Of a stretch of DNA of 64,000 nucleotides, positions 1-64,000 are shown one piece after another. The DNA is taken from the NCBI GenBank assembly GCA_902774275.1, contig CACYHN010000010.1:7074-71073 (forward strand). The letters are read 5' to 3'. The notes under the pieces were generated by a model. It saw nothing but the letters and a program-made list of their open reading frames with translations. It made no database searches and was not told where the DNA came from. Source of the DNA: an uncultured Bacteroidales bacterium (GTDB lineage: Bacteria > Bacteroidota > Bacteroidia > Bacteroidales > Bacteroidaceae). How positions within the stretch are numbered: the stretch's first letter is position 1; the number at the start of each line of letters is the position of its first letter. The translations under genes and the position numbers were made by a program.

Positions 1-37
1 AGTTGAAAATTGAGAATTTTCAATTTTCAATTCTCAC
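1..37. repeat. Heptanucleotide array: TTGAAAA, TTGAGAA, then inverted units TTTTCAA, TTTTCAA, TTCTCAC. It may extend beyond the window start.
   Basis: Read directly. Units lie at 3-9, 10-16, 17-23, 24-30 and 31-37. It contains the 9-bp palindrome ttgaaaatt-gag-aattttcaa (3-23) immediately 3' of the DPP4 stop codon (40-42, minus strand). Confidence 0.75.
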
Positions 38-39
38 TT

Positions 40-2241
40 TTATCTCAGGTTCTCGTCAAAGAAGCGGAGGATGCGGTTGAAGAGGTGTTTGCGGGTGGAG
101 TAGCCGGTGATGCTGTGGTCCTTGCCGGGGTAGACCTGCATATCGAAATCAACTCCTGCGTTTATGAGGGCATTGATGTAGGCTGCGGTGTTGCTGAAGA
201 ATACGTTGTCATCATCCAGGCCGTGGATTATGAGCAGACGGCCATGGAGTTTGTTTACGCGGTCAATGGCTGAGGCATCGTGGTAGCCGTCAGCGTTCTG
301 CTTGGGTTCCTGCATGAAACGCTCGGCGTAGATGGCATCATAGTAGCGCCAATCAGTTACTGGAGCTACTGCAACGCCGCATTTGAATACTGGTGTACCC
401 TCACTCATGGACATCAGGGTGTTGTAGCCACCGTAGCTCCAGCCCCAGATTGCAATGCGGTCAGCATCAATGTAGGGGAGTGAGCCCAAATATTTGGCTG
501 CGGCAACCTGATCCTGCGCTTCCATCACGCCCAGGTGCTTGTAGGTCTGCTTCTTGAAGTCGGCTCCACGGCGGCCTGTACCGCGTCCGTCAACCACTGC
601 TACGGCATAACCTTGATAGGTGAATAGGGACTCAAGGCTGGCGCCGGGGTAGAATCCAACACTCCATTGGTTGAGTATCTTATTTGAGCCGGGACCGCTG
701 TATTGGAACATGATAACGGGGCAGGGGTGTGATTCATCTGCTCCGGCGGGTTTGATCATCCAGCCATAAAGTGTTGTTCCATCAGCAGTCTGGAATGAGA
801 ACTGCTCTTTCCTGGGCAGGCCGTATTCTGCTGCAGCCTGTATGACATCGGCATTATTATCAATGACAGCCAGTATCTTGCCGCTTGCATCCATGCGGGA
901 TACCACGTACGGGGTATTCATATCAGACCAAGTGTTGATGAAATACTTGTAGTCTGTGCTGAAAACTGCGTGGTTGGTACCCTCTTTTGGGGTCAGATTG
1001 GTCTTCTTGCCCTTGCCGTCAATCTTCCATACAGCGCAGTCATATATGCCTGATTCATTGCTCTCATAATAGACAGCGCCGTTTTTTGCGTCATAACCGT
1101 GGAGTGCAAGAACATCAAAATTACCGCTGGTAATCTGTTTCTGGAGCCTGCCGTTCAAGCCATAGAGATAGAGGTGATTGTGTCCGTCACGCTCGCTCTG
1201 CATTATGAAGCGGTCACCATAGAACTCAGTCTCCATATAACTTGTCTCATCGATATAACGTTCATCTTCCTCGCGCAGAATGAGTGTGCAGAGGGTGGAG
1301 CGGGGGTTGGCAGAGTATATTTCCAGCTTGTTCTGGAGGCGGTTGAGGGTGAAAATGAACAGGCTGTTATCCTCATTTTCAGCAAACTTGATGCGCGGAA
1401 TATAGCTGGTACTGTCAAGATTGAGATCCATATCACGGATCACGGAACTCTTGATGTCAAATGAGTGGACCGATACCTTTGAGTTTGTGCCTCCGGCAGT
1501 GGGGTATTGCTGTGGGCGGTATGAGATCAGCTCCTGCGAGTATGATTCACGGTCCACATCTGTCAGGAAAAATGGGAGTTGGTAACTGTCAACCTTTGAC
1601 TCATCAAACCTGATCCAGGCAAGCATGCGGCTGTCAGCGCTGAACTCGTATGCACGTACCAGCCCGAACTCCTCTTCATATGCCCAGTCAGGTATGCCGT
1701 TGCGTACCTTTCCAAGCTCTCCATCCTTGGTTACCTGAACTTCAGCATTATTGAATAATAGCTTGACCAAGAATATGTTATTGTCGCGAACGAATGCTAT
1801 GTTATGGCCGTCAGGTGAGAATGTTGGCACCTGTACGGGACCGCCTGTGGTGAGCGGATCAATCTTGTTGTTGCGTATGGTGAATATGTAGTAGTTTGCG
1901 GTATATGAATGGCGGAATAACTTCTGGTCATACTGTTCAAGCAGGATGATATCCTCAGTAGGTGAGAGTATGAAACGGCCCAGCGTATAGAGTTTCTCAC
2001 CGCGTGCAGTGCGCAGGTTCAGTACTGTGTCAGTTACTGCGCCGGTCTTGAATGAATATTTCAGGATGCAGTTACCCTCTGCCTGCAGATAGTGCTCACC
2101 ATCGGCCATAGGGGTTATGGCTGGGGCACCGTTGCCATAGAATTTACCTCCGATAACATCATCAAGAGTGATTTTCTTGTTCTGAGCTGTCAGTGACAGA
2201 GCTGTGAGCACTGTAACGACAAATATATTAAACCTCTTCAT
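40..2241 (-). CDS. Dipeptidyl-peptidase IV family serine peptidase (S9B), secreted
   Basis: Long ORF. The track's first codon (2257-2259) is TTG, so I prefer the ATG at 2241, which gives signal peptide MKRFNIFVVTVLTALSLTAQ. The C-terminal alpha/beta-hydrolase part has the nucleophile elbow GWSYGGY and the HGLDDDNV and GKDH segments typical of DPP4/prolyl oligopeptidase S9B. Confidence 0.9.
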   Translation of the reverse strand: MKRFNIFVVTVLTALSLTAQNKKITLDDVIGGKFYGNGAPAITPMADGEHYLQAEGNCILKYSFKTGAVTDTVLNLRTARGEKLYTLGRFILSPTEDIILLEQYDQKLFRHSYTANYYIFTIRNNKIDPLTTGGPVQVPTFSPDGHNIAFVRDNNIFLVKLLFNNAEVQVTKDGELGKVRNGIPDWAYEEEFGLVRAYEFSADSRMLAWIRFDESKVDSYQLPFFLTDVDRESYSQELISYRPQQYPTAGGTNSKVSVHSFDIKSSVIRDMDLNLDSTSYIPRIKFAENEDNSLFIFTLNRLQNKLEIYSANPRSTLCTLILREEDERYIDETSYMETEFYGDRFIMQSERDGHNHLYLYGLNGRLQKQITSGNFDVLALHGYDAKNGAVYYESNESGIYDCAVWKIDGKGKKTNLTPKEGTNHAVFSTDYKYFINTWSDMNTPYVVSRMDASGKILAVIDNNADVIQAAAEYGLPRKEQFSFQTADGTTLYGWMIKPAGADESHPCPVIMFQYSGPGSNKILNQWSVGFYPGASLESLFTYQGYAVAVVDGRGTGRRGADFKKQTYKHLGVMEAQDQVAAAKYLGSLPYIDADRIAIWGWSYGGYNTLMSMSEGTPVFKCGVAVAPVTDWRYYDAIYAERFMQEPKQNADGYHDASAIDRVNKLHGRLLIIHGLDDDNVFFSNTAAYINALINAGVDFDMQVYPGKDHSITGYSTRKHLFNRILRFFDENLR

Positions 2242-2337
2242 ATTGCTGTGTCTAATCAATTGTTATATAGTCTATTATTGAATAATTCTCAATTATGTCA
2301 CTTCGTTCCATGATTTTTGTCGCGACTCGGGATAGCG

Positions 2338-2368
2338 ATTTTCAATTTTCAATTTTCAATTTTCAATT
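2338..2368. repeat. Tandem heptamer (ATTTTCA)x4 plus a partial unit; same family as 1-37, 29031-29128 and 37195-37229
   Basis: Read directly: attttca at 2338, 2345, 2352 and 2359, then att. It overlaps the stop codon of tsaC (2363-2365) and lies upstream of the DPP4 start. Confidence 0.8.
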
Positions 2369-2974
2369 GTCTAAGACCCCTTTTCCCTGCCGGATAATCT
2401 CCTGATCCCCATCCACACAATAAACCACGGTGGAGTACTCAAACCCACCGGCTCCGCCGTTGATTACAAGATCCACATCATCACCCAGGCGCTCGTCAAT
2501 GAGTTCAGGGTCGGTCAGGTAGCCTATGTCATCAGATTCATCGTAAGGAACTGTGGTGGAGAGCAGGGGAGCACCGAGCTGACGGCAAATCTCGCGTGTG
2601 ATGTCATTGTCAGGCACACGTATGCCTACCTCCTTGCGGTTGCTGAATATTTTGGGCAGACGGCTGCCGGCACGCAATACAAAGGTGAACGGGCCAGGCA
2701 GGTTGCGTTTCATCGTCTTGAAGGTGGCGTTGTCTATCTGGACATACTGGCTTATGTCACTCAGGTCATAGCATACTATGGAAAAACGGTGTTTCTGCGG
2801 GTTCATGCCCTTGATCTTACAGATACGCTCTATGGGACGTTCCTTTAAGGCGTGGCATCCAAGTGCATATGCCGTATCTGTGGGGAATACTATTACGCCC
2901 CCTCCGTTCAAGATGTCCAGGACGCGGTCTATATCGCGCTGGCTGGGATTTTTCTCGTACAGTCTTATCAGCAT
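2363..2974 (-). CDS. tsaC: L-threonylcarbamoyladenylate synthase (YrdC/TsaC family)
   Basis: 203 aa, single YrdC-type domain. Motifs include [16 protein letters not shown] and GIRVPDN. The 5' end overlaps the miaA stop by 7 nt. Confidence 0.8.
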
Positions 2975-3888
2975 GTCCTTTCTCTTATATATCCTATTAT
3001 AGACTCTACGTCATCTGGGTTAAACCAGCGCGTATTCTCGTCACGCTTGAACCATGTCATCTGTTTGCGTGAATATATACGCGTGTTCTGCTTTATCTTG
3101 TCTATGGCAAACTCAAGCGTCCATGGCTTGCCATCAGGGGTCAAGGCACCGTCCATCCAGTTGAAAAGCTCCTTCATGCCCACGGTGTTGAGTGAGTTGA
3201 GCCCTTTCTTGGGATACATGCGGCGTGCCTCATCAATCAGTCCGTTCTCAATCATCTTGTCAACGCGTCGGTTTATGCGTTCGTATAACTCCTCACGAGG
3301 TCTGGTAAGTCCGATGCGCACTATGTTGAACGGACGCTCAGCTTTCTCTCCTTTACGCAGGTCAGAGTAGGGGTGTCCGGTCAGATAACAGACCTCAAGA
3401 GCGTGCAAAACACGCTTGGGATTCTTTCTATCTACCTCCTTATAGTAGGCCGGATCCAGAATTTTGAGTTCCTGTACCAGATTGTCCAGACCTTCCTTCT
3501 GATAACGCTCCAAAAGGGGGGTGCGGATGTCATCCGGAATGGTGGGAATCTGGTCTATACCATAGCAGAGGGCATCTATATACATCATTGACCCACCTGT
3601 GACCAGTAGTATGTCGTGCTCTGCGAAGAGTCTGTCGGTGAGCGCTATCACATCCTCTTCGTACCTTGCGGCGCTGTAATAGTCATCAAGTCCAAGGTTT
3701 CCTACCAGATAATGCGTGGCTCGTTCTCTCTCTGCGGGAGTAGGAGCGGCTGTGCATATAGGAATGTCTGCATACATCTGTCTTGAATCAGCAGAAATTA
3801 TAGGTGTATGAAACAAATCGGCGAGGGTCAGACATAACTCAGTCTTCCCCACGCCGGTAGGTCCAAGTATGATAACCAGATTTTTCAC
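2968..3888 (-). CDS. miaA: tRNA dimethylallyltransferase
   Basis: 306 aa with N-terminal P-loop [10 protein letters not shown], then [13 protein letters not shown]-like TGGSMMYI, and MiaA length and order. Confidence 0.9.
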
Positions 3889-4458
3889 TTAGTAAAGGTC
3901 GTCAATGGAATCCAGGCTTACTGTGCCTCCTCCTTCGCCGCCTTCCATGCCGAATCCATCCTCATCAAGCTCATCGGATTCAAATCCTTCATCGCCATAG
4001 AAGTTCTCATCAACGTCAATGGTGGGGTTGGCCTTGGCCATTTCATCAAAGTCAATGGTCTGCTTGGGCGGGTTGCCCTGGCTTGCGGTGCAGACGGCTT
4101 CCTTAAGAGTCTTACCAGTGATAATCTCCTTTAATTCAATGAAAAAGCATCGTTCGGTTAAAGGGTCGAATATGTAAATCAGACGCTGCTTTTCATCCTC
4201 TATCAGCTCGTCAAGCGGGGTATCGGCCATTACCCAGTTGTCAACTTCTGAACTGGTGTTCATCTCCTCACGGGTAATCTCCTCACGCTTCTCCCAATTG
4301 TCCTCACAGATAAAGAATGAGGTCATCTGGTCATCGGGATATCCTACTGATTTCAGAATGGCATTGCTGAAATCCAGGAATGATGCTGATGAATTGATCT
4401 GGATTTCACGATAGAAATCATCTACCTCATCAGAAATGAAAATGAATCTGTAAACCAT
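3889..4458 (-). CDS. Conserved hypothetical protein, pRiA4b ORF-3-like (MM3350-like) N-terminal domain with an acidic C-terminal tail
   Basis: 189 aa. The N-terminal pattern YRFIFISDEVDDFYREIQINSSASFLDFSNAILKSVGY resembles the PRiA4_ORF3 fold family as I remember it. The C-terminus is D/E/G-rich. Its stop abuts the miaA start. Confidence 0.45.
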   Translation of the reverse strand: MVYRFIFISDEVDDFYREIQINSSASFLDFSNAILKSVGYPDDQMTSFFICEDNWEKREEITREEMNTSSEVDNWVMADTPLDELIEDEKQRLIYIFDPLTERCFFIELKEIITGKTLKEAVCTASQGNPPKQTIDFDEMAKANPTIDVDENFYGDEGFESDELDEDGFGMEGGEGGGTVSLDSIDDLY

Positions 4459-4472
4459 ATTGTATTGCTTTT

Positions 4473-5246
4473 TTAGTCTCTAATAATACCTCTTTCAGAA
4501 CTCTCGATGAACCTGACTATGTACTGTACCTCAGGATAGCTGTAAATGGAGTCTTCCTTGATTGCGGCCATAGCCTGGCTTACATTCAGCCCGTTCTGGT
4601 AAATGATACGGTAAGCGTTGTGGATGGCCTCAATAGTCTCATTGCTGAAATTTCGGCGGCGCAAACCTACAATATTCAAGCCGGCATATACAACCGGATG
4701 CCTGCCTCCAATAACGTAGGGCGGGATATCCTTGCTGCATCCTGAACCACCCTGGATCATGACATGGCCTCCTATATGACAGAACTGGTGAATGAGTACG
4801 CAGGCACTGAGTATGGCAAAGTCATCAATGACTACCTCACCTGCTATCTTGGTGCTGTTGCCCAGAATGCAATTGTTACCGATCACGCAGTCATGCGCCA
4901 CGTGCATATTCTCCATAAGGAGGTTGTTGTTGCCTACGATAGTCTTGCCTTTGGAGGCTGTTCCGCGGTTTATGGTCACATTCTCGCGTATGCGGTTGTT
5001 GTCACCAATCTCAGCGGTTGAATCCTCACCCTGGAACTTGAGATCCTGCGGTATGCCGCCTATCACGGCTCCGGGATGTATCTGATTGCCATTGCCTATG
5101 CGTGAGCCGTACATGATGTTCACGTGGGGCATGATGATGTTGTTATCACCGATTATCACATTCTTGTCAATGAAACAGAATGGACCTATTTCAACATTCT
5201 CGCCTATCTGGGCGGAATGGTCGACGTATGCTAACGGGCTTATCAT
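4473..5246 (-). CDS. lpxA: Acyl-ACP--UDP-N-acetylglucosamine O-acyltransferase
   Basis: 257 aa with left-handed beta-helix hexapeptide repeats, an LpxA-type C-terminal helical domain, and a position directly downstream of lpxC-fabZ. Confidence 0.9.
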   Translation of the reverse strand: MISPLAYVDHSAQIGENVEIGPFCFIDKNVIIGDNNIIMPHVNIMYGSRIGNGNQIHPGAVIGGIPQDLKFQGEDSTAEIGDNNRIRENVTINRGTASKGKTIVGNNNLLMENMHVAHDCVIGNNCILGNSTKIAGEVVIDDFAILSACVLIHQFCHIGGHVMIQGGSGCSKDIPPYVIGGRHPVVYAGLNIVGLRRRNFSNETIEAIHNAYRIIYQNGLNVSQAMAAIKEDSIYSYPEVQYIVRFIESSERGIIRD

Positions 5247-6634
5247 CAGTTTTCTCTTTTTACAATTTGAACCATGAATTCCGACTCTGCAACCAGTTTG
5301 TCGGCTACAAAGGCGTATCCTTTGATTGATAGTATGTTATGACGTATGGGCGCAGTCCTTACAACACGCATCAGAAGTGTGTCGCCTGGTACTACGGCCT
5401 GACGGAAACGGGTGTTGTCAATCTTTACGAACATGGCCTCATAATCCTTGGGTTCTCCTGTATATTGCAGTGCAAGGGTTCCTCCTAACTGTGCCATAGC
5501 CTCAATGATGAGTACGCCCGGCATGATGGGATGCTCTGGGAAGTGTCCTGTAAAGAAGAACTCGTTGTTGGTAACGTTCTTGACACCCTCAGCATAAAGG
5601 TCTGTAAGCGCAATTACCTTATCAAGAAGCTGCATCGGGTAACGATGCGGCATTACGGCCTGGATCTGCTGCAGGTTCATCACCGGCGAAACGGAAGGAT
5701 CATATGCAGGTGCCTGGACATCGTTCAGGATTATGTTCTTGCGCAGTATGCGGGCAAACTTGTTGTTGATGGTGTGGCCCGGGCGGGTGGCGATGATACG
5801 TCCCTTGATGGGTTTGCCTACAAGTGCCAGGTCACCTATTATGTCAAGCAGTTTGTGGCGTGCAGGCTCATTGTCCCACTGCAGGGGCTTGTGCATTATG
5901 TAACCCAGCTTGGTGGCATCCATTGTGGGTACACCCATAACCTCACAGATCTTGTCATAGCGTTCCTGGGGCATCTCACGCTCGTAAATGACAATGGCGT
6001 TGTCAAGGTCACCTCCCTTGATAAGGCCCAGTCCCAACAGAGGCTCTATCTCACGGACAAAGACGAATGTACGGCTCTTGGCTATCTCTGTGGGGAAATC
6101 ACGCATGTCATCCAATGAAGCATACTGGTTATATAGTATCTTTGACTCATATGATATGAGTACGTTTACGCTGAACTCATTGTCCGGGAGCAGTATGATG
6201 GATGAACCTGTGGTCTCATCCTTGACCTCAATCTTGTTCTTGACTACATAGTAGTCCTTGAGGGCATCCAGTTCCTTTATGCCCACGCGCTGTATGTTCT
6301 CCACATACTCAATGGCGCTGCCGTCCAGGATGGGGAACTCAGGGCCGTTTACCTCAATGTGACAGTTGTCAATGCCTGCGGCGTAGAGGGCTGCCAGACC
6401 ATGCTCAACGGTGCTTACCTTGACATTGCCCTTGAACAGCACGGTACCGCGTTGGGTCTCGCGTACGTTTTCGGCGTATGCCTCAATGATGGGCTGGCTT
6501 TCCAGGTCAGTTCTCTGTATCTTGTATCCGTAGTCAGCGGGAGCCGGGTTGAATGTCACGGTCAGGTCAAGACCAGTGTGAAGCCCCTTTCCGCTGAGTG
6601 AAAAACTACTCTTTAAAGTCTTCTGTTTGTACAT
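5246..6634 (-). CDS. lpxC: Bifunctional UDP-3-O-acyl-GlcNAc deacetylase / 3-hydroxyacyl-ACP dehydratase (LpxC-FabZ fusion)
   Basis: 462 aa. The N-terminal LpxC region has [16 protein letters not shown] and [12 protein letters not shown]. The C-terminal FabZ hotdog has [24 protein letters not shown]. This fusion is typical of Bacteroidota. Confidence 0.92.
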
Positions 6635-6657
6635 GTTATAGTGTTTGTCTTAAAGCG

Positions 6658-7701
6658 TCACTTGCTGGCAAGCTGGGCTTTCAGTTCTTCTATTTCTTTT
6701 TTGAGTTGACTTACGGTCTTGCTGATTTCAGGAAGATCCCTAAATATCAGTGATGAGCGCAAAAAGTTGCGGTATCCTATTGATGGATATCCCATCACTC
6801 CTTCGCCGTCAGGGATATTGCTTATGATACCGGTCTGTGCTCCAACATTGACCTTGTTGCCGATATTGAGGTGCCCAGATATACCAGCCTGCCCTCCAAC
6901 CATGCACCATGAGCCAACCTTGCTCGATCCGGCTACACCGGTTTGGGCTGACATGACAGTATTCTCGCCAATCTCCACGTTATGGGCTATTTGAATGAGA
7001 TTGTCAAGTTTGACACCCTTATGGACAATGGTCCTACCCATGGTGGAACGGTCAATACATGTGTTGGCGCCAATTTCAACGTCATCCTCCAGTTCAACAA
7101 TTCCTATCTGCGGAATCTTGTTGTAGCCGTTTGGCGTGGGTGCAAAGCCGAATCCGTCAGCACCTATCACACATCCGGCGTGGAGTATGCAACGGTTACC
7201 TACCTTGCAGGCGTAATAGATTGTCACGTGCGGATAAAGTATGCAGTCAGAACCAACTGATGCGCCTTCACCCACAATTACGTGAGGATATATCTGCGTG
7301 TTGTCACCTATCACAGCACCATCTTCAACCACAGAGAAGGGACCTATATAGACGTTCTTGCCTATCTTGGCCTTTTCTGAAACCGATGCCAGCGAGCTTA
7401 TGCCCGTACGGCCCGGTTTCATGGATGCGTACAGTGACATGAGCTTGGCCAGGCTCTCATAGGCATTGTCAACCCTTACCAGAGTGGCGCTCACGGGCTG
7501 CTCAGCCTTGAAATCCTTGTTTACCAGAACTACGCTTGACTGGGTTGAATATAGGTACTGCGTATATTTTACGTTAGAAAGAAAAGAGAGTGCACCAGGT
7601 ACACCCTCTTCAATTTTGGCAAAAGTATGGACTGCTGCGTTCTCGTTGCCGTCAACGGTGCCGCCCAGGAACTCTGCTATCTGTTTTGCTGTAAATTCCA
7701 T
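6658..7701 (-). CDS. lpxD: UDP-3-O-acylglucosamine N-acyltransferase
   Basis: Hexapeptide-repeat protein with an LpxD N-terminal domain ([10 protein letters not shown]) and a C-terminal coiled tail. The track start at 7713 is TTG, so I use the ATG at 7699-7701 (MEFTAKQ...). Confidence 0.88.
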
Positions 7702-7730
7702 GCTTTTATGCAATTTCTATATAAGACTTG

Positions 7731-7738
7731 CAAATATA
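7731..7738 (-). promoter_or_regulatory. Candidate Bacteroides-type -7 promoter box (TATATTTG) for the lpxD operon
   Basis: The minus-strand sequence tatatttg matches the TAnnTTTG consensus and lies 30 nt upstream of the lpxD ATG. Confidence 0.4.
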
Positions 7739-7802
7739 GTAAAATTGTTCAAATTCTGTGAATTTGACAGAGATTAACTTTGGCTAAAGCCAACGCTAAA
7801 AT

Positions 7803-8618
7803 TTATAGGTACTGCGCCATTTCCTGCTGAACCTCCGTGGCCTTGGTGCGGGCCACCTGGGCAAAGTTTGCAGACTTATCGGCGTAAATGATTGCACGGC
7901 TGCTGTTTACTATCAGGCCGCACTTGCTGTTAAGACCGTATTTGCATACATCAGCCAGCGAGCCGCCCTGTGCACCGATGCCGGGAACCAGCAGGAAACT
8001 GTCAGGTACGGTCTTGCGGATGTCAGTGAGCATATCGGCGCGTGTGGCACCTACCACATACATCATGTTGTCGGCATTTCCGCCCCACTCAAGTGACTTG
8101 GCCAGTACCTTCTGGTACAGAGGTGTGCCCTGTGCGTCCTCAATGTACTGGAAATCGGCAGCACCCTTGTTGCTGGTCAGGGCCAGCAGTATTACCCAGC
8201 GGCCGTCATGTCCCAGGAACGGTGTCACGCTGTCCTCACCCATATAAGGTGCAACGGTTACGGCGTCAACGTTCATCTCCGTGAAGAAGCTGTCGGCATA
8301 CATCATTGAGGTATTGCCTATGTCACCGCGCTTGGCATCGGCAATTATGAACTGGTCCGGATAATTGGCGCGGATATAGTCGATGGTCTTGTAGAGGGCC
8401 TGCAGACCTTTCAGTCCGGCGCTCTCATAGAATGCCAGATTGGGCTTGTATGCAATGCAATAGTCTGCGGTGGCATCTATTATAGCCTTGTTGAATGCGA
8501 ATATGGGATCATCTTCCTTGAGCAGATGCTCCGGGATCTTCTTGAGATCGGTGTCAAGACCTACGCACAGAAATGATTTCTTGCGCTTGATGTTGGCGTA
8601 AAGTTCGTCTCTTGTCAT
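7803..8618 (-). CDS. pyrF: Orotidine-5'-phosphate decarboxylase (type 2)
   Basis: 271 aa. Motifs [19 protein letters not shown] and [10 protein letters not shown] are typical of long-form PyrF. Confidence 0.88.
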
Positions 8619-8642
8619 ATCTGTTCTAATTATAAAATTTCT

Positions 8643-9752
8643 TTACATTTCGGCCTCTTTCATACGTTCTGCATTTTCAGCAATGGTGAGTTGGTCAATG
8701 CAGTCCTGTATGTCACCGTCCATGAATGCCGGCAGATTGTATGAAGTCCAGTTGATGCGGTGATCGGTTATGCGACCCTGCGGATAATTGTATGTGCGGA
8801 TCTTGGCTGACCGGTCACCGGTGGAGACCATCGTTTTGCGGCGGGCCGCAATGTCATCCATGTATTTCTGATGCTCGCGGTCATAAATCATGGTGCGCAG
8901 GCGTGAAAGAGCGCGCTCCTTATTCTTGGGCTGGTCACGGGTCTCGGTGCACTCAATGAGTATCTCCTCGACAACTCCGGTGTTGGGATTTTTCCAATTG
9001 TAACGGAGCCTCACTCCGCTCTCTACCTTGTTTACGTTCTGGCCGCCGGCGCCGCCGCTGCGGAATGTATCCCATTTTATCTCGCCCTCATTTATCTCAA
9101 CCTCAAAGGCATCGGCCTCAGGCAAAACGGCAACCGTGGCTGCCGATGTGTGTATGCGGCCCTGTGTCTCTGTTGCAGGTACGCGCTGTACACGGTGTAC
9201 GCCTGATTCATATTTGAGCGTACCATATACCTTATCACCCGTTACGGTGAATATGATCTCCTTAAATCCACCAGCTGTGCCTTCAGAGCATGATGATACG
9301 GCGTATTTCCAACCTTTGGTCTCAAAGTATTTGCAGTACATGCGGAACAAATCGCCGGCAAACAGGGCAGCCTCATCACCGCCTGTGCCGCCGCGTATCT
9401 CCATTATCACATCCTTGTCATCCTGCGGATCAGCAGGTATGAGCATCTGCTTTATCTCCTCCTCAAGCTGGGGCAGGCGTGCTGTGTCGCTGTCAAGCTC
9501 CTCACGGGCCATCTGGCGCATCTCCGGGTCACTCTCAGATAGCAGTTCACGTGCCTCCTCAATGCTTTTCTGCAACTGGATGTATTCCTTGCGGGCTGCA
9601 ACTACGGGTTCCAGGTCACGGTACTCACGGTTCAGTTTTACGAACCGTTTCATATCGGCTATAACGGACGGGTCTGTTATGAGCAGACTAACCTCCTGGA
9701 AGCGTGCCTCCAGACCGTCAAGTTTGTCAAGCAGACTCTCTGATGCAGCCAT
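8643..9752 (-). CDS. prfA: Peptide chain release factor 1
   Basis: 369 aa with the GGQ motif in SGGAGGQNVNKVES, a PxT-type region (RVPATETQGRIHTS) and RF-1 length. Confidence 0.93.
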   Translation of the reverse strand: MAASESLLDKLDGLEARFQEVSLLITDPSVIADMKRFVKLNREYRDLEPVVAARKEYIQLQKSIEEARELLSESDPEMRQMAREELDSDTARLPQLEEEIKQMLIPADPQDDKDVIMEIRGGTGGDEAALFAGDLFRMYCKYFETKGWKYAVSSCSEGTAGGFKEIIFTVTGDKVYGTLKYESGVHRVQRVPATETQGRIHTSAATVAVLPEADAFEVEINEGEIKWDTFRSGGAGGQNVNKVESGVRLRYNWKNPNTGVVEEILIECTETRDQPKNKERALSRLRTMIYDREHQKYMDDIAARRKTMVSTGDRSAKIRTYNYPQGRITDHRINWTSYNLPAFMDGDIQDCIDQLTIAENAERMKEAEM

Positions 9753-10733
9753 TTATTTTTTCTTAGGAACGTTATTAACGTATGCAACAGGACCGCCCTC
9801 ATAGAAGTTGATGATGTTGCGTGACACGAACTCTGCCATCTCATTGCGGACATCGTAGGTTTGTGTGCCTACATGCGGGGTGATGACTGCATTCTCACAT
9901 GCCAGTATCTCAGGGCTTACCTTGTCACCGAACTCAAATACGTCAAGTCCCGCACCCCAGATGCGCTTGTTCTTAAGTGCATCGGCCAGGGCAAGTTCAT
10001 CAACGATAGGGCCGCGTGCTGTATTGACCAGTATGGCGGTGGGTTTCATGAGCTCTATCTGCTCCTTACCTATCAGATGCCATGTATCCTTGGAGTAGGG
10101 CACGTTCACTGATATGAAATCAGAAGTCTTGAGCAGCTCGTCAAACTCAACGTAGGTGGCATCATACTCCTTCTCAATCTCAGGGCTTACGCGGTGGCGG
10201 TTGTGATATATTACCTTCATGCAGCTGGCCTTGGCGCGGCGTGCCAGAGCCTGGCCGATGCGTCCCATGCCTAAGATGCCTAATGTCTTGCCTCCAAGTG
10301 AGTAACCTAAGTTGGCCAGAAGTGTCCACTCCAGTGCCCCCGGAATGCGCAGACGGCGGTCAACATCAGTGATGCGGCGTGCTACGGCCAGCATAAGTCC
10401 GAATGCCAGATCGGCGGTGGGCTCAGTTACAGGGCCAGGGGTATTTGTTACAGCAATGCCAAGTTCGGTTGCTGTAGGGATATCTATGTTGTCAAACCCT
10501 ACGGCGTAGTTGCTTACCAGTTCCAGGCGGGGCAGGCCGCGCTCCATAAGCTTGCGGTCAACCGGGAAATTGAACATGGACTGCAGTACGTCATACTCCG
10601 GGAGCATCTCATACACCTCATCATATGTGAAAGTCTCACGGCCTTCAGGGGGGAATGTAACATCATATTTCTCAATCAGTTCCGCATATCCTGTACGGAA
10701 CATGTTGTATGTTACAAGAACACGTTTCTTCAT
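9753..10733 (-). CDS. D-isomer-specific 2-hydroxyacid dehydrogenase family protein (glyoxylate/hydroxypyruvate reductase-like)
   Basis: 326 aa with NAD-binding GILGMGRIGQALARRA, catalytic-region NTARG...D and ITPHVG. The start abuts the prfA stop. Confidence 0.8.
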   Translation of the reverse strand: MKKRVLVTYNMFRTGYAELIEKYDVTFPPEGRETFTYDEVYEMLPEYDVLQSMFNFPVDRKLMERGLPRLELVSNYAVGFDNIDIPTATELGIAVTNTPGPVTEPTADLAFGLMLAVARRITDVDRRLRIPGALEWTLLANLGYSLGGKTLGILGMGRIGQALARRAKASCMKVIYHNRHRVSPEIEKEYDATYVEFDELLKTSDFISVNVPYSKDTWHLIGKEQIELMKPTAILVNTARGPIVDELALADALKNKRIWGAGLDVFEFGDKVSPEILACENAVITPHVGTQTYDVRNEMAEFVSRNIINFYEGGPVAYVNNVPKKK

Positions 10734-10850
10734 ACCTGTAATTTTGATTCGCGAAGATACTCATTTTTTGTAGAGGGTCGGCCTAATTTATAACCTTTCA
10801 CTATTCACTATAAAATTAGTTAACTGCTTCTGTTTTCCCATGGATTGTGT

Positions 10851-10858
10851 TACTTTTG
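10851..10858 (+). promoter_or_regulatory. Candidate -7 promoter box (TACTTTTG) for the GH9 gene
   Basis: tacttttg matches TAnnTTTG and ends 27 nt upstream of the ATG at 10885. Confidence 0.45.
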
Positions 10859-10884
10859 TAAAATAAGTCAACTAACCAAAACTT

Positions 10885-13527
10885 ATGAAACGTTTACTGC
10901 CGATTATTGCCGCATTATGTGCGTTGGTTTCCTGTGTCAATAAGTCAGATCAGGGAAAGCTTGAGATCAATGAAAAGGGTTATTTCGAGACCCAAGGTGT
11001 CAATGTCCTTGTTTACTCAAACAGATATCAGGGCGTATTCTGTGATGAGAAGACCGCTGGAATAGAAATAATTCAGCGTGGCGTACGTATTGCTACCGGT
11101 GGTGGCGTGCGTCTGATGAACACTCCTGAGCAGTGGGATATATATTCAACCCTTACGGAGCGTACCATAGACACTCTGGGCGGAGTGATAAACTGCCGTT
11201 TCAATTATCAGGATTACAGTTTCCAGTACGGACTTACCGTAAAGCAGGAGGGTAAGGGAGTACGCATTTCAGTGGAACTGGATGAACCGCTGCCTGCAAA
11301 TCTTGTAGGCAAGGCAGGTCTCAACATGGAGTTCTTCCCGGCCACATACTACGGCAAGACCTATCTTGTGGATGGCCAGTCAGAAATATTTCCCCGTTAT
11401 CCGTCAAGTGATACCGAGATGCATCCCAACTCTGAAAAGATCAACCAGTTCTGGGGGCTCTCCACTTTCGATGACCGTGGCCGTGATGAATTCATAGTAC
11501 CCAAACCTATTTCAAAGGGTCATACCATTGTGGTGGCTCCAGAGGATGAGTCTCTGCGTGTGCTGTTCCAGTCAGATGCAGAGCTGAATCTGTTTGACGG
11601 ACGTAACCTGTCACAGAACGGTACATATGTGGTACGTTCATATCTGCCCGCAGGCAAGACTGGAACGGTTCTGGAATGGTATGTGGAGCCAACTCCTGAT
11701 GCCAAGTGGATACGTGAGCCCAATGTGGGATTCTCACAGATAGGCTATACTCCTGCACAGAAGAAGGTGGCTGTGATAGAACTGGACCGTAATGACAAGG
11801 TGGCCTCAAAGGCTAAGATATACCGTGTTAATGCAGACGGCAGCAATACTCTGGTTCTGGAACCGGCTGTAAAGGAGTGGGGCGTATTCTATGACCGTTA
11901 CAACTATGCGCAGTGTGATTTCAGTGCGGTACGTGAGCCCGGCACCTATTATATAGAGTATAATGGCGTAAAGACCAATCCGTTCCCCATCAACAAGAAT
12001 GTCTATGAGGGAAAGTGGCACAACACCATGGATGTGTGGCTTCCTGTCCAGATGGACCATATGATGGTCAATGAGGCATATCGTGTATGGCACGGCCGTT
12101 CCCATATGGATGATGCCATCCAGGCACCTACCAATTATCAGCAGCATGACGGTTACCGTATGGGTAACTCAACCAATACCAAGTACAAGCCATATGAGCA
12201 TATACCCGGCCTGGCAGTAGGCGCGTGGTATGATGCAGGTGACTTTGACATACAGTCAGGAACGGTTATCGGCCTTACAAACCAGTTGGCTGAGGTTTGG
12301 GATATACTCAAGCCTGAACGTGACCAGACTTTCATTGACCAGAAGACCCAGTTCGTGGATATTCACCGTCCTGACGGTCTGCCTGATGTCATACAACAGG
12401 TGGAGCATGGCGCATTGAACCTGTGCGCCCAGATTGAGAACATCGGCTTTATAGCTGGTGGTATAGTACAAGGTAATATGCATCAGTATCATCATCTGGG
12501 TGATGCTGTGACCATTACTGACGGATATATATATGATCCCAGCCTCAAACCTTATGAGGTGCGTGGCAACCGTTCAGGTACACTCGATGACCGCTTTGCA
12601 TTTACCAATAATGCCGGTAACCCTATGGGTAACGCTAATGTGTGCGCCGCTCTTGCGCATGCTGCCCGTGTGCTTGCACCGTACATTCCTGAGACTGCTG
12701 AGCGTTGCAGGAAGAATGCTCTCAAGCTCTGGAAGGAGATGGATGACTATCAGGCTCGGATGGCCAACCGTCCTCAGCAGCAACAGCAGTCCAACGGCCA
12801 GCGTAACGGCCAGTGGGGTGGAGGCCGCGGTGGTGACCGCTCAGCAGCCGCAATACAGCTCTGGCTGCTTACCGGTGAGCAGAAGTACAAGGATATGTTC
12901 CTACCTGGCGTGATGCGCCAGATTGAGGCTGCCAAGAATGCTCCGCAGGGTGTTGAGGATAACCGTACAGGTGGTGGCAGCGCCATGCGTGCCCCGCGTG
13001 TGAACATTACCACAGCACTCTCATTGCTGCCCTATATGGATGATGATTTCAAGGCTCAGGTGCGTGAGGTTATCCCAGTATTCGTTGAGGATGCCAAGCG
13101 TACGGCCGAGTCAACTCCTTACGGTGTTCCTGTGGCAGGGGGTACCTGGGGCGGTAGCGAGCGGGTTATCAGCTGGGCTCAGAACAACTATATGGTATGG
13201 CGTTACTTCCCGGATCTGATTGACCCGGAACTGGTGCTGTCAGGTCTTAACTTCATATACGGCAACCATCCGTACTCAAACGTATCATTCGTGACTGCAG
13301 TGGGTGTCAATACCAAGAAGGTAGCATACGGCAACAACCGTGCAGACTATACATTCATTCCCGGAGGTATCGCTCCCGGATTGGTATTGCTCCAGCCGGA
13401 CTTCCTTGAGCACAAGGATGACTATCCGTTCCTGTGGGGTGAGAACGAGTGCTGCACACGTACCGTACCATCATATGTGACACTCTCCATAGGTGCTGAA
13501 GAGGTTGCCGCCGCTCTCAACAAATAA
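10885..13527 (+). CDS. Glycoside hydrolase family 9-like lipoprotein with an N-terminal Ig-like/beta-sandwich region
   Basis: 880 aa. The lipoprotein signal is LPIIAALCALVSC. The GH9-type catalytic region has GAWYDAGDFD (DAGD motif) and the C-terminal LWGENE segment. A Q/G/R-rich low-complexity insert (QQQQQSNGQRNGQWGGGRGGDR) sits near 12770-12840. Confidence 0.7.
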   Translation: MKRLLPIIAALCALVSCVNKSDQGKLEINEKGYFETQGVNVLVYSNRYQGVFCDEKTAGIEIIQRGVRIATGGGVRLMNTPEQWDIYSTLTERTIDTLGGVINCRFNYQDYSFQYGLTVKQEGKGVRISVELDEPLPANLVGKAGLNMEFFPATYYGKTYLVDGQSEIFPRYPSSDTEMHPNSEKINQFWGLSTFDDRGRDEFIVPKPISKGHTIVVAPEDESLRVLFQSDAELNLFDGRNLSQNGTYVVRSYLPAGKTGTVLEWYVEPTPDAKWIREPNVGFSQIGYTPAQKKVAVIELDRNDKVASKAKIYRVNADGSNTLVLEPAVKEWGVFYDRYNYAQCDFSAVREPGTYYIEYNGVKTNPFPINKNVYEGKWHNTMDVWLPVQMDHMMVNEAYRVWHGRSHMDDAIQAPTNYQQHDGYRMGNSTNTKYKPYEHIPGLAVGAWYDAGDFDIQSGTVIGLTNQLAEVWDILKPERDQTFIDQKTQFVDIHRPDGLPDVIQQVEHGALNLCAQIENIGFIAGGIVQGNMHQYHHLGDAVTITDGYIYDPSLKPYEVRGNRSGTLDDRFAFTNNAGNPMGNANVCAALAHAARVLAPYIPETAERCRKNALKLWKEMDDYQARMANRPQQQQQSNGQRNGQWGGGRGGDRSAAAIQLWLLTGEQKYKDMFLPGVMRQIEAAKNAPQGVEDNRTGGGSAMRAPRVNITTALSLLPYMDDDFKAQVREVIPVFVEDAKRTAESTPYGVPVAGGTWGGSERVISWAQNNYMVWRYFPDLIDPELVLSGLNFIYGNHPYSNVSFVTAVGVNTKKVAYGNNRADYTFIPGGIAPGLVLLQPDFLEHKDDYPFLWGENECCTRTVPSYVTLSIGAEEVAAALNK

Positions 13528-13581
13528 TGTTTTATTAATACTTGTTGATTCTTATTTGTAAGCCATTTCATATAATGAGCG

Positions 13582-13589
13582 TACTTTTG
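13582..13589 (+). promoter_or_regulatory. Candidate -7 promoter box (TACTTTTG) for the 13608-29018 operon
   Basis: tacttttg matches TAnnTTTG and lies 18 nt upstream of the ATG at 13608. A TTTG lies about 23 nt further upstream (tatttgtaag). Confidence 0.5.
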
Positions 13590-13607
13590 TGAAAAATACG
13601 ACACTGC

Positions 13608-14489
13608 ATGTCTATATCTATAAAAGGCTTAAGCCATTATTACCCTAACGGCAAGAGAGCGCTGACCGATATTAACCTGGAGATACCTTCAGGCATGTTC
13701 GGCCTTTTGGGACCGAACGGTGCCGGAAAATCCACTCTGATGCGTATTCTGGTTACGTTGATGGAACCCACGGAGGGGCAGATTGATGTGTGTGGATATG
13801 ATATACGCACGCAACGCAAGGAGGTGAGACGCATATTGGGTTATCTGCCACAGGATTTCCGTTTCTTTGCCAAGTACAAGGTGCGTGAATTCCTGGAGTA
13901 TGCTGCTGCACTTACGGGTATGACTAATTCTTCAGAGCGCGGCAAGGCTGTTGACGCCATGCTGGAGCAGGTGGGGCTTTATGAAGCACGTGACCGTTAT
14001 GCACAGAATCTGTCGGGTGGTATGAAGAGACGTCTGGGTATTGCACAGGCTCTCATACACAAGCCTCAGATCCTGGTGGTGGATGAGCCTACTACAGGAC
14101 TTGACCCGGAGGAGCGCATTAGGTTCCGTAACCTGCTTAGTGAGGCCAGCTCAAAGGACACCACGATAATCCTGTCAACACATATAGTAGGTGATATCTC
14201 AAGTTCATGTACGGAGATGGCCATGCTCAATCAGGGCCAGGTCATGTTCAGAGGGTCACCTGCCGGAATGCTCAAGGAGACTGAGGGTAAGGTTTGGCGC
14301 ATGCAGGTAACCAATGAGCAGTATGCTGAGATAAACCAGAAATACGCAGTGATTTCAACCATACCGCATGGTTTGGGATGGGATCTGCAGGTGGTGGCCA
14401 AGGAATCACCCGGTTATGGTGCAGTGAGTTATCCTCCAAATCTGGAGCATGCATATGTATATTTTACTGAAATCAGGGATAAGGAGTGA
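13608..14489 (+). CDS. ABC transporter ATP-binding protein (stand-alone NBD)
   Basis: 293 aa with Walker A GPNGAGKST, signature LSGGMKRR, Walker B ILVVDEPT and H-loop STHI. It is clearly paralogous to the C-terminal domain of the 23589-28286 ORF. Shared strings include SGMFGLLGPNGAGKST, ERIRFRNLL, KVW and PNLE.AY. Confidence 0.92.
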   Translation: MSISIKGLSHYYPNGKRALTDINLEIPSGMFGLLGPNGAGKSTLMRILVTLMEPTEGQIDVCGYDIRTQRKEVRRILGYLPQDFRFFAKYKVREFLEYAAALTGMTNSSERGKAVDAMLEQVGLYEARDRYAQNLSGGMKRRLGIAQALIHKPQILVVDEPTTGLDPEERIRFRNLLSEASSKDTTIILSTHIVGDISSSCTEMAMLNQGQVMFRGSPAGMLKETEGKVWRMQVTNEQYAEINQKYAVISTIPHGLGWDLQVVAKESPGYGAVSYPPNLEHAYVYFTEIRDKE

Positions 14490-17400
14490 TGATGCTTGGA
14501 TTATATAACATACGCATAGTCTCCAAGTACGAGACAAAACTGCTTGTACGTGGCTGGTTCTTCAAGGTGTTTGCCTTCCTGTCACTCCTTGCGGCGTTGA
14601 TTCTGGGTTCCATCTACATACTCACGCAGTTCCCGCAACCCCAGATGATCAACAGGTCGGTCATACCATACATGTTCATGCTTATCATGAATGTGGGGCA
14701 GGCCGTGGTGTCGGTTTTCCTGGCATCGGAGTATCTTAAACGTGACAAACAGCTTGATACATCAGAAGTATTCTACACCCGTCCTCTGAGTAATGCCGAG
14801 TATCTGCTTGGTAAGATGTGGGCTACACTCAAGGTGTTCTTCATACTTGATCTGATAGTAGCGGCAATAGCATTGGTAATGAGTCTTGTCAAGTACGGCT
14901 TTGCACTGGACTATCTGAGTTATATATGGTATTTCCTGCTGTTGTCAGTTCCTACCCTGGTGTTTATAGTAGGTCTGTCAACCACCTTGATGCTTATACT
15001 CAACAACCAGGCCATTACGATGGTTATCCTGCTTGCGTATATAGGCGTGACGCTGTTTTATATAGATAATCTGTACTATTATCTCTTTGATTACATAGGT
15101 TTCAATCTGCCTATGCTCAAGTCTATGATAACGGGCTTCAGCGGACTGGGCAGGCTGATAAATCACAGGTTGTGCTATCTGTTGCTTGGCATAGGGCTCA
15201 TACTTACGGATGTATCGCTGTTCCATCGTCTTGCCAACTCCCGCTACAGCCTGCTGCCGTGGCGCATAGCTGCGGTGCTGTTCCTTGCCGGAGGTCTTTA
15301 TGCCGGATACCGGCACGTACATCTTTACAAGGTGGATGAAAGATTCAGGGCCGATATGGTGGAGCTGAATAACAGGTTCGTAAATGTGGGCAGTGCTGTG
15401 GCCCAGTCATGTGAACTTACCGTAACCCAAAGCGGTGATTCTCTCAGTGTTAGAGCTGATATGACCGTCTCTCCCCGTCAGGATGACACACAGTTGGTGT
15501 TCACTCTCAATCCCGGTTTCAATATTACAAGCATAAGTGCTACCGGACATAAAGTCAGTTTTGAGAGGCTCATGCATCTTATTATCCTTAAATTTGAGGA
15601 TAACCTGCATGCCGATGAACCTGTAAAAATTGTCATGGAGTATAGCGGTAATGCCGATGAACGCATCTGTTATCTGGATATTCAGGCAGACAAGCTGATT
15701 GAGAACAGCAAGGTGCTTTCCATGCTTAACATAGGCAAGCGTTATCTGTTCCAGGACAAAGAGTTTACCATGCTTACGCCTGAGAGTTACTGGTATCCGC
15801 GTCCCGGTGTGGCATATAGTGACCAGAGTCCTGAATGGCAGATGTCATACTTTACTGATTTCAATATCAGCGTGACACCCAATCCCGGTCTGACACCTAT
15901 ATCACAGGGTATGTGCATGGTAAATGCCGACTCTACAACATACACATTCACGCCGGAGTCATCATTGCCGTCAGTATCGCTCATAATAGGAGATTACACC
16001 CCCAAGTCCATAACGGTTGACTCAACCGTCTATACCGTTTGGGAGCTTGGACACTGGAATGATATGTTTGAGACGTTTGATTCCATTCGTGACACGATAC
16101 CTATTGTGTTACGTGACATACGCCGTAATATGGAATTTTCAGCTGATATGGCTTATCCGTTCAAACGTTTCAATATAGTTGAGGTACCGGCACATTTCAC
16201 CTCATACAAGCGTGTGTGGACATCAGTTTATGAGAATCTGCAGCCGGAGATGGTACTGATTCATGAACGAGGCTATGACATGCGTCAATTCCAGTTTGAG
16301 AATATGAAGCGTATGTATGGATTCGGCGGACGTTTCAACCGCCGCAATACCGATATGTCCGAGAAGGAGATTCTCTATAATATCCTTTACAGCGCCATGT
16401 CATTCATGATGCAGTCCAACAGTTTCAGCGGCAGCAGCCGTAACGGACAGTTCAGCATGACACAGGTGGATAATCCTTACTATTACGGACCGCTGTTCTA
16501 CAATTTCAGATATAACATCTACTCATCCAATTGGCCTATGGCAAACCGTATGGTTGAGACTGTCACCAACTCTGCGGGATCGGGTACATCGGAATGGATG
16601 AGGAGAATGAACGGCCTGTCAGAGGATGAGAAGGCTCTGATACTGATGGGTAAGTACGGTTTTGACCGTATCATGTCAGACCCGGAGTGGGAGGACCTGG
16701 CTGATAATGCATTGGCACTCAAGACAAGGGATTTCTTTGCTCCGGTATCGGCTGTGATGGGTTATGAGACTATGGTTGACTCTATAACCGCTAGGAGCAG
16801 AGCTAAAGAGTTTACCAATTCATCATTTGATTCAATTCTGGACTGGGTGCAGAGCTACTCAGGTGTTGACCTGACAGATAAGATTGAGAGTTGGAACCAG
16901 CCGGCACGATTGGCATGCTTCAAGGTAGGTACTCCGCAGATTACAACTGTCACTACCGATACTGCTGATATTTATCAGGCTGAGATAGCGTTTGAGAATA
17001 TATCAGACAATCCGGGTTACGTAAATGTTGAGTTCGTATTCTATGAGATTGAGAATGCCGGTGATGAGGATAAACCCACAAGCATGACAGTTAGCGTAGG
17101 CGCACATGAGACACACAGGCTTGTGACCCACTGGTTCAACTCTCCCGGCTTAATAAGGGTAAACACTATGCTCTCATCAAACCTGCCGCATGATGTGACT
17201 CTTAACAGCGCAGACTGGAGTACATATACCGGCACGGAACTAATCCCTGAGGGTGTTTATGCCGTTCGCGGCGGAGTGGATAATGCGCTTCCGGGTGAGA
17301 TAATAGTTGATAATGAGGATAGTGAACTGTTCTCCCTTTCAAGACCGCTCAGAACCGGTTATCTGTCAAAATGGATAGACAAGTCCAGGGAGAAAAACAA

Positions 17401-17875
17401 TGAGTTCATTTATGAGGGTTTCTCTGACTGGCGTACATACAGCCAGTGGACACTGGTGATAAACCAGAACTTTTACGGTGATTATATACGCTCGGCATAT
17501 ATCATATCCCCGGGTGACGGCTCCCAGTATGCACGATGGAAAATTCCTTTGACTGCTGCAGGAGTCTATGACGTATATTACTACGCGTCTCCGGATATGT
17601 CTGACAACAATAATCGTAACCGTAGGTGGAACAACAATAATAACAATAACAACAATGGCCGCAGGGTTACCAATGACTATAACTTTGAGATAGGGCAGTT
17701 CAACTCAAGTGACCGTGTCTCAATGAACATGTGGCGTGCCGATGAGGGATGGAATCTTTTGGGTACGTTCCGTTTTGAGGCGGATACAGTGAAGGTTACG
17801 CTGAACAACAAATCAGGCGTAAACGTGATTGTGGCTGATGCCGTCAAGTTGGTTAAGAGAGAAAATTCCCGTTAA
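14489..17875 (+). CDS. Large membrane protein: N-terminal ABC-2-type permease-like module (about 7 TM) fused to an ~850-aa extracytoplasmic region (M1-aminopeptidase-like layout, no HExxH) and a C-terminal golvesin-C/CBM-like domain
   Basis: The ATG at 14489 overlaps the upstream TGA by 1 nt (GTG at 14486 is an alternative start). Multiple hydrophobic helices occupy residues ~20-280. The extracytoplasmic part contains no HExxH; the only H-E strings are IHERGY and AHETHR. The C-terminus (YARWKIPLTAAGVYDVYYY ... VIVADAVKLVK) resembles golvesin C-terminal-like domains. A poly-Asn insert lies at ~17603-17665. Confidence 0.6.
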   Translation: MMLGLYNIRIVSKYETKLLVRGWFFKVFAFLSLLAALILGSIYILTQFPQPQMINRSVIPYMFMLIMNVGQAVVSVFLASEYLKRDKQLDTSEVFYTRPLSNAEYLLGKMWATLKVFFILDLIVAAIALVMSLVKYGFALDYLSYIWYFLLLSVPTLVFIVGLSTTLMLILNNQAITMVILLAYIGVTLFYIDNLYYYLFDYIGFNLPMLKSMITGFSGLGRLINHRLCYLLLGIGLILTDVSLFHRLANSRYSLLPWRIAAVLFLAGGLYAGYRHVHLYKVDERFRADMVELNNRFVNVGSAVAQSCELTVTQSGDSLSVRADMTVSPRQDDTQLVFTLNPGFNITSISATGHKVSFERLMHLIILKFEDNLHADEPVKIVMEYSGNADERICYLDIQADKLIENSKVLSMLNIGKRYLFQDKEFTMLTPESYWYPRPGVAYSDQSPEWQMSYFTDFNISVTPNPGLTPISQGMCMVNADSTTYTFTPESSLPSVSLIIGDYTPKSITVDSTVYTVWELGHWNDMFETFDSIRDTIPIVLRDIRRNMEFSADMAYPFKRFNIVEVPAHFTSYKRVWTSVYENLQPEMVLIHERGYDMRQFQFENMKRMYGFGGRFNRRNTDMSEKEILYNILYSAMSFMMQSNSFSGSSRNGQFSMTQVDNPYYYGPLFYNFRYNIYSSNWPMANRMVETVTNSAGSGTSEWMRRMNGLSEDEKALILMGKYGFDRIMSDPEWEDLADNALALKTRDFFAPVSAVMGYETMVDSITARSRAKEFTNSSFDSILDWVQSYSGVDLTDKIESWNQPARLACFKVGTPQITTVTTDTADIYQAEIAFENISDNPGYVNVEFVFYEIENAGDEDKPTSMTVSVGAHETHRLVTHWFNSPGLIRVNTMLSSNLPHDVTLNSADWSTYTGTELIPEGVYAVRGGVDNALPGEIIVDNEDSELFSLSRPLRTGYLSKWIDKSREKNNEFIYEGFSDWRTYSQWTLVINQNFYGDYIRSAYIISPGDGSQYARWKIPLTAAGVYDVYYYASPDMSDNNNRNRRWNNNNNNNNNGRRVTNDYNFEIGQFNSSDRVSMNMWRADEGWNLLGTFRFEADTVKVTLNNKSGVNVIVADAVKLVKRENSR

Positions 17876-17895
17876 GCGAAATAACAGATAAGAAT

Positions 17896-19398
17896 ATGAT
17901 AAAAAGAGATTTTTTAAAGAAGGCAGTTCTTGTGCTTGCAGCCGCCTCGGCCATAGAGACCGGAGCGCAGGCGCAGATTGTCATGACCATGGAGCAGGCT
18001 CTTGAGTACAGTGCCCAGCATAATCCCGATCTGATTAACTCCCGTATGAGTATGGAGCGGTATGAGCAGAACCTGATAGCCCAGAAGGCATCACTCAAGT
18101 CCAGGTTCTCACTTAACCTGGAGCCTCTCTCTTACTCACAGTCCCGTCAGTTTGACAGCCGTTATTCAGACTGGTACACCAACCGCTCGCTGTCATCATC
18201 GGGAACATTCAGTATATCGCAACCCATTATCTGGACCGATGCTACGTTGTCACTCAACAACAGCCTGTCATGGCAGAACAATGAATCGTCAATAGGAGGT
18301 AATACTAACAGCAACCGTGCATTCAGTAACCGTCTTTACCTGAGTCTGACGCAGCCGATATTCACTTACAACAAGACTAAGATGAATATGCGCCAGATAG
18401 AGATGAATTATGAGAATGCCCGCATAAGTTATGCTTTGCAGATGCTGAATGTGGAGCGTAACATAACAAGTCAGTTCTACAGCCTGTTCGTATCACAGCA
18501 GAACCTTGCAATAAGTGAGTCGGAGCTGGAGAATGCAGAGAAGAACTTCAATATAATAAAGGATAAGGTTGATGCTGACCTTGTGACCAAGGATGAGTAC
18601 TATCAGGCAGAACTCAACCTGGCCCAGTCTCGTTCAAGCCTGGAGAACCAGAGGGTGAGCCTTGAGAATGCCAAGGATAATTTCAAACAGGCGCTTGGCA
18701 TACCTCTTGAGGAGGATATCATCGTGGTTTGCGATATCGAGGCTGATCCGGTATATGTGGATATCAACAAAGCTCTTGAGAGCGCCACTACCACCAGACT
18801 GGAACTGCGTCAGCGCCAGATATCGCGTGAGCAGCAGGAGATGTCTATGGTGCAGGTCAAGGATAATGACAGCTTTAGCGGAAATATCTCACTTTCATTG
18901 GGTATCATGGGTGATAGCGAGGATTTCAATCATGTTTATGACAATCCCACCAACAACCCGCGTATAGCTATCTCATTCAGTGTACCTATCTTTGACTGGG
19001 GCGCACGTAAGGCACGTATCAAGGCTGCTGAGATAGAACGCAAGATGTTTGAGCTTAGTGCCGAGGAGGAGCTTAAGAGCATAGAGATGAACGTACGCAG
19101 CACATGCCGTAGCCTGGATAACCTGCTGGGGCAGATATCCATAGCAGAGCAGAGCCAGAAGAACGCACAGCTTACCTATGACCTCAATGAGGAGCGTTAC
19201 CGTAACGGTGAGCTTACGGGTATGCAGATGAACCAGTTCCAGACTCAGCTTTCCAACAGCAAGATGTCATATACACAGGCTATCATAAACTACAAGGTTC
19301 AGCTTCTTAATCTCAAGATACTGACACTTTATGATTTTGAGAAGGATGAGCCGGTGGCTCCCATGACATATGAAAAGAGTAACGACAAAAAGAAATAA
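17896..19398 (+). CDS. TolC-family outer membrane efflux protein
   Basis: 500 aa with a signal peptide (AAASAIETGAQAQ) and two repeats of the OEP-type coiled/beta pattern. The N-terminal segment MEQALEYSAQHNPDL and repeated RYRNGE-like helices are typical. Confidence 0.85.
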   Translation: MIKRDFLKKAVLVLAAASAIETGAQAQIVMTMEQALEYSAQHNPDLINSRMSMERYEQNLIAQKASLKSRFSLNLEPLSYSQSRQFDSRYSDWYTNRSLSSSGTFSISQPIIWTDATLSLNNSLSWQNNESSIGGNTNSNRAFSNRLYLSLTQPIFTYNKTKMNMRQIEMNYENARISYALQMLNVERNITSQFYSLFVSQQNLAISESELENAEKNFNIIKDKVDADLVTKDEYYQAELNLAQSRSSLENQRVSLENAKDNFKQALGIPLEEDIIVVCDIEADPVYVDINKALESATTTRLELRQRQISREQQEMSMVQVKDNDSFSGNISLSLGIMGDSEDFNHVYDNPTNNPRIAISFSVPIFDWGARKARIKAAEIERKMFELSAEEELKSIEMNVRSTCRSLDNLLGQISIAEQSQKNAQLTYDLNEERYRNGELTGMQMNQFQTQLSNSKMSYTQAIINYKVQLLNLKILTLYDFEKDEPVAPMTYEKSNDKKK

Positions 19399-19403
19399 TA
19401 AAA

Positions 19404-20474
19404 ATGAAACAGCATATGAAATCAGGAATCAGCGTACTTACACTGACTGCACTTACACTCCTTATGGCAGGGTGCAGGCAAGAGAACACTATGAACCGTA
19501 ATGAGATACCCACACCGGTATCTGTATCTGACATTACCTATGGATCCGTAAGCAGGATCTTTACCACAAACAGCACGGCTGTGTCAAGTGCCGAGGCTGA
19601 ATTGTCAACTGAGATGGCCGGTAAGTATCATCTCCAGAACAACCCTGCCACCGGTAAGCCTTATAAACTGGGTGACAAGGTCAAGAAAGGCGCCTTGATA
19701 GTACGTATTGAGGATAAGTCATATGAGAACGGCATATCAATAGAGACCAAACGTCTGAACCTGGAGCTGGCTGAGCAGGAGCAGGTCAAGACAAAATCCT
19801 TGTATGACAAGGGGGGGGCCACACTTACTGAGGTCAAGAACTCGGATATCAAGATCATGAATTCACGTCTGGACTATGAGAATGCCCAGATGAATCTTGA
19901 GAAGATGAACATCCGTGCTCCGTTTGACGGCGTGATAGTGAATCTTCCGCATTACTCAAAGGAGGCCAAGGTTAACAGCGGTACATCAGTGGTGACCATC
20001 ATGGATTACAGCTCCATGCTGCTTGAGATCAATCTGCCTGAGAGTGCCATCAATGAGGTGAAAGTGGGCCAGAAGGCTTACATCACTCATTATACTCTGC
20101 CTAAGGACACTATCATGGGTGAGATTACTGAGCTTTCTCCGGCTATCAGCGCTGAGACCCGTACATTTAAAGGTAAGCTTATGATTGATAACAGCAAGCT
20201 GCTTATCAGGCCGGGTATGTTCGTAAAGGCCGATATCGTTACTGAGAGCCACAGCTCAACTATCGTGATACCCAAGAACATTGTACGTAACGAGCGTAAC
20301 AGACGTACCGTGTTTGTTGTTGACCAGGGTATAGCCGTTGCAAAGCAGGTAAGGCTGGGATTGGAAGAGAAGAACAGCGTAGAGGTTCTGAGCGGTCTTG
20401 ATAAGGACGATCAGCTGATTGTACGCGGTTTTGAGACCCTGAGAGACGGTTCAAAGGTTAAGATCCAAAGATAA
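19404..20474 (+). CDS. Efflux RND transporter periplasmic adaptor subunit (MFP/HlyD family), lipoprotein
   Basis: 356 aa with lipobox LLMAGC, a biotinyl-lipoyl-like segment (KGALIVRIED), a coiled-coil hairpin, beta-barrel and MP domains (IRAPFDGVIV, VVDQGIAVAKQVRLG). Confidence 0.88.
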   Translation: MKQHMKSGISVLTLTALTLLMAGCRQENTMNRNEIPTPVSVSDITYGSVSRIFTTNSTAVSSAEAELSTEMAGKYHLQNNPATGKPYKLGDKVKKGALIVRIEDKSYENGISIETKRLNLELAEQEQVKTKSLYDKGGATLTEVKNSDIKIMNSRLDYENAQMNLEKMNIRAPFDGVIVNLPHYSKEAKVNSGTSVVTIMDYSSMLLEINLPESAINEVKVGQKAYITHYTLPKDTIMGEITELSPAISAETRTFKGKLMIDNSKLLIRPGMFVKADIVTESHSSTIVIPKNIVRNERNRRTVFVVDQGIAVAKQVRLGLEEKNSVEVLSGLDKDDQLIVRGFETLRDGSKVKIQR

Positions 20475-20487
20475 CACAGAGAAAAGG

Positions 20488-23400
20488 ATGAAAAGACTGG
20501 TTAGTTGGGCGGTCAGGAATCCGGTCACTGTCACTATGGCGGTGCTGGCCATTCTGCTGCTCGGAAAGATATCATATGACAGGCTGAGCGTGGAGCTGCT
20601 TCCAAGCATGAACAGCCCCCGCCTGTTTGTTGAGATAGACGCTGGCGAGCGTCCGCCAGAAGAGATTGAGAAACAGTTCGTGCGCAGCATGGAGTCTCAG
20701 ATTGCCCGTCAGAGTGACGTGCGCAATGTATCATCGGTAGTTAAGGTGGGTACAGCCAGACTGACGGTAGAGTACGCATGGAGAAAGAATATGGATGAGG
20801 CGTTCCTGGATCTGGAGAAGGCCATGAGCAGTTTCTCTCAGGACAGCCGTGTGACAGACCTCAGAATCTCCCAGAAGGATCCTACCACTGCTCCCATAAT
20901 GATAATAGGTTTCTCCAATCCGGATATCGCCGATATGGCCGAGCTCCGCAAGGTGGCTGACTCATATGTGTGCAATGAACTGATGAGGGTTGAGGGTGTG
21001 GCTGATGTGTCACTGGCAGGCGATGAGTTTACCAACTTGGTGATAGAGGCTGATCCTTACAAACTGCAGGCTTTTGGCATAACCGTTGAGAACATATCGT
21101 CACGTATCCAGGAGAACAACCAGAGGGTATCGGGCGGAAGGATAACGGAACAGGGTTACCAGTATCTTGTGACCGGTTCAAATACGCTGACTGATGAGAC
21201 TGCATTCGGTAATATCATAGTAGGATACAAGAATACCGAGTCTGCACAGCCGGGAGCGCAGCAGGTGGGTGAGTTTGCATCGGCAAGCATGGCACCTATC
21301 TATCTGCGTGACGTGGCAACCATACACTTTGAGAACCGTGAACCGGAGAACATTGTAAGGGTTAACGGCAACCGCAGTATTGGCATCTCTGTATTCAAGG
21401 AGATGGATTACAATACTGTAAAGGCTGTTGAAGGTATAAAGACCAGTCTTACCAAGATACAGAAGTCGCTGCCCGGATATGATTTCAGGATAATAAGTGA
21501 CCAGGCCACTTTCATTAACGATTCAATAGGTGAGGTCAAGAACAGCGCCATGCTGGGTATCCTGCTGGCGGTGATAGTACTGTTCGTGTTCCTGCGCAGG
21601 GTGGGGACAACCCTTATCGTGGCCGTTTCAATACCTGTTTCCATAATAGCCACTTTCAACCTGATGTTCTTTAGCGGACTTACCATTAACATCCTTACGT
21701 TGGGAGGTCTTGCGCTTGGAGCGGGTATGCTGGTGGATAATGCCATTGTGGTTATCGAGAGTATATTCAGGAATCAGGAACGCGGCCTTTCAGTGCGTGA
21801 TGCCGCAATTACAGGTACATCTGAGGTGGGTGGTGCCGTATCGGCATCAACTCTTACTACCATTGTGGTATTCCTGCCTATAGTCTATCTGCACGGTGCT
21901 ACGGGTGAACTTTTCAAGGATGAGGCGTGGACTGTTACGTTCTCACTTCTCTCATCACTGTTTGTAGCTATCCTGGTGATACCTACGCTGTATGAGCGTA
22001 TATTCGGCAGGAAGAAGGTTGCTCCGCTCAAGAACTTCAGTTCAGTGAACATAAAGGGGTACTCTTCATTCCTTAAGAAACTTGTGGAGAAGCGTTGGTG
22101 GGTGATCTTGTGCTCAGTAATCCTGGTGGCAGGAACCATATTCCTGCTGCCTTATGTGGGTACCGAGTTCATGCCCAAGACTGATGCCAATACCATAAAC
22201 GTGAAGATCCGTATGGCTGAAGGTACAAGCCTGGACCGTACGTCATCTACCCTTGAGAACCTGGAGAATCTGGTGTTTGACCTGTCTGAGGATCCTGAGT
22301 GTGTGATATACACTCATGTGGGACCGGGTGCATCGGCACAGAACATGGATTTTGAGGGTGAGAATACTGCTACCATGAAGATTCAGCTCTCTAACGCGTC
22401 AGCAGTTTCTCCTGATTATCTCACGGAGGTGCTGGCTGCCTATATAGACGGCGTGGAGGGTATGGAACTTTCATTTACCCAGGATGACAACTCGCTGGGT
22501 TCACTGATGGGTACTGAGGATGCTCCTCTTGTAGTTGAGATAAAGGGTGAGGATCTGGATCTGCTGGCTTCACTGACAGATCAGGTTAAAGCTGCTGTTG
22601 ACTCAATTGACTGCCTGTATAATGTTGAGAGCTCGCTGGCTGGCGGTGCACCTGAAATCATCATCACGGTTGACCGTGCCCTGGCCGGTATGAACAACAT
22701 AAACGTATCAACCATAATCACACAGATACAGCAGCACTTGGCCGGTCGTGAAGCCGGACAGATGGACTACAAGGGTGATATGAGAGATATCAGCATCAAG
22801 GTTCCGGGCGTGTCTCTGGCAGACCTTAACAGTATGGTCATAACATCGGGCCAGAAGGATTTCCGTCTTGTTGAGCTGGCCCAGATAAGTGAGAGTACTG
22901 CACCAAAGGAGATTTATCGTCTCAATCAGAACCGTGTGACACGCGTTACGGCCGATATCGATGAGTCAGTATCACTTGATAAAGCTGCTCAGAGAGTAAG
23001 AGACGCCGTATCAGGAATAGAACTGCCGCAGAACTACTCCATTAACGTGACAGGTGAGGAGGAGCGCCGAGCAGAGTCCATGAATAGCCTACTGTTGGCA
23101 CTCGTGCTCTCTATCGTGCTGGTATATATGGTCATGGCATCGCAGTTTGAATCACTGCTGCATCCGTTTACCATCCTCCTTACCATTCCTCTGGCTTTGG
23201 TGGGCGCGGTACTGATGTTCCTCATCACAGGTATAACGGTGAATATCATGGGTATCATAGGTATGGTGATGCTGGCCGGTATCGCGGTAAACAACTCCAT
23301 CATCCTGGTGGACCGTATAGGACAGCTCAAGGAGTCAGGTCTGAGCCTTACCGATGCCATAGCAGAGGCAGGGCAGCAGCGTATCCGTCCTATCCTGATG

Positions 23401-23589
23401 ACCAGTCTTACCACAATCCTGGCACTTGTGCCAATGGCACTCGGACTGGGTGATGGCGCATCACTGAGTTCACCTATGGCAATTGCCGTGATAGGCGGTC
23501 TTTTCACTTCAACTCTTTTGAGTCTGGTTGTGATACCTTGTGTTTATTATGTATTTGAAAGCGCCAAAATAAGAATCACTGGAAAGTAA
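20488..23589 (+). CDS. Efflux RND transporter permease subunit (AcrB/AcrD/AcrF superfamily), paralog 1
   Basis: 1033 aa with 12-TM AcrB architecture. The TM4 motif is GAGMLVDNAIVVIE, the TM10 motif is AGIAVNNSIILVD, and the TM11 region is RIRPILMTSLTT. Confidence 0.92.
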   Translation: MKRLVSWAVRNPVTVTMAVLAILLLGKISYDRLSVELLPSMNSPRLFVEIDAGERPPEEIEKQFVRSMESQIARQSDVRNVSSVVKVGTARLTVEYAWRKNMDEAFLDLEKAMSSFSQDSRVTDLRISQKDPTTAPIMIIGFSNPDIADMAELRKVADSYVCNELMRVEGVADVSLAGDEFTNLVIEADPYKLQAFGITVENISSRIQENNQRVSGGRITEQGYQYLVTGSNTLTDETAFGNIIVGYKNTESAQPGAQQVGEFASASMAPIYLRDVATIHFENREPENIVRVNGNRSIGISVFKEMDYNTVKAVEGIKTSLTKIQKSLPGYDFRIISDQATFINDSIGEVKNSAMLGILLAVIVLFVFLRRVGTTLIVAVSIPVSIIATFNLMFFSGLTINILTLGGLALGAGMLVDNAIVVIESIFRNQERGLSVRDAAITGTSEVGGAVSASTLTTIVVFLPIVYLHGATGELFKDEAWTVTFSLLSSLFVAILVIPTLYERIFGRKKVAPLKNFSSVNIKGYSSFLKKLVEKRWWVILCSVILVAGTIFLLPYVGTEFMPKTDANTINVKIRMAEGTSLDRTSSTLENLENLVFDLSEDPECVIYTHVGPGASAQNMDFEGENTATMKIQLSNASAVSPDYLTEVLAAYIDGVEGMELSFTQDDNSLGSLMGTEDAPLVVEIKGEDLDLLASLTDQVKAAVDSIDCLYNVESSLAGGAPEIIITVDRALAGMNNINVSTIITQIQQHLAGREAGQMDYKGDMRDISIKVPGVSLADLNSMVITSGQKDFRLVELAQISESTAPKEIYRLNQNRVTRVTADIDESVSLDKAAQRVRDAVSGIELPQNYSINVTGEEERRAESMNSLLLALVLSIVLVYMVMASQFESLLHPFTILLTIPLALVGAVLMFLITGITVNIMGIIGMVMLAGIAVNNSIILVDRIGQLKESGLSLTDAIAEAGQQRIRPILMTSLTTILALVPMALGLGDGASLSSPMAIAVIGGLFTSTLLSLVVIPCVYYVFESAKIRITGK

Positions 23590-26500
23590 TGAAGTCATTT
23601 ATTGACAGAAGGGTAACTATCTGCATGCTTCTGGTGGCGCTCACGCTGCTGGGCTATTTCTCGTACAAGCAGTTGCCGGTTGAGTTGCTGCCCAATACTG
23701 AGTTGCCTCAGCTTTATATTACCGCCTCGTCCAGAAGTGACCTCACTCCGTCTTATATGGAGCAGCAGGTGGTAATCCCGCTTGAAGGAGCCATAAGCGC
23801 TGTAGGTGGTGTGGAGAACATGGAATCAACGGTATCGGGCCGACAGGGTTCCATCAGGGTTGATTTCAAGAGAGGCACCAATCTCAAGATGACCACCGTG
23901 AAACTGCAGGAGAAGATAAGCTCCATACGGGGCGATTTTCCATCGGATGTCACGGTGAATGTCCAGCAGGCTAACCTCAATGGCATAAGTAACCAGTTCA
24001 TGTCACTGCAGGTGCGCGGATCAGGTGGTGTTGACCGTCTGAGAGCCATCGTTGACAAGGATGTGGTACCTCGTTTGGAGAGTATAGACGGCATAGCAGG
24101 TGTAACTGTTTATGGTGGTCGTGTCAAATCCATAGAGATACGCTCCAACCCGGAGGCTATGCAGGCATTGCACATATCCAATGCACAGATAAGCCAGGCA
24201 TTGAGCCAGTATAATCAGGAGCGTACTTTCCTGGGCTTTATAAGTGAGCCTGACAAAAAATACTATGTGCAGCTTGACGCCAACTATGATGATGTGTCAC
24301 AGGTGGAGAACCTGGTGGTTGCCAATGGACCTGTATACCTTAAGAATGTGGCCACGGTGTTCTTTGACTATAAGGAAGAGACTACCATAAGCCGTGTTAA
24401 CGGTATGGATGCCATCTCCGTATCTTTGGTCAACGGTGCCGGAGAGAATCTTCTTGAACTCTCCAATAGAGCCCTTAAGCGTATTGATGAGATAAACCGT
24501 GAAGTGGCCAACCAGGATTTGCAGCTTGTGGTGCAGTCAAACTCGGCAGACCAGATAAGCAACAACATATCACAGATAGTCAAATTGGCTTTGATGGGTG
24601 GTATGCTGGCTATTCTGGTGCTCTGGTTTTTCCTGCGCAACCTGAGTCTGGTATTCTTTATTGCATTGTCAATACCTGTCTCAATATTATCGGCATTCAA
24701 TGTATTTTATGCTGCAGATATATCCATAAACACCCTTACCCTTATAGGTATGGCGCTGGCTATAGGTATGTTGTTGGATAGCAGTATAGTTGTGCTGGAG
24801 AACATATACCGTCTGGCTTCCATGGGAATGCCGCCGCGATTGGCGGCTCTGCAGGGCGTAAAGGAGGTGCGTAAGGCGCTCTTGGCATCAACACTTACTA
24901 CAATAACTGTGTTCCTGCCGTTTGTGTTCTCTGATGAGCCGATGATCAAACTATTGGGTAGGAATATAGGCTTTTCAATCATCTCTACGCTGATATTCTC
25001 ACTCTTGGTGGCTGTAACGTTCATACCTATGGCAACTGCTGCCATGATGGAACGCGGCGGAGGCGGCAACAGCGTCTTCTTCCGTAAGATGTCCATTCAT
25101 GACCGTCCGCTGCAGATGTATTCAACGCTGCTCAAGACCTGTCTGCGCAAGCCCGGACCAACGGTCGGCACTGCGGTTGCCGTTCTGGTTATTGCATTCA
25201 TATTCGCTCTGTCGCGCAATACCGGTCAGAACCGTCAGGTGGACAGTGACAGGATCAATATCAACATCACCATGCCAAGCGGCAGCACTCTTGATGATAC
25301 TGATGAGGCGACGGCAACTCTTGAGTCACGTTTGGATAGCCTGCCTCAGAAAAAGGATGTGATAAGCCGCATTCAGGAAGATCAGGCCTCAATTACCTTG
25401 ACTCTACAGGATGGTTATAACAAAAAGGGTGGTGTAACCATAAGCCAACTTGTTGAACAGCTGAGTGATGAGCTTACTCTTGATGGCGATATAGACGTGC
25501 GTGTTACTCCAGGCTATGCCCGTGGAAACCAGAGTGCATCAGGACTCAGTTCACTGACACGTTTCATGAGCGTTCTGGGCGTGGGTGACAATACGGAGAG
25601 AATAGTTGTCAAGGGTTCTGATACCGAGACCATGCGTGTGGTTTCCAATAACCTAAGGTATTATCTGGAACAGTTGGAGTTTGTTCGTGACGTTAGGGTT
25701 GACAATCCCGGTGGACGTCGTGAGGTACAGCTTACCTTTGATCCTGTAGCGTTGGCATCATACAATATCACCAACCAGGCAATTACACAGGCTCTGGGTT
25801 CCCTGAACCGTACCACCAGTACCGGTACCAGCTTCAAGGTGGGTACTGATGAGTATGACATTGTCATAATGGATGATATCACTGAGGAAGAGGAGGAGAT
25901 GGCACGCTGGGAGAAAACCATGGATGACCTGCGTCGTGTCATTGTTACTGATGCAAACGGCGGTACTCATGAGCTGCAGCAGATAGCAAGCATCCGCCTG
26001 AGCCGTGGCCCGTCGGAAGTAAGGCGTGTTAACCGTGACCGCCGTGTAAATGTAACATACGCCATTTCGCAGAGTGAGGATCTGCCTAAAGATGTGCTTG
26101 ATGATTATCATGACCAAATTGATGACCTGATAGCCAATTACAACCTGCCTTCAGGCCTGGCTCTTGAGGTTCAGCGCGGTGATGACTCTACCAGTGAGTT
26201 CAAGTTCCTGATATTGGCATCTATCATACTGATATTCATGATACTGGCATCGGCCTTTGAGTCACTTACCACACCTCTGGTACTGCTGTTCTCCATACCG
26301 TTGGCAGCCATTGGCTCATTGCTGGCGCTGCTGCTGTCAGGCAACAGCCTGATGAATGCCAATACCCTGACTGGATTCCTTATCCTGCTGGGTATAGTGG
26401 TTAACAACGGTATCATCCTGATAGACTACTCATCTACATTACGCCGCAGAGGCTATGGCCGTATGAGAGCTATCATGACCAGCGGTTATTCACGTCTCAG

Positions 26501-28286
26501 GCCTATCTGCATAACCACCATCACTACCATCGTTACGCTTATTCCCATGGCTATGGGTGATGATGAGTATGCCGGTGCCATAGGCGCTCCGTTTGCGCTT
26601 ACCGTAATAGGCGGACTCACGTTCTCTGCCATACTTACACTGCTGCTCATACCTACGCTCTACATATCATTTGAGAATATGAGGGCCTGGTATAAGGGCT
26701 TGGGCCGCTATACCCATATCCTGCATGCCATATTGTTCATTGTGGGTCTGATAGTGATCTTTACAAGTGTGGACGGAGTGTTCATGATACTTCTTTATAT
26801 AATCATTCTGTCTGTTGCCATTCCTGGAGTGACATATTTCATAAAGAGCTCTGTAAGGATAGCACGTAAGGATATCGTAAAGGAGAATGAGCCTATTGTC
26901 ATTGAGGTGCGTAACCTTGTCAAGGTATATGACTGGTACAGCCTGTTCCTGCGCCAGTGGCGTAGCGGACTGAACATACGCCGCAGGTTAGGGCTTTCAC
27001 GCAGCTTCCATCACGCAAAGGATTTTATAAGCCTGTTGTGGCAGGTTGTGGTGTTCGGATATACAGGATATCTGGCCGGATGGTACTTTGAGAAGGAGTT
27101 CTGGATACTGCTTATGACCATCATTACGCTGGCTGGCATAAACAATATACTTAAGGCTGTTCTGGAGTATATTGGATACAAGTTCAAGAGTGGAGCAAGA
27201 GCAGTATTAATTATAAAGAAGATTCTCTACTGGGCATTGCCGATATGTGCAATGATATTCCTCAGCCACAAGATTGAGAGCAAGGGATTCATGGTCTTCA
27301 TTGCGGTTGTCTGGATTCTTGGACTCTGCATCCGCAAGACATCTGACTATCTCTATGCAAACAATATAAACGTGGAGCGTCTTAAGGGTGAGACCGCCGG
27401 AATGCGTCGGGCATGGTTCGTGTTCGTTAAGAGCATTCCTATCATCGGCAAACGCAAGAAACCGTTCAAGGCTCTGCGTGGCGTCACGTTTGAGATTCAC
27501 AGCGGTATGTTCGGCTTGCTTGGCCCCAATGGAGCCGGTAAATCCACGTTCATGCGCATAGTTACCGGTATCCTGCGCCAAAGCTACGGAACGGTGTTCA
27601 TCAACGGCATGGATACCCTCAAGTACAGGGAGGAGTTGCAGAGCCTTATCGGATTCCTGCCTCAGGAGTTCGGTATGTATGAGTCCATGAGCGCGTGGGA
27701 TTTCCTCAACTATCAGGCTATCCTTAAGGGTATTACTGATGAGAAAACGCGTCGTGAGAGACTGGAGTACGTGCTTACATCGGTACATATGTATGAACAG
27801 CGTAACTCTGAGATAGGTTCATTCTCCGGCGGTATGAAGCAGCGCATAGGCATTGCACTCATCCTGCTTAACCTGCCGCGGATCCTTGTGGTCGATGAGC
27901 CTACTGCAGGTCTTGATCCAAGAGAGCGCATCAGGTTCCGTAACCTGCTGGTTGAGTTGAGCCGTGACCGTATAGTGATATTCTCTACCCATATCATTGA
28001 GGATATAGCCAGCTCATGTAATCAGGTTGTGGTCATTGAAAAGGGCTCGCTCAAGTATTTTGGCCTGCCTTCTGAGATGATAAATCTGGCTAAGGACAAG
28101 GTATGGCTGTTTGACATTGAGGCATCACGCTTAGCTGAGCTGGATGAGAAGCTTATTGCAAATCATATCCAGGATGGTGACAAGATCAAGGTGCGTTACA
28201 TATCGCCAGTATGCCCATGGCCTGGTGCTGAGCTTGCTGAGCCAAACCTTGAGGATGCATACCTATGCTTATTGAAAAACCTTTAA
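23589..28286 (+). CDS. Chimeric protein: complete RND permease (aa ~1-1040) + 2 TM helices + ABC nucleotide-binding domain split by a ~180-aa insertion of about 4 TM helices
   Basis: One uninterrupted 1565-codon ORF; its ATG overlaps the upstream TAA by 1 nt. RND motifs are AIGMLLDSSIVVLEN, LGIVVNNGIILID and RLRPICITT. NBD motifs are IVIEVRNLVKVY (beta1), GPNGAGKST, FSGGMKQR, ILVVDEPT and STHI. Confidence 0.8.
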   Translation: MKSFIDRRVTICMLLVALTLLGYFSYKQLPVELLPNTELPQLYITASSRSDLTPSYMEQQVVIPLEGAISAVGGVENMESTVSGRQGSIRVDFKRGTNLKMTTVKLQEKISSIRGDFPSDVTVNVQQANLNGISNQFMSLQVRGSGGVDRLRAIVDKDVVPRLESIDGIAGVTVYGGRVKSIEIRSNPEAMQALHISNAQISQALSQYNQERTFLGFISEPDKKYYVQLDANYDDVSQVENLVVANGPVYLKNVATVFFDYKEETTISRVNGMDAISVSLVNGAGENLLELSNRALKRIDEINREVANQDLQLVVQSNSADQISNNISQIVKLALMGGMLAILVLWFFLRNLSLVFFIALSIPVSILSAFNVFYAADISINTLTLIGMALAIGMLLDSSIVVLENIYRLASMGMPPRLAALQGVKEVRKALLASTLTTITVFLPFVFSDEPMIKLLGRNIGFSIISTLIFSLLVAVTFIPMATAAMMERGGGGNSVFFRKMSIHDRPLQMYSTLLKTCLRKPGPTVGTAVAVLVIAFIFALSRNTGQNRQVDSDRININITMPSGSTLDDTDEATATLESRLDSLPQKKDVISRIQEDQASITLTLQDGYNKKGGVTISQLVEQLSDELTLDGDIDVRVTPGYARGNQSASGLSSLTRFMSVLGVGDNTERIVVKGSDTETMRVVSNNLRYYLEQLEFVRDVRVDNPGGRREVQLTFDPVALASYNITNQAITQALGSLNRTTSTGTSFKVGTDEYDIVIMDDITEEEEEMARWEKTMDDLRRVIVTDANGGTHELQQIASIRLSRGPSEVRRVNRDRRVNVTYAISQSEDLPKDVLDDYHDQIDDLIANYNLPSGLALEVQRGDDSTSEFKFLILASIILIFMILASAFESLTTPLVLLFSIPLAAIGSLLALLLSGNSLMNANTLTGFLILLGIVVNNGIILIDYSSTLRRRGYGRMRAIMTSGYSRLRPICITTITTIVTLIPMAMGDDEYAGAIGAPFALTVIGGLTFSAILTLLLIPTLYISFENMRAWYKGLGRYTHILHAILFIVGLIVIFTSVDGVFMILLYIIILSVAIPGVTYFIKSSVRIARKDIVKENEPIVIEVRNLVKVYDWYSLFLRQWRSGLNIRRRLGLSRSFHHAKDFISLLWQVVVFGYTGYLAGWYFEKEFWILLMTIITLAGINNILKAVLEYIGYKFKSGARAVLIIKKILYWALPICAMIFLSHKIESKGFMVFIAVVWILGLCIRKTSDYLYANNINVERLKGETAGMRRAWFVFVKSIPIIGKRKKPFKALRGVTFEIHSGMFGLLGPNGAGKSTFMRIVTGILRQSYGTVFINGMDTLKYREELQSLIGFLPQEFGMYESMSAWDFLNYQAILKGITDEKTRRERLEYVLTSVHMYEQRNSEIGSFSGGMKQRIGIALILLNLPRILVVDEPTAGLDPRERIRFRNLLVELSRDRIVIFSTHIIEDIASSCNQVVVIEKGSLKYFGLPSEMINLAKDKVWLFDIEASRLAELDEKLIANHIQDGDKIKVRYISPVCPWPGAELAEPNLEDAYLCLLKNL

Positions 28287-28301
28287 AATGGAATTTGAAC
28301 T

Positions 28302-29018
28302 ATGTCAGCATTAGATACAGTTAAATCTTTCGGTAAGTTGTGCGGTTACAATATGAGGATCATATTTTCCGGCAAGTTCATCTGGTTCCTGCTGGTGGGC
28401 CTGGCCCTGTTTTTCTTCCTCATGTTCTCAGCAGCATCCAGAGGCACGGAGTTGAGTCACAGTATGGTTTACGGCCAGCTTACCATACCGGGCCTGCTGC
28501 TGGTGTTCTATCCGGCATGTTTCGGAATTCAGAATGATGCTGATCACCGTATCCTGGAACTCCTGTTCGGCATACCTAACTACATGTATAAGGTATGGCT
28601 GTTCCGCCTGGTGATGATATATGTGGAGGTATATCTAATTCTTGTGGTATACGCCTTCCTGGCCAGGATCCTGCTCTATCCGGTACAACCGTTCATAATG
28701 GCGGCGCACCTTATGATTCCGGTCATGCTGTTCGGTAACCTGGCATTCCTGTACTCAACGCTCATCCGCAACGGAAACGCTGCCGCCGTACTCTCTGTAC
28801 TCACGGTGATACTGGCGCTGATTCTTGGTAATACTCAGCTTGTTGAGAACAAGGTATGGGATGTAACCATAAACCCGTATGAGGAGCCGGAGAACATCAA
28901 TGCTGCCATCTGGAGCGTAATCCTGCTAAAGAACCGCATCCTCATGGTAGTAGCCGGCATCATCTTCCTGATGTCAGGCCTGCTAGGCCTACAGAACCGC
29001 GGCAAGTTCCTGGGATGA
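28302..29018 (+). CDS. Integral membrane protein, ABC-2-type permease-like (about 6 TM)
   Basis: 238 aa, very hydrophobic, with about six predicted helices. It is the last gene of the operon, 15 nt after the chimera. I recognised no specific family motif. Confidence 0.55.
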   Translation: MSALDTVKSFGKLCGYNMRIIFSGKFIWFLLVGLALFFFLMFSAASRGTELSHSMVYGQLTIPGLLLVFYPACFGIQNDADHRILELLFGIPNYMYKVWLFRLVMIYVEVYLILVVYAFLARILLYPVQPFIMAAHLMIPVMLFGNLAFLYSTLIRNGNAAAVLSVLTVILALILGNTQLVENKVWDVTINPYEEPENINAAIWSVILLKNRILMVVAGIIFLMSGLLGLQNRGKFLG

Positions 29019-29030
29019 AACTAAATAAAT

Positions 29031-29044
29031 TGAGAATTGAAAAT
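29031..29044. repeat. Heptamer units TTGAGAA-TTGAAAA (left arm of an inverted pair flanking the terminator)
   Basis: Read directly. The reverse complement ttttcaattctcaa matches 29115-29128 (ttttcaattttcaa) with one G.U-compatible difference. Confidence 0.7.
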
Positions 29045-29077
29045 GGCCATCCGGTGCGTAGAAGAGCCCGCGTCATT

Positions 29078-29110
29078 AAAAGACCTTCGGAATTTCTCCG
29101 AAGGTCTTTT
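29078..29110. terminator. Bidirectional intrinsic terminator between the convergent operon end (+) and purM (-)
   Basis: The 11-bp perfect stem is agaccttcgga (29081-29091) / tccgaaggtct (29097-29107) with loop atttc. It is flanked by aaa upstream and tttt downstream. Confidence 0.85.
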
Positions 29111-29114
29111 ATAA

Positions 29115-29128
29115 TTTTCAATTTTCAA
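29115..29128. repeat. Heptamer units TTTTCAA x2 (right arm of the inverted pair)
   Basis: Read directly; it immediately precedes the purM stop (29129-29131). Confidence 0.7.
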
Positions 29129-30292
29129 TTAATATTCAAACGTTCCGTACTCGCTGTGAATAGTGAGGTGAGTGTGGTCTGAGGATTCGATGCGGCCGAT
29201 GATCTGGGCATCGATGCCGAATGACTTGCTGATGTCAATAACCTGCTGGGCGAACTCCTTGGGCAGATAGACCTCAAAGCGGTGACCGCAGTTGAATACC
29301 TTGTACATCTCTTTCCAGTCAGTACCGCTCTGCTCCTGAATAGTGCGGAACAGCGGCGGAATGGGGAAGAGGTTATCCTTTACTACATGTACGTTCTCAA
29401 CAAAGTGCAGGATCTTGGTCTGGGCACCGCCGGAGCAATGAACCATTCCGTGGATCTGCGGGCGCAATGCGTCGAGCAGTTTCTTTACTACAGGAGCGTA
29501 GGTACGGGTGGGTGAGAGCACCAGTTTGCCGGCATCAAGGGGTGAACCTTGAACCTTATCGGTCAGTTTTAGACCGCCTGAATATACCAGTTCCTCAGGT
29601 ACCGCATGGTCATATGTTTCAGGGTACTTCTTGGCTATATCCTTGCTGAATACATCGTGACGGGCGCTGGTAAGACCGTTGCTGCCCATACCGCCGTTGT
29701 ACTCCTTTTCATATGTAGCTTGTCCTGATGATGACAGACCTACTATAACGTCACCCGGACGTATATTGGCGTTATTGATAACGTCGCTACGTTTCATACG
29801 GCAGGTTACGGTGCTATCCACTATGATGGTGCGTACCAGATCACCTACATCGGCAGTCTCACCGCCTGTGGCGTAGGCTCCTACGCCCATTTCACGCAGT
29901 TCTGCCAGCAGTTCATCAGTTCCGTTTATGATGGCGCTGATTACGCTGCCGGGTACGAGGTTCTTGTTACGACCTATGGTGGAGCTTACCAGAATGTTAT
30001 CGACTGCACCTACGCATAGCAGGTCATCGATATTCATGATCAGGGCATCCTGTGCAATGCCTTTCCATACGGAGAGGTCACCCGTCTCTTTCCAGTAGGC
30101 GTAGGCCAAAGATGATTTTGTACCTGCACCATCGGCATGCATGATGTTGCAGTACTCCGGATCACCGCCCAGGATATCAGGTATGATCTTGCAGAAAGCC
30201 TTGGGATAGAGGCCTTTGTCTATGTTCTTGATGGCGTTGTGGACATCCTCCTTGGATGCCGATACGCCGCGTAGCATATAACGTTCGTTCAT
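29129..30292 (-). CDS. purM: Phosphoribosylformylglycinamidine cyclo-ligase (AIR synthase), long Bacteroidales form
   Basis: 387 aa. The N-terminus is RGVSASKEDVHNAI, and AIRS N/C domain motifs (DGAGTK, HCSGGAQTK) are present. Confidence 0.85.
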   Translation of the reverse strand: MNERYMLRGVSASKEDVHNAIKNIDKGLYPKAFCKIIPDILGGDPEYCNIMHADGAGTKSSLAYAYWKETGDLSVWKGIAQDALIMNIDDLLCVGAVDNILVSSTIGRNKNLVPGSVISAIINGTDELLAELREMGVGAYATGGETADVGDLVRTIIVDSTVTCRMKRSDVINNANIRPGDVIVGLSSSGQATYEKEYNGGMGSNGLTSARHDVFSKDIAKKYPETYDHAVPEELVYSGGLKLTDKVQGSPLDAGKLVLSPTRTYAPVVKKLLDALRPQIHGMVHCSGGAQTKILHFVENVHVVKDNLFPIPPLFRTIQEQSGTDWKEMYKVFNCGHRFEVYLPKEFAQQVIDISKSFGIDAQIIGRIESSDHTHLTIHSEYGTFEY

Positions 30293-30294
30293 AA

Positions 30295-30879
30295 TCAGAA
30301 TTGTACTGTGGGAGCCTTGTTTGCACCTTCCTCAGCCTCAAAATAGGGCTTCTTCTCAAAACCGAACATGCCTGCAATGATACTCTGCGGGAACTTACGG
30401 ATATAAGTGTTGAACTTTGAGGCCTCGTCGTTGAAGTTCTTACGCTCCACGGCAATGCGGTTCTCGGTACCCTCAAGCTGAGCCTGGAGTTCCTTGAAGT
30501 TTTCATTGGCCTTGAGTTCAGGATAAGACTCGCTGACGGCAATAAGGCGGCCCAATGCACCTCCAATCTCGTTTTGTGCCTTCTGGAACTCCTTGAGCTG
30601 ATCGGCGGTCATATTCTCAGGGTTGACCGTGATTGAGGTTGCCTTGGCGCGGGCGTTAACAACAGCCTCAAATGTAGATGTCTCATGCTGTGCATAGCCC
30701 TTGACGGTATTTACAAGGTTGGGGATGAGATCGGCGCGACGCTGATAGACGTTTTCCACATTGGCCCAGGCCTTGCTTACGGTCTCTTCCATTGTCACCA
30801 TGCTGTTGTTGACTTTGATACCCCAAATTACAATGACTGCTATTGCAGCAATGATAATCCAAGTACTTTTCTTTTTCAT
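30295..30879 (-). CDS. lemA: LemA family membrane protein
   Basis: 194 aa with an N-terminal TM, then the canonical LemA sequence WANVENVYQRRADLIPNLVNTVKGYAQHE ... ELQAQLEGTENRIAVER. Confidence 0.9.
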   Translation of the reverse strand: MKKKSTWIIIAAIAVIVIWGIKVNNSMVTMEETVSKAWANVENVYQRRADLIPNLVNTVKGYAQHETSTFEAVVNARAKATSITVNPENMTADQLKEFQKAQNEIGGALGRLIAVSESYPELKANENFKELQAQLEGTENRIAVERKNFNDEASKFNTYIRKFPQSIIAGMFGFEKKPYFEAEEGANKAPTVQF

Positions 30880-30908
30880 CTTTCTATAGTTAAAACATTT
30901 ACTTTCAA

Positions 30909-31790
30909 TTAAAAACGTGAACCGGCTCCTCCACCGCCAAAATGGCCTCCGCCATAGCTTCCGCCCATATGTCCGCCTCCGCCAAAACTGCCTCCAATGT
31001 GTGGGCCGCTACCGTGACTTCCTGTACCGGTTGAATAATAAGATGTGCGGTTTCTTGAGGTGATAAAACCACAGTGGCTGCACTTAAAGGTAAGAAGCTC
31101 TTTCTTAACGCCATTATGATTGGATATAGTTGAAATACTCACCTGTTTCAATGCAATCTTACCGCATTTGGGACATTTGCGGCTCTTTCTATACATAGCA
31201 ATCACTAATCCTGTGATTAGCAACAATATGCCAAGAAAAACATATAAAACCGATGTGTCAGCCAAATCATCATCGTCATCATCATATTCTCCCTTGAGTA
31301 GTATCTCCTTAAGAGCCTCTGCTCCTGCTATCATGCCTTCATCCCATTCGCCATTGGCAAAATGTGGGTTCATGTAGCGTTCCTGGACACGTTTGCAGAT
31401 GGCATCGGGTAATACTCCCTCAATGCCGTAACCTGTAGCGAACTGAACGCAACGTTCACCTGTGGAGAGCAGGATTACCAGTCCATTGTTGGAGCTGGAT
31501 CGGCCGACACCAACTTTCTCTGCGAGCTGGTGGGTAAACTCAAAGCAGTCATCCGGGTCAATTTCACCAACTACAGCCACCAGAGTCTGTATGCCGGTGC
31601 TGTCCTCGACGGTACGGAAAGCGGCGTCGATGCGTGTAACCGCCTGATCAGAGAGTATGCCGTCAGGATTAGAGGTGTATCGGCCTTGGTCCTGCAGATG
31701 TACTGGTGTGATATCGGCAGGCTTGTAAACCTTGGCCGATATGAATCCGCACAGCAGGACAAGAATAACCGATACTAACGTTTTCCTCAT
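30909..31790 (-). CDS. TPM-domain protein (YgcG-like) with TM helix, 4-Cys zinc-ribbon-like segment and Gly-rich tail
   Basis: 293 aa with a signal peptide and a TPM region (LSDQAVTRIDAAFRTVEDSTGIQTLVAVV, NNGLVILL). The TM is VLYVFLGILLLITGLVIAMY, followed by CPKCG...CSHCG and a GGSFGGGGHMGGSYGGGHFGGGG tail. The start overlaps the aroE stop (ATGA). Confidence 0.8.
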   Translation of the reverse strand: MRKTLVSVILVLLCGFISAKVYKPADITPVHLQDQGRYTSNPDGILSDQAVTRIDAAFRTVEDSTGIQTLVAVVGEIDPDDCFEFTHQLAEKVGVGRSSSNNGLVILLSTGERCVQFATGYGIEGVLPDAICKRVQERYMNPHFANGEWDEGMIAGAEALKEILLKGEYDDDDDDLADTSVLYVFLGILLLITGLVIAMYRKSRKCPKCGKIALKQVSISTISNHNGVKKELLTFKCSHCGFITSRNRTSYYSTGTGSHGSGPHIGGSFGGGGHMGGSYGGGHFGGGGAGSRF

Positions 31791-32830
31791 ACTTCAATGC
31801 TGTTCCAGATCTCCCAAGCGGCAACAGCTTGCTGCTCAAGCATATCCTTGCCGCCCTTGGCTGTAGCTCCATGCTCGCGTCCTTTCTTCATGAAGAGAGT
31901 CTCATCAGGATTGGCTATCACGTCAAGAAGCAGGTGTCTCTCTGACAGGAAGGTGTAAGGTATATCGGGGCATTGGTCTGTTTCCGGCCACATTCCCATG
32001 GGCGTGCAGTTTACGATCACGTCATAATCATCCATGATGGAGGGTGACAGTTCATAATAACCCAATATATCAAATGTGGAATTACGTGATACGAACTTAT
32101 TCTCTATGCCAAGTGTATCAAGAGCGTACTTGACGGCTTTTGATACGCCACCGGTACCTAAGATAAGGGCCTTGTGATGACCTTCAAGCAGAGCTCCGAA
32201 TGATTTGTTGAATCCAATCCAGTCTGTATTGTATCCTACTAGTTCTATGCCACCGTCACGGTGCAACACCTTTACAGTATTGACCGCTCCAATGGCTTGA
32301 GCTGTTTCATCCAGTCGGTCAAGAAATGGTTTGATATCCTGCTTGTAGGGTATGGTTACGTTGAAACCGCACAGATTGGGGTTGGCAGAAACCAGATTCT
32401 TTACCTGTTCAATCTCTTCAATTTCAAAATTCTCATAATAGGCATTGATATGCTGATTCCTGAAGAACTGGTTGAAACGTACTTTTGAAGTAGAGTGGGC
32501 CAGAGGTTTACCTATCAGACCAAACAGATGACCGTATGAACTGTAGTCCTTGCTTACAGGCTGCGGTTGGGGTTTGGGCTGCTCGTATTTAGGTTCAGGC
32601 TCCGGTTCATTATAGACAGGCTCCGGCTCCGGTTCATTGTATGCAGGCTTGAACTCCGGTTCATCACCCATGGGTATCGGCTCAAAATCCGGATCCTTTC
32701 CCTCAGACTGCTGCGAATCGGCAGATTCCTGCTTATTGAAAGAGGAATCATTAGGATTATTCAATGCGTTGTTTACTGCCTTTGAGATGACAAACAGTAC
32801 GCAACCTAATATGATAAATAAAGAAAACAT
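31787..32830 (-). CDS. aroE: Shikimate dehydrogenase with a ~100-aa N-terminal extension (hydrophobic anchor + Pro/Glu-rich repeats)
   Basis: 347 aa. The AroE core starts at residue ~100 (GLIGKPLAHSTSK ... NVTIPYK ... NTDW ... GTGGVSKAV). The extension [19 protein letters not shown] + DEPEFKPAY/NEPEPEPVY/NEPEPEPKY is in frame, with no alternative start codon before the core. The ATG overlaps the purC TAA by 1 nt. Confidence 0.8.
   Translation of the reverse strand: MFSLFIILGCVLFVISKAVNNALNNPNDSSFNKQESADSQQSEGKDPDFEPIPMGDEPEFKPAYNEPEPEPVYNEPEPEPKYEQPKPQPQPVSKDYSSYGHLFGLIGKPLAHSTSKVRFNQFFRNQHINAYYENFEIEEIEQVKNLVSANPNLCGFNVTIPYKQDIKPFLDRLDETAQAIGAVNTVKVLHRDGGIELVGYNTDWIGFNKSFGALLEGHHKALILGTGGVSKAVKYALDTLGIENKFVSRNSTFDILGYYELSPSIMDDYDVIVNCTPMGMWPETDQCPDIPYTFLSERHLLLDVIANPDETLFMKKGREHGATAKGGKDMLEQQAVAAWEIWNSIEV
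32585..32665 (-). repeat. Coding tandem repeat, 3 x 27 nt (DEPEFKPAY / NEPEPEPVY / NEPEPEPKY) inside the aroE N-terminal extension
   Basis: Seen in both the translation and the nucleotide sequence (ggctccggttcatt..ta repeated). Confidence 0.75.
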
Positions 32831-33777
32831 TATTTCTTGTTCAACCAGTTGGTTACGTTCTTCTCAATGCGTGAGGCCAGATCTGTGCCACTCTCTTTTA
32901 CGAATTTCTCACCTACTATGTGCTCGTAGAGCTCGATATAGCGGTCTGATACGCTGTCAGCGTAAGCATCGGTAATCTCAGGCATAACCTGACCGGGCTG
33001 GTTCATGAAGTTGTGCTCAATGAGCCACTGGCGTACGAACTCCTTGGAGAGCTGTTTCTGGGGCTCGCCCTTCTCAAATTTCTCCTGATATCCGTCAGCG
33101 TAGAAATAACGTGAACTGTCAGGGGTATGTATCTCATCAATCAGATATACCTTACCGTCACGCTTGCCGAACTCATACTTTGTGTCAACCAGAATGAGGC
33201 CTTTCTGGGCTGCAATCTCGGTGCCGCGCTTAAAGAGGGCACGGGTGTACTTCTCCATAACCTCATAATCCTCCTTGCTTACCAGGCCCTGGGCAATGAT
33301 CTCCTCCTTGGAGATATTCTCATCATGACCCTCCTCAGCCTTGGTGGTGGGGGTGATAAGAGGCTCCGGGAACTTCTGGTTCTCCTTCATACCCTCAGGC
33401 AGGATGTTTCCGCAAAGGTTGCGGCAGCCGTTCTTATAGTCACGCCATGCAGAACCGGTCAGGTAACCGCGGATAATCATCTCAACGCGGAAACCATCGC
33501 ACTTGAGGCCTACGGTTACCATAGGATCAGGAGTGGCCAGTTTCCAGTTGGGGCATATGTCTGCCGTAGCATCCAGGAACTTGGCGGCAATCTGGTTGAG
33601 CACCTGGCCCTTGAAGGGAATACCCTTGGGCAGGATAACGTCAAAGGCCGATATACGGTCAGTTGCAACCATGACCATCAGGTCATCATCAATGTTATAC
33701 ACATCACGTACCTTGCCGTGATAAACACTCTTCTGTCCTTTGAAGTTGAAGTCAGTTCTTGTAAGTGCGTTACTCAT
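32830..33777 (-). CDS. purC: Phosphoribosylaminoimidazole-succinocarboxamide (SAICAR) synthase
   Basis: 315 aa, long-form PurC, with [15 protein letters not shown] and LVDTKYEFG. Confidence 0.9.
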
Positions 33778-34753
33778 CTTTATTTTGTTTTATTGTTCTT
33801 TTTTTGTCAGTCTTGTGTGCTTGCTCGTAACGGTCATACGCATCTACAACACGTGTCACGAGCTTATGGCGTACGATATCCTTCTTTGTCATGCGAATAA
33901 TGCTCAGCCCCTCAACACCGTCAAGTACCTCAAGCGCCTGTACCAGACCTGATATCTGTGTAGGTGGCAGGTCTATCTGAGTGAGATCACCTGTAACAAT
34001 CATCTTGGTGTTCCAGCCCATGCGGGTAAGGAACATCTTGATCTGCTGCGGAGTGGTGTTCTGGGCCTCATCAAGAATGACTACGGCATCATTCAGAGTG
34101 CGGCCGCGCATGAAAGCAAGCGGGGCGATCTGTATTATGTTGAAATCCATGTACTCCTTGAGCTTGGCCGTAGGAATCATATCCTGCAGCGCGTCATACA
34201 GGGGTTGCAGGAACGGATCAATCTTTTCACGCATATCGCCCGGAAGGAATCCCAGTTTCTCACCGGCCTCAACGGCAGGGCGGCAAAGCACAATGCGTTT
34301 CACCTCCTTGTTTTTGAGGGCACGTACTGCCAGAGCTATTGCGGTATAGGTCTTACCTGAACCGGCAGGGCCAATGGCAAAGAGCATATCATGCGTAGCG
34401 TAGTCAGTAACCAGCTTCTTCTGGTTCACGCTGCGGGGTAGGATAGGGCGTCCGGTAACCCCAAAAAGTATTACATCTGAACTTTTTTCACCGTTGGGCT
34501 CTTCTCCGTTTACGATATCTACAATAACCTCTTCTTTAAGTGAATTGTATTTGGCGCAGTACATCTCAAGCTGGCGCACTGCCTGTTCAAAGCGGGCTGT
34601 CTCATCCTCATCGCCCATGATTCGTAGCACATTGCCGCGTGCCACTATGCGCAGCTTAGGGAACAGGGCCTTAAGCAACTGCATATTGGTATTATTTACC
34701 CCATAAAATACCGCGGGGTCAGCGTCATCCAGGACAATGTGCTTTTCCAACAT
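33770..34753 (-). CDS. phoH: PhoH family ATPase
   Basis: 327 aa with Walker [24 protein letters not shown] and the PhoH signature [11 protein letters not shown]. Confidence 0.9.
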
Positions 34754-34777
34754 CTTTTTTCTTATTCTTTAGAGGTA

Positions 34778-35533
34778 TTATTTCTTGTATACAGGGCGGA
34801 TGGGCAATCCCATGTAACGCTCTTCATATGATGAATTGACAGGATTTGTTGGCTTTGTTAATTTCAATATACTTGCATTGTTATTGTGTCTTTCAGAAAT
34901 TTTATTGTCATAAAGTTCTTTAGACCAATAGAATCCATAATCTCCGGAATACAGTAGTTCGTTTAAATCCAGTTTACCTGCTAGAGGGATAAAAATGCTG
35001 TTTCCATTATCTTTACTGGTAAACAGATAACCCCAAACTCCGTTGTACTTGCCACATCTCCAATCGCATCTGTAAAGCAGTTGCTCAAAATCCGTTTTTG
35101 TAGGTATGCTCCATTTGCTGCCTAAACGCTTTGTCGCTACATCATCCTCAGCATCCAGCTTTTTTTTGTTATCAGATATGTTGTTGAAGGTGTTTTGGGC
35201 GTCTGTACTGTATTTGTTAATTTTAAAACGGTCGTTATTACAAAGAGAGTATGTATTCCAATCATAATTATTCTTGGTTTCAGTTTCTCCCCAAGCAAAG
35301 TATTCACCGAAATGCTCGGGGGATGCGGCACCTATATTGCATGTTGCCCATAGTTTGGAAACCCCATAGCCCATGTCCACGACGTAATAATCTTTACCAT
35401 CATCAGCTCTTACAAGAGTTGCTCCTTTGTTTACGTCACCAGAAGGAATCTCGTCTTCATCCTCTTTCTCGCATCCGGTCAGCACGGTCAGTACGGCAAT
35501 TGTTGCTAATGCCCAAGTAAATGATTTTTTCAT
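34778..35533 (-). CDS. Lipoprotein with a DUF1566/FISUMP-like domain (paralog of 47075-48031)
   Basis: I prefer the ATG at 35533, which gives MKKSFTWALATIAVLTVLTGC (lipobox). The domain strings are LWATCNIGA, YFAWGETE, WSIPTKTDFEQLL, IFIPLAG and GFYWS. Confidence 0.6.
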   Translation of the reverse strand: MKKSFTWALATIAVLTVLTGCEKEDEDEIPSGDVNKGATLVRADDGKDYYVVDMGYGVSKLWATCNIGAASPEHFGEYFAWGETETKNNYDWNTYSLCNNDRFKINKYSTDAQNTFNNISDNKKKLDAEDDVATKRLGSKWSIPTKTDFEQLLYRCDWRCGKYNGVWGYLFTSKDNGNSIFIPLAGKLDLNELLYSGDYGFYWSKELYDNKISERHNNNASILKLTKPTNPVNSSYEERYMGLPIRPVYKK

Positions 35534-35552
35534 TTTGCAATTATTGTTTAGG

Positions 35553-36269
35553 TTATTGTTCATGTTGCGAAGTTAATAATTTTTTCTCAGCTATATACAT
35601 ACGGCATACTCCGAACATGAACTGACGTGCCTTGACGGTGGCGTATCCGGCCTCCTGGAGCATCGGGATGAACTTTTCCGGGAGAGGGAATTTGAGTATG
35701 GAATCCGGAAGATAGGTAAAGGCACCTGTGTTTCCGGTCATGCCTGCTCCTATTTTGGGCAGTATCTTGAGTGAGTAGAACTTGTACAGGCTGAATATGA
35801 ATCTGTTCTTGGGGTAGGAGAGTTCAAGTATTATCAATTTGCCTCCGGGCTTGAGCACTCTGAGCATCTCTTTAAGCCCCTGCATGAGATTCTCAAAGTT
35901 ACGTACTCCGAATGCCACGCACACGCGGTCAAACGTCCCGTCCTGGAAACGCAGGTTCTCAGCATCACCCGGTTCAAGGTCAATGGGCAGATCCTTGCAT
36001 TTGGCCTTTCCAACCTCAAGCATGCCCTCTGAAAGGTCTATCCCGATGACGTGTGAGCCCGGAGCCGCTTTCCTGGATACGGCTATGGCAAAATCAGCTG
36101 TACCGGTAGCCACGTCAAGCACCTCTATGGGCTGGTCTGTATCGGCTATGGCACGCACTGCCTTGCGGCGCCATGAACGGTCAGCACCGAATGATGATAT
36201 ATGGTTGAAACGGTCATACTTGACTGCAATGTCATCAAAAAGCTCGCGTATTCCTTCTTTCTTGGGCAT
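35553..36269 (-). CDS. ubiE: Demethylmenaquinone / ubiquinone methyltransferase
   Basis: The track start (36311) is TTG, so I use the ATG at 36269 (MPKKEGIRELFDDIAVKYDRFNH). The SAM motif is VLDVATGTADFA, and the C-terminal part reads LKPGGKLIILELS... Confidence 0.85.
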   Translation of the reverse strand: MPKKEGIRELFDDIAVKYDRFNHISSFGADRSWRRKAVRAIADTDQPIEVLDVATGTADFAIAVSRKAAPGSHVIGIDLSEGMLEVGKAKCKDLPIDLEPGDAENLRFQDGTFDRVCVAFGVRNFENLMQGLKEMLRVLKPGGKLIILELSYPKNRFIFSLYKFYSLKILPKIGAGMTGNTGAFTYLPDSILKFPLPEKFIPMLQEAGYATVKARQFMFGVCRMYIAEKKLLTSQHEQ

Positions 36270-36273
36270 AAAA

Positions 36274-37170
36274 CTATTGTAAGATATAACCTGTGCCTGC
36301 AAGCAGGGCAAAGATGAATGTGGATATTACCAGCATGGGCAGCATAGGGTCAAGGTCACGGCCGGAATGTTTCCAGATGCCTGACAGATGCTTTACATAA
36401 AGCGGCAATGTGATAATATAAAGGTATGGCTGCCAGCCGCGTGTAAACAGTATCGTGTAAAGTATCATAAGAACCCATCCGCCTGTGATGAGTACAGTAT
36501 GATATATTTTTGCCCGATGCTCTCCCAGCTTAAGTGGTACGGTCACGCGGGTGCCTGCATCGGATTTCATGTCACGCATATTGTTCACGTTGAGCACTCC
36601 TACGCTGAACAGTCCGATGGCTGCTCCGGAGATCAAGGTGGGGAGTTCAAGCGCTTGCGCGCATACAAAGAAACCTCCCGTAACAGGAACAATCCCAAAG
36701 AAAATGAATACGAAAATATCACCTAATCCCCTGTATCCGTAAGGCTTGTTTCCTAGTGTGTAGTGCATGGCTGCCCAGATGGCTGCAGCACCCAGTACTA
36801 CCAGTATTTCAGATTCAATGCGGAATATGGTCCCGAATGAGGCCCGTATCATGCCAAGCCCAAAGATGCAGCATACCAGTACCATTATCCTGATGCAAGA
36901 CCGCATCTCATCCTCAGTCAGTCCGCCGCCCTCAATCCCGTACTTAGGTCCTTCACGCCCTTGCCCATCAACGCCGCTAAGCCAGTCGCCCAGTTCATTG
37001 GACATGTTGGAAAGAATCTGTAGTGAAACAGTGGTCAATATGGTAAGCAGAATGACGTACCATGCCACCTGATGCTCAGCACAAGCCAACATAATACCTA
37101 GCACAATTCCCGCCGTAGAGAGCGGCAGAGTGCGCAAACGCATTGAACGAATAACGGCTTTTGATGTCAT
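36274..37170 (-). CDS. menA: 1,4-dihydroxy-2-naphthoate polyprenyltransferase
   Basis: UbiA-family membrane protein. The start is the ATG at 37170 (MTSKAVIRSMRLRTLPLS), and the motif is NMSNELGDWLSGVDG. The 27 codons upstream in the track ORF translate the heptamer repeat and are rejected. Confidence 0.85.
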   Translation of the reverse strand: MTSKAVIRSMRLRTLPLSTAGIVLGIMLACAEHQVAWYVILLTILTTVSLQILSNMSNELGDWLSGVDGQGREGPKYGIEGGGLTEDEMRSCIRIMVLVCCIFGLGMIRASFGTIFRIESEILVVLGAAAIWAAMHYTLGNKPYGYRGLGDIFVFIFFGIVPVTGGFFVCAQALELPTLISGAAIGLFSVGVLNVNNMRDMKSDAGTRVTVPLKLGEHRAKIYHTVLITGGWVLMILYTILFTRGWQPYLYIITLPLYVKHLSGIWKHSGRDLDPMLPMLVISTFIFALLAGTGYILQ

Positions 37171-37194
37171 GGTGCAAAGGTACGAAACAATCAG

Positions 37195-37229
37195 TTGAGA
37201 ATTGAAAATTGAAAATTGAAAATTGAAAA
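37195..37229. repeat. Tandem heptamer TTGAGAA + (TTGAAAA)x4
   Basis: Read directly; five contiguous 7-nt units between the menA start and the tRNA-Cys terminator region. Confidence 0.85.
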
Positions 37230-37237
37230 AAGGTAGT

Positions 37238-37253
37238 CCAGGTACCTCCAAAC
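37238..37253. repeat. 16-nt inverted copy of the tRNA-Cys 3' end (ccaggtacctccaaac; partner 37282-37297)
   Basis: It is the exact reverse complement of gtttggaggtacctgg, which spans the tRNA acceptor/CCA end plus 3 nt downstream. Confidence 0.8.
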
Positions 37254-37277
37254 AAAAAACCGACCTTTAGGCCGGTT
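37254..37277 (-). terminator. Intrinsic terminator downstream of tRNA-Cys
   Basis: The minus-strand RNA reads AACCGGCC-UAAA-GGUCGGUU (8 bp, one G.U) followed by UUUUUUG. Confidence 0.75.
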
Positions 37278-37284
37278 ATTCGTT

Positions 37285-37358
37285 TGGAGGTACCTGGCGG
37301 ACTCGAACCGCCGTACTCGGTTTTGCAGACCGATACCTAGCCGCTCGGTCAAGGTACC
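37285..37358 (-). tRNA. tRNA-Cys (anticodon GCA), CCA encoded
   Basis: Folded by hand as 74 nt: GGTACCT-TG-ACCGAGCGGCTAGGTA-TCGGT-CTGCAAA-ACCGA-GTAC-GGCGG-TTCGAGT-CCGCC-AGGTACC-T-CCA. The acceptor stem is 7 bp, the anticodon loop CTGCAAA carries GCA, the T-loop is TTCGAGT, and discriminator U73 is typical of tRNA-Cys. Confidence 0.9.
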
Positions 37359-37381
37359 ATTTGCATTTGCGGTTGCAAAGG

Positions 37382-37389
37382 CAAAGGTA
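37382..37389 (-). promoter_or_regulatory. Candidate -7 promoter box (TACCTTTG) for tRNA-Cys
   Basis: The minus-strand sequence tacctttg matches TAnnTTTG, 24 nt upstream of the mature tRNA 5' end. Confidence 0.45.
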
Positions 37390-37636
37390 ACCAGATTTTT
37401 TGAAAACCATCTTATAACTGATTTATTTTTTTATCCTAATAAAAGGTTAGGAACTCTCAATATTTGTAAAACATGTATAATTTGTAATTTTAACCATGTT
37501 TTTGGAACAAATACTAATCATTTTGCAAAGAATAAATCAGTTCGTGAATAATTCTACGACTATTTTTGCTACAGACAAAAACGAAATATCCTATTCTTAA
37601 TATCTTAAAATCTAATTTTCCAATAATTGAAATCAA

Positions 37637-37675
37637 CGACCCCTTTATGACGTGAAACAAGTCATGAAGGGGTCG
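37637..37675 (-). terminator. Hairpin downstream of clpB (probable terminator)
   Basis: A 15-bp stem with one mismatch (cgacccctttatgac / gtcatgaaggggtcg) and a 9-nt loop, 13 nt after the clpB stop. The T-tract is weak (TTGATTT). Confidence 0.55.
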
Positions 37676-37688
37676 AAGATTTATTGCT

Positions 37689-39845
37689 TTAACTGAAAAT
37701 AACTTCACCGTTACGAGCGGAAGCTGTTATAGGCTTATTCCTATCCACCTGACCGGAAAGAATCATAGTTGACAGTTTATTCAGCAATAGGTTCTGCAAA
37801 GCCCGCTTAACAGGACGTGCGCCAAACTCAGGATCATATCCGGCCCTTGACATAAGTTCTACGGCAGATTCATCAACGTTAAGTGTGATTCCGTTCTCCT
37901 TGAGCATCTTGCATACTGAATTGACTTGCAGAGATACAATCTGTTTGATCTCATTCTCCTTAAGCGGCATGAATACCACTGTCTCGTCAATACGGTTCAG
38001 GAATTCAGGTCTGATGGTCTGCTTAAGCATCTCAAGCAAGTGCTTGCGGGTCTCTTCAAGCCATTGCTGACGGCTTTCATCAGATGTGCCTATTTGTGCA
38101 GACTTTTCACGTATATAGTCACTGCCCAGATTGCTGGTCATGATGATGATGGTGTTCTTGAAGTTGACGGTACGTCCTTTGTTATCGGTCAGACGGCCGT
38201 CATCAAGTACCTGAAGCAGTATGTTGAACACATCGGGGTGAGCCTTCTCAATCTCATCAAACAGCACTACGGAGTAGGGCTTACGCCTTACGGCCTCGGT
38301 AAGCTGGCCACCTTCATCATAACCAACGTATCCGGGAGGCGCTCCTATAAGACGTGTCACTGAGAACTTCTCCTGATACTCACTCATATCGATACGGGTC
38401 ATCAGTTTCTCATCATTGAACAGGTATTCTGCAAGTGCCTTGGCAAGTTCTGTCTTACCTACGCCTGTGGTACCCAGGAAAATGAAACTGCCTATAGGAC
38501 GTTTGGGATCCTGCAGACCGGCCCGGCTGCGGCGCACTGCGTTGGCTACGGCGCTTATAGCCTCTTCCTGGCCAACCACACGCTTGTGCAGTTCCTCTTC
38601 AAGATGGAGTAGTTTCTCACGCTCGCTCTCAAGCATACGGTTAACCGGTATGCCTGTCCAGCGTGAAACCACCTCTGCTATATCATCGGCGGTAACCTCC
38701 TCCTTTACAAGGGCGTTGTCACCCTGCTTGGAGTGGAGCTCCTCCTGGATGCGGGCTATATCGGCCTCCAATTCCTTGAGTTTGCCGTAACGGATCTCGG
38801 CCACGCGGCCATAGTTGCCGTCACGCTCGGCATTGTCGGCCTCAATCTTGAGTTGCTCAATGCTCTGCTTGTCCTGCTGTATACGTGATACAAGGTTCTT
38901 CTCTGATTCCCATTTCTCACGTATGCTCTTTTCCTGTTTCTGGAGATCCTCAATTTCAGCATTCAGTTGTTTGAGTTTTACCGTATCATTCTCACGTTTG
39001 ATGGCGGCACGCTCTATCTCAAGCTGTTTGAGCCTACGGGTTATCTCATCCAGTTCCTCAGGCACTGAATTACGCTCCATACGCAGTTTGGCTGCTGCCT
39101 CATCCATAAGGTCTATGGCCTTATCGGGCAGGAATCGGTCTGTGATATAACGGTTGGAGAGCTCTACAGCGGCTATCACAGCCTCATCCATGATACGAAC
39201 CTTGTGGTGGTTCTCATAGCGCTCCTTAAGTCCACGCAGTATGGATATTGAACTCTGTACATCCGGTTCATCAACCATTACTGTCTGGAATCGGCGCTCC
39301 AGAGCCTTATCCTTCTCAAAATACTTCTGATACTCGTTCAGGGTGGTGGCACCTATGGCACGCAGGTCACCACGGGCCAGGGCAGGCTTGAGGATGTTTG
39401 CGGCATCCATTGCGCCCTCACCGGCTCCTGCGCCTACCAGAGTGTGGATCTCATCAATGAACAGTATGAAATTTCCGTCTGACTGAATGACCTCATTGAT
39501 TACGCCTTTAAGACGCTCCTCAAATTCACCTTTATACTTGGCACCTGCTACCAGTGCACCCATATCAAGTGAATATACGGTCTTGGACTTAAGGTTCTCA
39601 GGTACATCACCGCGTACAATACGCTGTGCAAGACCCTCAATGATGGCGGTCTTACCGGTACCCGGCTCACCTATAAGTATAGGGTTGTTCTTGGTTCGGC
39701 GGCTCAGAATCTGTAGAACACGCCTTATCTCATCGTCTCGACCTATAACCGGATCGAGCTTGCCCTTGCGAGCCCGCTCATTAAGGTTAATGGCGAACTG
39801 CTCAAGGTTTTGCGGTTTGTTCTGATTGTTCTGGTTGTATTCCAT
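37689..39845 (-). CDS. clpB: ClpB-type AAA+ disaggregase lacking the N-terminal Clp_N domain
   Basis: 718 aa. It starts 14 aa before the conserved [29 protein letters not shown]. It has NBD1 Walker [10 protein letters not shown], a long coiled-coil M-domain, NBD2 Walker [10 protein letters not shown] and the C-terminal ARPVKRALQ. Only 134 nt separate it from the upstream gene. Confidence 0.88.
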
Positions 39846-39979
39846 AGTTGTATGTTTTTGTTTCTATGGAATGACACGCAACAAGCAAGCCACAAGCCAT
39901 TCTGCGACAAAATGTCGTAGATGATTAGAGGTGTGCTGACATATTGACAATCAGCGCTTTATGGAAATAGAGGGAATGA

Positions 39980-40714
39980 TTAAGCCAGTCTTTGCTTAAC
40001 TATCTCATACATAAGGACTCCGGCAGCGACAGATACGTTCAGGGACTCTATCTTGCCCAGGATAGGGATGCGTGCCCATTCGTCACACAGTGCCAGGTGC
40101 TCTTGCGGAATACCTTTGTCCTCTGCTCCCATGATAAGGCAAACGGGACCGCGGTAATCACCTTTAGTATAGTCCTTATCACCTTTCTCGGTAGCTCCTA
40201 CAATACGGATTCCGCAGTTCTTGAGATATTTGATTGTTGAGCTTATCTGATTCTCGCGACATACGGGTAGGGTGTGCAGTGCTCCGGCCGATGTCTTTAT
40301 TGCATCGGCATTCACGCTTACGCTGTTCCTGGAAGGGATGATGATTGCATCCACACCGGCGCATTCAGCCGTACGGGCTATGGCACCGAAGTTACGTACA
40401 TCAGTCACGCCGTCAAGCAATATAAAGAACGGGTCCTTACCCTGTTCAAAGAGGGTGGGTACAAGGTCCTCAACGTGCTGGTATGTTATCTGGGTGGTAA
40501 ATGCTATTACCCCCTGGTGATTCTTGCGTGTTATGCGGTTTAGGCGCTCCACAGGCACTCTCTGGACTGGAATATCCAATCCTTTGATTGCTGCGAATAG
40601 CTCTCTTGAGAGCTCCCCCTGCATATCCTTCTTAATCAGCAGGCGATCAATTTCCTTGCCGGCTTCTACAGCCTCAATCACGGCACGTATGCCGAATATC
40701 ATCTCATCTTCCAT
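39980..40714 (-). CDS. rlmB: 23S rRNA (guanosine-2'-O)-methyltransferase, SpoU/TrmH family (RlmB-like)
   Basis: 244 aa with an N-terminal SpoU_sub_bind-like region (FGIRAVIEAVEAG) and SPOUT motifs (NFGAIARTA, LIMGAEDKGI, IPILGKIESLNVSVA). Confidence 0.8.
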   Translation of the reverse strand: MEDEMIFGIRAVIEAVEAGKEIDRLLIKKDMQGELSRELFAAIKGLDIPVQRVPVERLNRITRKNHQGVIAFTTQITYQHVEDLVPTLFEQGKDPFFILLDGVTDVRNFGAIARTAECAGVDAIIIPSRNSVSVNADAIKTSAGALHTLPVCRENQISSTIKYLKNCGIRIVGATEKGDKDYTKGDYRGPVCLIMGAEDKGIPQEHLALCDEWARIPILGKIESLNVSVAAGVLMYEIVKQRLA

Positions 40715-42377
40715 TGTTGTCTATCAGTGCTTTTGCGTTGTCAAGAGCAGCCTGTGTGAGTGTAGCGCCACTCATCATTGAGGCAATCTCGCGTATTCTT
40801 TCATCATAATCAAGAAGTGCAATCCTGGTGCGGGTGGCATCCTTCTCATCGGTCTTATATACTTTATAGTGTGTGCGCCCCAATGCGGCTATCTGCGGCA
40901 GGTGGGTTATGGCCAGAACCTGACGGCCGCCGCCTGCCATCTGCTCCATAAGGAGTGCCATCTTCTCAGCTACTGCACCTGATACTCCGGTATCAATCTC
41001 ATCAAAGATTATAGTGGGCAGTGTGCGCACCCCGGCTATCATTGTCTTTATGGATAGCATTACGCGGGCAATCTCACCGCCCGATGCCACTCCTGATATC
41101 TCCTGCATGGGCACAGCCTTGTTTGCTGAGAACATGAACCTGAGGTCGTCATGCCCGCTGCGGTCATAGCCTGTTGACGGGGTTATCTCTATTCCAAACT
41201 GGACATTGGGTATGCCTAAGGGCACAAGCAGCGCCTTTATCTGCTTAATAATGATGTCCGATGCCTTCTTGCGTGTATCAGTGAGCCGTATGGCTGCTTT
41301 CTCCATCTCCTTGAAGGCTGCGTTGACCTGTTGCTCAAGGCGTTTTATGTCATCCTCAAATGAGTCTGTGCGGTCCAGGCGGGAGCGGATAGATGCCGCA
41401 TACTCCAGAAGTTCAGCAATGCTGTTTTTCTTGTGCTTCTTAAGCAGAGAATATATAAGGTCAAGCCGCTCGTTGACCTGCTCCAGACGGGCAGGGTCAA
41501 AGTTTACCTTCTCCTGACAGTCAGCTACGGTGGCAGCTATGTCTCTCAGTTCAATGAGGCAGCTTTCAAGCCTTTCAGCCAGTTCTGTGGCATCAGGCAG
41601 GTTTTTCTGTGCGGAGCGGAGTGACTGAAGTGCTGTCTTTAACGCCTGTATTGCACCTCCGTCATCTGAGCCCTCCATTATCTCTGATGCACGGAACAGG
41701 TCCTGCTTTATCTCCTCGGCATGGTCAAGAATCTCTGATTCCTGCTCAAGCTGCTCCTGCTCACCGTCAGTGAGCCGTGCTTTTTCTATGCCTTCAAGCT
41801 GGAACTCCAGATAGCCGCGGTCTGTATTGTCTGATTCAAATTCCGATTTAAGACGTTCCAGTTCCGCCTTCAGGCCGTTCCATTTGTCAAAGCATGATTC
41901 ATACTCGGCCTTGACGGCGGTGTTGGCGGCAATTGTGTCAACTACCTCTGTCTGGAAAGACTCTGTGCCAAGAGCCAGATTCTGATGCTGGGAGTGTATG
42001 TCAATGAGACGGCACCCCAGTTCACGCATTACGGCGAGTGATACCGGAGTATCATTTATGAATGCGCGGCTCTTGCCTGACTGCATCAGTTCGCGGCGCA
42101 GGATAGTGTCATTGGGGTCATAGTCAAGACTGTTGTCAGTAAAGAATTGCTCCAAACCATAGCCATCGATAGAGAAACTGCCCTCAATGGTGCATTTATC
42201 GGCCCCTTGCATGATTGTCTTGGAATCAGCCCTGCCACCCAGCAGCAGGTTCATGGCACCAAGTATTATAGACTTACCGGCGCCTGTCTCACCGGTCATG
42301 ACAGAGAAACCTTCCCTGAAATCTATGTCCAGGCGGTCTATGAGAACGTAATTGCGTATGTGTACTTCCTTAAGCAT
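40704..42377 (-). CDS. recN: DNA repair protein RecN
   Basis: 557 aa with N-terminal Walker A GETGAGKSI, a long coiled-coil and the C-terminal signature/Walker B region (ASGGEIARVMLSIK, IIFDEIDTGVSG). Confidence 0.92.
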   Translation of the reverse strand: MLKEVHIRNYVLIDRLDIDFREGFSVMTGETGAGKSIILGAMNLLLGGRADSKTIMQGADKCTIEGSFSIDGYGLEQFFTDNSLDYDPNDTILRRELMQSGKSRAFINDTPVSLAVMRELGCRLIDIHSQHQNLALGTESFQTEVVDTIAANTAVKAEYESCFDKWNGLKAELERLKSEFESDNTDRGYLEFQLEGIEKARLTDGEQEQLEQESEILDHAEEIKQDLFRASEIMEGSDDGGAIQALKTALQSLRSAQKNLPDATELAERLESCLIELRDIAATVADCQEKVNFDPARLEQVNERLDLIYSLLKKHKKNSIAELLEYAASIRSRLDRTDSFEDDIKRLEQQVNAAFKEMEKAAIRLTDTRKKASDIIIKQIKALLVPLGIPNVQFGIEITPSTGYDRSGHDDLRFMFSANKAVPMQEISGVASGGEIARVMLSIKTMIAGVRTLPTIIFDEIDTGVSGAVAEKMALLMEQMAGGGRQVLAITHLPQIAALGRTHYKVYKTDEKDATRTRIALLDYDERIREIASMMSGATLTQAALDNAKALIDNNGR

Positions 42378-44458
42378 CAGTTTTGTGCCTTAATGGTATT
42401 CCAGTCATTAGAGAGTGAAGGGTTAATACGGTTAAGCAGCTCTATCACTTTGGTGCGTTCGCTCTCTATGCCGGCTGAATATATGCTTATCAATTCATTT
42501 TTCTTGATTTCCGTAAACAGTGTAGGTAGGGCCGATGTGCTCTTGGCCTGACGTGTCTGTTGTAACAGTTCCAGGCTCTCTGTTATGGATGCACGGCCTC
42601 GATCTGCATTTGTGGCCATGTCATCCAGCCCCTTGCGATGATAGTCATACTGCAACTGACGGAATGATGCCAGAGTACCGTTCATATAATCATTGATGAT
42701 TGAGTAGCGGTTGGCCTTTGTGTCAAATGAACGCCATCCGCCTCCTAAAGACTGTGAACTGGCTGCAATATTCTCTGCCTGCCTCAAAATGTCTGTTCCG
42801 CCTTTGGGTGACATGGCGTCAAAATCCAAACCTATGATAAGCAGACTGTAATATGCCAGTATTGCTGTCAGATTGTTGTCAGGAGTAAGGCCGGGCATAT
42901 ATTCTATCCGGTCCTGCTCCGTGTAGTTGAATTCCACGTCTGTATCACGGAAACTGAACAATGTAGTGTTATATGTGGAGCCGTAAACAGGGCGGCTGCT
43001 CTGAACGGTAAGTTCACATGTCATCTTGCCGGTCTGGGCTTCATATTTGTTCACCAGGAAATTGAAGTTGCACTGAATGCGTTCGTTCTCTGCAAAATGA
43101 TAACCTGTCCAGACCTGATGTGTCAGGAACTCTTTTATGGCGTTTTCCAGTGACTTGAATACATCCTTATCAGTACCTTGAATCTTTGATGTGTTGATTG
43201 TCAGGGTGGGGTTGAGTTCCTGAGCCTGTGCCCTGAAAGGCATTAAAAGGAAAGCTAGACAGAACAGCAGTCCGGTCAGTTTGCTGATTATGGCTTTTGC
43301 TACATCCTTTTTAGATTGGAGCGGTAACTCTTCACTCCCTTTGCGGTCTATCAGTGTTACCTTGTTGGTGTCATACCCGAATCCAGCGCCCTCATCACGT
43401 AGCGAGTTGAGCACTATGAAATCCAGGTTCTTGCGCTCCAGTTTACCCTGAGCATTGCTGAACTCGTCATTTGTCTCAAGCGCAAAACCTACCATACGTT
43501 GGTCAGGTCGCTTGATTGCACCTAATGATGCTGCAATGTCCGGGTTGGGTTTAAGCGTGAGGGTTATCTCACCTTTGCGTTTGATTTTGGTGTCCGATGT
43601 AACAGCAGGAGTGAAATCAGCTACGGCTGCACACAGTATTGCTGCATCAGAATTCGGGAAATGCTCCATCGCTGCCTCATACATCTGATGGGCCGATTTT
43701 ACATCAATTCTTTTTATTGCCGGATTAACGGTCTTGAGATTGACGGGGCCGGCAATCAATGTCACGTCAGCACCGCGTGAGGCACACTCCTCAGCCAACG
43801 CGAATCCCATCTTGCCGGTTGACCAGTTGCCTATAAAACGAACTGGGTCTATGGCCTCATAGGTAGGGCCCGCCGTTATCAGGATTTTTTTTTTTGAAAG
43901 CTGGGACTGCCTTGAGAAATATTCCTCCAGGACGGAAACGATTGTTTCCGGCTCCTGCATGCGGCCCTTACCTACAAGTTGGCTTGCAAGTTCTCCACTG
44001 GCCGGCTCAATGAATATGTTGCCGATAGAACTTAGAGTTTCTATGTTACGTTGGGTAACAGGATGGCTATACATATCCAGGTCCATGGCCGGTGCAATGA
44101 ATACCGGTGCCTTCATTGAGAAATATGTGGTAGCCAGCATATTGTCTGCAACGCCGCTTGCCATTTTCCCGAGCGTGGAGGCCGTGCAGGGTGCAATGAG
44201 CATAGCATCAGCCCACTGTCCCAGATCTACATGGCTGTTCCAAGAGCCGTCACGGCGGTCAAAGAATTCACTGACCACAGGCTTGCGGGTAAGTGTGGAT
44301 AGGGTTAGGGGAGTGATGAACTCCTTTGCGGCAGGTGTCATGACAACCTGGACCTCGGCTCCCTTCTTTATGAGCAGACGCACCAGATATGCGGCCTTGT
44401 AGGCAGCTATACTTCCGGTTACTCCCAGAACAATATGTTTACCGTTCAGTATCTCCAT
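42377..44458 (-). CDS. coaBC: In-frame fusion: bifunctional CoaBC (aa 1-~390) + signal-peptide-like hydrophobic segment + DUF4835-like domain (aa ~414-693)
   Basis: CoaC motifs are GVTGSIAAYKA and PAMDLDMY. CoaB motifs are ITAGPTYEAIDPVRFIGNWSTGKMG and AAVADF. The ORF then reads ISKLTGLLFCLAFLLMPFRAQAQE, followed by a ~280-aa region resembling the Bacteroidota DUF4835 family that normally follows coaBC as a separate gene. No stop or canonical start lies at the junction (~43288). Confidence 0.7.
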   Translation of the reverse strand: MEILNGKHIVLGVTGSIAAYKAAYLVRLLIKKGAEVQVVMTPAAKEFITPLTLSTLTRKPVVSEFFDRRDGSWNSHVDLGQWADAMLIAPCTASTLGKMASGVADNMLATTYFSMKAPVFIAPAMDLDMYSHPVTQRNIETLSSIGNIFIEPASGELASQLVGKGRMQEPETIVSVLEEYFSRQSQLSKKKILITAGPTYEAIDPVRFIGNWSTGKMGFALAEECASRGADVTLIAGPVNLKTVNPAIKRIDVKSAHQMYEAAMEHFPNSDAAILCAAVADFTPAVTSDTKIKRKGEITLTLKPNPDIAASLGAIKRPDQRMVGFALETNDEFSNAQGKLERKNLDFIVLNSLRDEGAGFGYDTNKVTLIDRKGSEELPLQSKKDVAKAIISKLTGLLFCLAFLLMPFRAQAQELNPTLTINTSKIQGTDKDVFKSLENAIKEFLTHQVWTGYHFAENERIQCNFNFLVNKYEAQTGKMTCELTVQSSRPVYGSTYNTTLFSFRDTDVEFNYTEQDRIEYMPGLTPDNNLTAILAYYSLLIIGLDFDAMSPKGGTDILRQAENIAASSQSLGGGWRSFDTKANRYSIINDYMNGTLASFRQLQYDYHRKGLDDMATNADRGRASITESLELLQQTRQAKSTSALPTLFTEIKKNELISIYSAGIESERTKVIELLNRINPSLSNDWNTIKAQN

Positions 44459-45222
44459 CAGCGAGACTGTAATTTTATTCTTGTAAGTACCTGCTTGGTG
44501 TTGAGCGCAAAGTCACCCTGGAGAATCCATGAATAATAACCCGGGTCACGGCGGAACACCTCAATAACTGGCATATCCTTGTATTTGCCAAAGTTGAAGA
44601 CCTCTTGTCCCTTGTCGTTCAGGACAATGCGGCCCGCAAAATCAACGTTACGTGTAAATGATGAGTATTCTGACAGCCATCCCATATCGTTCTTGAGGTT
44701 ATCGGGATAGCGGTCCAACTGGGCCATCAGCACCTCATAGGTGGCGCGGGTGTCACCGTCAGCGCTGTGTGCATCGGTCAGGTCCTTGCCGCAGTAGAAC
44801 TTGTATGCGGCGGTAAGGGTACGCTGCTCCATCTTGTGGAATATCACCTGCACATCAATGAAACGGTGGCGGCTCAGGTCTATGTCAACGCCGGCACGAA
44901 GGAACTCCTCAGCCAGCAGAGGCACATCAAAACGGTTTGAATTGAAACCTGCTATGTCACTTCCCTCAAAGTCACGTGCTATCTCCTTGGCTACCTCCTT
45001 GAAGGTGGGGCAGTCCTTCACGTCATCATCATATATTCCGTGTACGGCCGATGCCTGCTCCGGGATATGCATCTCGGGGTTGATACGGCGGGTATGCATA
45101 TCCTCATTACCGTTGGGTGAGACCTTGAGATATGAGATCTCCACTATGCGGTCCTGTACAGTGTTGGTGCCTGTGGTCTCCAGGTCAAAGAACACTACCG
45201 GTTTGTCAAGATTCAGTTTCAT
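44458..45222 (-). CDS. 3'-5' exonuclease, DnaQ/DEDDh family, with a C-terminal extension
   Basis: 254 aa with Exo I VFFDLETTG, Exo II GFNSNRFDVPLL and Exo III HSADGDTRATYEV. ATGA overlaps occur at both ends. Confidence 0.8.
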   Translation of the reverse strand: MKLNLDKPVVFFDLETTGTNTVQDRIVEISYLKVSPNGNEDMHTRRINPEMHIPEQASAVHGIYDDDVKDCPTFKEVAKEIARDFEGSDIAGFNSNRFDVPLLAEEFLRAGVDIDLSRHRFIDVQVIFHKMEQRTLTAAYKFYCGKDLTDAHSADGDTRATYEVLMAQLDRYPDNLKNDMGWLSEYSSFTRNVDFAGRIVLNDKGQEVFNFGKYKDMPVIEVFRRDPGYYSWILQGDFALNTKQVLTRIKLQSR

Positions 45223-46346
45223 CAGTCGTTCAGAACCATTGGCATGAGCAACATGAGCAGATTCTCACCTTCTGCCTGCTCTGTGGGAACAATCACACCT
45301 GCGCGTGAGGGATCAGCCAGCTGGATGGTAATCTCCTGGCTTGGAATGTTGTTCAGTATGTCAATCAGGAATGCAGCCTTGAAGCCTATGCTCATGGGTA
45401 TGCCTTCATACTGGCATGAGAGGCTCTCCTTGGCTGATGTTGAGAAATCTATATCCTGAGCTGATATATCAACCTTGTCCTTCTCAATGCGCAGCTTGAT
45501 AAGACCGCTGCTGGCGGGTGAGAACACTGATACGCGGCGCAGGGCTGTAACCAGAGTCTGACGGTCTATTATGAGGTGGTGAGGGTTGTTCTGCGGAATC
45601 ACAGAGCCGTAGTTGGGATAGCGGCCGTCAATGAGGCGGCATACCATACGGAACTCAGGCAGAGAGAAACGTGCTATGCGGCTGTCAAACTCAATGGTTA
45701 TGGTCTCAGCCTCCTTGCTTATAAGGGAGCGGAAGAGTGAAGCCGGCTTCTTGGGCAGTATGAATGATGACTTGCCGTCAGCCTTGACGTTGCTGTTGCG
45801 GTTGCATACCAGCTTGTGGCCATCGGAAGCAACGAATGTGGCGCCCTCCTCATTAATGTCAAAATAGATGCCGTTCATTACGGGACGGAGCTCATCATCA
45901 GCGGTGGCAAAGATTGTGCGTGCCAGGCCGTCAGACAGTATCTGGGCCGATATCTCAAGACTTACAGCATCCTCCTTGAGAACTGCGGGGGTGGGGTACT
46001 CATCGGCATTCTGGCCAACCATCTTGTACTCACCGTTCTGATAGTTTACTGTTATCTCATAGTTGCTTTCGTTTACGTTGAATGTGAGCGGCTGCTCCGG
46101 AATCTCCTTCAATGCGTCAAGCAGAGTCTTGGCGGGAAGTGCAATCTGGCCGTCGGCGCTTGATTCAACAAGGTCGATAATGGTCTCCAGGGTGGTGTCA
46201 TTATCGGCGGCTGTAACAGTCAGTTTGCCGTTTTCGATACGGAACAGGAAATCCTCAAGAATTGGGTAGATAGCCTTTGGGTTAATAACGCGGCTGATAG
46301 CTGATAAGCGGCTTGAAAGGGCCGAACTTGATACTGTGAAATTCAT
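45222..46346 (-). CDS. dnaN: DNA polymerase III subunit beta (sliding clamp)
   Basis: 374 aa with the three-domain clamp pattern. The N-terminal part reads SRLSAISRVI and the C-terminal part reads LLMPM. Confidence 0.9.
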   Translation of the reverse strand: MNFTVSSSALSSRLSAISRVINPKAIYPILEDFLFRIENGKLTVTAADNDTTLETIIDLVESSADGQIALPAKTLLDALKEIPEQPLTFNVNESNYEITVNYQNGEYKMVGQNADEYPTPAVLKEDAVSLEISAQILSDGLARTIFATADDELRPVMNGIYFDINEEGATFVASDGHKLVCNRNSNVKADGKSSFILPKKPASLFRSLISKEAETITIEFDSRIARFSLPEFRMVCRLIDGRYPNYGSVIPQNNPHHLIIDRQTLVTALRRVSVFSPASSGLIKLRIEKDKVDISAQDIDFSTSAKESLSCQYEGIPMSIGFKAAFLIDILNNIPSQEITIQLADPSRAGVIVPTEQAEGENLLMLLMPMVLND

Positions 46347-46407
46347 ATATGCTTATATTTTGTTTTTGCTATGTTTTGTTGCCTTTATGAAGGCGCGTTA
46401 ATTCATA

Positions 46408-46415
46408 CAAAGGTA
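46408..46415 (-). promoter_or_regulatory. Candidate -7 promoter box (TACCTTTG) for the dnaN operon
   Basis: The minus-strand sequence tacctttg matches TAnnTTTG, about 61 nt upstream of the dnaN ATG. Confidence 0.4.
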
Positions 46416-46544
46416 GTGAAAAGTAATGGTAAGCGGAAATAATTTGCACCTAAAAAATGAGTGGAAAAATGTTGAAACAAATTCTTAGTTGTGAGGGAAA
46501 ATAGTTGTAAATTCGCGGGAACAATTTTAAAAACACTCAGAATA

Positions 46545-46925
46545 ATGGATATTACAGGTAAAATTATTGCAGTTCTTGAGCCCCGTTCAGGTGTGGCCAA
46601 GGCATCAGGAAATCCGTGGAAGATACAGGAATACGTATTGGAGACAATCGGTGAGCAGTATCCCAAGAAGATGATGTTCAGTATCTTTGGTGAGGATAAG
46701 ATACAGCAGGCCGCCATCAATATAGGTGATGAGGTTGTAGTCAGTTTCGATATCAACGCCCGTGAATTCAACGGCCGCTGGTACAATGACATCCGCGCAT
46801 GGCGCGTAAGCCATGACGTTAACGGCGCCGCTCCTGCAGCCCAGCCTTACGTTCAGGCTGCTCCCGCCGCTGCAGCTCCGGATCCATTTGCTCCATCAAA
46901 CGAAAAGGACGACTTGCCATTCTGA
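46545..46925 (+). CDS. DUF3127-like small protein with an Ala/Pro-rich linker and an SSB-like acidic C-terminal tip (DDLPF)
   Basis: I prefer the ATG at 46545 (MDITGKIIAVLEPRSG...). The ~90-aa globular part matches my memory of DUF3127 (GNPWKIQEYVLET, FDINAREFNGRWYNDIRAWRV). The tail is NGAAPAAQPYVQAAPAAAAPDPFAPSNEKDDLPF*. Confidence 0.65.
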   Translation: MDITGKIIAVLEPRSGVAKASGNPWKIQEYVLETIGEQYPKKMMFSIFGEDKIQQAAINIGDEVVVSFDINAREFNGRWYNDIRAWRVSHDVNGAAPAAQPYVQAAPAAAAPDPFAPSNEKDDLPF

Positions 46926-46959
46926 CTTCGTCAGACTGACAAGTCAGTAACCTTTTTTT
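46921..46959 (+). terminator. Hairpin cluster + T7 run after the DUF3127 gene
   Basis: It contains tctgac-ttc-gtcaga (46921-46935, including the stop codon) and actgac-aa-gtcagt, then taacc-ttttttt. Confidence 0.5.
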
Positions 46960-47035
46960 AGTTTGCTCCGCAAACGGGGCTCCCTCCGGTCGCGTTGACT
47001 TCGTCAACCATAACTGCAGAGGGATGTTTTTTTTC

Positions 47036-47071
47036 AGTACCAAAGGGGTTTGTCCCCATTGGTACTCTTTT
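47036..47071. terminator. Bidirectional terminator hairpin in the convergent intergenic region
   Basis: The stem is agtaccaaagggg / ccccattggtact (13 positions, one A.A mismatch) with loop tttgt. It is preceded by tttttttt and followed by ctttt, 4 nt before the stop of the 47075 gene. Confidence 0.7.
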
Positions 47072-47074
47072 GTG

Positions 47075-48031
47075 TCATTTGGTGTGGACGGGGCGGATGC
47101 ATTGGCCTTGGCAGTAGGCTGAACTTTCTATTATGCTTAGTTGGCCGTAAAAAATGTAGAGGCTGACTGCGCTGTCTGGAAAATTATTGCTTGTAGTAGT
47201 GGACCAGTAGAACCCATACTGACCCACAAAAAACAGATTTGACAGACTACGCAACCCGGAAGCCGGAAGGAATATGGAGCGGTCCGTATATCCGGATTTG
47301 TTACTTGTAACCAGATAGCCGTTTACGCCATTCAGAGTGTTCCACGTCCATGTGCAGTTCTGCATAAGTTCTTCAAACTCCTCTCTGGTTGGTATCCTCC
47401 AGCCTTTCCCCAACTTGATGTGAGCAACGTCATCCTCCGGGTCAAGAGAGGTTTTGTTATCAGTAAAACCTTTATCGCCATAACTGCTGTCACTGCAGTA
47501 TTTAGTCAGTTTTTTATTGGAACCGTTGCTATGGATATAATTATCCCAAGCGTAACTTCTTTTGGGTTCAATCTCTCCCCATGAATAGTAGTCACCATAT
47601 TCCTCAGGTCTCTCTGCGCCTATATTGCAGGTGGCCCAATTAACTGATAAGCCCAAATCAACATATTCAAGACTCTTCTTGCTGCTGTTGGATATTACCG
47701 GCTGTTTATTGTCCTTGTTCCAGTTTTTTGTCTTGATGTCAACAACACCGTTTATAGCATCCGGACCGTATAGGTCAATGGCAGCCTGATCCCTGACGGT
47801 AGTTATGGTCTTAATGTCAATCAGTTTGATCTTCTTGGCTGTCTCCTTATCCACTCTTACTTCATCGACATAGAAGATGAAATCAGTTTCAGCCGGATTA
47901 TTTGTGACAGCAACGTCTGTATTGACATTTCCGCCTGCTGAGATATTTTTTACAGTATCGGCTCGAGCTGCTGTTGTTCCTACAGTATTTGGAGCTGCAG
48001 CCAAAAGCACTGAAAGAAATATTGTAAGCAT
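47075..48031 (-). CDS. Secreted protein: short Plug-like motif region + DUF1566/FISUMP-like domain (paralog of 34778-35533)
   Basis: 318 aa with signal peptide MLTIFLSVLLAAAP. AAIDLYGPDAINGVVDIKTK resembles the end of TonB-receptor plug domains. The C-terminal part has VNWATCNIGA, YYSWGEIE, WRIPTREEFEELM, IFLPASG and GFYWS. Confidence 0.55.
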   Translation of the reverse strand: MLTIFLSVLLAAAPNTVGTTAARADTVKNISAGGNVNTDVAVTNNPAETDFIFYVDEVRVDKETAKKIKLIDIKTITTVRDQAAIDLYGPDAINGVVDIKTKNWNKDNKQPVISNSSKKSLEYVDLGLSVNWATCNIGAERPEEYGDYYSWGEIEPKRSYAWDNYIHSNGSNKKLTKYCSDSSYGDKGFTDNKTSLDPEDDVAHIKLGKGWRIPTREEFEELMQNCTWTWNTLNGVNGYLVTSNKSGYTDRSIFLPASGLRSLSNLFFVGQYGFYWSTTTSNNFPDSAVSLYIFYGQLSIIESSAYCQGQCIRPVHTK

Positions 48032-48043
48032 GATTCTGTGTAT

Positions 48044-48526
48044 TTAATCGTTTTGTGCAACTATCCTGGTGGAACCGTCCTTCCGGTCGCGAACCATGAT
48101 GAAGGTGCTTGAGCTTCCGTCCTTCATCTTTGCTGTCAGAATAACCTTTGTACCCTTAGGTTCTGCAACAATAGATTCAACGTTCTGGTCATCCATTTCC
48201 ATCAGTAAATTCATACTCTCAACCACCTCCATTGGCGTAAATTCACCTTCTGTACGTGGCATAAAGAACATAACCATCAAGGCTATGCTGGCGGCTATCG
48301 TTGTGATAGCCAGGCTTATCTGACGTATGTCTCTTTTACGTTCGGGGTCCGATAAAATTTCAGCCTTGGGATAATCCAGTAGGATAAGGCGGGCTATGTC
48401 TGCCTCATCGGCCTCAGCTTTATGCGTCCGGTAGTATTCAGCCAGCATAATCTCTTCCTGGACGGTGGTATCGGCCTCCAGGTATCTGGCTATGAGTTTC
48501 TGTCTCTGTTTCCTGTCCTTTATCAT
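48044..48526 (-). CDS. Single-pass membrane protein, candidate anti-sigma factor
   Basis: 160 aa with TM ISLAITTIAASIALMVMFFM. Its ATG overlaps the ECF sigma stop (ATGA). No FecR or zinc-finger anti-sigma motif was recognised; the assignment rests on position only. Confidence 0.4.
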   Translation of the reverse strand: MIKDRKQRQKLIARYLEADTTVQEEIMLAEYYRTHKAEADEADIARLILLDYPKAEILSDPERKRDIRQISLAITTIAASIALMVMFFMPRTEGEFTPMEVVESMNLLMEMDDQNVESIVAEPKGTKVILTAKMKDGSSSTFIMVRDRKDGSTRIVAQND

Positions 48527-49023
48527 ATGGTTTTCTTTATTTGCTCCAGTAATTGCTTTCTGGCATTGGAGATGGTTGTTTTAATACTTGTTTTGGGCTT
48601 CCCGGTCATCTTGGCTATGTCATCAAGTGAGAGGCCCAGTTCATTTCTCAGTTCCAGGTAATGAACCTGGGTAGGGGTTAGTGAGTTGTAGAGATCCTGG
48701 CGGATTGTCTGGCAATCCTGCTCATCTATAAGCTCTGTCGCCGATGCGCCGCCTTCAATGTCAATTTCCATAACTGATATTGTATCAGTCTTCTGGCGGC
48801 GTATATTTGCAGCAGCAAGGTTCTTGGCTATTTTGACGGCAATAGCCTCCGGATCTCTTACGGGATAACCTTCAGAGATAAGGCGCCACAGTGTAAGGAA
48901 GGTCTCCTGGACAATGTCCTCAGGCTCATCATCCATGCCGCCGCTGGCCTTATAACGCCATGCCAGCGCCAGGAGTTTGTTCCTGACCCTTACCGTGAAT
49001 GTGTCAAATTCTTGCCTTGTCAT
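48523..49023 (-). CDS. RNA polymerase ECF-type sigma-70 family factor
   Basis: I prefer the ATG at 49023 (MTRQEFDTF...). Region 2 reads EDIVQETFLTLWR. The region 4 HTH reads LGLSLDDIAKMTGKPKTSIKTTISNARKQL. Confidence 0.85.
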   Translation of the reverse strand: MTRQEFDTFTVRVRNKLLALAWRYKASGGMDDEPEDIVQETFLTLWRLISEGYPVRDPEAIAVKIAKNLAAANIRRQKTDTISVMEIDIEGGASATELIDEQDCQTIRQDLYNSLTPTQVHYLELRNELGLSLDDIAKMTGKPKTSIKTTISNARKQLLEQIKKTI

Positions 49024-49032
49024 TCTTAACCT

Positions 49033-49086
49033 TCTATATATAGGCTGCAAAAACTCTCCAAAAGTAAATCTAAAAATTCAAAAAAA
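49033..49086 (-). promoter_or_regulatory. 54-nt conserved intergenic module, copy A (upstream of the ECF sigma gene)
   Basis: It aligns without gaps to 55759-55812 and 60703-60756 and is about 83% identical to copy C. On the minus strand it reads TTTTTTT-g.attt...GATTTACTTTtGG......TGCAgCCTATATATAGA and contains TACTTTTG (49059-49066), which matches TAnnTTTG. Confidence 0.6.
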
Positions 49087-49098
49087 TGTCACAAAGTG

Positions 49099-49119
49099 CC
49101 CAAAAGGGACTCTTTTGGG
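49099..49119 (-). terminator. Hairpin abutting the stop codon of giant paralog 1 (CCCAAAAG...CTTTTGGG family)
   Basis: 8-bp stem cccaaaag / cttttggg with a 5-nt loop. The T-run follows after a 12-nt spacer on the minus strand. Confidence 0.5.
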
Positions 49120-51807
49120 TCACCAGTTTTGGTTGAGGACGTAGGGGATACCTGAGGCGGTGATGCCGGCTCCGCTTATGTTGAATTTGGTGCTGTAGCT
49201 GTTGTTGTAGAACTCCACCTGGGCAGTACCGGTTGAGTCAGTCACCACATTGGGATTCCAGTAGAGGGTGCGACGGTAATCCACATCACCCGGGATAGGA
49301 CCATTGGGATACTCCGGTGAGTAGAACGCATATGGACGGGAGTAACCGTCAACGGTGGTTAAACGCTTGTTTATGTTGAAAATCTCTTTTCTGGTACTGA
49401 GCTCGTAAGGTTCCTTTATCTGAATATCAACCAGAATCTTGCGCTCAAGCATAGCCTCAGTGACAGCCGATCCCCCGCCAGACTCTAATAGACCCTCTAT
49501 AAAATCCTGATATTTGGGGCTATCCATAAACAGCGGACATTGCAAAAGTATATCCATCACATACATGGGACGGTCATATATCAGGATACTCTTTATGTCC
49601 TTTGAGTCTATTGCGAGTCTTGCAAGAGGATCGTCTTCAAACACGCCAGAGTACTTGTACCTATTGGCATCATGGACATAGAAGAAAGGCCAAAATCCGT
49701 TTATTAATAATTCTACGAGCAGTTCCCCTCCTTCTGATGGTTTGGTTTCCACAAAAACATTATACCCCTTGTCCATAAGATAGCCATAAAGGTCAGTGGA
49801 GTAGTCCCCCTTATCCAGTTCTATCTCAACATCCTTTACCACGTCATAGGCTGTGAACGTGAAGTAATCTATGTACATGCGCTCCTCATCAATCTCAACC
49901 TCCGGCAGCACTATACCCTTGTCCTTGCTTATCAGTGTCTCCAAGTCATCCTCAGGAGCGGCGTCGTCTTTCTTCCTGTTCTTTTTCCCCGGAGCCGATA
50001 TCAGCCCCGTGAACACCAGCTCCTGCGGTTGGAATGCACGTATGGCGGGCGACATGGAACGGTCAAACACTATGCGTGCATCAGGTCCAATCAGCCGTTT
50101 CCTCTTGGGCTGTGCGCTGATGGAGAAGCGTGCCTTGTCATAGAAGTCAGCTCCTATGTCAAACCCGAAGTAACCCGATGAGTCAGTCTTATATGAGTAA
50201 GTCTCAGACAGCGTCTTGTCAGTAGGCATGAGCGCCGCCACCACCTCTATGCTGTCCATGGGCTTCTTACCCGATGAGTTCATCACCCATCCGTTCAGAG
50301 TCAGGTTCTCTTCAATCCTGTGCCTCTCTCGGAACTCCTTCTGCCCGGTCATGGTCTGCCAGTCATAGCGCTCCCATCCCTGTACCAGCATCAGCAGGTC
50401 AAGTGCCTCATCACGTTCCGGACCGTCCGTATCAAAATACCATGACGGATCTTCAATGAAACCCTTCAGGTCAGATGAGAGCAGCAGTGACGTACGCAGG
50501 TCATCAGCCAGAATGTTACCCTGACTGCGCGTGTCACGTACCGACAGACAGAAACGGTCACGGAAAGGATACCCCTGACCATCCTTAAGGTTCAATGTAA
50601 GCGCCACCTTCTCAAAAGGCTCGTATTTGTCCTTATCAGCATAAACCTCTATAGATGGTGAAAGCTTACTGCTGTGATGATAGACAGAGCGGCTGGCATA
50701 AATGCTGCCGTCACGTCCAAACAGATAGACCCTGCATACACCTTCAGGAACACCTTCCATAGACAGAGTCTTATCCACCGGTTGCGTGCCAGTCTCTATG
50801 GTACAAAAATCAGCCAGTTCACCGCGGCAGGTAATAGCCACACCCAGTGTCTCTCCCGCCAGCTCCGGCGTACAGTCCATACGCATCAGCATCTCATCCG
50901 TATCAGATACATCCACCTGCAGAGTCACGCCGCTCTGCTCAGCAACAGGCAGAGAGAAAGACTTAGACTTGCCGTCAACATTTAAAGTCACACTGCTACT
51001 GCGTTCAGTAGGGGTGAAGGTAAACCATCCCATGCCATCATGAACAGTACTGAAGCTGATATCCGTATCATCGAGGATACCGTCAGCATCTATCCCGAAT
51101 CCGGTGTCATTAGTAACTTTGAAAGCCACGCGACAGGGCTTGCCCATCACTATATGTCCTCCTTCAGGGTAGAACTCACAGTTTATCTTTCGCAGTTTCT
51201 CCGTCTCGGGACGAATCTCCTCCTGCGTCTTCTCCCAACGGTATCTTATGGTAGGAGTTTCCACATAATAGTTACCCTCCTTCTTAGGCTTCTCATATAC
51301 GGCAAACACACGAGAAAAGACCGTCTCCTCATTGAAGTTGAGCATATAGTTGGTATATGCCCTTATCTCATAGAATCCGCTGGGATACTCAATCACTCCC
51401 ATCTTCTCACGTGACTGCTCGGTAGCTCCGTCCATCAGCGGGAAAGAGCCGTCAGCCTGCCCGGCCACCACCTTGAGCTTCTGCTGCTTGAGCAGAACGC
51501 CCGTGGGTGAGATAAGATCCACGTACAGCACCTTGCTCTGCGCCCTCCTAAGTGTTGATGCATTGACTACGAACGCCTTGAACCATATGGTTTCACCTGC
51601 GTAGTATGATGTGTTGTCAAACTGCAGATAGACCTTCTCCTGCGGGAAGATGCTGTTGAATTGGTGTATGTTACCCGCAAAACGCATCAAGTCATTTGTG
51701 ATACTGGCAGATTCATTGGAATCCTGCATGTCTGTATTCTCTGCACTTACACGGACAGTAGGAAAGCACAGGGCTAATGTTAGGGTTAAAGTAATAAGGC
51801 GTTTCAT
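49120..51807 (-). CDS. Giant secreted paralog 1 (short form, 895 aa): MG2/alpha-2-macroglobulin-like beta-sandwich region, no CarboxypepD_reg head
   Basis: I prefer the ATG at 51807 (MKRLITLTLTLALCFPTVRVSAE). It shares with paralogs 2 and 3 the strings FPQEKVYLQFDNTSYYAGETIWFKAFV, LMLVQGWERYDWQTMTGQKEF and the C-terminus RRTLYWNPNVVTD...GITASGIPYVLNQNW. Confidence 0.6.
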   Translation of the reverse strand: MKRLITLTLTLALCFPTVRVSAENTDMQDSNESASITNDLMRFAGNIHQFNSIFPQEKVYLQFDNTSYYAGETIWFKAFVVNASTLRRAQSKVLYVDLISPTGVLLKQQKLKVVAGQADGSFPLMDGATEQSREKMGVIEYPSGFYEIRAYTNYMLNFNEETVFSRVFAVYEKPKKEGNYYVETPTIRYRWEKTQEEIRPETEKLRKINCEFYPEGGHIVMGKPCRVAFKVTNDTGFGIDADGILDDTDISFSTVHDGMGWFTFTPTERSSSVTLNVDGKSKSFSLPVAEQSGVTLQVDVSDTDEMLMRMDCTPELAGETLGVAITCRGELADFCTIETGTQPVDKTLSMEGVPEGVCRVYLFGRDGSIYASRSVYHHSSKLSPSIEVYADKDKYEPFEKVALTLNLKDGQGYPFRDRFCLSVRDTRSQGNILADDLRTSLLLSSDLKGFIEDPSWYFDTDGPERDEALDLLMLVQGWERYDWQTMTGQKEFRERHRIEENLTLNGWVMNSSGKKPMDSIEVVAALMPTDKTLSETYSYKTDSSGYFGFDIGADFYDKARFSISAQPKRKRLIGPDARIVFDRSMSPAIRAFQPQELVFTGLISAPGKKNRKKDDAAPEDDLETLISKDKGIVLPEVEIDEERMYIDYFTFTAYDVVKDVEIELDKGDYSTDLYGYLMDKGYNVFVETKPSEGGELLVELLINGFWPFFYVHDANRYKYSGVFEDDPLARLAIDSKDIKSILIYDRPMYVMDILLQCPLFMDSPKYQDFIEGLLESGGGSAVTEAMLERKILVDIQIKEPYELSTRKEIFNINKRLTTVDGYSRPYAFYSPEYPNGPIPGDVDYRRTLYWNPNVVTDSTGTAQVEFYNNSYSTKFNISGAGITASGIPYVLNQNW

Positions 51808-51826
51808 AATTGCAAAAAGGATTAAG

Positions 51827-54800
51827 TTACCAATTTTGGTTAAGGATATAGGGTACACCGGAAGCGGTTATGCCTGCGGCGCGTATTGTGAAGCGGCGGG
51901 TAAAGCTGTTGTTGTAGAACTCCACGCGGGCGCGGCCTTCATTATCGGTTATCACGTTTGGATTCCAGTAGAGCGTTCGGCGAGCATCAACATTGCCTTC
52001 TATGGGTCCATCAGGGTACTCGGGTGCATAGAAATCTATGGTTTTGGTGAAACCTTTGACGGTGGTGCTCCTGCGCCCCAGATTGTATATCTCATGGTAA
52101 AAGAGCAGTTCCCTGTCTTCTTTAATCTGTATATCTATCAGACGTTGTCTGCCCAAATATTCAGTTGATTTTCCATTTTGCAAAACAGCTGCATCCATAT
52201 CTTCAGTCGTAGGTTCTCCAAGATTCTCTGATGAGTAGGACTGCATAGGTATGTTGAAATCTTCATCAGCAGTGCCATTAATGTCCGAGTTTGTATTCCA
52301 ACTACTACTCCAGTTGCCAGCCGCTGTTTTATAATTCAAAGGAGTCAATTCCCGCATCTCACTTTCGGTCATAGGCCTATCATAAATAATTATGCTCTTC
52401 ACATCAATCATATCGATCTGCAAGGGTATATCAAATGGTTTATGTCTAAGCACTTTCTCATTGTTATGAATATACCAGTATGGAGTGATCCATTTTATTA
52501 TAAGATCTCCGAATATAGGCTCATCCGGCATTATTTCATCACCGAATTGAATACCCTGCTCCCTAAAGTATTCTCCTACAGTGGTGGTATATTCCCCCTG
52601 ATCCAGTTCAAACTCGGCTTCCTCCTCAGCTTCAAAAGACGCGAAGGTGTCATAATCAACAAAGCGTATCTTTCCGGACTCCTCTTCTATATCAACATCA
52701 GTAATCATCTTTCCCAATTTGCGGCGTTGAGCGGGGGTAAGGTCATAATCAGTATAATCAACCTTATAGTCTTCTACCCGGTTAGTGTTATGTTTCAGGT
52801 CTGTCTCCTGCTTAAAGAACGGTCTGGGGTCAGGCCTGTCAGCGCGTTCAAAACGGATGCGCTTACCAGTCTTATACTTGGATTCACCGTTCTTCTTTGT
52901 TGCCATCACATGGATGGTAAAATCACCTCTTCCATAAAAATCGTTCAAGTCAAAACCGAAATAGCCGGTAGAATCAGTCTGGTAATCATAGGATTCAAAG
53001 AGAGTCTTGTCATCATCAGGTATCAATGCCGCATATATGCTTATGTCTGATACAGGCTGGCGTCTTCCGTATGACAGTATCCAGCCGTTCATGGTGAGAC
53101 CTTCCTCAATGCGGTGCTTCTCCTTAAACTCCTTCTGTCCTGTCATAGTCTGCCATTCATAGCGCTCCCAACCCTGCACAAGGGTCAGAAGGTTGAGTGC
53201 CTCACGATGAATGGAGTCATTACTCTCCAGATACCATGCAGGATCATGAATATAACCCCTCAGGTCAGATGAGAGCAGCAGGTTAGTCTGCAGGTTATCT
53301 GTCTGTCCGCCACCATAATCCGCAGCATCATGTACCGACAGGCAGAATCGGTCACGCAGCGGATTGCCGGACTCATCCGTAAGTTTGAACTCTAACACTT
53401 CCTTGTCACAAGATTGGTGTGACAAGCTATCTGTATTGACCACTATCGTGGGACTGTTCAAATTCCCGCTACCATGGAATATACTGCGTGATGAAAACAC
53501 CCGGCCTTCCTTATTGAAAAGGGTTAATCGGCATATGCCTACCGGCCAGTCTGTGCAGTCAATATTCAACTGACAGTTCTCAATATCATTTATCTCTACA
53601 AAATGAATGACTTCACCACGACAGGTTACGGCAAGTGCAACCTTTTCACCTATACGGTCCTGGGTGCGCCAGATATTCACTTGCAAAAGTGAGTCAGATA
53701 GCATATCGGATATCATGGAGTATCCGCTTTTTTCTGCATATCGAAAGTCAAACCAGTATCCCTTGTCACTTCCTGACGGGAAGAAATATGCATCTATGAA
53801 GCCCCTAGGAGTGATTATGAATGATCCCATACCGTCATGAACAGTACGCACAGAATCCCATATATCCGGAACAACTAGAGCTCCGTCTATGCCGAATGCG
53901 TCACTGCCTGTGGCCTTGAACGCCACTCTGCAGGGCAGGCCACTGACAAGGCTGCCTCCTTCAGGGTAGATTGTCAAATTGACGTTTGTGTCTTGCCATT
54001 TTTGTACCTTTTGTTCTTTCTGCTCACCACGTATCTTTTTTACAAGCGGATTATCCTGATTGCTTACCACATGTGAGCGGTCATACTCTCCCACATACTT
54101 GGGTTGGGTATAGACGGGTATCACTCGTGAGAAGATGGCCTCAGGACTGAAGTCCAGCATATTCTGTGTGTAGGCCCTTATCTCATAGAATCCACTGGGA
54201 TAGGCCACGATGCCTTTTTTCTCACGTGTCTGCTGCGTGCCGGCATCAAGAAGAGGAATGATACCATCAGCCTGACCGTTCTCAATCTTGAGTTTCTGCT
54301 GCAGGATAAGCTGGCCGGTGGGTGCCAGGAAATCCACATAGAGCACTCCGCTGGGTGCCTGCTCCAATGTGGTGGCATTTGTAACAAAGGCTTTATACCA
54401 GATGTTCTCTCCCTGGAAATAGGCCGTATTGTCAAACTCCAGATATACCTTTTCCTGCGGGAATAAAGTGTTGAATTCCTGGATGTTATCTATAAATTTA
54501 ATCAGTTCTTTGGTGTAATCTGTAGATTCCATGGTATAAGTCCTGCTTGAATCTTTAGGAGGACAGTAATCACCCGGCAGGCTGGCTCCAATTCTTCTTT
54601 TTGACAGTTCACCTGTAAAACGTATATTGTTGTCTATAGCAACTCCTTCCTTAAGAAATATGCAATCATCTTCCAATATAGATATCCAGGATTCTGAGTA
54701 ACGGTGAATGCCATTTCTTTTTTCCTTAAAGTTCATGGGAGAACCGTCGCTACGATGATAGTACCTTATCCTTAGATTCTTGTCCTTCAATCCCTGAATC

Positions 54801-55741
54801 CGGATAAAGTTTTTTCCTATGCTGGCGGTGTATTTCCGGATATCAACAGGCATACATGTCGATATGGATTTTTTACCTTTCACCACATGTTCCTGTAGGG
54901 AAAGTATATATCCGTTCTCACTCAGACTGTCTTGGGCAAAAGACCTTAAGAAATGTTGGCTTGAACCCCAATATGCCCGTTTTCGGTTATCTTCAATGCT
55001 CTTAGCCTGGCGTTTTTTGAGTTTCTCATAAGGCTTATAGTAAAAATAACCCAACATATTGCATGAAGTGACATTGTTTACCTGTTCAACAGTGAATCTT
55101 ACCAGATCCACATAGAGTTCATATCCCAATAGCGGCAAGTCAATTATCAGTGGTTCATAGGCCCATGCAGTGAATACGCTCGTAACCACTTTTACCGTAT
55201 CCAGATATGATTCATGTTTTTCAAACACATCATTGGTGATGTATGTTTTTGCAAATTTTGCCTTGCCTATCTGTCTGGTATTATATGATGTTTGATATGA
55301 TCTGTCAAACATCAGGACATTCTCATTCTTTATGGTGGCACGCTTGCCCCATTTGTCATCACCCAGGAACATGGTCTTGAAATAGTCCAGATTAACCTTA
55401 TCAATCCTGTTTTTCTTACCTGACACCACAATCTCGGGTAGTTCGATGTTTGGCGTAAGGCCTATTGTCAGCCTGCCCGGATTACGGTCCAGCTCCAATG
55501 CCTTGGGCTGATAACCCACAAAGCTGAACACAATCGTAGCAGGGAATGATACCTCTTTCAATTCAAAACGGCCATTGGAATCTGTAGTGGTCCCTAGGGT
55601 GGTTCCGTTAACATAGACTGTAGCAGATGGCAACGGCTCCTGCGTCAGGCTGTCAAGAACGATACCGGTAATGGTTTTCTGCCCCAACAGAAAAGCCGGG
55701 ATAAGAGTTAAGAAGGCAAACAAAAGGACTCTTCTCATCAT
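51827..55741 (-). CDS. Giant secreted paralog 2 (1304 aa): CarboxypepD_reg domain + ~350-aa region of unknown function + MG2-like region
   Basis: The signal peptide is MMRRVLLFAFLTLIPAFLLGQ. The CarboxypepD_reg region is ITGIVLDSLTQEPLPSATVYVNGTTLGTTTDSNGRFEL. The MG2-like motif is VYLEFDNTAYFQGENIWYKAFV. The stop lies 19 nt before the paralog 1 start. Confidence 0.6.
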   Translation of the reverse strand: MMRRVLLFAFLTLIPAFLLGQKTITGIVLDSLTQEPLPSATVYVNGTTLGTTTDSNGRFELKEVSFPATIVFSFVGYQPKALELDRNPGRLTIGLTPNIELPEIVVSGKKNRIDKVNLDYFKTMFLGDDKWGKRATIKNENVLMFDRSYQTSYNTRQIGKAKFAKTYITNDVFEKHESYLDTVKVVTSVFTAWAYEPLIIDLPLLGYELYVDLVRFTVEQVNNVTSCNMLGYFYYKPYEKLKKRQAKSIEDNRKRAYWGSSQHFLRSFAQDSLSENGYILSLQEHVVKGKKSISTCMPVDIRKYTASIGKNFIRIQGLKDKNLRIRYYHRSDGSPMNFKEKRNGIHRYSESWISILEDDCIFLKEGVAIDNNIRFTGELSKRRIGASLPGDYCPPKDSSRTYTMESTDYTKELIKFIDNIQEFNTLFPQEKVYLEFDNTAYFQGENIWYKAFVTNATTLEQAPSGVLYVDFLAPTGQLILQQKLKIENGQADGIIPLLDAGTQQTREKKGIVAYPSGFYEIRAYTQNMLDFSPEAIFSRVIPVYTQPKYVGEYDRSHVVSNQDNPLVKKIRGEQKEQKVQKWQDTNVNLTIYPEGGSLVSGLPCRVAFKATGSDAFGIDGALVVPDIWDSVRTVHDGMGSFIITPRGFIDAYFFPSGSDKGYWFDFRYAEKSGYSMISDMLSDSLLQVNIWRTQDRIGEKVALAVTCRGEVIHFVEINDIENCQLNIDCTDWPVGICRLTLFNKEGRVFSSRSIFHGSGNLNSPTIVVNTDSLSHQSCDKEVLEFKLTDESGNPLRDRFCLSVHDAADYGGGQTDNLQTNLLLSSDLRGYIHDPAWYLESNDSIHREALNLLTLVQGWERYEWQTMTGQKEFKEKHRIEEGLTMNGWILSYGRRQPVSDISIYAALIPDDDKTLFESYDYQTDSTGYFGFDLNDFYGRGDFTIHVMATKKNGESKYKTGKRIRFERADRPDPRPFFKQETDLKHNTNRVEDYKVDYTDYDLTPAQRRKLGKMITDVDIEEESGKIRFVDYDTFASFEAEEEAEFELDQGEYTTTVGEYFREQGIQFGDEIMPDEPIFGDLIIKWITPYWYIHNNEKVLRHKPFDIPLQIDMIDVKSIIIYDRPMTESEMRELTPLNYKTAAGNWSSSWNTNSDINGTADEDFNIPMQSYSSENLGEPTTEDMDAAVLQNGKSTEYLGRQRLIDIQIKEDRELLFYHEIYNLGRRSTTVKGFTKTIDFYAPEYPDGPIEGNVDARRTLYWNPNVITDNEGRARVEFYNNSFTRRFTIRAAGITASGVPYILNQNW

Positions 55742-55758
55742 AAGCAGGGTTATAGGTT

Positions 55759-55812
55759 TCTATATATAGGTTGCAGAAACCTGCCGAAAGTAAATCCGGA
55801 AATGCAAAAAAA
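55759..55812 (-). promoter_or_regulatory. 54-nt conserved intergenic module, copy B (upstream of giant paralog 2)
   Basis: 50/54 identical to copy C. It contains TACTTTCG (one mismatch to TAnnTTTG) and ends 17 nt before the ATG. Confidence 0.6.
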
Positions 55813-55836
55813 GACGCAAAGTGGTCACTTTGTGTC
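55813..55836 (-). terminator. Intrinsic terminator of the 55835-56695 gene; the stem overlaps its stop codon
   Basis: 10-bp stem (one G.U) gacgcaaagt / actttgtgtc with loop ggtc, followed directly on the minus strand by TTTTTTT (the first 7 nt of module B). Confidence 0.75.
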
Positions 55837-56695
55837 ATTTGTTCCTTTTTTCCATGCGGATTCCCTTACGGGTACGTAGTTCTATGACGCCTTTTCTACC
55901 TCTGTTTCCCCATATTTTTACGGCGGCTTCATCTTTCAGTATGTTCACTGTCTTTATCTTTCTGGCTTTAACTCCAAATATCTGTGCCAGCTCATCTTTT
56001 GAATAGGTGTCTTTCGTAAGGTCGATGCCCTCCCAAGCTGTAGCATCACGGGTTATGACATGGCCGTCCATGACCAGCAACGGCCTGGAACGGCCAAGAT
56101 CACTTGCTTCAAAGACCAGATCGAGCCCTGGCCTGGGAGTACCGTATGCCTGCAGATTATCATCAACCGTTGTAATGGCCAAACCCTCAAACTCATCCAT
56201 GCTTATGGCCTGTTTTACCATAGTCTGGGGTTTGTTTATGGGAGGGGGTAGTGGTCCGTACATTGTTTCCTGCCTGCGGTTAGCTGTGATATCCACTTTT
56301 GACAAAAACTCATTCTCTTTCATCCTGATTTCATAGTAGGTACTGTTTATCAAGGTATCAACAGTCTTATACCCCACATACGTTATCTTTAATCTGTTTG
56401 CGGGATTAACCAGACGAAAAGAAAATGCACCTTCCATATCAGTTACGCAATGTGCAACTATACGGTCAGCTGAATCCCGCTCCGTGATATTGACCATCAT
56501 CATAGGGCCTTCATTATCTGTAACTTTGCCCGATATGATATCACCGGCCTTGATATCCTTAGCTACCACAGCCTTATCAACCGGTTTCTGGGCCGATGCA
56601 AAACTGCAAATCAAGGAAAACAATGAATATGATACGCACCATACGGCAACGTACCACCCCTTGGCAATGAGAATTCTAATTCTACGTATTTTCAT
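55835..56695 (-). CDS. Stand-alone CarboxypepD_reg + TonB-receptor Plug-like protein with no beta-barrel
   Basis: 286 aa with a signal/anchor. The CarboxypepD_reg-like region is ISGKVTDNEGPMMMVNITERD...ITYVGYK. The plug-like region is RPLLVMDGHVI ... IKTVNILKDEAAVKIWGNRGRKGVIELRTRKG. The ORF stops there. Confidence 0.6.
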   Translation of the reverse strand: MKIRRIRILIAKGWYVAVWCVSYSLFSLICSFASAQKPVDKAVVAKDIKAGDIISGKVTDNEGPMMMVNITERDSADRIVAHCVTDMEGAFSFRLVNPANRLKITYVGYKTVDTLINSTYYEIRMKENEFLSKVDITANRRQETMYGPLPPPINKPQTMVKQAISMDEFEGLAITTVDDNLQAYGTPRPGLDLVFEASDLGRSRPLLVMDGHVITRDATAWEGIDLTKDTYSKDELAQIFGVKARKIKTVNILKDEAAVKIWGNRGRKGVIELRTRKGIRMEKRNK

Positions 56696-56718
56696 AACAG
56701 TGTATGTTTATTTACTGA

Positions 56719-56726
56719 CAAAAGTA
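56719..56726 (-). promoter_or_regulatory. Candidate -7 promoter box (TACTTTTG) for the 55835-56695 gene
   Basis: The minus-strand sequence tacttttg matches TAnnTTTG, 23 nt upstream of the ATG at 56695. Confidence 0.45.
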
Positions 56727-56777
56727 ATTGCCAAATCAACAAATGTCAAGGATTAGGCGCTGCAAAACTGTTGCAAA

Positions 56778-56808
56778 TGACCCAAAAGGGACTGTCCCTT
56801 TTGGGTCA
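56778..56808 (-). terminator. Palindrome TGACCCAAAAGGGA-ctg-TCCCTTTTGGGTCA with the giant paralog 3 stop codon inside the stem
   Basis: 14-bp perfect stem with a 3-nt loop. The tca at 56806-56808 is the TGA stop. The downstream T-tract is only TTTG. Confidence 0.55.
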
Positions 56809-59800
56809 CCAGTTCTGGTTTAGGGTGTAGGGTATGCCTGATGCAGTGATGCCGGCGGTGTTGATGGTGAAGCGGCGGGTGAAGCTGTTGTTGTAGAACT
56901 CCACGCGGGCATGGCCATCTTCATCAGTAATCACGTTGGGATTCCAATAGAGGGTGCGGCGCGAATCCACATTGCCTTCTATGGGGCCTTCGGGGTACTC
57001 AGGAGCATAGAACTGTACGGTTTTGGTAAAGCCTTTGACAGTAGTGGTGCGGCGGCCCAGGTTGCGGATTTCCCAGTCATGAAGCCGTTGCCAGTCTTCC
57101 TTGACCTGTACGTCAACCAGAGTATATCTATCCCATGTGGTCTGTACCCACCAGAACCAACCGGTATGAATATGTTTATTACGATAGTCAACCTCAACAG
57201 GAATCAGTTCTGCAAACTCTCTGGGATACATTGGTTTGTCATATATTATTATGCTCTTGACGTCAATCATATCAATAGACGGAGAGTCACCTAAATAATC
57301 CTCCATGGTATGGGCCGATAAATATGCTCTTATATCGTTGGCTGCACCCGATGAATTGTCTATACCTTTTCCTTTTCTTCCTCCTTTTTCATCGCCTTCT
57401 TCAGTGCCTTCACCTTCTGTTCCATTATCGTCCGATCCCCATCTGCTATTGCCCATTTCATATGCTCCTACCTCTGCCTCAAAATCCGTAGGATCGTAAT
57501 AATCCGTCGGGTTAAGTATTCTGATACCTCGTTCCAATAAGTAACCATAGACATCAGTCGTGTATTCTCCCTGATCCAGTTCCAACTCTGCATCCTCCTC
57601 AACCTCAAATGAGGTAAAGGTGTCATAATCAATGAAGCGTAGTTTTCCGGCCTCCTCTTCTATATCAACGTCATCAATCATTCTACCCAGTTTACGGCGC
57701 TGAGCAGGGGTAAGGTCATAATCCGTATAGTCAACCTTATAGTCTTCTACCCGATTAGTGTTATGCCTCAGATCCATCTCCTGCTTAAGGAATGGCCTGG
57801 GTTCAGGTCTGTCAGCGCGCTCAAAACGGATGCGCTTAGCTGTCTCATACTTGGATTCTCCGTTCCTTTTTGTTGACATCACATGGATGGTAAAATCACC
57901 TTTTCCATAAAAGTCAGAGAGGTTAAACCCAAAATAACCGGTAGAATCAGTCTGGTATTCAAAACCTTCAAACAGAGTCTTGTCATCATCAGGCATCACT
58001 GACGCATATACACTTATATCCGATACCGGTTTCCGTCTTCCGTATGAAAGTATCCATCCGTTTACGGTAAGACTCTCCTCTATGCGGTGCTTCTCCTCAA
58101 ACTCTTTCTGTCCTGTCATAGTCTGCCATTCATAACGCTCCCAACCCTGAACAAGAGTCAACAGGTTAAGTGCCTCCCGATGCTCCTTATCATTTGATTC
58201 CAGATACCATGCAGGATCATGAATGTATCCCCTCAGGTCTGACGACAGCAGCAGGTTAGTCTGCAGGTTATCAGTCTGGCCGCCGCCGTAGTCTGTGGCA
58301 TCACGTACCGACAGGCAGAAACGGTCACGCAGCGGATTGCCATCCTGGTCAGTAAGGTTGAACTCTATCACCTCCTTATCACATGACTGATGTGACATAC
58401 TGTCCGTATTTGCTGTGATGGTGGGACTTTGGTACATGTCATTGCCATGGAATATGCTGCGTGATGACAGTATGTTTCCATCCTTATTGTAAAGAGTTAT
58501 ACGGCACACGCCTACCGGCCAAGCGGAACAGTCTATGTTCAACTGACTGCTTTCTATATCCTTTATCTCCTCAAAATATATCACCTCACCACGACAGGTT
58601 ACAGCAAGAGCGGTCTGCTCACCCAAACGGTCCTGAGTGCGCCAGATATTAACCTGTAGCAGTGAGTCAGAGAGCATATCGGATATCATGGAGTATCCAC
58701 TGGTTTTTGCTTCAGGCAGGCGGACTTTGCGTTTTTCATCACTGCCATAAGGATAGAATTCCGTTTCCTCATAACCTCTGGGATCGATTATGAAAGTTCC
58801 CATTCCGTCATGAACAGTACGCACAGAGTCCCATTGGTTCAGAATCTTGAGAGCTCCCTTTAAGCCGAATCCGTCACTGCCTGTGGCCTTGAATGCCACC
58901 CTGCAGGGTAGGCCCCTAACCAAATCACCGCCCTCTGGATAGAACGTTACATTTATGTTCCTGTATTTCTCTTTAGGCTCGCCGCGAAGGTCTTCTACAA
59001 GAGGGTTATCCTGAACACGCACTACATGTGAGCGGTCATATTCTCCCACATACTTGGGTAGGGTATAGACGGGTATTACTCGTGAGAATATGGCCTCTGG
59101 GCTGAAGTCCAGCATGTTCTGGGTATAAGCACGTATCTCATAGAATCCGCTGGGATAGGCCAGGATACCTTGTTTCTCACGTGTCTGCTGTGTGCCGGCA
59201 TTAAGCAGCGGAATGATGCCATCAGCCTGTCCTGACACTATCTTAAGTTTCTGCTGCAGCAGCAGTTTGCCGGTTGGTGACAGGAAATCCACATACAGTA
59301 CACCGCTGGGTGCCTGCTCCAATGTGGAGGCGTTTGTCACAAAGGCTTTGTACCAGATGTTCTCTCCCTGGAAGTAGGCCGTGTTGTCAAACTCCAGATA
59401 TACCTTCTCCTGCGGGAATATGCGGTTGAACTGGTGGATGTTATCAGCAAACTTTATCAGCTCACTGGCATAATCTACAGGGTCCGCCACATTGATTTTA
59501 CTTGAGTCAACAGGGGGAAGATAATCACCAGGCAGGCTGGCTCCGATTCTTTTTTTAGAGATATCGCCTGTAAACTGTACGTTATTGTCAATGGCCACGC
59601 CTTCTTTAAGGAATATGCAGCTGTCTTCAAGGAAAGTAATTCCAGACTCCGAATAAATGTGAATGCCATCTCCCTTTGCTTTAAAGTTCATGGGAGAGCC
59701 GTCACTCCGGTGATAGTACCTTATTTTGAGTTCCTTATCCTTCAGACCGGAAATCTGCATAAACTTATCCGTTTTTTTAGAGTATTCGTTGATGTCAACC

Positions 59801-60687
59801 GGCACTTGTATTTTTACTCTTTTCTTTCCAATTGTTTCAGGTACGGTCAGAATGTAACCGTTCTCTGCCAGACTGTTCTGGGCAAGAGACCTGAGGAAAT
59901 GCTGGCTTGAACCGTAATAGGCTTTCTTTCGGTTCTCTTCAATGCGCTCCGTCTGCCGTTTCTTAAGCTTCTCATAAGGCTTGTAGTAAAAGTAGCCAAG
60001 TATGTTACATGTAGTTACGCTATTTATATGTAGAACAGTGAATTTTACCAAATCCACATAGAGTTCATATCCCAGCAGAGGCAAATCAATTATCAGGGGT
60101 TCATGCGCCCATGCAGTGAATACCTTTGTAATCACTTTCACAGTATCTACTTCTTCAACATGTCTTACCACTTTTTCATTTGATGCGTAGGGGGTTGCAA
60201 ATGATGTACGGCTTATCTTTCTGGTGTAATATGTGGTTTGAGATGAGTTGTCAAACATAAGTACGTTCTCATTTTCTATCTCTGCGCGCAAGCCCCATCG
60301 GTCATCGCCCAGGAACATGGTCTTGAAATATTCCAGATTAACTTTGTCAAGTTTATCCTTCTTACCTGACACCACAACTTCAGGCAATGCATCGTTAGTA
60401 CGGAGTCCTATTGTCAACCTGCCGGGATTACGGTCCAGATCCATTGCCTTGGGCTTATAACCCACAAAACTGAATACAATAGTAGCCGGGAATGATACTC
60501 CTTTCAGTTCAAAACGGCCGTCATTATCTGTAGTGGTACCCTGGGTTGTGCCGTTAATATAAACCGTAGCAGATGGCAACGGCTCCTGCGTGAGGCTGTC
60601 AAGAACAACGCCTGTAACGGTACTCTGCCCTAGCAAAAATGCGGGCATAAGGGATAAGAAAGCAAACAAAAGGACACTTCTCATCAT
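56806..60687 (-). CDS. Giant secreted paralog 3 (1293 aa): CarboxypepD_reg + unknown region + MG2-like region
   Basis: I prefer the ATG at 60687 (MMRSVLLFAFLSLMPAFLLGQ). The 47 upstream codons in the track ORF translate the rho terminator hairpin and module C. It is collinear with paralog 2 and highly similar except for a C-terminal cassette. Confidence 0.6.
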   Translation of the reverse strand: MMRSVLLFAFLSLMPAFLLGQSTVTGVVLDSLTQEPLPSATVYINGTTQGTTTDNDGRFELKGVSFPATIVFSFVGYKPKAMDLDRNPGRLTIGLRTNDALPEVVVSGKKDKLDKVNLEYFKTMFLGDDRWGLRAEIENENVLMFDNSSQTTYYTRKISRTSFATPYASNEKVVRHVEEVDTVKVITKVFTAWAHEPLIIDLPLLGYELYVDLVKFTVLHINSVTTCNILGYFYYKPYEKLKKRQTERIEENRKKAYYGSSQHFLRSLAQNSLAENGYILTVPETIGKKRVKIQVPVDINEYSKKTDKFMQISGLKDKELKIRYYHRSDGSPMNFKAKGDGIHIYSESGITFLEDSCIFLKEGVAIDNNVQFTGDISKKRIGASLPGDYLPPVDSSKINVADPVDYASELIKFADNIHQFNRIFPQEKVYLEFDNTAYFQGENIWYKAFVTNASTLEQAPSGVLYVDFLSPTGKLLLQQKLKIVSGQADGIIPLLNAGTQQTREKQGILAYPSGFYEIRAYTQNMLDFSPEAIFSRVIPVYTLPKYVGEYDRSHVVRVQDNPLVEDLRGEPKEKYRNINVTFYPEGGDLVRGLPCRVAFKATGSDGFGLKGALKILNQWDSVRTVHDGMGTFIIDPRGYEETEFYPYGSDEKRKVRLPEAKTSGYSMISDMLSDSLLQVNIWRTQDRLGEQTALAVTCRGEVIYFEEIKDIESSQLNIDCSAWPVGVCRITLYNKDGNILSSRSIFHGNDMYQSPTITANTDSMSHQSCDKEVIEFNLTDQDGNPLRDRFCLSVRDATDYGGGQTDNLQTNLLLSSDLRGYIHDPAWYLESNDKEHREALNLLTLVQGWERYEWQTMTGQKEFEEKHRIEESLTVNGWILSYGRRKPVSDISVYASVMPDDDKTLFEGFEYQTDSTGYFGFNLSDFYGKGDFTIHVMSTKRNGESKYETAKRIRFERADRPEPRPFLKQEMDLRHNTNRVEDYKVDYTDYDLTPAQRRKLGRMIDDVDIEEEAGKLRFIDYDTFTSFEVEEDAELELDQGEYTTDVYGYLLERGIRILNPTDYYDPTDFEAEVGAYEMGNSRWGSDDNGTEGEGTEEGDEKGGRKGKGIDNSSGAANDIRAYLSAHTMEDYLGDSPSIDMIDVKSIIIYDKPMYPREFAELIPVEVDYRNKHIHTGWFWWVQTTWDRYTLVDVQVKEDWQRLHDWEIRNLGRRTTTVKGFTKTVQFYAPEYPEGPIEGNVDSRRTLYWNPNVITDEDGHARVEFYNNSFTRRFTINTAGITASGIPYTLNQNW

Positions 60688-60702
60688 AAGTAGGGTTGTT
60701 GG

Positions 60703-60756
60703 TCTATATATAGGTTGCAGGAACTTGCCGAAAGTAAATCCGAAAATACAAAAAAA
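60703..60756 (-). promoter_or_regulatory. 54-nt conserved intergenic module, copy C (upstream of giant paralog 3)
   Basis: See copies A and B. It ends 15 nt before the ATG at 60687, and its T-run doubles as the U-tract of the rho terminator. Confidence 0.6.
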
Positions 60757-60827
60757 TGACCCAAAAGGGACAGTCCCCCTGTGCCTTTTTTTCAAAATGG
60801 CACAGGGGGACTGTCCCTTTTGGGTCA
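60757..60827 (-). terminator. Very strong intrinsic terminator after rho: 29-bp perfect inverted repeat, 13-nt loop, T7 tract
   Basis: The arms are tgacccaaaagggacagtccccctgtgcc (60757-60785) and ggcacagggggactgtcccttttgggtca (60799-60827). It starts 8 nt after the rho stop and is followed on the minus strand by TTTTTTT. Confidence 0.85.
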
Positions 60828-60835
60828 CTTTTGTA

Positions 60836-62869
60836 TCACGAATTCATACTGGCCAGGAACTCAGCGTTATCCTGAGTTGTTTCCAGGCGGGACTTGACAA
60901 ACTCCATAGCCTCGATGGGGTTCATGTCGCTAAGATACTTGCGCAGAATCCACATGCGGTCCAGAGTGGTCTGGTCAAGCAGCAGGTCGTCGCGACGGGT
61001 ACTTGATGCCACAATGTTCACGGCGGGGAATATACGCTTGTTGCTCAGGTTGCGGTCCAGCTGGAGCTCCATGTTACCAGTACCCTTGAACTCCTCAAAG
61101 ATAACCTCATCCATCTTGGAGCCGGTATCGATAAGGGCGGTAGCCACGATTGTGAGTGAGCCTCCGTTCTCAATGTTACGTGCGGCACCAAAGAAACGCT
61201 TGGGCTTATGCAGTGCATTGGCATCAACACCACCGGAGAGAACCTTGCCTGATGCAGGGGCTACGGTGTTATAGGCGCGTGCCAGACGTGTGATAGAATC
61301 AAGGAATATCACTACATCATGACCACACTCAACCATGCGCTTAGCCTTCTCGATAACGATGCTGGCAATCTTTACGTGATGCTCGGCGGGCTCATCAAAG
61401 GTTGATGCAATGACCTCAGCCTTTACGCTGCGGGCCATATCGGTAACCTCCTCAGGACGCTCATCAATGAGCAGCATTATCATGTATGCCTCAGGATGAT
61501 TAGCGGCTATTGAGTTTGCTATATCCTTGAGCAGTATGGTCTTACCGGTCTTGGGCTGGGCTACTATCAGGGCACGCTGTCCCTTGCCGATAGGTGCGAA
61601 CATATCTACCACGCGGGCCGACAGGTTGTCATTCTTACCGTTGCACAGAGTGAACTTCTCATCAGGGAAGAGTGGGGTGAGGTGCTCAAACGGAACGCGG
61701 TCACGTGCTACAGAGGGCTCCAGACCGTTTATGCGGAACACCTTTACCAGCGGGAAGTATTTCTCACCCTCACGTGGCGGACGGATGACACCTTCCACAA
61801 CATCGCCGGTCTTAAGGCCAAAGAGCTTGATCTGTGACTGTGAAACGTATATGTCATCAGGTGATGCCAGATAGTTATAGTCTGATGAACGCAGGAATCC
61901 GTAGTTATCAGGCATGATCTCCAGCACGCCTTCACCACGCAGGGAGTCACCAAAGTCATACATGCGTTCCTCCTGACGGCGGTTTTGCTGATTGTTCTGG
62001 TTCTGCTGGTTGTTCTGGCCGTACTGCTGCTGTCGCGGCATGTTGGGCTGCTGCATGGGCTGCTCTACGGGAGCGTTCTGCTCACGGTTTTGCTGGAACT
62101 TGTGATTATTGTCCCTGCGCTCCTGTGGGTTCTCCTCCTGCTGCTCACGCTGGGGCAGGGGCTCCGGCTGCTGCATGCGTACGGGCTCCTGTTCCTGATC
62201 CTCAAAGGCATCAGTTGATGCAGTGATGTTCTCCTCATCAATCTCAGGGAGCGGAACCTCTACGGCTTGTCCTTTACGTGGACGGCCGCGACGCTTGCCG
62301 GCTTTCTGAGCATCCTGCTGCGGCTGCTCGGCGGGTTGTGCGGCTACTGCCGGCTCTTCCTGTACGGGCTGTTCTGCCGGTTTGCTCTCCTGGACGGGAG
62401 CATCCTGCTCATTGCTCTTGTCCGCCTCCTTGGGTTCACGGCGTGTGCGGCCGGGTTTTTTCTTGCGTGCGGGCTCCTGAGCGGCTTGCTCTGCCTGTAC
62501 CGGCTGGCTTTCGGCTGGCTTCTCTACAGCTGGCGTATCCTGCTTGGGAGCGTTGCTTTCCTGCTTTACAGGCTCGGGCTGCTGATTCTGACGCTCAGCT
62601 TTCTCTCTCTTCTTCTCTGCAGGATTATGCTTGCCTTTCTCTCCGTTTGCGGTATAAACCTTCTCGGGATTATCCTTGCGTGCAATCCTGTTCTTGGGCT
62701 TACGCTCTCTCTCTGATGTGTTCTTTGAGGCCGATATTGCCTGCTCATCAAGAATGTCATAAACAAGAGTGTTCTTGTCAGTTGATTTGGCTGACTTAAG
62801 GCCCATCTCGGCAGCAAGTGCCTGAAGTTCTTCAAGACTCTTGCTCTTTAATTGAAGTATATCGTACAT
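60836..62869 (-). CDS. rho: Transcription termination factor Rho with a ~300-aa low-complexity (Q/P/E/N-rich) insertion after the Rho_N domain
   Basis: I prefer the ATG at 62869 ([24 protein letters not shown], the Rho_N domain). Then comes the disordered region, the CSD-like RNA-binding part ([15 protein letters not shown]), Walker A AQPKTGKT, and RecA-type core motifs ([23 protein letters not shown]). Confidence 0.92.
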
Positions 62870-63005
62870 TGTTTTATTGGACCTTAGTAATATCTGGAGC
62901 ACACTCTATGTGCATTGACATTACGTAAGGTATGGGTTATGAAAATTCAGATTGATTGCCGCTACCGGAGTTCCTTGAATTGGACTGTATTGCGGCTTAC
63001 GGGTG

Positions 63006-63013
63006 CAAATGTA
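63006..63013 (-). promoter_or_regulatory. Candidate -7 promoter box (TACATTTG) for rho, implying a ~135-nt leader
   Basis: The minus-strand sequence tacatttg matches TAnnTTTG. No other match lies in the 62870-63051 intergenic region. Confidence 0.35.
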
Positions 63014-63051
63014 CAAATAATTTCAATACAAAGTACACAGTAGGGCGGAAA

Positions 63052-63993
63052 TCATTTATCAGAGGTTCCAGACTTGAATTCAAAGCGCATCAGGACCGGA
63101 TTGCCTTCAGGAGATATCTTGGAGAGTATCTCCTTATCAACCTTTTCTCCGTTAGCCATTATAAAGCCCGATGCCGATGAGTATGTTATCAACGCCTTGT
63201 CACACAGGTAATAGCCGTATCCGGGGAACGGGGTGGAGCATAACCCCTGCTCCTGCAGGCAGTAGTTGTAGCACTTGTTGGCATTGAGGTCATCTATGAT
63301 TATGAAATCCTTTATGCCGTATCCATCCAGATACATGCTATAGGTAACAACAAGTTTGTTGCCGACCATTGCGGCCGAGTTGAACTTTCTTACATATTCA
63401 GTATTCATGACCAGTTCATTAAAGGCCACAATATCCTCCATCTCGCTCTGCGGGTAGCGCTCGTTATTGGTGAAATCAAATTCAGCTATCTGTTTTGAGC
63501 TGTTTCCGTCATACTCAAATATGCGGTAATCAAAAGGTTTGAAATAGAGTATGGAACTGCCTTGTCTGTTCAGGAACCTGCCTCCCATGATAAAGCTGGT
63601 GTTCTCTCTGAAATCATCCCATGAATCCAGAATCTCTCCATTTTGGGATATCTTGACATAGTTCTTGAAACTGTTGTTGCAGCTATTTGAAAACAGCAGA
63701 ATATAACTATCCTCAACTGCCATATCAAAATACGGTTCATTAAGGTCTATCTCCCTGAGGAACTCTCCGTCAAAAGAGTAGGTGCGTATTTTCTTTTCAA
63801 AACTGGAAAGAGTATAAACCTCATTTCCAAGCACATCAATGCTTCTTATGTCATTATACTCGCCGTGTCCGCGTCCTTGGCGTGCTATCTTGGAGAGATA
63901 CTTGCCATCCTTGTCAAAACGGAATATCACATTACGTGAATCAAGAATGAAATAGGTGTCGTTATAGATTTTTATGCTCTTTATGTCACCCAT
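63052..63993 (-). CDS. 6-bladed beta-propeller protein (BF3164/DUF5128-like), probably 5'-truncated by the window edge
   Basis: Repeated blade pattern with ...FDKDGKYLSKIARQGRGHGEYNDIRSIDV... (G.G.GEY motif). The reading frame stays open upstream of the first ATG to position 64000. Confidence 0.5.
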   Translation of the reverse strand: MGDIKSIKIYNDTYFILDSRNVIFRFDKDGKYLSKIARQGRGHGEYNDIRSIDVLGNEVYTLSSFEKKIRTYSFDGEFLREIDLNEPYFDMAVEDSYILLFSNSCNNSFKNYVKISQNGEILDSWDDFRENTSFIMGGRFLNRQGSSILYFKPFDYRIFEYDGNSSKQIAEFDFTNNERYPQSEMEDIVAFNELVMNTEYVRKFNSAAMVGNKLVVTYSMYLDGYGIKDFIIIDDLNANKCYNYCLQEQGLCSTPFPGYGYYLCDKALITYSSASGFIMANGEKVDKEILSKISPEGNPVLMRFEFKSGTSDK

Positions 63994-64000
63994 CAGAATG

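Follow-up and report, generated by a model that had tools for sequence, protein, structure and literature searches.

A seven-gene Bacteroidales operon built around an RND permease-ABC ATPase fusion: a candidate ABC-2 module tethered to a tripartite RND pump

Seven closely spaced ORFs (g1 to g7) span positions 13608-29018 on the + strand of the window, the whole 64,000-nucleotide stretch of uncultured Bacteroidales DNA analyzed here. The first four encode an ABC ATPase (g1), an ABC-2 permease extended by a giant periplasmic domain (g2), a TolC-like outer-membrane factor (OMF, g3) and a lipoprotein periplasmic adaptor (MFP, g4), and are followed by an RND pump (g5), a 1565-aa RND-ATPase fusion (g6) and a 6-TM protein (g7). 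All seven ORFs were recovered on that strand at the coordinates proposed in an earlier sequence-only reading, and their domain content matched the labels it had assigned. Five of the six junctions it reported are also identical: from g1 to g7 the spacings are -4, 20, 5, 13, -1 (TAATG) and 15 nt, the first becoming the -1 of that reading if g2 begins at the ATG at 14489. A TAnnTTTG box resembling the -7 element of Bacteroidota (TACTTTTG, 13582..13589, + strand) does lie 18 nt 5' of the g1 ATG, as had been noted, and is a candidate promoter element. Nevertheless, since the window contains hardly more copies of the motif than expected (45 versus 33.6 +/- 5.8) and six copies lie on the + strand within the operon, the box alone is weak promoter evidence. 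Past g7, a bidirectional intrinsic-terminator-like hairpin (29077..29111) with an A-run and a T-run on its sides stands between convergent genes; it occupies the site of the perfect 11-bp terminator described earlier, but its perfect stem measures 15 bp, with a 5-nt loop and a GC core of about 10-11 bp. This hairpin is the top-scoring terminator-like site within 10500-30000, and the scan of that interval revealed no strong terminator within the operon, where weak matches are about as frequent as chance predicts (15 versus 12.6 expected). Tight junctions and the lack of a strong internal terminator fit a single transcription-unit-like block, in which internal promoters may still exist.

The free ABC ATPase g1 (13608..14489, + strand, 293 aa; ABC_tran 2e-33) is a nucleotide-binding domain (NBD) of the DrrA/ABCA class that ends in an extension of about 70 aa (KVW...PNLE.AY). 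Its scores against named profiles, 201 bits for TIGR01188 drrA and 197 bits for GldA, are both under cutoff (402.6 bits for the GldA equivalog), and its closest solved NBDs are those of the lipid transporters ABCA4/3/1/7 at about 200 bits, others reaching about 135 bits. Every catalytic NBD motif is intact in g1. The paralogy previously claimed for the NBDs of g1 and g6 is borne out by 42% identity over 268 aa and by the occurrence of all the quoted motifs in both; neither protein has lost Walker A, Q-loop, signature, Walker B D-E or H-loop.

The permease g2 (1129 aa, stop codon ending at 17875) bears TM helices at its N-terminus and a Golvesin_C domain at its C-terminus. Its membrane domain (aa 1-298, 14486..15379, + strand) was delimited with ABC2_membrane profiles and the helix layout of an AF2 model (pLDDT 77.6, pTM 0.73), in which an amphipathic N-helix precedes seven TM helices: an ABC-2 core of six and an additional helix that would put the C-terminus outside. 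ABC2_membrane_2 was matched by six of six g2 orthologs (best 2e-6), ABC2_membrane_3 and _4 were matched too, and the g2-family HMM matches both TMDs of TC 3.A.1.145-type permeases with E about 1e-6; by these profiles the g2 TMD is of the ABC-2 type. The periplasmic domain that follows (aa ~300-930, 15383..17275, + strand) is predicted by AF2 and Foldseek to adopt the M1-aminopeptidase fold, its PDB matches being ERAP1/IRAP/APN-like (E 4e-17, ~660 columns, ~10% identity). Across 67 orthologs, the HEXXH and GXMEN motifs of the zinc site are both absent and residues 528-800 contain no conserved His: as modeled, this M1-fold domain is a pseudo-peptidase devoid of a zinc site. The C-terminal beta-sandwich (aa 986-1123, 17441..17854, + strand) scores 36-37 bits against PF25275, above the cutoff of 31.6 bits. 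Golvesin_C is a CBM6/35/36-like family that includes the Bacteroides lectins Cbeg4/5 (PMC9166713), and the carbohydrate-binding hint formerly drawn from this C-terminus is thus a reasonable one.

The OMF g3 (17896..19398, + strand, 500 aa) matches PF02321 OEP at 1e-47 in three stretches, scores 86 bits against TIGR01844, under its cutoff, and carries a signal peptide but no lipobox. The adaptor g4 (19404..20474, + strand, 356 aa) matches HlyD_D23 and TIGR01730 RND_mfp (184.8 bits versus a cutoff of 94.9), and is a lipoprotein with the lipobox LMAGC.

The RND permease g5 (20488..23589, + strand, 1033 aa, 12 TM) is covered by ACR_tran over residues 5-1023 (3e-215), and the RND moiety of g6 (aa 1-1030, 23589..26678, + strand) is likewise a complete 12-TM permease (ACR_tran 9e-165, residues 2-1028); the two are 28% identical. 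The top PDB match of g5 is MdtB (305 bits), relative to which the aligned relay residues change from DD to DN and from K to N. The relay positions of g5 are thus D-N in TM4, N in TM10 and R in TM11, a pattern kept by orthologs across phyla, and the corresponding columns of 33 fusion proteins give D-(N/S)/N/R for g6. Two of the four canonical relay residues of AcrB, the equivalents of D408 and K940, are therefore missing in both proteins, which renders the proton coupling of these RNDs uncertain. On the other hand, nearly every examined member of either paralog has kept the Asp of TM4 and the Arg of TM11, which argues that coupling has been retained.

The g6 protein is encoded by one uninterrupted 1565-aa ORF in which ACR_tran (2-1028) is followed by ABC_tran (1296-1440). 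Hydropathy and charge distribution suggest a 2-TM hairpin after the RND moiety (aa 1043-1090, 26715..26858, + strand). Conservation and alignment to g1 then point to a displaced NBD strand beta1 with the A-loop motif PIVIEVRNLVKVYDW (aa 1102-1116, 26892..26936, + strand), the only conserved linker motif among 33 fusions, in which K1112 and Y1114 are invariant. About four further TM helices, recognized by hydropathy and a positive-inside pattern, are inserted between NBD strands beta1 and beta2 (aa ~1140-1250, 27006..27338, + strand); this insertion is poorly conserved in sequence and has no Pfam match. The NBD core with its C-terminal extension completes the protein (aa 1290-1565, 27456..28286, + strand; ABC_tran 1e-24, 42% identical to g1), and 13 diverse fusions show no variation in the Walker A Lys, Q-loop, SGGM signature, Walker B D-E or H-loop. 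The fused NBD therefore appears to be split by membrane helices, in the order 2-TM hairpin, beta1, ~4 TM and NBD remainder. When beta1 and core are joined, the composite aligns with g1 end to end, and the GldA profile match begins at profile position 16 in g6 and position 1 in g1; a pairwise test of the 16-residue beta1 segment alone gave no significance. The hairpin occurs in long-class fusions and is missing from a short-linker class, in which a soluble linker joins the NBD directly to the RND and all six extra TM helices are absent; these helices are thus not essential to the RND-NBD arrangement. One further protein, P0121 (526 aa), is possibly a TM+NBD module that stands on its own.

The last gene, g7 (28302..29018, + strand, 238 aa), encodes a conserved membrane protein with six hydrophobic segments and is invariably found directly 3' of g6 in the examined loci. 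No significant match was obtained in Pfam, PDB or hhalign searches, and the AF2 model (pLDDT 60.9) gave its highest TM-scores with NosY, among non-significant Foldseek matches. An invariant E86-x5-P92 after TM2 mirrors E94-x5-P100 of g2. We regard g7 as a candidate, still unproven, second ABC-2-type TMD.

At a clustering level of 90% identity, more than 120 clusters contain the complete fusion, down to 55% identity; they measure 1544-1580 aa except for one of 1729 aa. Clustering at 50% added more distant fusions, with at least 28 long-class and 6 short-class representatives and module identities as low as ~32%. Carriers belong to Bacteroidota, including human-gut Bacteroidales, Gammaproteobacteria and Acidobacteriota, and comprise Bacteroidaceae, Rikenellaceae, Porphyromonadaceae, Microbulbifer isolates and a Pseudomonadales MAG; the nearest named relatives of the window locus are 'Bacteroidaceae bacterium' MAGs. 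Judged from these sequences, the RND-NBD fusion is real and ancient, and our literature search found no paper describing an RND pump fused to an ABC motor. The seven-gene order is kept at g6 identities of 69%, 61% and 57% with unrelated flanks, and every examined locus of adequate length preserves it (collinear with unrelated flanks in L001-L005, L009, L085 and L086; order also kept in L012). In the gammaproteobacterial locus L008, the core consists of g2-like, MFP, RND, RND-NBD and a 231-aa protein. The operon is complete and collinear in 47 of 80 metagenome loci retrieved with g2 as seed; contig ends truncate another 29, and in the remaining four, on low-coverage contigs, it is broken. Gene order thus holds in 76/80 metagenome loci as well as in the eight long loci, and the routine splitting among orthologous loci that would have refuted the earlier reading is not seen. 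The neighboring GH9 gene, once offered as a substrate hint, is in contrast lineage-local, being present in L086 and absent from L085.

Several known systems share parts of this arrangement. MdtABC-TolC of E. coli and MuxABC-OpmB of P. aeruginosa likewise combine in an operon an MFP, two adjacent paralogous 12-TM RND genes and an OMF, and MdtB is the best solved-structure match of g5. However, equivalog scores of 355 and 379 bits versus cutoffs of 1584 and 1774 show that MdtB and MdtC are not orthologs here, g5 and g6 share only 28% identity, the D408 and K940 equivalents are Asn, and g6 has ~535 extra residues comprising membrane helices and an ABC ATPase. MacAB-TolC and DevBCA also encode an ATP-driven inner-membrane part with an MFP and a TolC-like OMF, and span the envelope. 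MacB is a type VII ABC protein whose FtsX-like TMD has four TM helices, TM1 and TM2 being separated by a periplasmic domain, and MacAB works without an RND component; in g2 the TMD is instead of the ABC-2 type and the ectodomain is C-terminal, and a domain search found no match to FtsX or MacB_PCD in the operon proteins. The ABCA1/3/4/7 lipid exporters and other type V ABC-2 systems, NosDFY and GldAFG, likewise combine a TMD of the ABC-2 type with an extracytoplasmic domain that is very large, and their NBD, too, is followed by a C-terminal extension; GldA and NosF are the next-best named relatives of g1 after ABCA4/3/1/7. This ABCA/GldA likeness is at class level only; unlike the ABCA-ECD, NosD and GldG, the g2 ectodomain has an M1-like fold, and an RND fusion is absent from all of these systems.

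The ABC half shows kinship with TC 3.A.1.145, a functionally uncharacterized family of peptidase-fused ABC-2 permeases exemplified by Q1D520 of M. xanthus, with 1200 aa, 13 TMS and an M1 peptidase (PMC3924187). The closest free-standing relatives of the NBDs adjoin permeases made of two ABC-2 TMDs and Peptidase_M1, and these partner NBDs, C-terminal extension included, are ~40% identical to those of the operon. Moreover, both TMDs of the family are matched by the g2 TMD profile, the g2 ectodomain shares the M1 fold, and the 13 TMS equal the seven of g2 plus the six of g7. From this sequence kinship we conclude that the ABC half derives from TC 3.A.1.145. In contrast with its relatives, the permease is here apparently split over two genes, the HEXXH zinc site kept in 3/4 of them is lost, g2 has gained a CBM-like domain, and the NBD is duplicated, with one copy on the RND and the whole module within an RND/MFP/OMF operon. 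The split NBD of g6 with its six TM helices, the M1 pseudo-peptidase fold of g2, the TC 3.A.1.145 kinship and the altered RND relay did not figure in the sequence-only reading.

That reading had viewed the ABC and RND parts as one machine. The joint block is strongly supported by a fusion found across three phyla and an order kept in 76/80 loci, while the interpretation as a whole is partly supported. We consider it somewhat better than an even bet that the seven genes encode one envelope-spanning exporter, in which a covalent link ties a type V ABC-2 module derived from TC 3.A.1.145 to a tripartite RND system. A single polypeptide, g6, links a complete 12-TM RND permease through membrane helices to a catalytically intact NBD, and the paralogous intact NBD of g1 is always co-encoded with g2, g3, g4, g5 and g7. 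The g1 NBD would pair head to tail with that of g6, g2 and g7 would supply the two TMDs, and the single-chain 13-TMS permease of the parent family would be mirrored in a 7 + 6 TMS split. RND heterotrimers have only rarely been documented (PMC8277102). By analogy with MdtB2C, g5 and g6 may assemble in the simplest ratio of two g5 to one g6, which would give one ABC module per RND trimer, and g4 and g3 would build the periplasmic and outer-membrane duct. In the two-stage relay that we propose by analogy, the ATP-driven ABC-2 module would extract or flip an amphiphilic substrate, which may be a glycoconjugate or a peptide-bearing lipid, from the cytoplasm or inner leaflet; the non-catalytic M1 cavity and lectin-like domain of g2 would hold or channel it; and the neighboring RND porter domain, still proton-coupled via the conserved TM4 Asp and TM11 Arg, would take it and expel it through the OMF. 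The substrate hints, namely the CBM-like domain and the ABCA-like NBD, reach class level only. If true, the two stages would be hard-wired to each other and carry the substrate across both membranes.

The ABC part could instead act as a mechanotransducer or regulator, as in MacB, LolCDE or NosDFY, ATP hydrolysis by g1/g6 gating, priming or powering RND cycling through the tether helices and the g2 ectodomain, or else driving assembly of the MFP/OMF duct. The covalent attachment of the NBD to the RND C-terminus, via membrane helices in the long class or a soluble linker in the short one, fits such an ATP-assisted pump, as do the loss of two of the four AcrB relay residues in both RNDs, the scaffold-like, non-catalytic nature of the g2 pseudo-enzyme and the resemblance of g7, albeit not significant, to NosY of a mechanotransducing complex alone among ABC-2 structures. 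Yet the TM4 Asp and TM11 Arg persist in both RNDs and g2 keeps a genuine ABC-2 TMD of an exporter-type family. To our knowledge an ATP-driven RND has no precedent, and we deem this explanation unlikely. Slightly less credible to us is that a PMF-driven RND/MFP/OMF pump and a TC 3.A.1.145-like ABC-2 exporter are merely co-expressed for the same pathway or stress, the fusion securing co-localization or stoichiometry without mechanistic coupling. Each half does occur by itself, since NBD and ABC-2/M1 permease pairs are found without a nearby RND in Terriglobales, Ferrimonas and Clostridia, and operons with paired RNDs, MdtBC among them, can lack any ABC component (PMC8277102); the poorly conserved linker of g6 also fits this view. 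However, a fusion that has persisted in three phyla, whether its linker is long or short, implies that selection keeps the two parts physically joined. In addition, the single NBD gene adjoining each free-standing permease indicates that the parent family needs only one, whereas here the NBD is duplicated with one copy always on the RND, and the seven genes are never apart in 76/80 loci.

An assembly or frameshift artefact, or a pseudogene in a decaying locus, could be invoked for the 1565-aa ORF, as the exact g6 protein of the window is missing from the gene-position index and the operon is broken on the four low-coverage metagenome contigs. Such an origin has a vanishingly small probability and is effectively refuted, the same ORF being found in hundreds of assemblies, in the more than 120 clusters and in distant relatives. 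These independent assemblies, from several sources, show an uninterrupted ORF of ~1550-1600 aa, the NBD catalytic motifs are invariant, and RefSeq proteins of cultured Microbulbifer carry the fusion.

Seven co-directional ORFs of the + strand (g1 to g7, 13608-29018) were found at the positions reported by the sequence-only reading, and ORF calls, Pfam and NCBIfam confirmed the gene positions and labels that it had assigned. The first, g1 (13608-14489), encodes an ABC ATPase (Pfam, NCBIfam), hence a nucleotide-binding domain (NBD), and g2 (from 14486 or 14489 to 17875) codes for a 1129-aa protein with N-terminal transmembrane (TM) helices and a C-terminal Golvesin_C domain. They are followed on the same strand by the TolC-like outer-membrane factor (OMF) g3 (OEP family PF02321, 162.8 bits for a cutoff of 22), the RND-type adaptor (MFP) g4 with its lipobox LMAGC (TIGR01730, 184.8 bits for a cutoff of 94.9) and the full-length RND permease g5 (ACR_tran, 3e-215). 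Next comes g6 (23589-28286), a single 1565-aa ORF in which ACR_tran (aa 2-1028, 9e-165) is joined to ABC_tran (aa 1296-1440), and last g7, a 238-aa protein with six hydrophobic segments and no family match. Both g5 and g6 cover the whole 1021-position ACR_tran profile. The junctions of 20, 5, 13, -1 and 15 nt from g2 to g7 were recovered as claimed, while the first, given as -1 nt, is -4 or -1 nt according to the start chosen for g2.

The two signals proposed to bound the transcription unit are both present. The promoter-like box TACTTTTG lies upstream of g1 (13582-13589), and an A/T-flanked hairpin whose stem is a perfect 15 bp lies at 29077-29111. As promoter evidence the TAnnTTTG motif was downgraded, with 45 copies in the window for 33.6 +/- 5.8 expected by chance. 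No strong internal terminator was found inside the operon. Because the box motif occurs near its chance frequency, operon status rests mainly on gene packing, on the lack of strong internal terminators and on synteny.

The RND-NBD fusion is both old and widespread. With g6 as the query, more than 120 clusters at the 90% level were retrieved, down to 55% identity, all of which carry both ACR_tran and ABC_tran, with lengths of 1544-1580 aa and one of 1729 aa. When the last 536 residues of g6 were searched exhaustively and without a profile, this module turned up almost exclusively within proteins of ~1550-1600 aa. This long class, in which the fusion includes extra TM helices, counts 28 representatives at 50% clustering in the best 150 matches, with module identity down to ~32%. 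A second, shorter class with a soluble linker (~1390-1450 aa) has six representatives. Named carriers of the fusion include Rikenellaceae, Acidobacteriota and cultured Microbulbifer isolates (RefSeq WP_368456647.1, from Microbulbifer sp. TYP-18, and WP_367152229.1), and further fusion loci were located in Porphyromonadaceae, in other Bacteroidota and in a MAG of marine Pseudomonadales. The g6 homolog clusters, the members found by exhaustive search and the named isolates rule out an assembly artefact as the origin of the fusion, and this explanation is refuted. Comparisons used g6 homologs; the exact g6 of the window has no entry in the gene-position index.

The top match of the exhaustive search, P0121 (526 aa), begins with Met and covers residues 14-536 of the module; it may be an unfused, free-standing module, or a split or truncated gene. 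Members of the short class are P0164, P0192, P0196, P0202, P0212, P0215 and a gene of locus L006 (6521-10834), where the gene order differs: RND, a 922-aa protein without Pfam match, RND-NBD, OMF.

Synteny of the seven genes, which the sequence-only reading had singled out for checking, was borne out, the order being conserved across loci whose flanks are unrelated. The full g1-g7 order is kept in loci whose g6 is 69%, 61% and 57% identical and whose downstream genes are unrelated, and the same order recurs in L005, L009 and L012. In the Pseudomonadales locus L008, a g2-like gene, an MFP and an RND precede a 1612-aa RND-TM-NBD protein and an overlapping 231-aa membrane protein. The adjacent paralogous RND pair with a single MFP (g4-g5-g6) is kept in all related loci. 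A metagenome scan seeded on g2-specific peptides yielded 80 loci, many of them human-gut metagenome contigs, with g2 ectodomain identities of 35%-97%. In 47 of the 80, all genes are present and collinear from g1 up to the g6 linker, where the flank ends; another 29 are ended by contig edges but stay in register, and the remaining four, on short low-coverage contigs, pass into unrelated genes. Four loci from human-gut or other metagenomes, L115, L120, L129 and L165, may represent chimeric assemblies or natural deletions: their operon ends at g4, g2, the first 320 aa of g6 and g3, respectively, and gives way to unrelated genes, among which are small lipoprotein paralogs and a MurA-like gene. The components evolve at markedly different rates: conservation across loci is highest for the NBDs (median identity of 71% for g1) and lowest for the g2 ectodomain (median 36%). 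A single scan of genome contigs, for which the TM+NBD alignment served as seed, settled on Walker A/B patterns, and most of its matches were generic ABC ATPases; only L005, L006, L008, L009 and L012 were directly useful, and the "generic" loci exposed the ABC-2/M1 parent family discussed below.

Within the RND half, g5 shares 28% identity with g6, and the two score 594 and 483 bits, respectively, against the multidrug RND subfamily NF033617, whose cutoff is 1250. The canonical HAE-1 proton relay (D407, D408, K940 and R971 in AcrB numbering) was found in neither g5 nor g6. Alignment to MdtB revealed that the equivalents of D407 (the TM4 Asp, D417 in GAGMLVDN of g5 and D397 of g6) and R971 are kept, and that those of D408 and K940 are Asn, the former being Ser in the g6 of the window. 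This D-(N/S)/N/R relay is shared by nearly all examined members of both paralogs, in several phyla and in the short class as well. Conservation of the Asp/Arg pair speaks for persisting proton coupling, but the relay departs from the canonical one.

The anatomy of g6 was predicted from hydropathy and charge distribution. Its RND portion (aa 1-1030) is followed by a 2-TM hairpin (aa 1043-1090), a short cytoplasmic segment, about four further TM helices (aa 1140-1250) and the NBD core (aa 1290-1565). The sole linker motif conserved among 33 diverse fusions, I-x-[IV]-x-N-[LV]-x-K-x-Y at 1104-1114 with invariant Lys and Tyr, is by position and pattern presumably the first beta-strand and A-loop aromatic of an ABC NBD (compare Tyr11 of MJ0796). 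In support, a composite of g6 1102-1117 and 1291-1565 aligns end to end with g1, and the GldA profile alignment starts at position 1 for g1 and position 16 for g6. In the short class, too, this motif is found ahead of the NBD core, with ~50 soluble residues in between and without the extra TM helices. Pairwise local alignment of g1 residues 1-16 with the g6 linker was not significant (score of 26 for 19.7 +/- 3.1 in shuffled sequences) and picked a different segment, so the beta1 assignment rests on family conservation and on the composite alignment. The NBD of g6 appears to be split by an insertion between beta1 and beta2, which would be membrane-embedded in the long class.

Both NBDs keep Walker A, Q-loop, signature, Walker B-E and H-loop, which are invariant across the family, and neither ATP site looks degenerate. 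They score 201 and 167 bits against the drrA subfamily (cutoff of 312). The nearest solved structures to the g1 NBD are ABCA lipid exporters (~200 bits, versus ~135 bits for the next group), a class-level hint that substrates may be lipid-like.

In the ABC half, the transmembrane domain (TMD) of g2 matches ABC2_membrane_2 in six of six orthologs (best 2e-6), the window sequence alone being sub-threshold (E 0.008), and found no match in a PDB profile search. The AF2 model of g2 (pLDDT 77.6) comprises an N-terminal amphipathic helix, seven TM helices with the C-terminus outside, and a large ectodomain. The best PDB matches of the latter are the M1 aminopeptidases ERAP1, IRAP and APN (E ~4e-17 over ~660 columns at ~10% identity). 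HEXXH and GXMEN are absent from the ectodomain, in which no His is conserved among 67 orthologs, and g2 does not match Pfam Peptidase_M1 whereas its parent-family relatives do. The ectodomain is read as a pseudo-peptidase with an M1 fold. The M1-fold region is followed by the Golvesin_C domain, corresponding to a CBM6/35/36-like family to which the Bacteroides lectins Cbeg4/5 belong (PMC9166713). Some g2 orthologs are named "xanthan lyase" by NCBI, apparently only from this CBM-like C-terminal domain.

The closest free-standing relatives of the NBDs are ~40% identical, C-terminal extension included, and each precedes a permease of 727-1204 aa with ABC-2 TMDs and Peptidase_M1, HEXXH being present in three of four. 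The g2 TMD profile matches both TMD1 and TMD2 of two of these permeases, in L022 and L024 (E ~1e-6). These permeases belong to TC 3.A.1.145, a family founded on Myxococcus xanthus Q1D520 (1200 aa, 13 TMS, ABC-2 plus M1 peptidase, function unknown; PMC3924187). The ABC module of the operon looks like an altered transporter of this family, putatively split, peptidase-dead, endowed with a lectin-like domain and with its NBD duplicated, one copy residing on the RND. The 13 TMS of the parent would have been divided into seven in g2 and six in g7. As a candidate second ABC-2 TMD, g7 is unproven: it resembles a partner TMD in size, topology, position and an E-x5-P motif after TM2 common to g2, but nothing significant emerged from Pfam (E up to 10), NCBIfam and PDB profile searches, from hhalign against the g2 TMD or from HMM comparison with 3.A.1.145-type permeases, and its low-confidence AF2 model (shallow alignment, pLDDT 60.9) gave no Foldseek match at E below 0.8.

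Set against known systems, we rate the architecture as a hybrid of two known kinds. With tripartite RND systems the operon shares an RND permease, an RND_mfp adaptor and a TolC-like OMF, and with MdtBC/MuxBC two adjacent paralogous RND genes served by a single MFP, although g5 is no ortholog of MdtB or MdtC (NF007798, 355 bits for a cutoff of 1584; NF007905, 379 for 1774). With TC 3.A.1.145 it shares DrrA/ABCA-class NBDs with intact motifs and the ABC-2 TMD of g2, whereas the zinc site of Peptidase_M1 (HEXXH...E) is lost and its fold kept. Unlike MacAB-TolC, a type VII ABC system, none of the seven proteins matches FtsX or MacB_PCD; MacB has four TM helices and a periplasmic domain between TM1 and TM2, while g2 has seven TM helices followed by a C-terminal ectodomain. 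GldAFG is likewise distant, the GldA profile TIGR03522 scoring 196.8 bits with g1 and 172.9 bits with g6 for a cutoff of 402.6. Nothing in database annotations suggests recognition of this architecture: homologs of g6 carry no other names than "efflux RND transporter permease subunit" and JGI's "AcrB/ABC-type ... ATPase subunit". We found no description of an RND-ABC fusion in a literature search that covered few subscription journals, and a prior description is possible. A comprehensive review of 2021 sorts tripartite pumps into RND, ABC and MFS types, and describes heterotrimers of RNDs as rare (PMC8277102).

The comparisons establish the fusion itself, the domain identities, the integrity of the motifs and their conservation. 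The most economical model is that g1-g7 would form a covalently coupled composite exporter, of which we infer the interfaces, stoichiometry and substrate path. The NBDs of g1 and g6 would form an ATPase dimer, g2 and g7 would provide the TMDs, a heterotrimer of g5 and g6 would carry one ABC module, and g4 and g3 would make the duct. An amphiphilic substrate would be extracted or flipped by the ABC-2 module and taken up by the g2 ectodomain, after which the RND would export it via the OMF. The view that an ABC transporter and a heteromeric RND pump work as a single envelope-spanning machine, the core of the sequence-only reading, is supported as far as sequence evidence reaches.

That the operon instead encodes two independent pumps, linked for co-expression only, is disfavoured, since the fusion is retained in several phyla and the NBD is duplicated. 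We also considered that the RND is gated or driven by ATP, which the altered relay and the scaffold-like g2 ectodomain would favour. The broader proposal accommodates either mechanism: beside the RND-, ABC- and MFS-types, a fourth kind of tripartite exporter may exist, a covalent ABC-RND hybrid using ATP hydrolysis and the proton gradient in one assembly, widespread among gut Bacteroidales and with further carriers in marine Gammaproteobacteria and in Acidobacteriota. We give this proposal slightly less than an even chance. In its relay version, the substrate would cross or leave the inner membrane by way of the ABC-2 module, and the RND would carry it from the periplasm through TolC; in the more radical version, the ABC ATPase would drive or gate the conformational cycle of the RND.

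Tripartite efflux machines are classified by one energy source and one type of inner-membrane transporter, and a conserved natural fusion of a secondary (RND) with a primary (ABC) transporter would break that classification. It would also provide an experimental system for the long-standing question of how cytoplasmic or inner-leaflet substrates reach RND pumps that capture from the periplasm or, put otherwise, whether inner-membrane and envelope-spanning pumps cooperate physically. The uncharacterised peptidase-fused ABC-2 family TC 3.A.1.145 gains a first biological context, and g2 would exemplify how an M1 aminopeptidase fold can be recruited to a non-catalytic role in the periplasm. Bacteroidales metagenomes from rumen and human gut commonly contain the operon, which is also present in cultured Microbulbifer and is therefore both ecologically relevant and tractable. 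Possible roles concern bile salts, antimicrobials, and envelope lipid or glycolipid export.

Flanking genes were weighed for hints of substrate. The neighbouring GH9 gene, formerly taken as such a hint, proved lineage-local: it adjoins the operon only in close relatives (L086) and is absent in L085, the other neighbours being housekeeping genes. In L086 the gap from the end of GH9 to g1 is 14 nt (7105-7120), versus 80 nt in the window (13527-13608), and GH9 may be co-transcribed with the operon in that lineage. Genes for LpxA, LpxC-FabZ and LpxD lie ~6 kb upstream of the operon (4473-7713, - strand). Elsewhere, envelope-biogenesis neighbours include an LpxL-like acyltransferase and LptE (L001), BamA (L003), and MlaD and TatC (L004), L086 also being among the loci compared in this respect. 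Such proximity could be a housekeeping coincidence or a weak hint of an envelope-lipid role.

Other genes of the window also merit mention. A 693-aa ORF at 42377-44458 (- strand) joins CoaBC (Flavoprotein and DFP) in frame to a full-length DUF4835 and may be a fusion of two functions that usually reside on separate genes. A run of very large genes (49120-60828, - strand) encodes a protein of 912 aa whose MG2-domain match is sub-threshold (29 bits for a cutoff of 32.8), as well as two proteins (1304 and 1340 aa) that begin with CarboxypepD_reg-like domains and otherwise match nothing in Pfam at E <=1e-5. A single tRNA gene, at 37288-37358 (- strand), is the only Rfam match in the window.

What the first reader, a model, noticed from the sequence alone, without database searches (positions are those of the whole stretch)
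23589..28286. Single ORF fusing a complete RND permease to an ABC ATPase domain
The 1565-codon ORF has no stop. Residues ~1-1040 form a full 12-TM AcrB-type permease, collinear with the upstream 1033-aa paralog and ending ...LLIPTLYISFENM. The chain then continues with two hydrophobic helices (HILHAILFIVGLIVIFTSV; FMILLYIIILSVAIPGVTYFI). Next comes the first beta-strand of an ABC NBD (IVIEVRNLVKVY, ~26893-26931). A ~180-aa insertion follows (~26932-27468) with about four more helices (LLWQVVVFGYTGYLAGWYF; FWILLMTIITLAGINNIL; ILYWALPICAMIFL; FMVFIAVVWILGLCI). The rest is a canonical NBD: Walker A GPNGAGKST, signature FSGGMKQR, Walker B ILVVDEPT with the catalytic Glu, and H-loop STHI. The RND C-terminus is cytoplasmic, and 2 + 4 extra helices keep the NBD cytoplasmic, so the topology is self-consistent. 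RND pumps are proton-motive-force antiporters and ABC domains hydrolyse ATP. I am not aware of a characterised covalent coupling of the two in one polypeptide, but I cannot search to confirm this.
Basis: partly seen in the sequence, partly recalled or inferred. Interest (0 to 1): 0.85.

Follow-up and report, generated by a model that had tools for sequence, protein, structure and literature searches.

The report
Conserved RND efflux pump–ABC ATPase fusion
One 1565-residue gene really does join a complete proton-type (RND) efflux pump subunit to an ATP-burning ABC motor through six extra membrane helices; the same architecture is kept in every related Bacteroidia genome examined and I found no paper that describes it.

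Summary
ORF 23589-28286 is open for 1565 codons. Pfam finds a full-length ACR_tran domain (residues 2-1028) and an ABC_tran domain (1296-1440).

It is not an assembly artefact. The identical protein lies on three contigs, and in 68 of 68 related genome loci with enough upstream DNA the frame stays open for 1555-1616 codons.

Strand beta1, with its invariant Lys and Tyr, is separated from the rest by a four-helix membrane insertion. AlphaFold models beta1 as a paired strand (mean pLDDT 84.9).

All ATPase motifs are invariant in 69 orthologues. Both RND paralogues lack two canonical proton-relay residues (AcrB D408 and K940).

The gene sits in a conserved seven-gene operon: ABC ATPase, ABC-2 permease with a large extracytoplasmic domain, TolC-like channel, adaptor, RND1, the fusion, and a 238-residue six-helix protein.

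Best reading (inferred): an ABC-2-type exporter tethered to a two-paralogue RND tripartite pump.

Less likely but not excluded: ATP drives or gates the RND itself.

Databases label the protein only "efflux RND transporter permease subunit". Nine literature searches found no description.

The parts
23589..28286 (+). Whole fusion ORF, 1565 aa (RND2::ABC). Its ATG overlaps the TAA stop of RND1 (TAATG).
   Evidence: Frame open in 68 of 68 related loci. Exact protein present in public collections.
23589..26678 (+). Complete RND permease module (residues 1-1030).
   Evidence: Pfam ACR_tran 2-1028, E 8.9e-165. Best solved relative is MdtB 9lyq_B, E 3.6e-71.
24771..24803 (+). TM4 relay motif LLDSSIVVLEN. 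The AcrB D407 equivalent is kept; the D408 equivalent is Ser (Asn in 62 and Ser in 7 of 69 orthologues, never Asp).
   Evidence: Alignment to MdtB and MexB-type chains; column counts.
26391..26429 (+). TM10 motif GIVVNNGIILIDY. The AcrB K940 equivalent is Asn in 69 of 69 orthologues. An invariant Asp lies 7 residues later.
26712..26846 (+). Extra membrane hairpin TMa/TMb after the cytoplasmic RND C-terminus, with a 4-residue periplasmic turn.
   Evidence: AF2 helices 11-31 and 35-60. Hydropathy and charge bias in 69 orthologues. Length from hairpin start to beta1 is 72 aa in 67 of 69.
26847..26894 (+). Cytoplasmic linker of 16 residues. It falls in the lowest-confidence stretch of the model and is poorly conserved.
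   Evidence: pLDDT 73 and 59 for C-terminal residues 51-70. 33% mean identity.
26895..26933 (+). Detached first beta strand of the ABC domain (IVIEVRNLVKVYD), with invariant Lys1112 and Tyr1114. I take the Tyr to be the A-loop aromatic.
   Evidence: DSSP strand 76-85 in the AF2 model. K and Y invariant in 69 of 69 and in 84 homologues. Matches the pattern of ISIKGLSHYY at the start of the 13608 ATPase.
26934..27023 (+). Strongly basic segment with an amphipathic helix (mean 8.3 Lys+Arg), leading back to the membrane.
27024..27338 (+). Four-helix membrane insertion (two tight hairpins) inside the beta1-beta2 turn of the ABC domain.
   Evidence: AF2 helices 114-137, 141-169, 171-199, 203-228 with pLDDT 75-90. 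Length from beta1 to Walker A is 196-202 aa in 68 of 69, at only 25% identity. No structural match in the PDB.
27339..27464 (+). Basic return segment from the membrane to strand beta2 (mean 10.3 Lys+Arg).
27465..28085 (+). ABC nucleotide-binding core from beta2 on. Walker A 27522-27548, Q-loop LPQEFG, signature 27822-27845, Walker B plus catalytic Glu 27882-27899, D-loop, H-loop His 27990-27992.
   Evidence: Pfam ABC_tran. NCBIfam best ABC matches are GldA and DrrA types. Foldseek top matches are TM_1403 (4yer), with NosF, ABCA1/3/4/7 and LptB among the best 50. The catalytic residues of all motifs are invariant in 69 orthologues. 78% mean identity, the best conserved part of the protein.
28086..28286 (+). 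C-terminal beta-rich domain of the ATPase, plus the stop codon. Shared with the free-standing 13608 ATPase.
28302..29018 (+). 238-aa six-helix membrane protein; candidate ABC-2-type permease partner of the fused ATPase. Most conserved motif: FYPxVFGIQNDxDxRILEILFGIPNYRYKVW between TM2 and TM3.
   Evidence: A homologue follows the fusion in 75 loci, most within 30 nt of its stop. Alignment A3. ABC2_membrane_3 hit in 9 of 43 members, best E 1.6e-5. AF2 model of low confidence and fold search uninformative.
20488..23589 (+). RND1, unfused 1033-aa RND paralogue with the same non-canonical relay (VDNA in TM4, VNNS in TM10).
   Evidence: Conserved directly upstream of the fusion in the loci printed.
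19404..20474 (+). Periplasmic adaptor (membrane fusion protein).
   Evidence: Pfam HlyD_D23, HlyD_3. Conserved position.
17896..19398 (+). TolC-like outer membrane factor.
   Evidence: Pfam OEP, E 1e-47. Conserved position.
14486..17875 (+). 1129-aa protein: N-terminal ABC-2-like permease (about 280 aa), then a large extracytoplasmic part with remote M1-peptidase-like similarity, then a Golvesin_C domain.
   Evidence: Family scan: ABC2_membrane_2 in 14 of 21, ABC2_membrane_4 in 7 of 21, Peptidase_M1 in 5 of 21, Golvesin_C in 21 of 21. Its C-terminus lies directly upstream of the TolC gene in most loci printed. NCBI names it 'hypothetical' or 'xanthan lyase'.
13608..14489 (+). Free-standing ABC ATPase, 42% identical to the fused one from beta2 to the C-terminus. 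Its stop overlaps the start of the 1129-aa permease.
   Evidence: Homologue in the same position in the distant locus L082.
29077..29111 (.). 15-bp-stem hairpin between the operon end and the convergent gene 29129-30292; likely terminator.

Best explanation
Shown. The gene encodes one polypeptide with these parts in order:
- a complete RND permease;
- a two-helix membrane hairpin;
- a short flexible cytoplasmic linker;
- strand beta1 of an ABC ATPase;
- a four-helix membrane insertion;
- the rest of a catalytically intact ABC-2/DrrA/GldA-type ATPase.

It is the sixth gene of a conserved seven-gene operon: ABC ATPase, ABC-2 permease with a large extracytoplasmic domain, TolC-like channel, adaptor, RND1, RND2::ABC, small six-helix protein.

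Inferred.
1. The fused ATPase works as ABC ATPases normally do. It dimerises and drives an ABC-2-type membrane module, whose most likely membrane partner is the 238-aa protein encoded directly downstream.
2. The six extra helices pin that ATPase to the membrane next to the RND2 transmembrane domain.
3. The ATP-driven module therefore assembles in fixed proximity and stoichiometry with the RND1/RND2-adaptor-TolC pump.
4. The ABC module would move a still unknown, probably amphiphilic, substrate out of the cytoplasm or the inner leaflet. The RND tripartite pump would then take it across the periplasm and outer membrane. This would be a hard-wired version of the known cooperation between inner-membrane exporters and tripartite RND pumps.
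5. Two RND paralogues with one adaptor suggest an MdtBC-like heterotrimer. One arrangement is two copies of the fusion per trimer. The other is one copy that pairs with the free 13608 ATPase and its permease. Either would supply the ATPase dimer.
For: The fusion is real and selected.
- Open frame in 68 of 68 loci. The loci come from Bacteroidaceae, Tannerellaceae, Dysgonomonadaceae, Rikenellaceae, Muribaculaceae and Prolixibacteraceae, and include cultured strains and a complete genome.
- The exact protein is found on several contigs.

The ATPase is intact.
- The catalytic residues of every motif are invariant in 69 orthologues.
- The ATPase core is the best conserved segment, at 78% identity.
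- The confident AF2 model has beta1 as a paired strand.
- The fold matches ABC-2-type ATPases.

The helices look like anchors rather than a substrate pathway.
- Sequence identity is 25-33%, while length is nearly fixed.
- Periplasmic turns are 4-5 residues.
- Positive-inside bias is strong.

There is a candidate cognate permease.
- A homologue of the 238-aa protein follows the fusion in 75 loci, most within 30 nt of its stop.
- ABC-2 family hits occur in some members.
- The secondary-structure pattern is an N-terminal amphipathic helix, six long helices, and the most conserved motif on a short helix between TM2 and TM3.

The operon is a unit.
- The order 1129-aa protein, TolC, adaptor, RND1, fusion, 238-aa protein holds in the loci printed.
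- The free ATPase precedes the 1129-aa permease in a 43%-identical relative.
- Gene junctions overlap or are short, and a hairpin follows the last gene.

The linker module is specific to this context. Among 1.84 billion representatives it gave 80 hits. All 17 hits longer than 1500 aa, bar one weak multi-stretch match, are 1550-1585 aa and carry the module behind an RND at about residue 1024-1302.

Cooperation between inner-membrane exporters and tripartite pumps is established (abstract of PMC4338810, seen). Heterotrimeric MdtBC is the known precedent for two RND genes in one operon (PMC8277102).
Against: - No experiment or multimer model links the fused ATPase to the 238-aa protein.
- That protein has no Pfam hit of its own and no sequence relative in the PDB.
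- Profile comparison with the 1129-aa permease is not significant.
- Its AF2 model is poor (pLDDT 60.5) and the fold search is uninformative.
- An RND trimer does not obviously supply an ATPase dimer.
- Both RND paralogues lack two residues that are essential for proton coupling in AcrB. That fits the rival better, in which ATP rather than the proton gradient energises the RND.
- The substrate is unknown.
Confidence: 0.5

Rival explanations
1. ATP-energised or ATP-gated RND pump. The attached ATPase acts on the RND itself. Nucleotide-dependent movements pass through the six-helix bundle into the RND transmembrane domain. They replace or supplement a proton relay that this RND pair has lost.
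For: - Both RND paralogues have Asn or Ser at the AcrB D408 position and Asn at the K940 position, in 69 of 69 fusions and in every RND1 whose motifs were read.
- An ordinary RND gene about 4.5 kb from the operon in Bacteroides faecis keeps VVDDAIVV and AAKNAILIVEF.
- TM8-12, which lies next to the attachment point, is the best conserved RND segment at 70% identity.
- The linker module is found only behind an RND.
Against: - The RND1 paralogue has the same relay but no ATPase.
- The D407, R971 and T978 equivalents and an invariant TM10 Asp remain, so a different proton or cation relay is possible. Other RND families use other relays (my knowledge of CusA and MmpL3).
- The 16-residue linker is poorly conserved and falls in the lowest-confidence stretch of the model, which is not what a force-transmitting element looks like.
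- An ABC-2-type partner gene is always adjacent.
- No known mechanism couples an ATPase dimer to a trimeric rotary RND.
Confidence: 0.17
2. One heterodimeric ABC-2 transporter built from both ATPases and both permeases. That is, the fused ATPase with the 238-aa protein, plus the 13608 ATPase with the 1129-aa permease, docked on a 2:1 RND1:RND2 heterotrimer. This is a specific stoichiometric version of the best explanation.
For: - The two ATPases are full-length paralogues, 42% identical including the C-terminal domain.
- Both ATPase-permease pairs flank the RND genes in one conserved operon.
- A 2:1 heterotrimer is the known MdtB2C arrangement (my knowledge; the heterotrimer is cited in PMC8277102). 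It would leave exactly one fused ATPase in need of a partner.
Against: - Both ATPases have fully canonical motifs, with no degenerate site of the kind common in obligate heterodimers.
- Each ATPase-permease pair has the usual layout of a homodimeric ABC-2 system.
- The two permeases are not detectably homologous.
Confidence: 0.2
3. Artefact or decaying gene: an assembly join, a missed frameshift, or a recent fusion with no function.
For: - Some relatives appear split: L001, L086/L087 and L084/L085.
- The best-120 list held only proteins of 931 aa or less.
Against: - L001 is a contig in which RND1 is also called as two genes, so I read both splits as assembly frameshifts (inference).
- L086 and L087 carry runs of N at the junction.
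- Only L084/L085 has a real in-frame stop.
- Full-length proteins of 1545-1575 aa are in the collection from cultured strains of Bacteroides faecis, Tannerella forsythia and Prolixibacter.
- 68 of 68 loci are open, and the ATPase is the most conserved part.
Confidence: 0.02

Closest known systems
MdtABC-TolC (heterotrimeric RND pump of Enterobacteria)
   Same: One adaptor gene is followed by two diverged RND permease genes. MdtB is the best solved relative of the RND part (9lyq_B). MdtC and MdtB models are among the best NCBIfam matches. A TolC-type channel is used.
   Different: - No Mdt subunit carries an ATPase or extra helices.
- MdtB and the MexB-type chain keep the Asp-Asp and Lys relay in the alignments; both paralogues here have Asp-Asn/Ser and Asn.
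- Scores lie far below the curated cut-offs (285 vs 1774 bits for MdtC).
- The TolC gene is inside this operon.
MacAB-TolC (ABC-type tripartite efflux pump)
   Same: An ATP-driven inner-membrane component works with an adaptor and a TolC-like channel. The MacB ATPase is among the structural matches of the fused ATPase (5lj6).
   Different: MacB has an N-terminal ATPase, four FtsX-type helices and its own periplasmic domain. Here no FtsX or MacB periplasmic domain is found. The periplasmic machinery is a complete RND porter. The ATPase is C-terminal and interrupted by membrane helices.
ABC-2 (type V) exporters with separate ATPase and six-helix permease: DrrAB, NosFY, GldAFG, Wzm-Wzt
   Same: - The ATPase subfamily matches: GldA 1.1e-50 and DrrA 5.1e-49 in NCBIfam; the ABC-2 type ATPase TM_1403 as top structural match and NosF among the best 50.
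- The gene order is ATPase then small permease.
- The C-terminal extra domain is present.
   Different: In those systems the ATPase is a soluble, contiguous protein. Here it is fused behind an RND permease, and strand beta1 is separated from strand beta2 by about 180 residues that include four membrane helices. That arrangement had no match in the PDB fold search.
Functional cooperation of single-component inner-membrane exporters with tripartite RND pumps
   Same: The proposed two-stage logic: one transporter brings the substrate to the periplasmic side and the RND complex expels it across the outer membrane (abstract of PMC4338810, seen).
   Different: Known cases involve separate, independently encoded proteins with no physical link. 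Here the two machines are one polypeptide in one operon.

Membership tests
RND superfamily, AcrB/HAE-1-like permease | Full-length match to the ACR_tran profile (12 helices, two large periplasmic loops) | tested here: met
   ACR_tran 2-1028, model 3-1020 of 1021, E 8.9e-165.
RND superfamily, AcrB/HAE-1-like permease | Proton relay Asp407-Asp408 (TM4) and Lys940 (TM10), AcrB numbering | tested here: not met
   TM4 LLDSS and TM10 VVNNG align to VVDDA/VKKNA of MdtB and LVDDA/SAKNA of the MexB-type chain. Asn or Ser and Asn in 69 of 69 orthologues. The D407, R971 and T978 equivalents are kept.
RND superfamily, AcrB/HAE-1-like permease | Score above the curated cut-off of a named NCBIfam RND subfamily | tested here: not met
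   Best is RND_permease_2 with 482.8 bits against a cut-off of 1250.
RND superfamily, AcrB/HAE-1-like permease | Encoded with a periplasmic adaptor and an outer membrane factor | tested here: met
   OEP at 17896-19398 and HlyD-type adaptor at 19404-20474. Conserved order in the loci printed.
ABC ATPase (nucleotide-binding domain) | Walker A, Q-loop, LSGGQ-type signature, Walker B with catalytic Glu, D-loop, H-loop | tested here: met
   All present. The catalytic residues of each motif are invariant in 69 orthologues. ABC_tran E 1.1e-24.
ABC ATPase (nucleotide-binding domain) | One contiguous domain of about 200-250 residues | tested here: not met
   Strand beta1 (1103-1115) lies about 180 residues before strand beta2 (from 1293), with four membrane helices between. 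The AF2 model still shows beta1 as a paired strand.
ABC-2 (type V) exporter | Cognate six-helix ABC-2 family permease | tested here: inconclusive
   The 238-aa downstream protein has no Pfam hit of its own. ABC2_membrane_3 hits in 9 of 43 and ABC2_membrane_2 in 4 of 43 homologues. No PDB sequence hit. AF2 pLDDT 60.5 and a meaningless fold search.
ABC-2 (type V) exporter | ATPase dimer with two membrane domains | not testable with these tools
   No multimer prediction is available, and model coordinates cannot be inspected.
MdtBC-type heterotrimeric RND | Two diverged RND genes after one adaptor gene | tested here: met
   RND1 and RND2 are about 27% identical and adjacent in the loci printed.
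MdtBC-type heterotrimeric RND | Mixed trimer of the two subunits | not testable with these tools
   Needs biochemistry or a multimer model.
MacB-type tripartite ABC pump | FtsX-type four-helix membrane domain with MacB periplasmic core domain | tested here: not met
   No FtsX or MacB_PCD hit in the fusion or its neighbours at E <= 0.001.

The most novel reading that the evidence does not exclude
This may be an RND efflux pump that runs on ATP. The two RND paralogues have lost the Asp408 and Lys940 proton-relay residues. They would be driven or gated by the ATPase that is wired into RND2 through a six-helix bundle, with strand beta1 acting as a latch between the RND tail and the ATPase. It would be the first primary-active member of a superfamily defined as proton-motive-force antiporters.
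Probability: 0.15. Interest if true: 0.95.

Novelty: new variant of a known kind. Interest (0 to 1): 0.72.

Why it matters
Tripartite efflux systems are classified by their energy source: RND and MFS pumps use the proton gradient and ABC pumps use ATP (PMC8277102). Here one conserved polypeptide carries both kinds of machine.

It occurs in gut, rumen, oral and sediment Bacteroidia, including Bacteroides faecis, Parabacteroides massiliensis and the periodontal pathogen Tannerella forsythia.

If the ABC module feeds the RND pump, this is a natural, hard-wired example of two-stage export across both membranes. It would be a handle for finding the substrate of a widespread, unannotated seven-gene envelope system.

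If ATP acts on the RND itself, it would overturn the assumption that RND transporters are strictly secondary transporters.

The ATPase interrupted by four membrane helices in its first hairpin is also a topology with no match in the PDB fold search.

Cultured, genetically tractable hosts exist, so the question can be tested directly.

Tried and rejected
1. The homologue search with the C-terminal 536 aa listed no protein longer than 931 aa, which suggested a split RND.
   - Rejected. The longest case, L001, is a contig in which RND1 is also called as two genes, so I read both splits as frameshifts.
   - Full-length proteins are in the collection.
   - All loci are open.
2. Apparent unfused relatives.
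   - P0102 touches a contig end.
   - P0055 sits on scaffold gaps.
   - Only P0114 (L084/L085) has a real in-frame stop. That case is unresolved.
3. Structure of the 238-aa protein.
   - Only 82-93% identical homologues were listed.
   - The shallow alignment gave pLDDT 60.5, and the fold search was meaningless.
4. Profile comparison of the 238-aa family with the 1129-aa family was not significant: probability 0.24 as printed, E 0.26.
5. A PDB sequence search with the 238-aa profile gave nothing.
6. The fold search of the C-terminal model matched only the ATPase part. The six-helix part has no solved counterpart.
8. Nine literature searches found no description of an RND-ABC fusion. Two papers were read, with the same result.
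9. The sigma-70 promoter scan is not informative for Bacteroidia. Only the terminator hairpin was used.

Full report
OBSERVATION

The ORF 23589..28286 on the + strand is open for 1565 codons. Pfam finds a full-length AcrB-type domain (ACR_tran, residues 2-1028, model positions 3-1020 of 1021, E 8.9e-165). It also finds an ABC ATPase domain (ABC_tran, 1296-1440, E 1.1e-24).

- the RND part ends at 26678;
- two hydrophobic helices lie at 26712-26846;
- the strand IVIEVRNLVKVYD is at 26895-26933;
- a four-helix stretch is at 27024-27338;
- Walker A is at 27522-27548;
- the signature is at 27822-27845;
- Walker B with the catalytic Glu is at 27882-27899;
- the H-loop His is at 27990-27992.

The upstream 1033-aa protein (20488-23589) is a second complete RND permease. 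It is only about 27% identical to the RND part of the fusion. Its TAA stop overlaps the ATG of the fusion.

IS IT REAL?

A scan of one genome per GTDB species with an alignment of the C-terminal 536 residues returned 80 loci at 49-93% identity.
- Rumen and gut Bacteroidaceae are represented.
- Cultured strains include Bacteroides faecis MAJ27, B. faecichinchillae JCM 17102, Parabacteroides massiliensis, Tannerella forsythia, Maribellus luteus, Draconibacterium mangrovi, Mariniphaga sediminis and Prolixibacter bellariivorans ATCC BAA-1284.
- The complete genome of Gaoshiqia hydrogeniformans is included.
- Proteiniphilum, Fermentimonas, Rikenellaceae and Muribaculaceae are also present.

In all 68 loci with enough upstream DNA the frame that carries the ATPase stays open for 1555-1616 codons.

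The exact 1565-aa window protein is on three contigs, in a cluster of 441 sequences. Of the 15 members listed, 13 are 1553-1569 aa and two are short fragments. The B. faecis orthologue is on 52 contigs, including a 6.3-Mb genome.

The first homologue list held only proteins of 931 aa or less. These turned out to be fragments. In the longest case (L001) RND1 is also called as two genes, so I read both splits as assembly frameshifts.

ANATOMY OF THE JUNCTION

The free-standing ATPase at 13608-14489 aligns with the fused one from residue 17 to 284, against C-terminal residues 265-530, at 42% identity. Its first 16 residues (MSISIKGLSHYYPNGK) correspond in pattern to IVIEVRNLVKVYD. The fused domain is therefore an ordinary ATPase whose beta1-beta2 turn has been opened by about 180 residues.

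An AlphaFold2 model of the last 536 residues, built from 84 homologues, has mean pLDDT 84.9 and pTM 0.65. Its elements in C-terminal numbering are:
- a helical hairpin (11-31, 35-60);
- a low-confidence stretch (blocks 51-70, pLDDT 73 and 59) that includes the linker;
- a strand at 76-85;
- an amphipathic helix (90-104);
- four long helices (114-228);
- a canonical ATPase with a C-terminal beta domain.

DSSP a strand. The only other strands in the model lie in the ATPase part, so beta1 is most likely modelled back in the ATPase sheet. This is an inference, because coordinates could not be inspected.

Foldseek against the PDB matches only the ATPase part. The top match is the ABC-2 type ATPase TM_1403 (4yer); NosF, ABCA1/3/4/7 and LptB are also among the best 50. 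Nothing matches the helical part.

Across 69 full-length orthologues:
- the Lys and Tyr of beta1 and the catalytic residues of every ATPase motif are invariant;
- the ATPase core is the best conserved segment (78% mean identity to the window among 62 distant orthologues);
- RND TM8-12 follows at 70% and beta1 at 66%;
- the extra helices are only 25-33% identical, yet their lengths are almost fixed (72 residues in 67 of 69; 196-202 in 68 of 69);
- the three periplasmic turns are 4-5 residues with 0.1-0.5 Lys+Arg on average, while the cytoplasmic segments carry 2.1-10.3.

A phmmer search with the 268-residue linker module against 1.84 billion representatives found only 80 hits. All 17 hits longer than 1500 aa, bar one weak multi-stretch match (P0490, 1824 aa), are 1550-1585 aa and carry the module at about residues 1024-1302. 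Among proteins long enough to judge, the module is thus seen only behind an RND.

CONTEXT

tblastn of the window proteins against the loci shows a conserved order in the loci printed: 1129-aa protein, TolC-like channel, adaptor, RND1, fusion, 238-aa protein (the middle of that output was cut).

In a 43%-identical relative on a 220-kb contig, a 298-aa ABC ATPase also precedes the large protein. The unit therefore has seven genes.

The 1129-aa family shows ABC-2 permease hits in 14 of 21 members, remote M1-peptidase hits in 5 of 21, and a Golvesin_C domain in all.

The 238-aa protein follows the fusion in 75 loci, most within 30 nt of its stop. Further points about it:
- Its most conserved motif (FYPxVFGIQNDxDxRILEILFGIPNYRYKVW) lies between the second and third helices.
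- ABC2_membrane_3 is hit by 9 of 43 members, best E 1.6e-5.
- It has no Pfam hit of its own and no relative in the PDB.
- Its model was poor (pLDDT 60.5).

Its assignment as an ABC-2 permease is therefore likely but not shown.

A 15-bp-stem hairpin follows it.

PROTON RELAY

Aligned to MdtB and a MexB-type chain, TM4 of the fusion reads LLDSS where they read VVDDA and LVDDA. TM10 reads VVNNG where they read VKKNA and SAKNA. The AcrB D408 equivalent is Asn or Ser, and the K940 equivalent is Asn, in 69 of 69 orthologues. The D407, R971 and T978 equivalents and a TM10 Asp are invariant.

RND1 has the same pattern (VDNA, VNNS) in the window and in every locus where both motifs were read.

An unrelated RND gene about 4.5 kb from the operon in B. 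faecis keeps VVDDAIVV and AAKNAILIVEF. The non-canonical relay is thus a property of this operon's RND pair, not of the organisms.

HOW IT MOST LIKELY WORKS

Shown:
- a single conserved chain with an intact ATPase pinned to the membrane next to an RND permease;
- an operon with a TolC-like channel, one adaptor, a second RND, a second ATPase and two candidate ABC-2 permeases.

Inferred:
- The fused ATPase drives an ABC-2-type module, most probably with the 238-aa protein.
- The six helices serve to tether that module to the RND1/RND2-adaptor-TolC pump.
- An unknown, probably amphiphilic, substrate is then handed from the ATP-driven step at the inner membrane to the RND step across the periplasm and outer membrane.

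Three things favour a tether over a force-transmitting link:
- the poorly conserved linker, which falls in the lowest-confidence stretch of the model;
- the low sequence but strict length conservation of the helices;
- the minimal periplasmic turns.

The ATPase dimer could come from two fusion subunits in a mixed RND trimer. It could also come from pairing with the 13608 ATPase. Neither can be tested here. I give this reading about 0.5.

The main rival, at about 0.15-0.2, is that ATP acts on the RND itself. The missing relay residues are the main argument for it.

An artefact or a dead gene is essentially excluded.

COMPARISON AND NOVELTY

The system resembles three known kinds:
- MdtABC (two RND genes and one adaptor);
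- MacAB-TolC (an ATP-driven tripartite pump);
- ABC-2 exporters (the ATPase subfamily, and the gene order ATPase then small permease).

It fails defining features of each. It lacks the Asp-Asp/Lys relay and scores below every curated RND cut-off. It has no FtsX or MacB domain. Its ATPase is not contiguous.

Public databases hold the proteins under automatic names only. Nine full-text searches found no description of an RND-ABC fusion. Neither did targeted term searches in a Bacteroides transporter census (PMC6281302) or in the first 300,000 characters held of a tripartite-pump review (PMC8277102). The searched library does not cover most subscription journals, and TCDB could not be consulted, so prior notice cannot be excluded.

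I class it as a new variant of known kinds, with high interest. It is a widespread, conserved, experimentally tractable hybrid of the two main energy classes of efflux machinery.

UNRESOLVED

One lineage (L084/L085; 6 contigs, a cluster of 51 sequences) has a single in-frame TGA and a diverged segment just after beta1. This gives a 1130-aa RND-hairpin-beta1 protein and a 419-aa four-helix-ATPase protein. It may be a pseudogene. It may also be a genuine split that would need beta1 to complement the ATPase in trans.

Noticed in passing
L085:2428-7260 and L084:5315-7260: In one lineage (6 contigs, a cluster of 51 sequences) the orthologue is interrupted by a single in-frame TGA, followed by a diverged, longer segment where the basic amphipathic helix should be. 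The RND-hairpin-beta1 part (1130 aa) and the four-helix-ATPase part (419 aa) are called as separate genes. This is either a pseudogene or a natural split that leaves strand beta1 on the RND chain.
   Followed up: partly
L086:about 5960-6004 and L087:about 960-990: Two independent scaffolds of another relative carry runs of N exactly at the beta1 coding stretch. Gene callers therefore report a false split of the fusion into 1115 + 461 aa.
   Followed up: yes
L001:494-7132: On this 613-kb metagenome contig RND1 is called as 463 + 176 aa and the fusion as 652 + 931 aa with overlapping ends. I read this as assembly frameshifts. In L024 the RND1 match is likewise broken into two pieces. This explains the short 'homologues'.
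   Followed up: partly
window 14486-17875: The 1129-aa operon protein combines an ABC-2-like permease with about 850 extracytoplasmic residues. These show only remote M1-peptidase-like similarity (no HEXXH motif seen) and a Golvesin_C domain. NCBI calls relatives 'xanthan lyase' or 'hypothetical'. Its role and ligand are unknown.
   Followed up: partly
window 17600-17665: Low-complexity tract SDNNNRNRRWNNNNNNNNNGRR (nine consecutive Asn) inside the Golvesin_C region of the 1129-aa protein.
   Followed up: no
L017:16149-19256: Bacteroides faecis has an ordinary RND permease about 4.5 kb downstream of the operon, with the canonical VVDDAIVV and AAKNAILIVEF motifs. It is a useful internal contrast to the Asp-Asn/Asn relay of the operon's two RNDs.
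   Followed up: yes
window 10885-13527: An 880-aa protein with CelD_N and glycoside hydrolase family 9 domains lies just upstream of the operon. Whether it is linked to the operon in other genomes could not be seen, because the fetched flanks end inside the 1129-aa gene.
   Followed up: no
window 29077-29111: Perfect 15-bp-stem hairpin between the end of the operon and the convergent AIR-synthase-related gene (29129-30292); probably a bidirectional terminator.
   Followed up: no
(method): The word-indexed homologue search listed only fragments (931 aa or less) among its best 120. Yet full-length 1545-1575-aa orthologues are in the same collection. Hit lengths from that list alone would have wrongly suggested a half-RND fusion.
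   Followed up: yes
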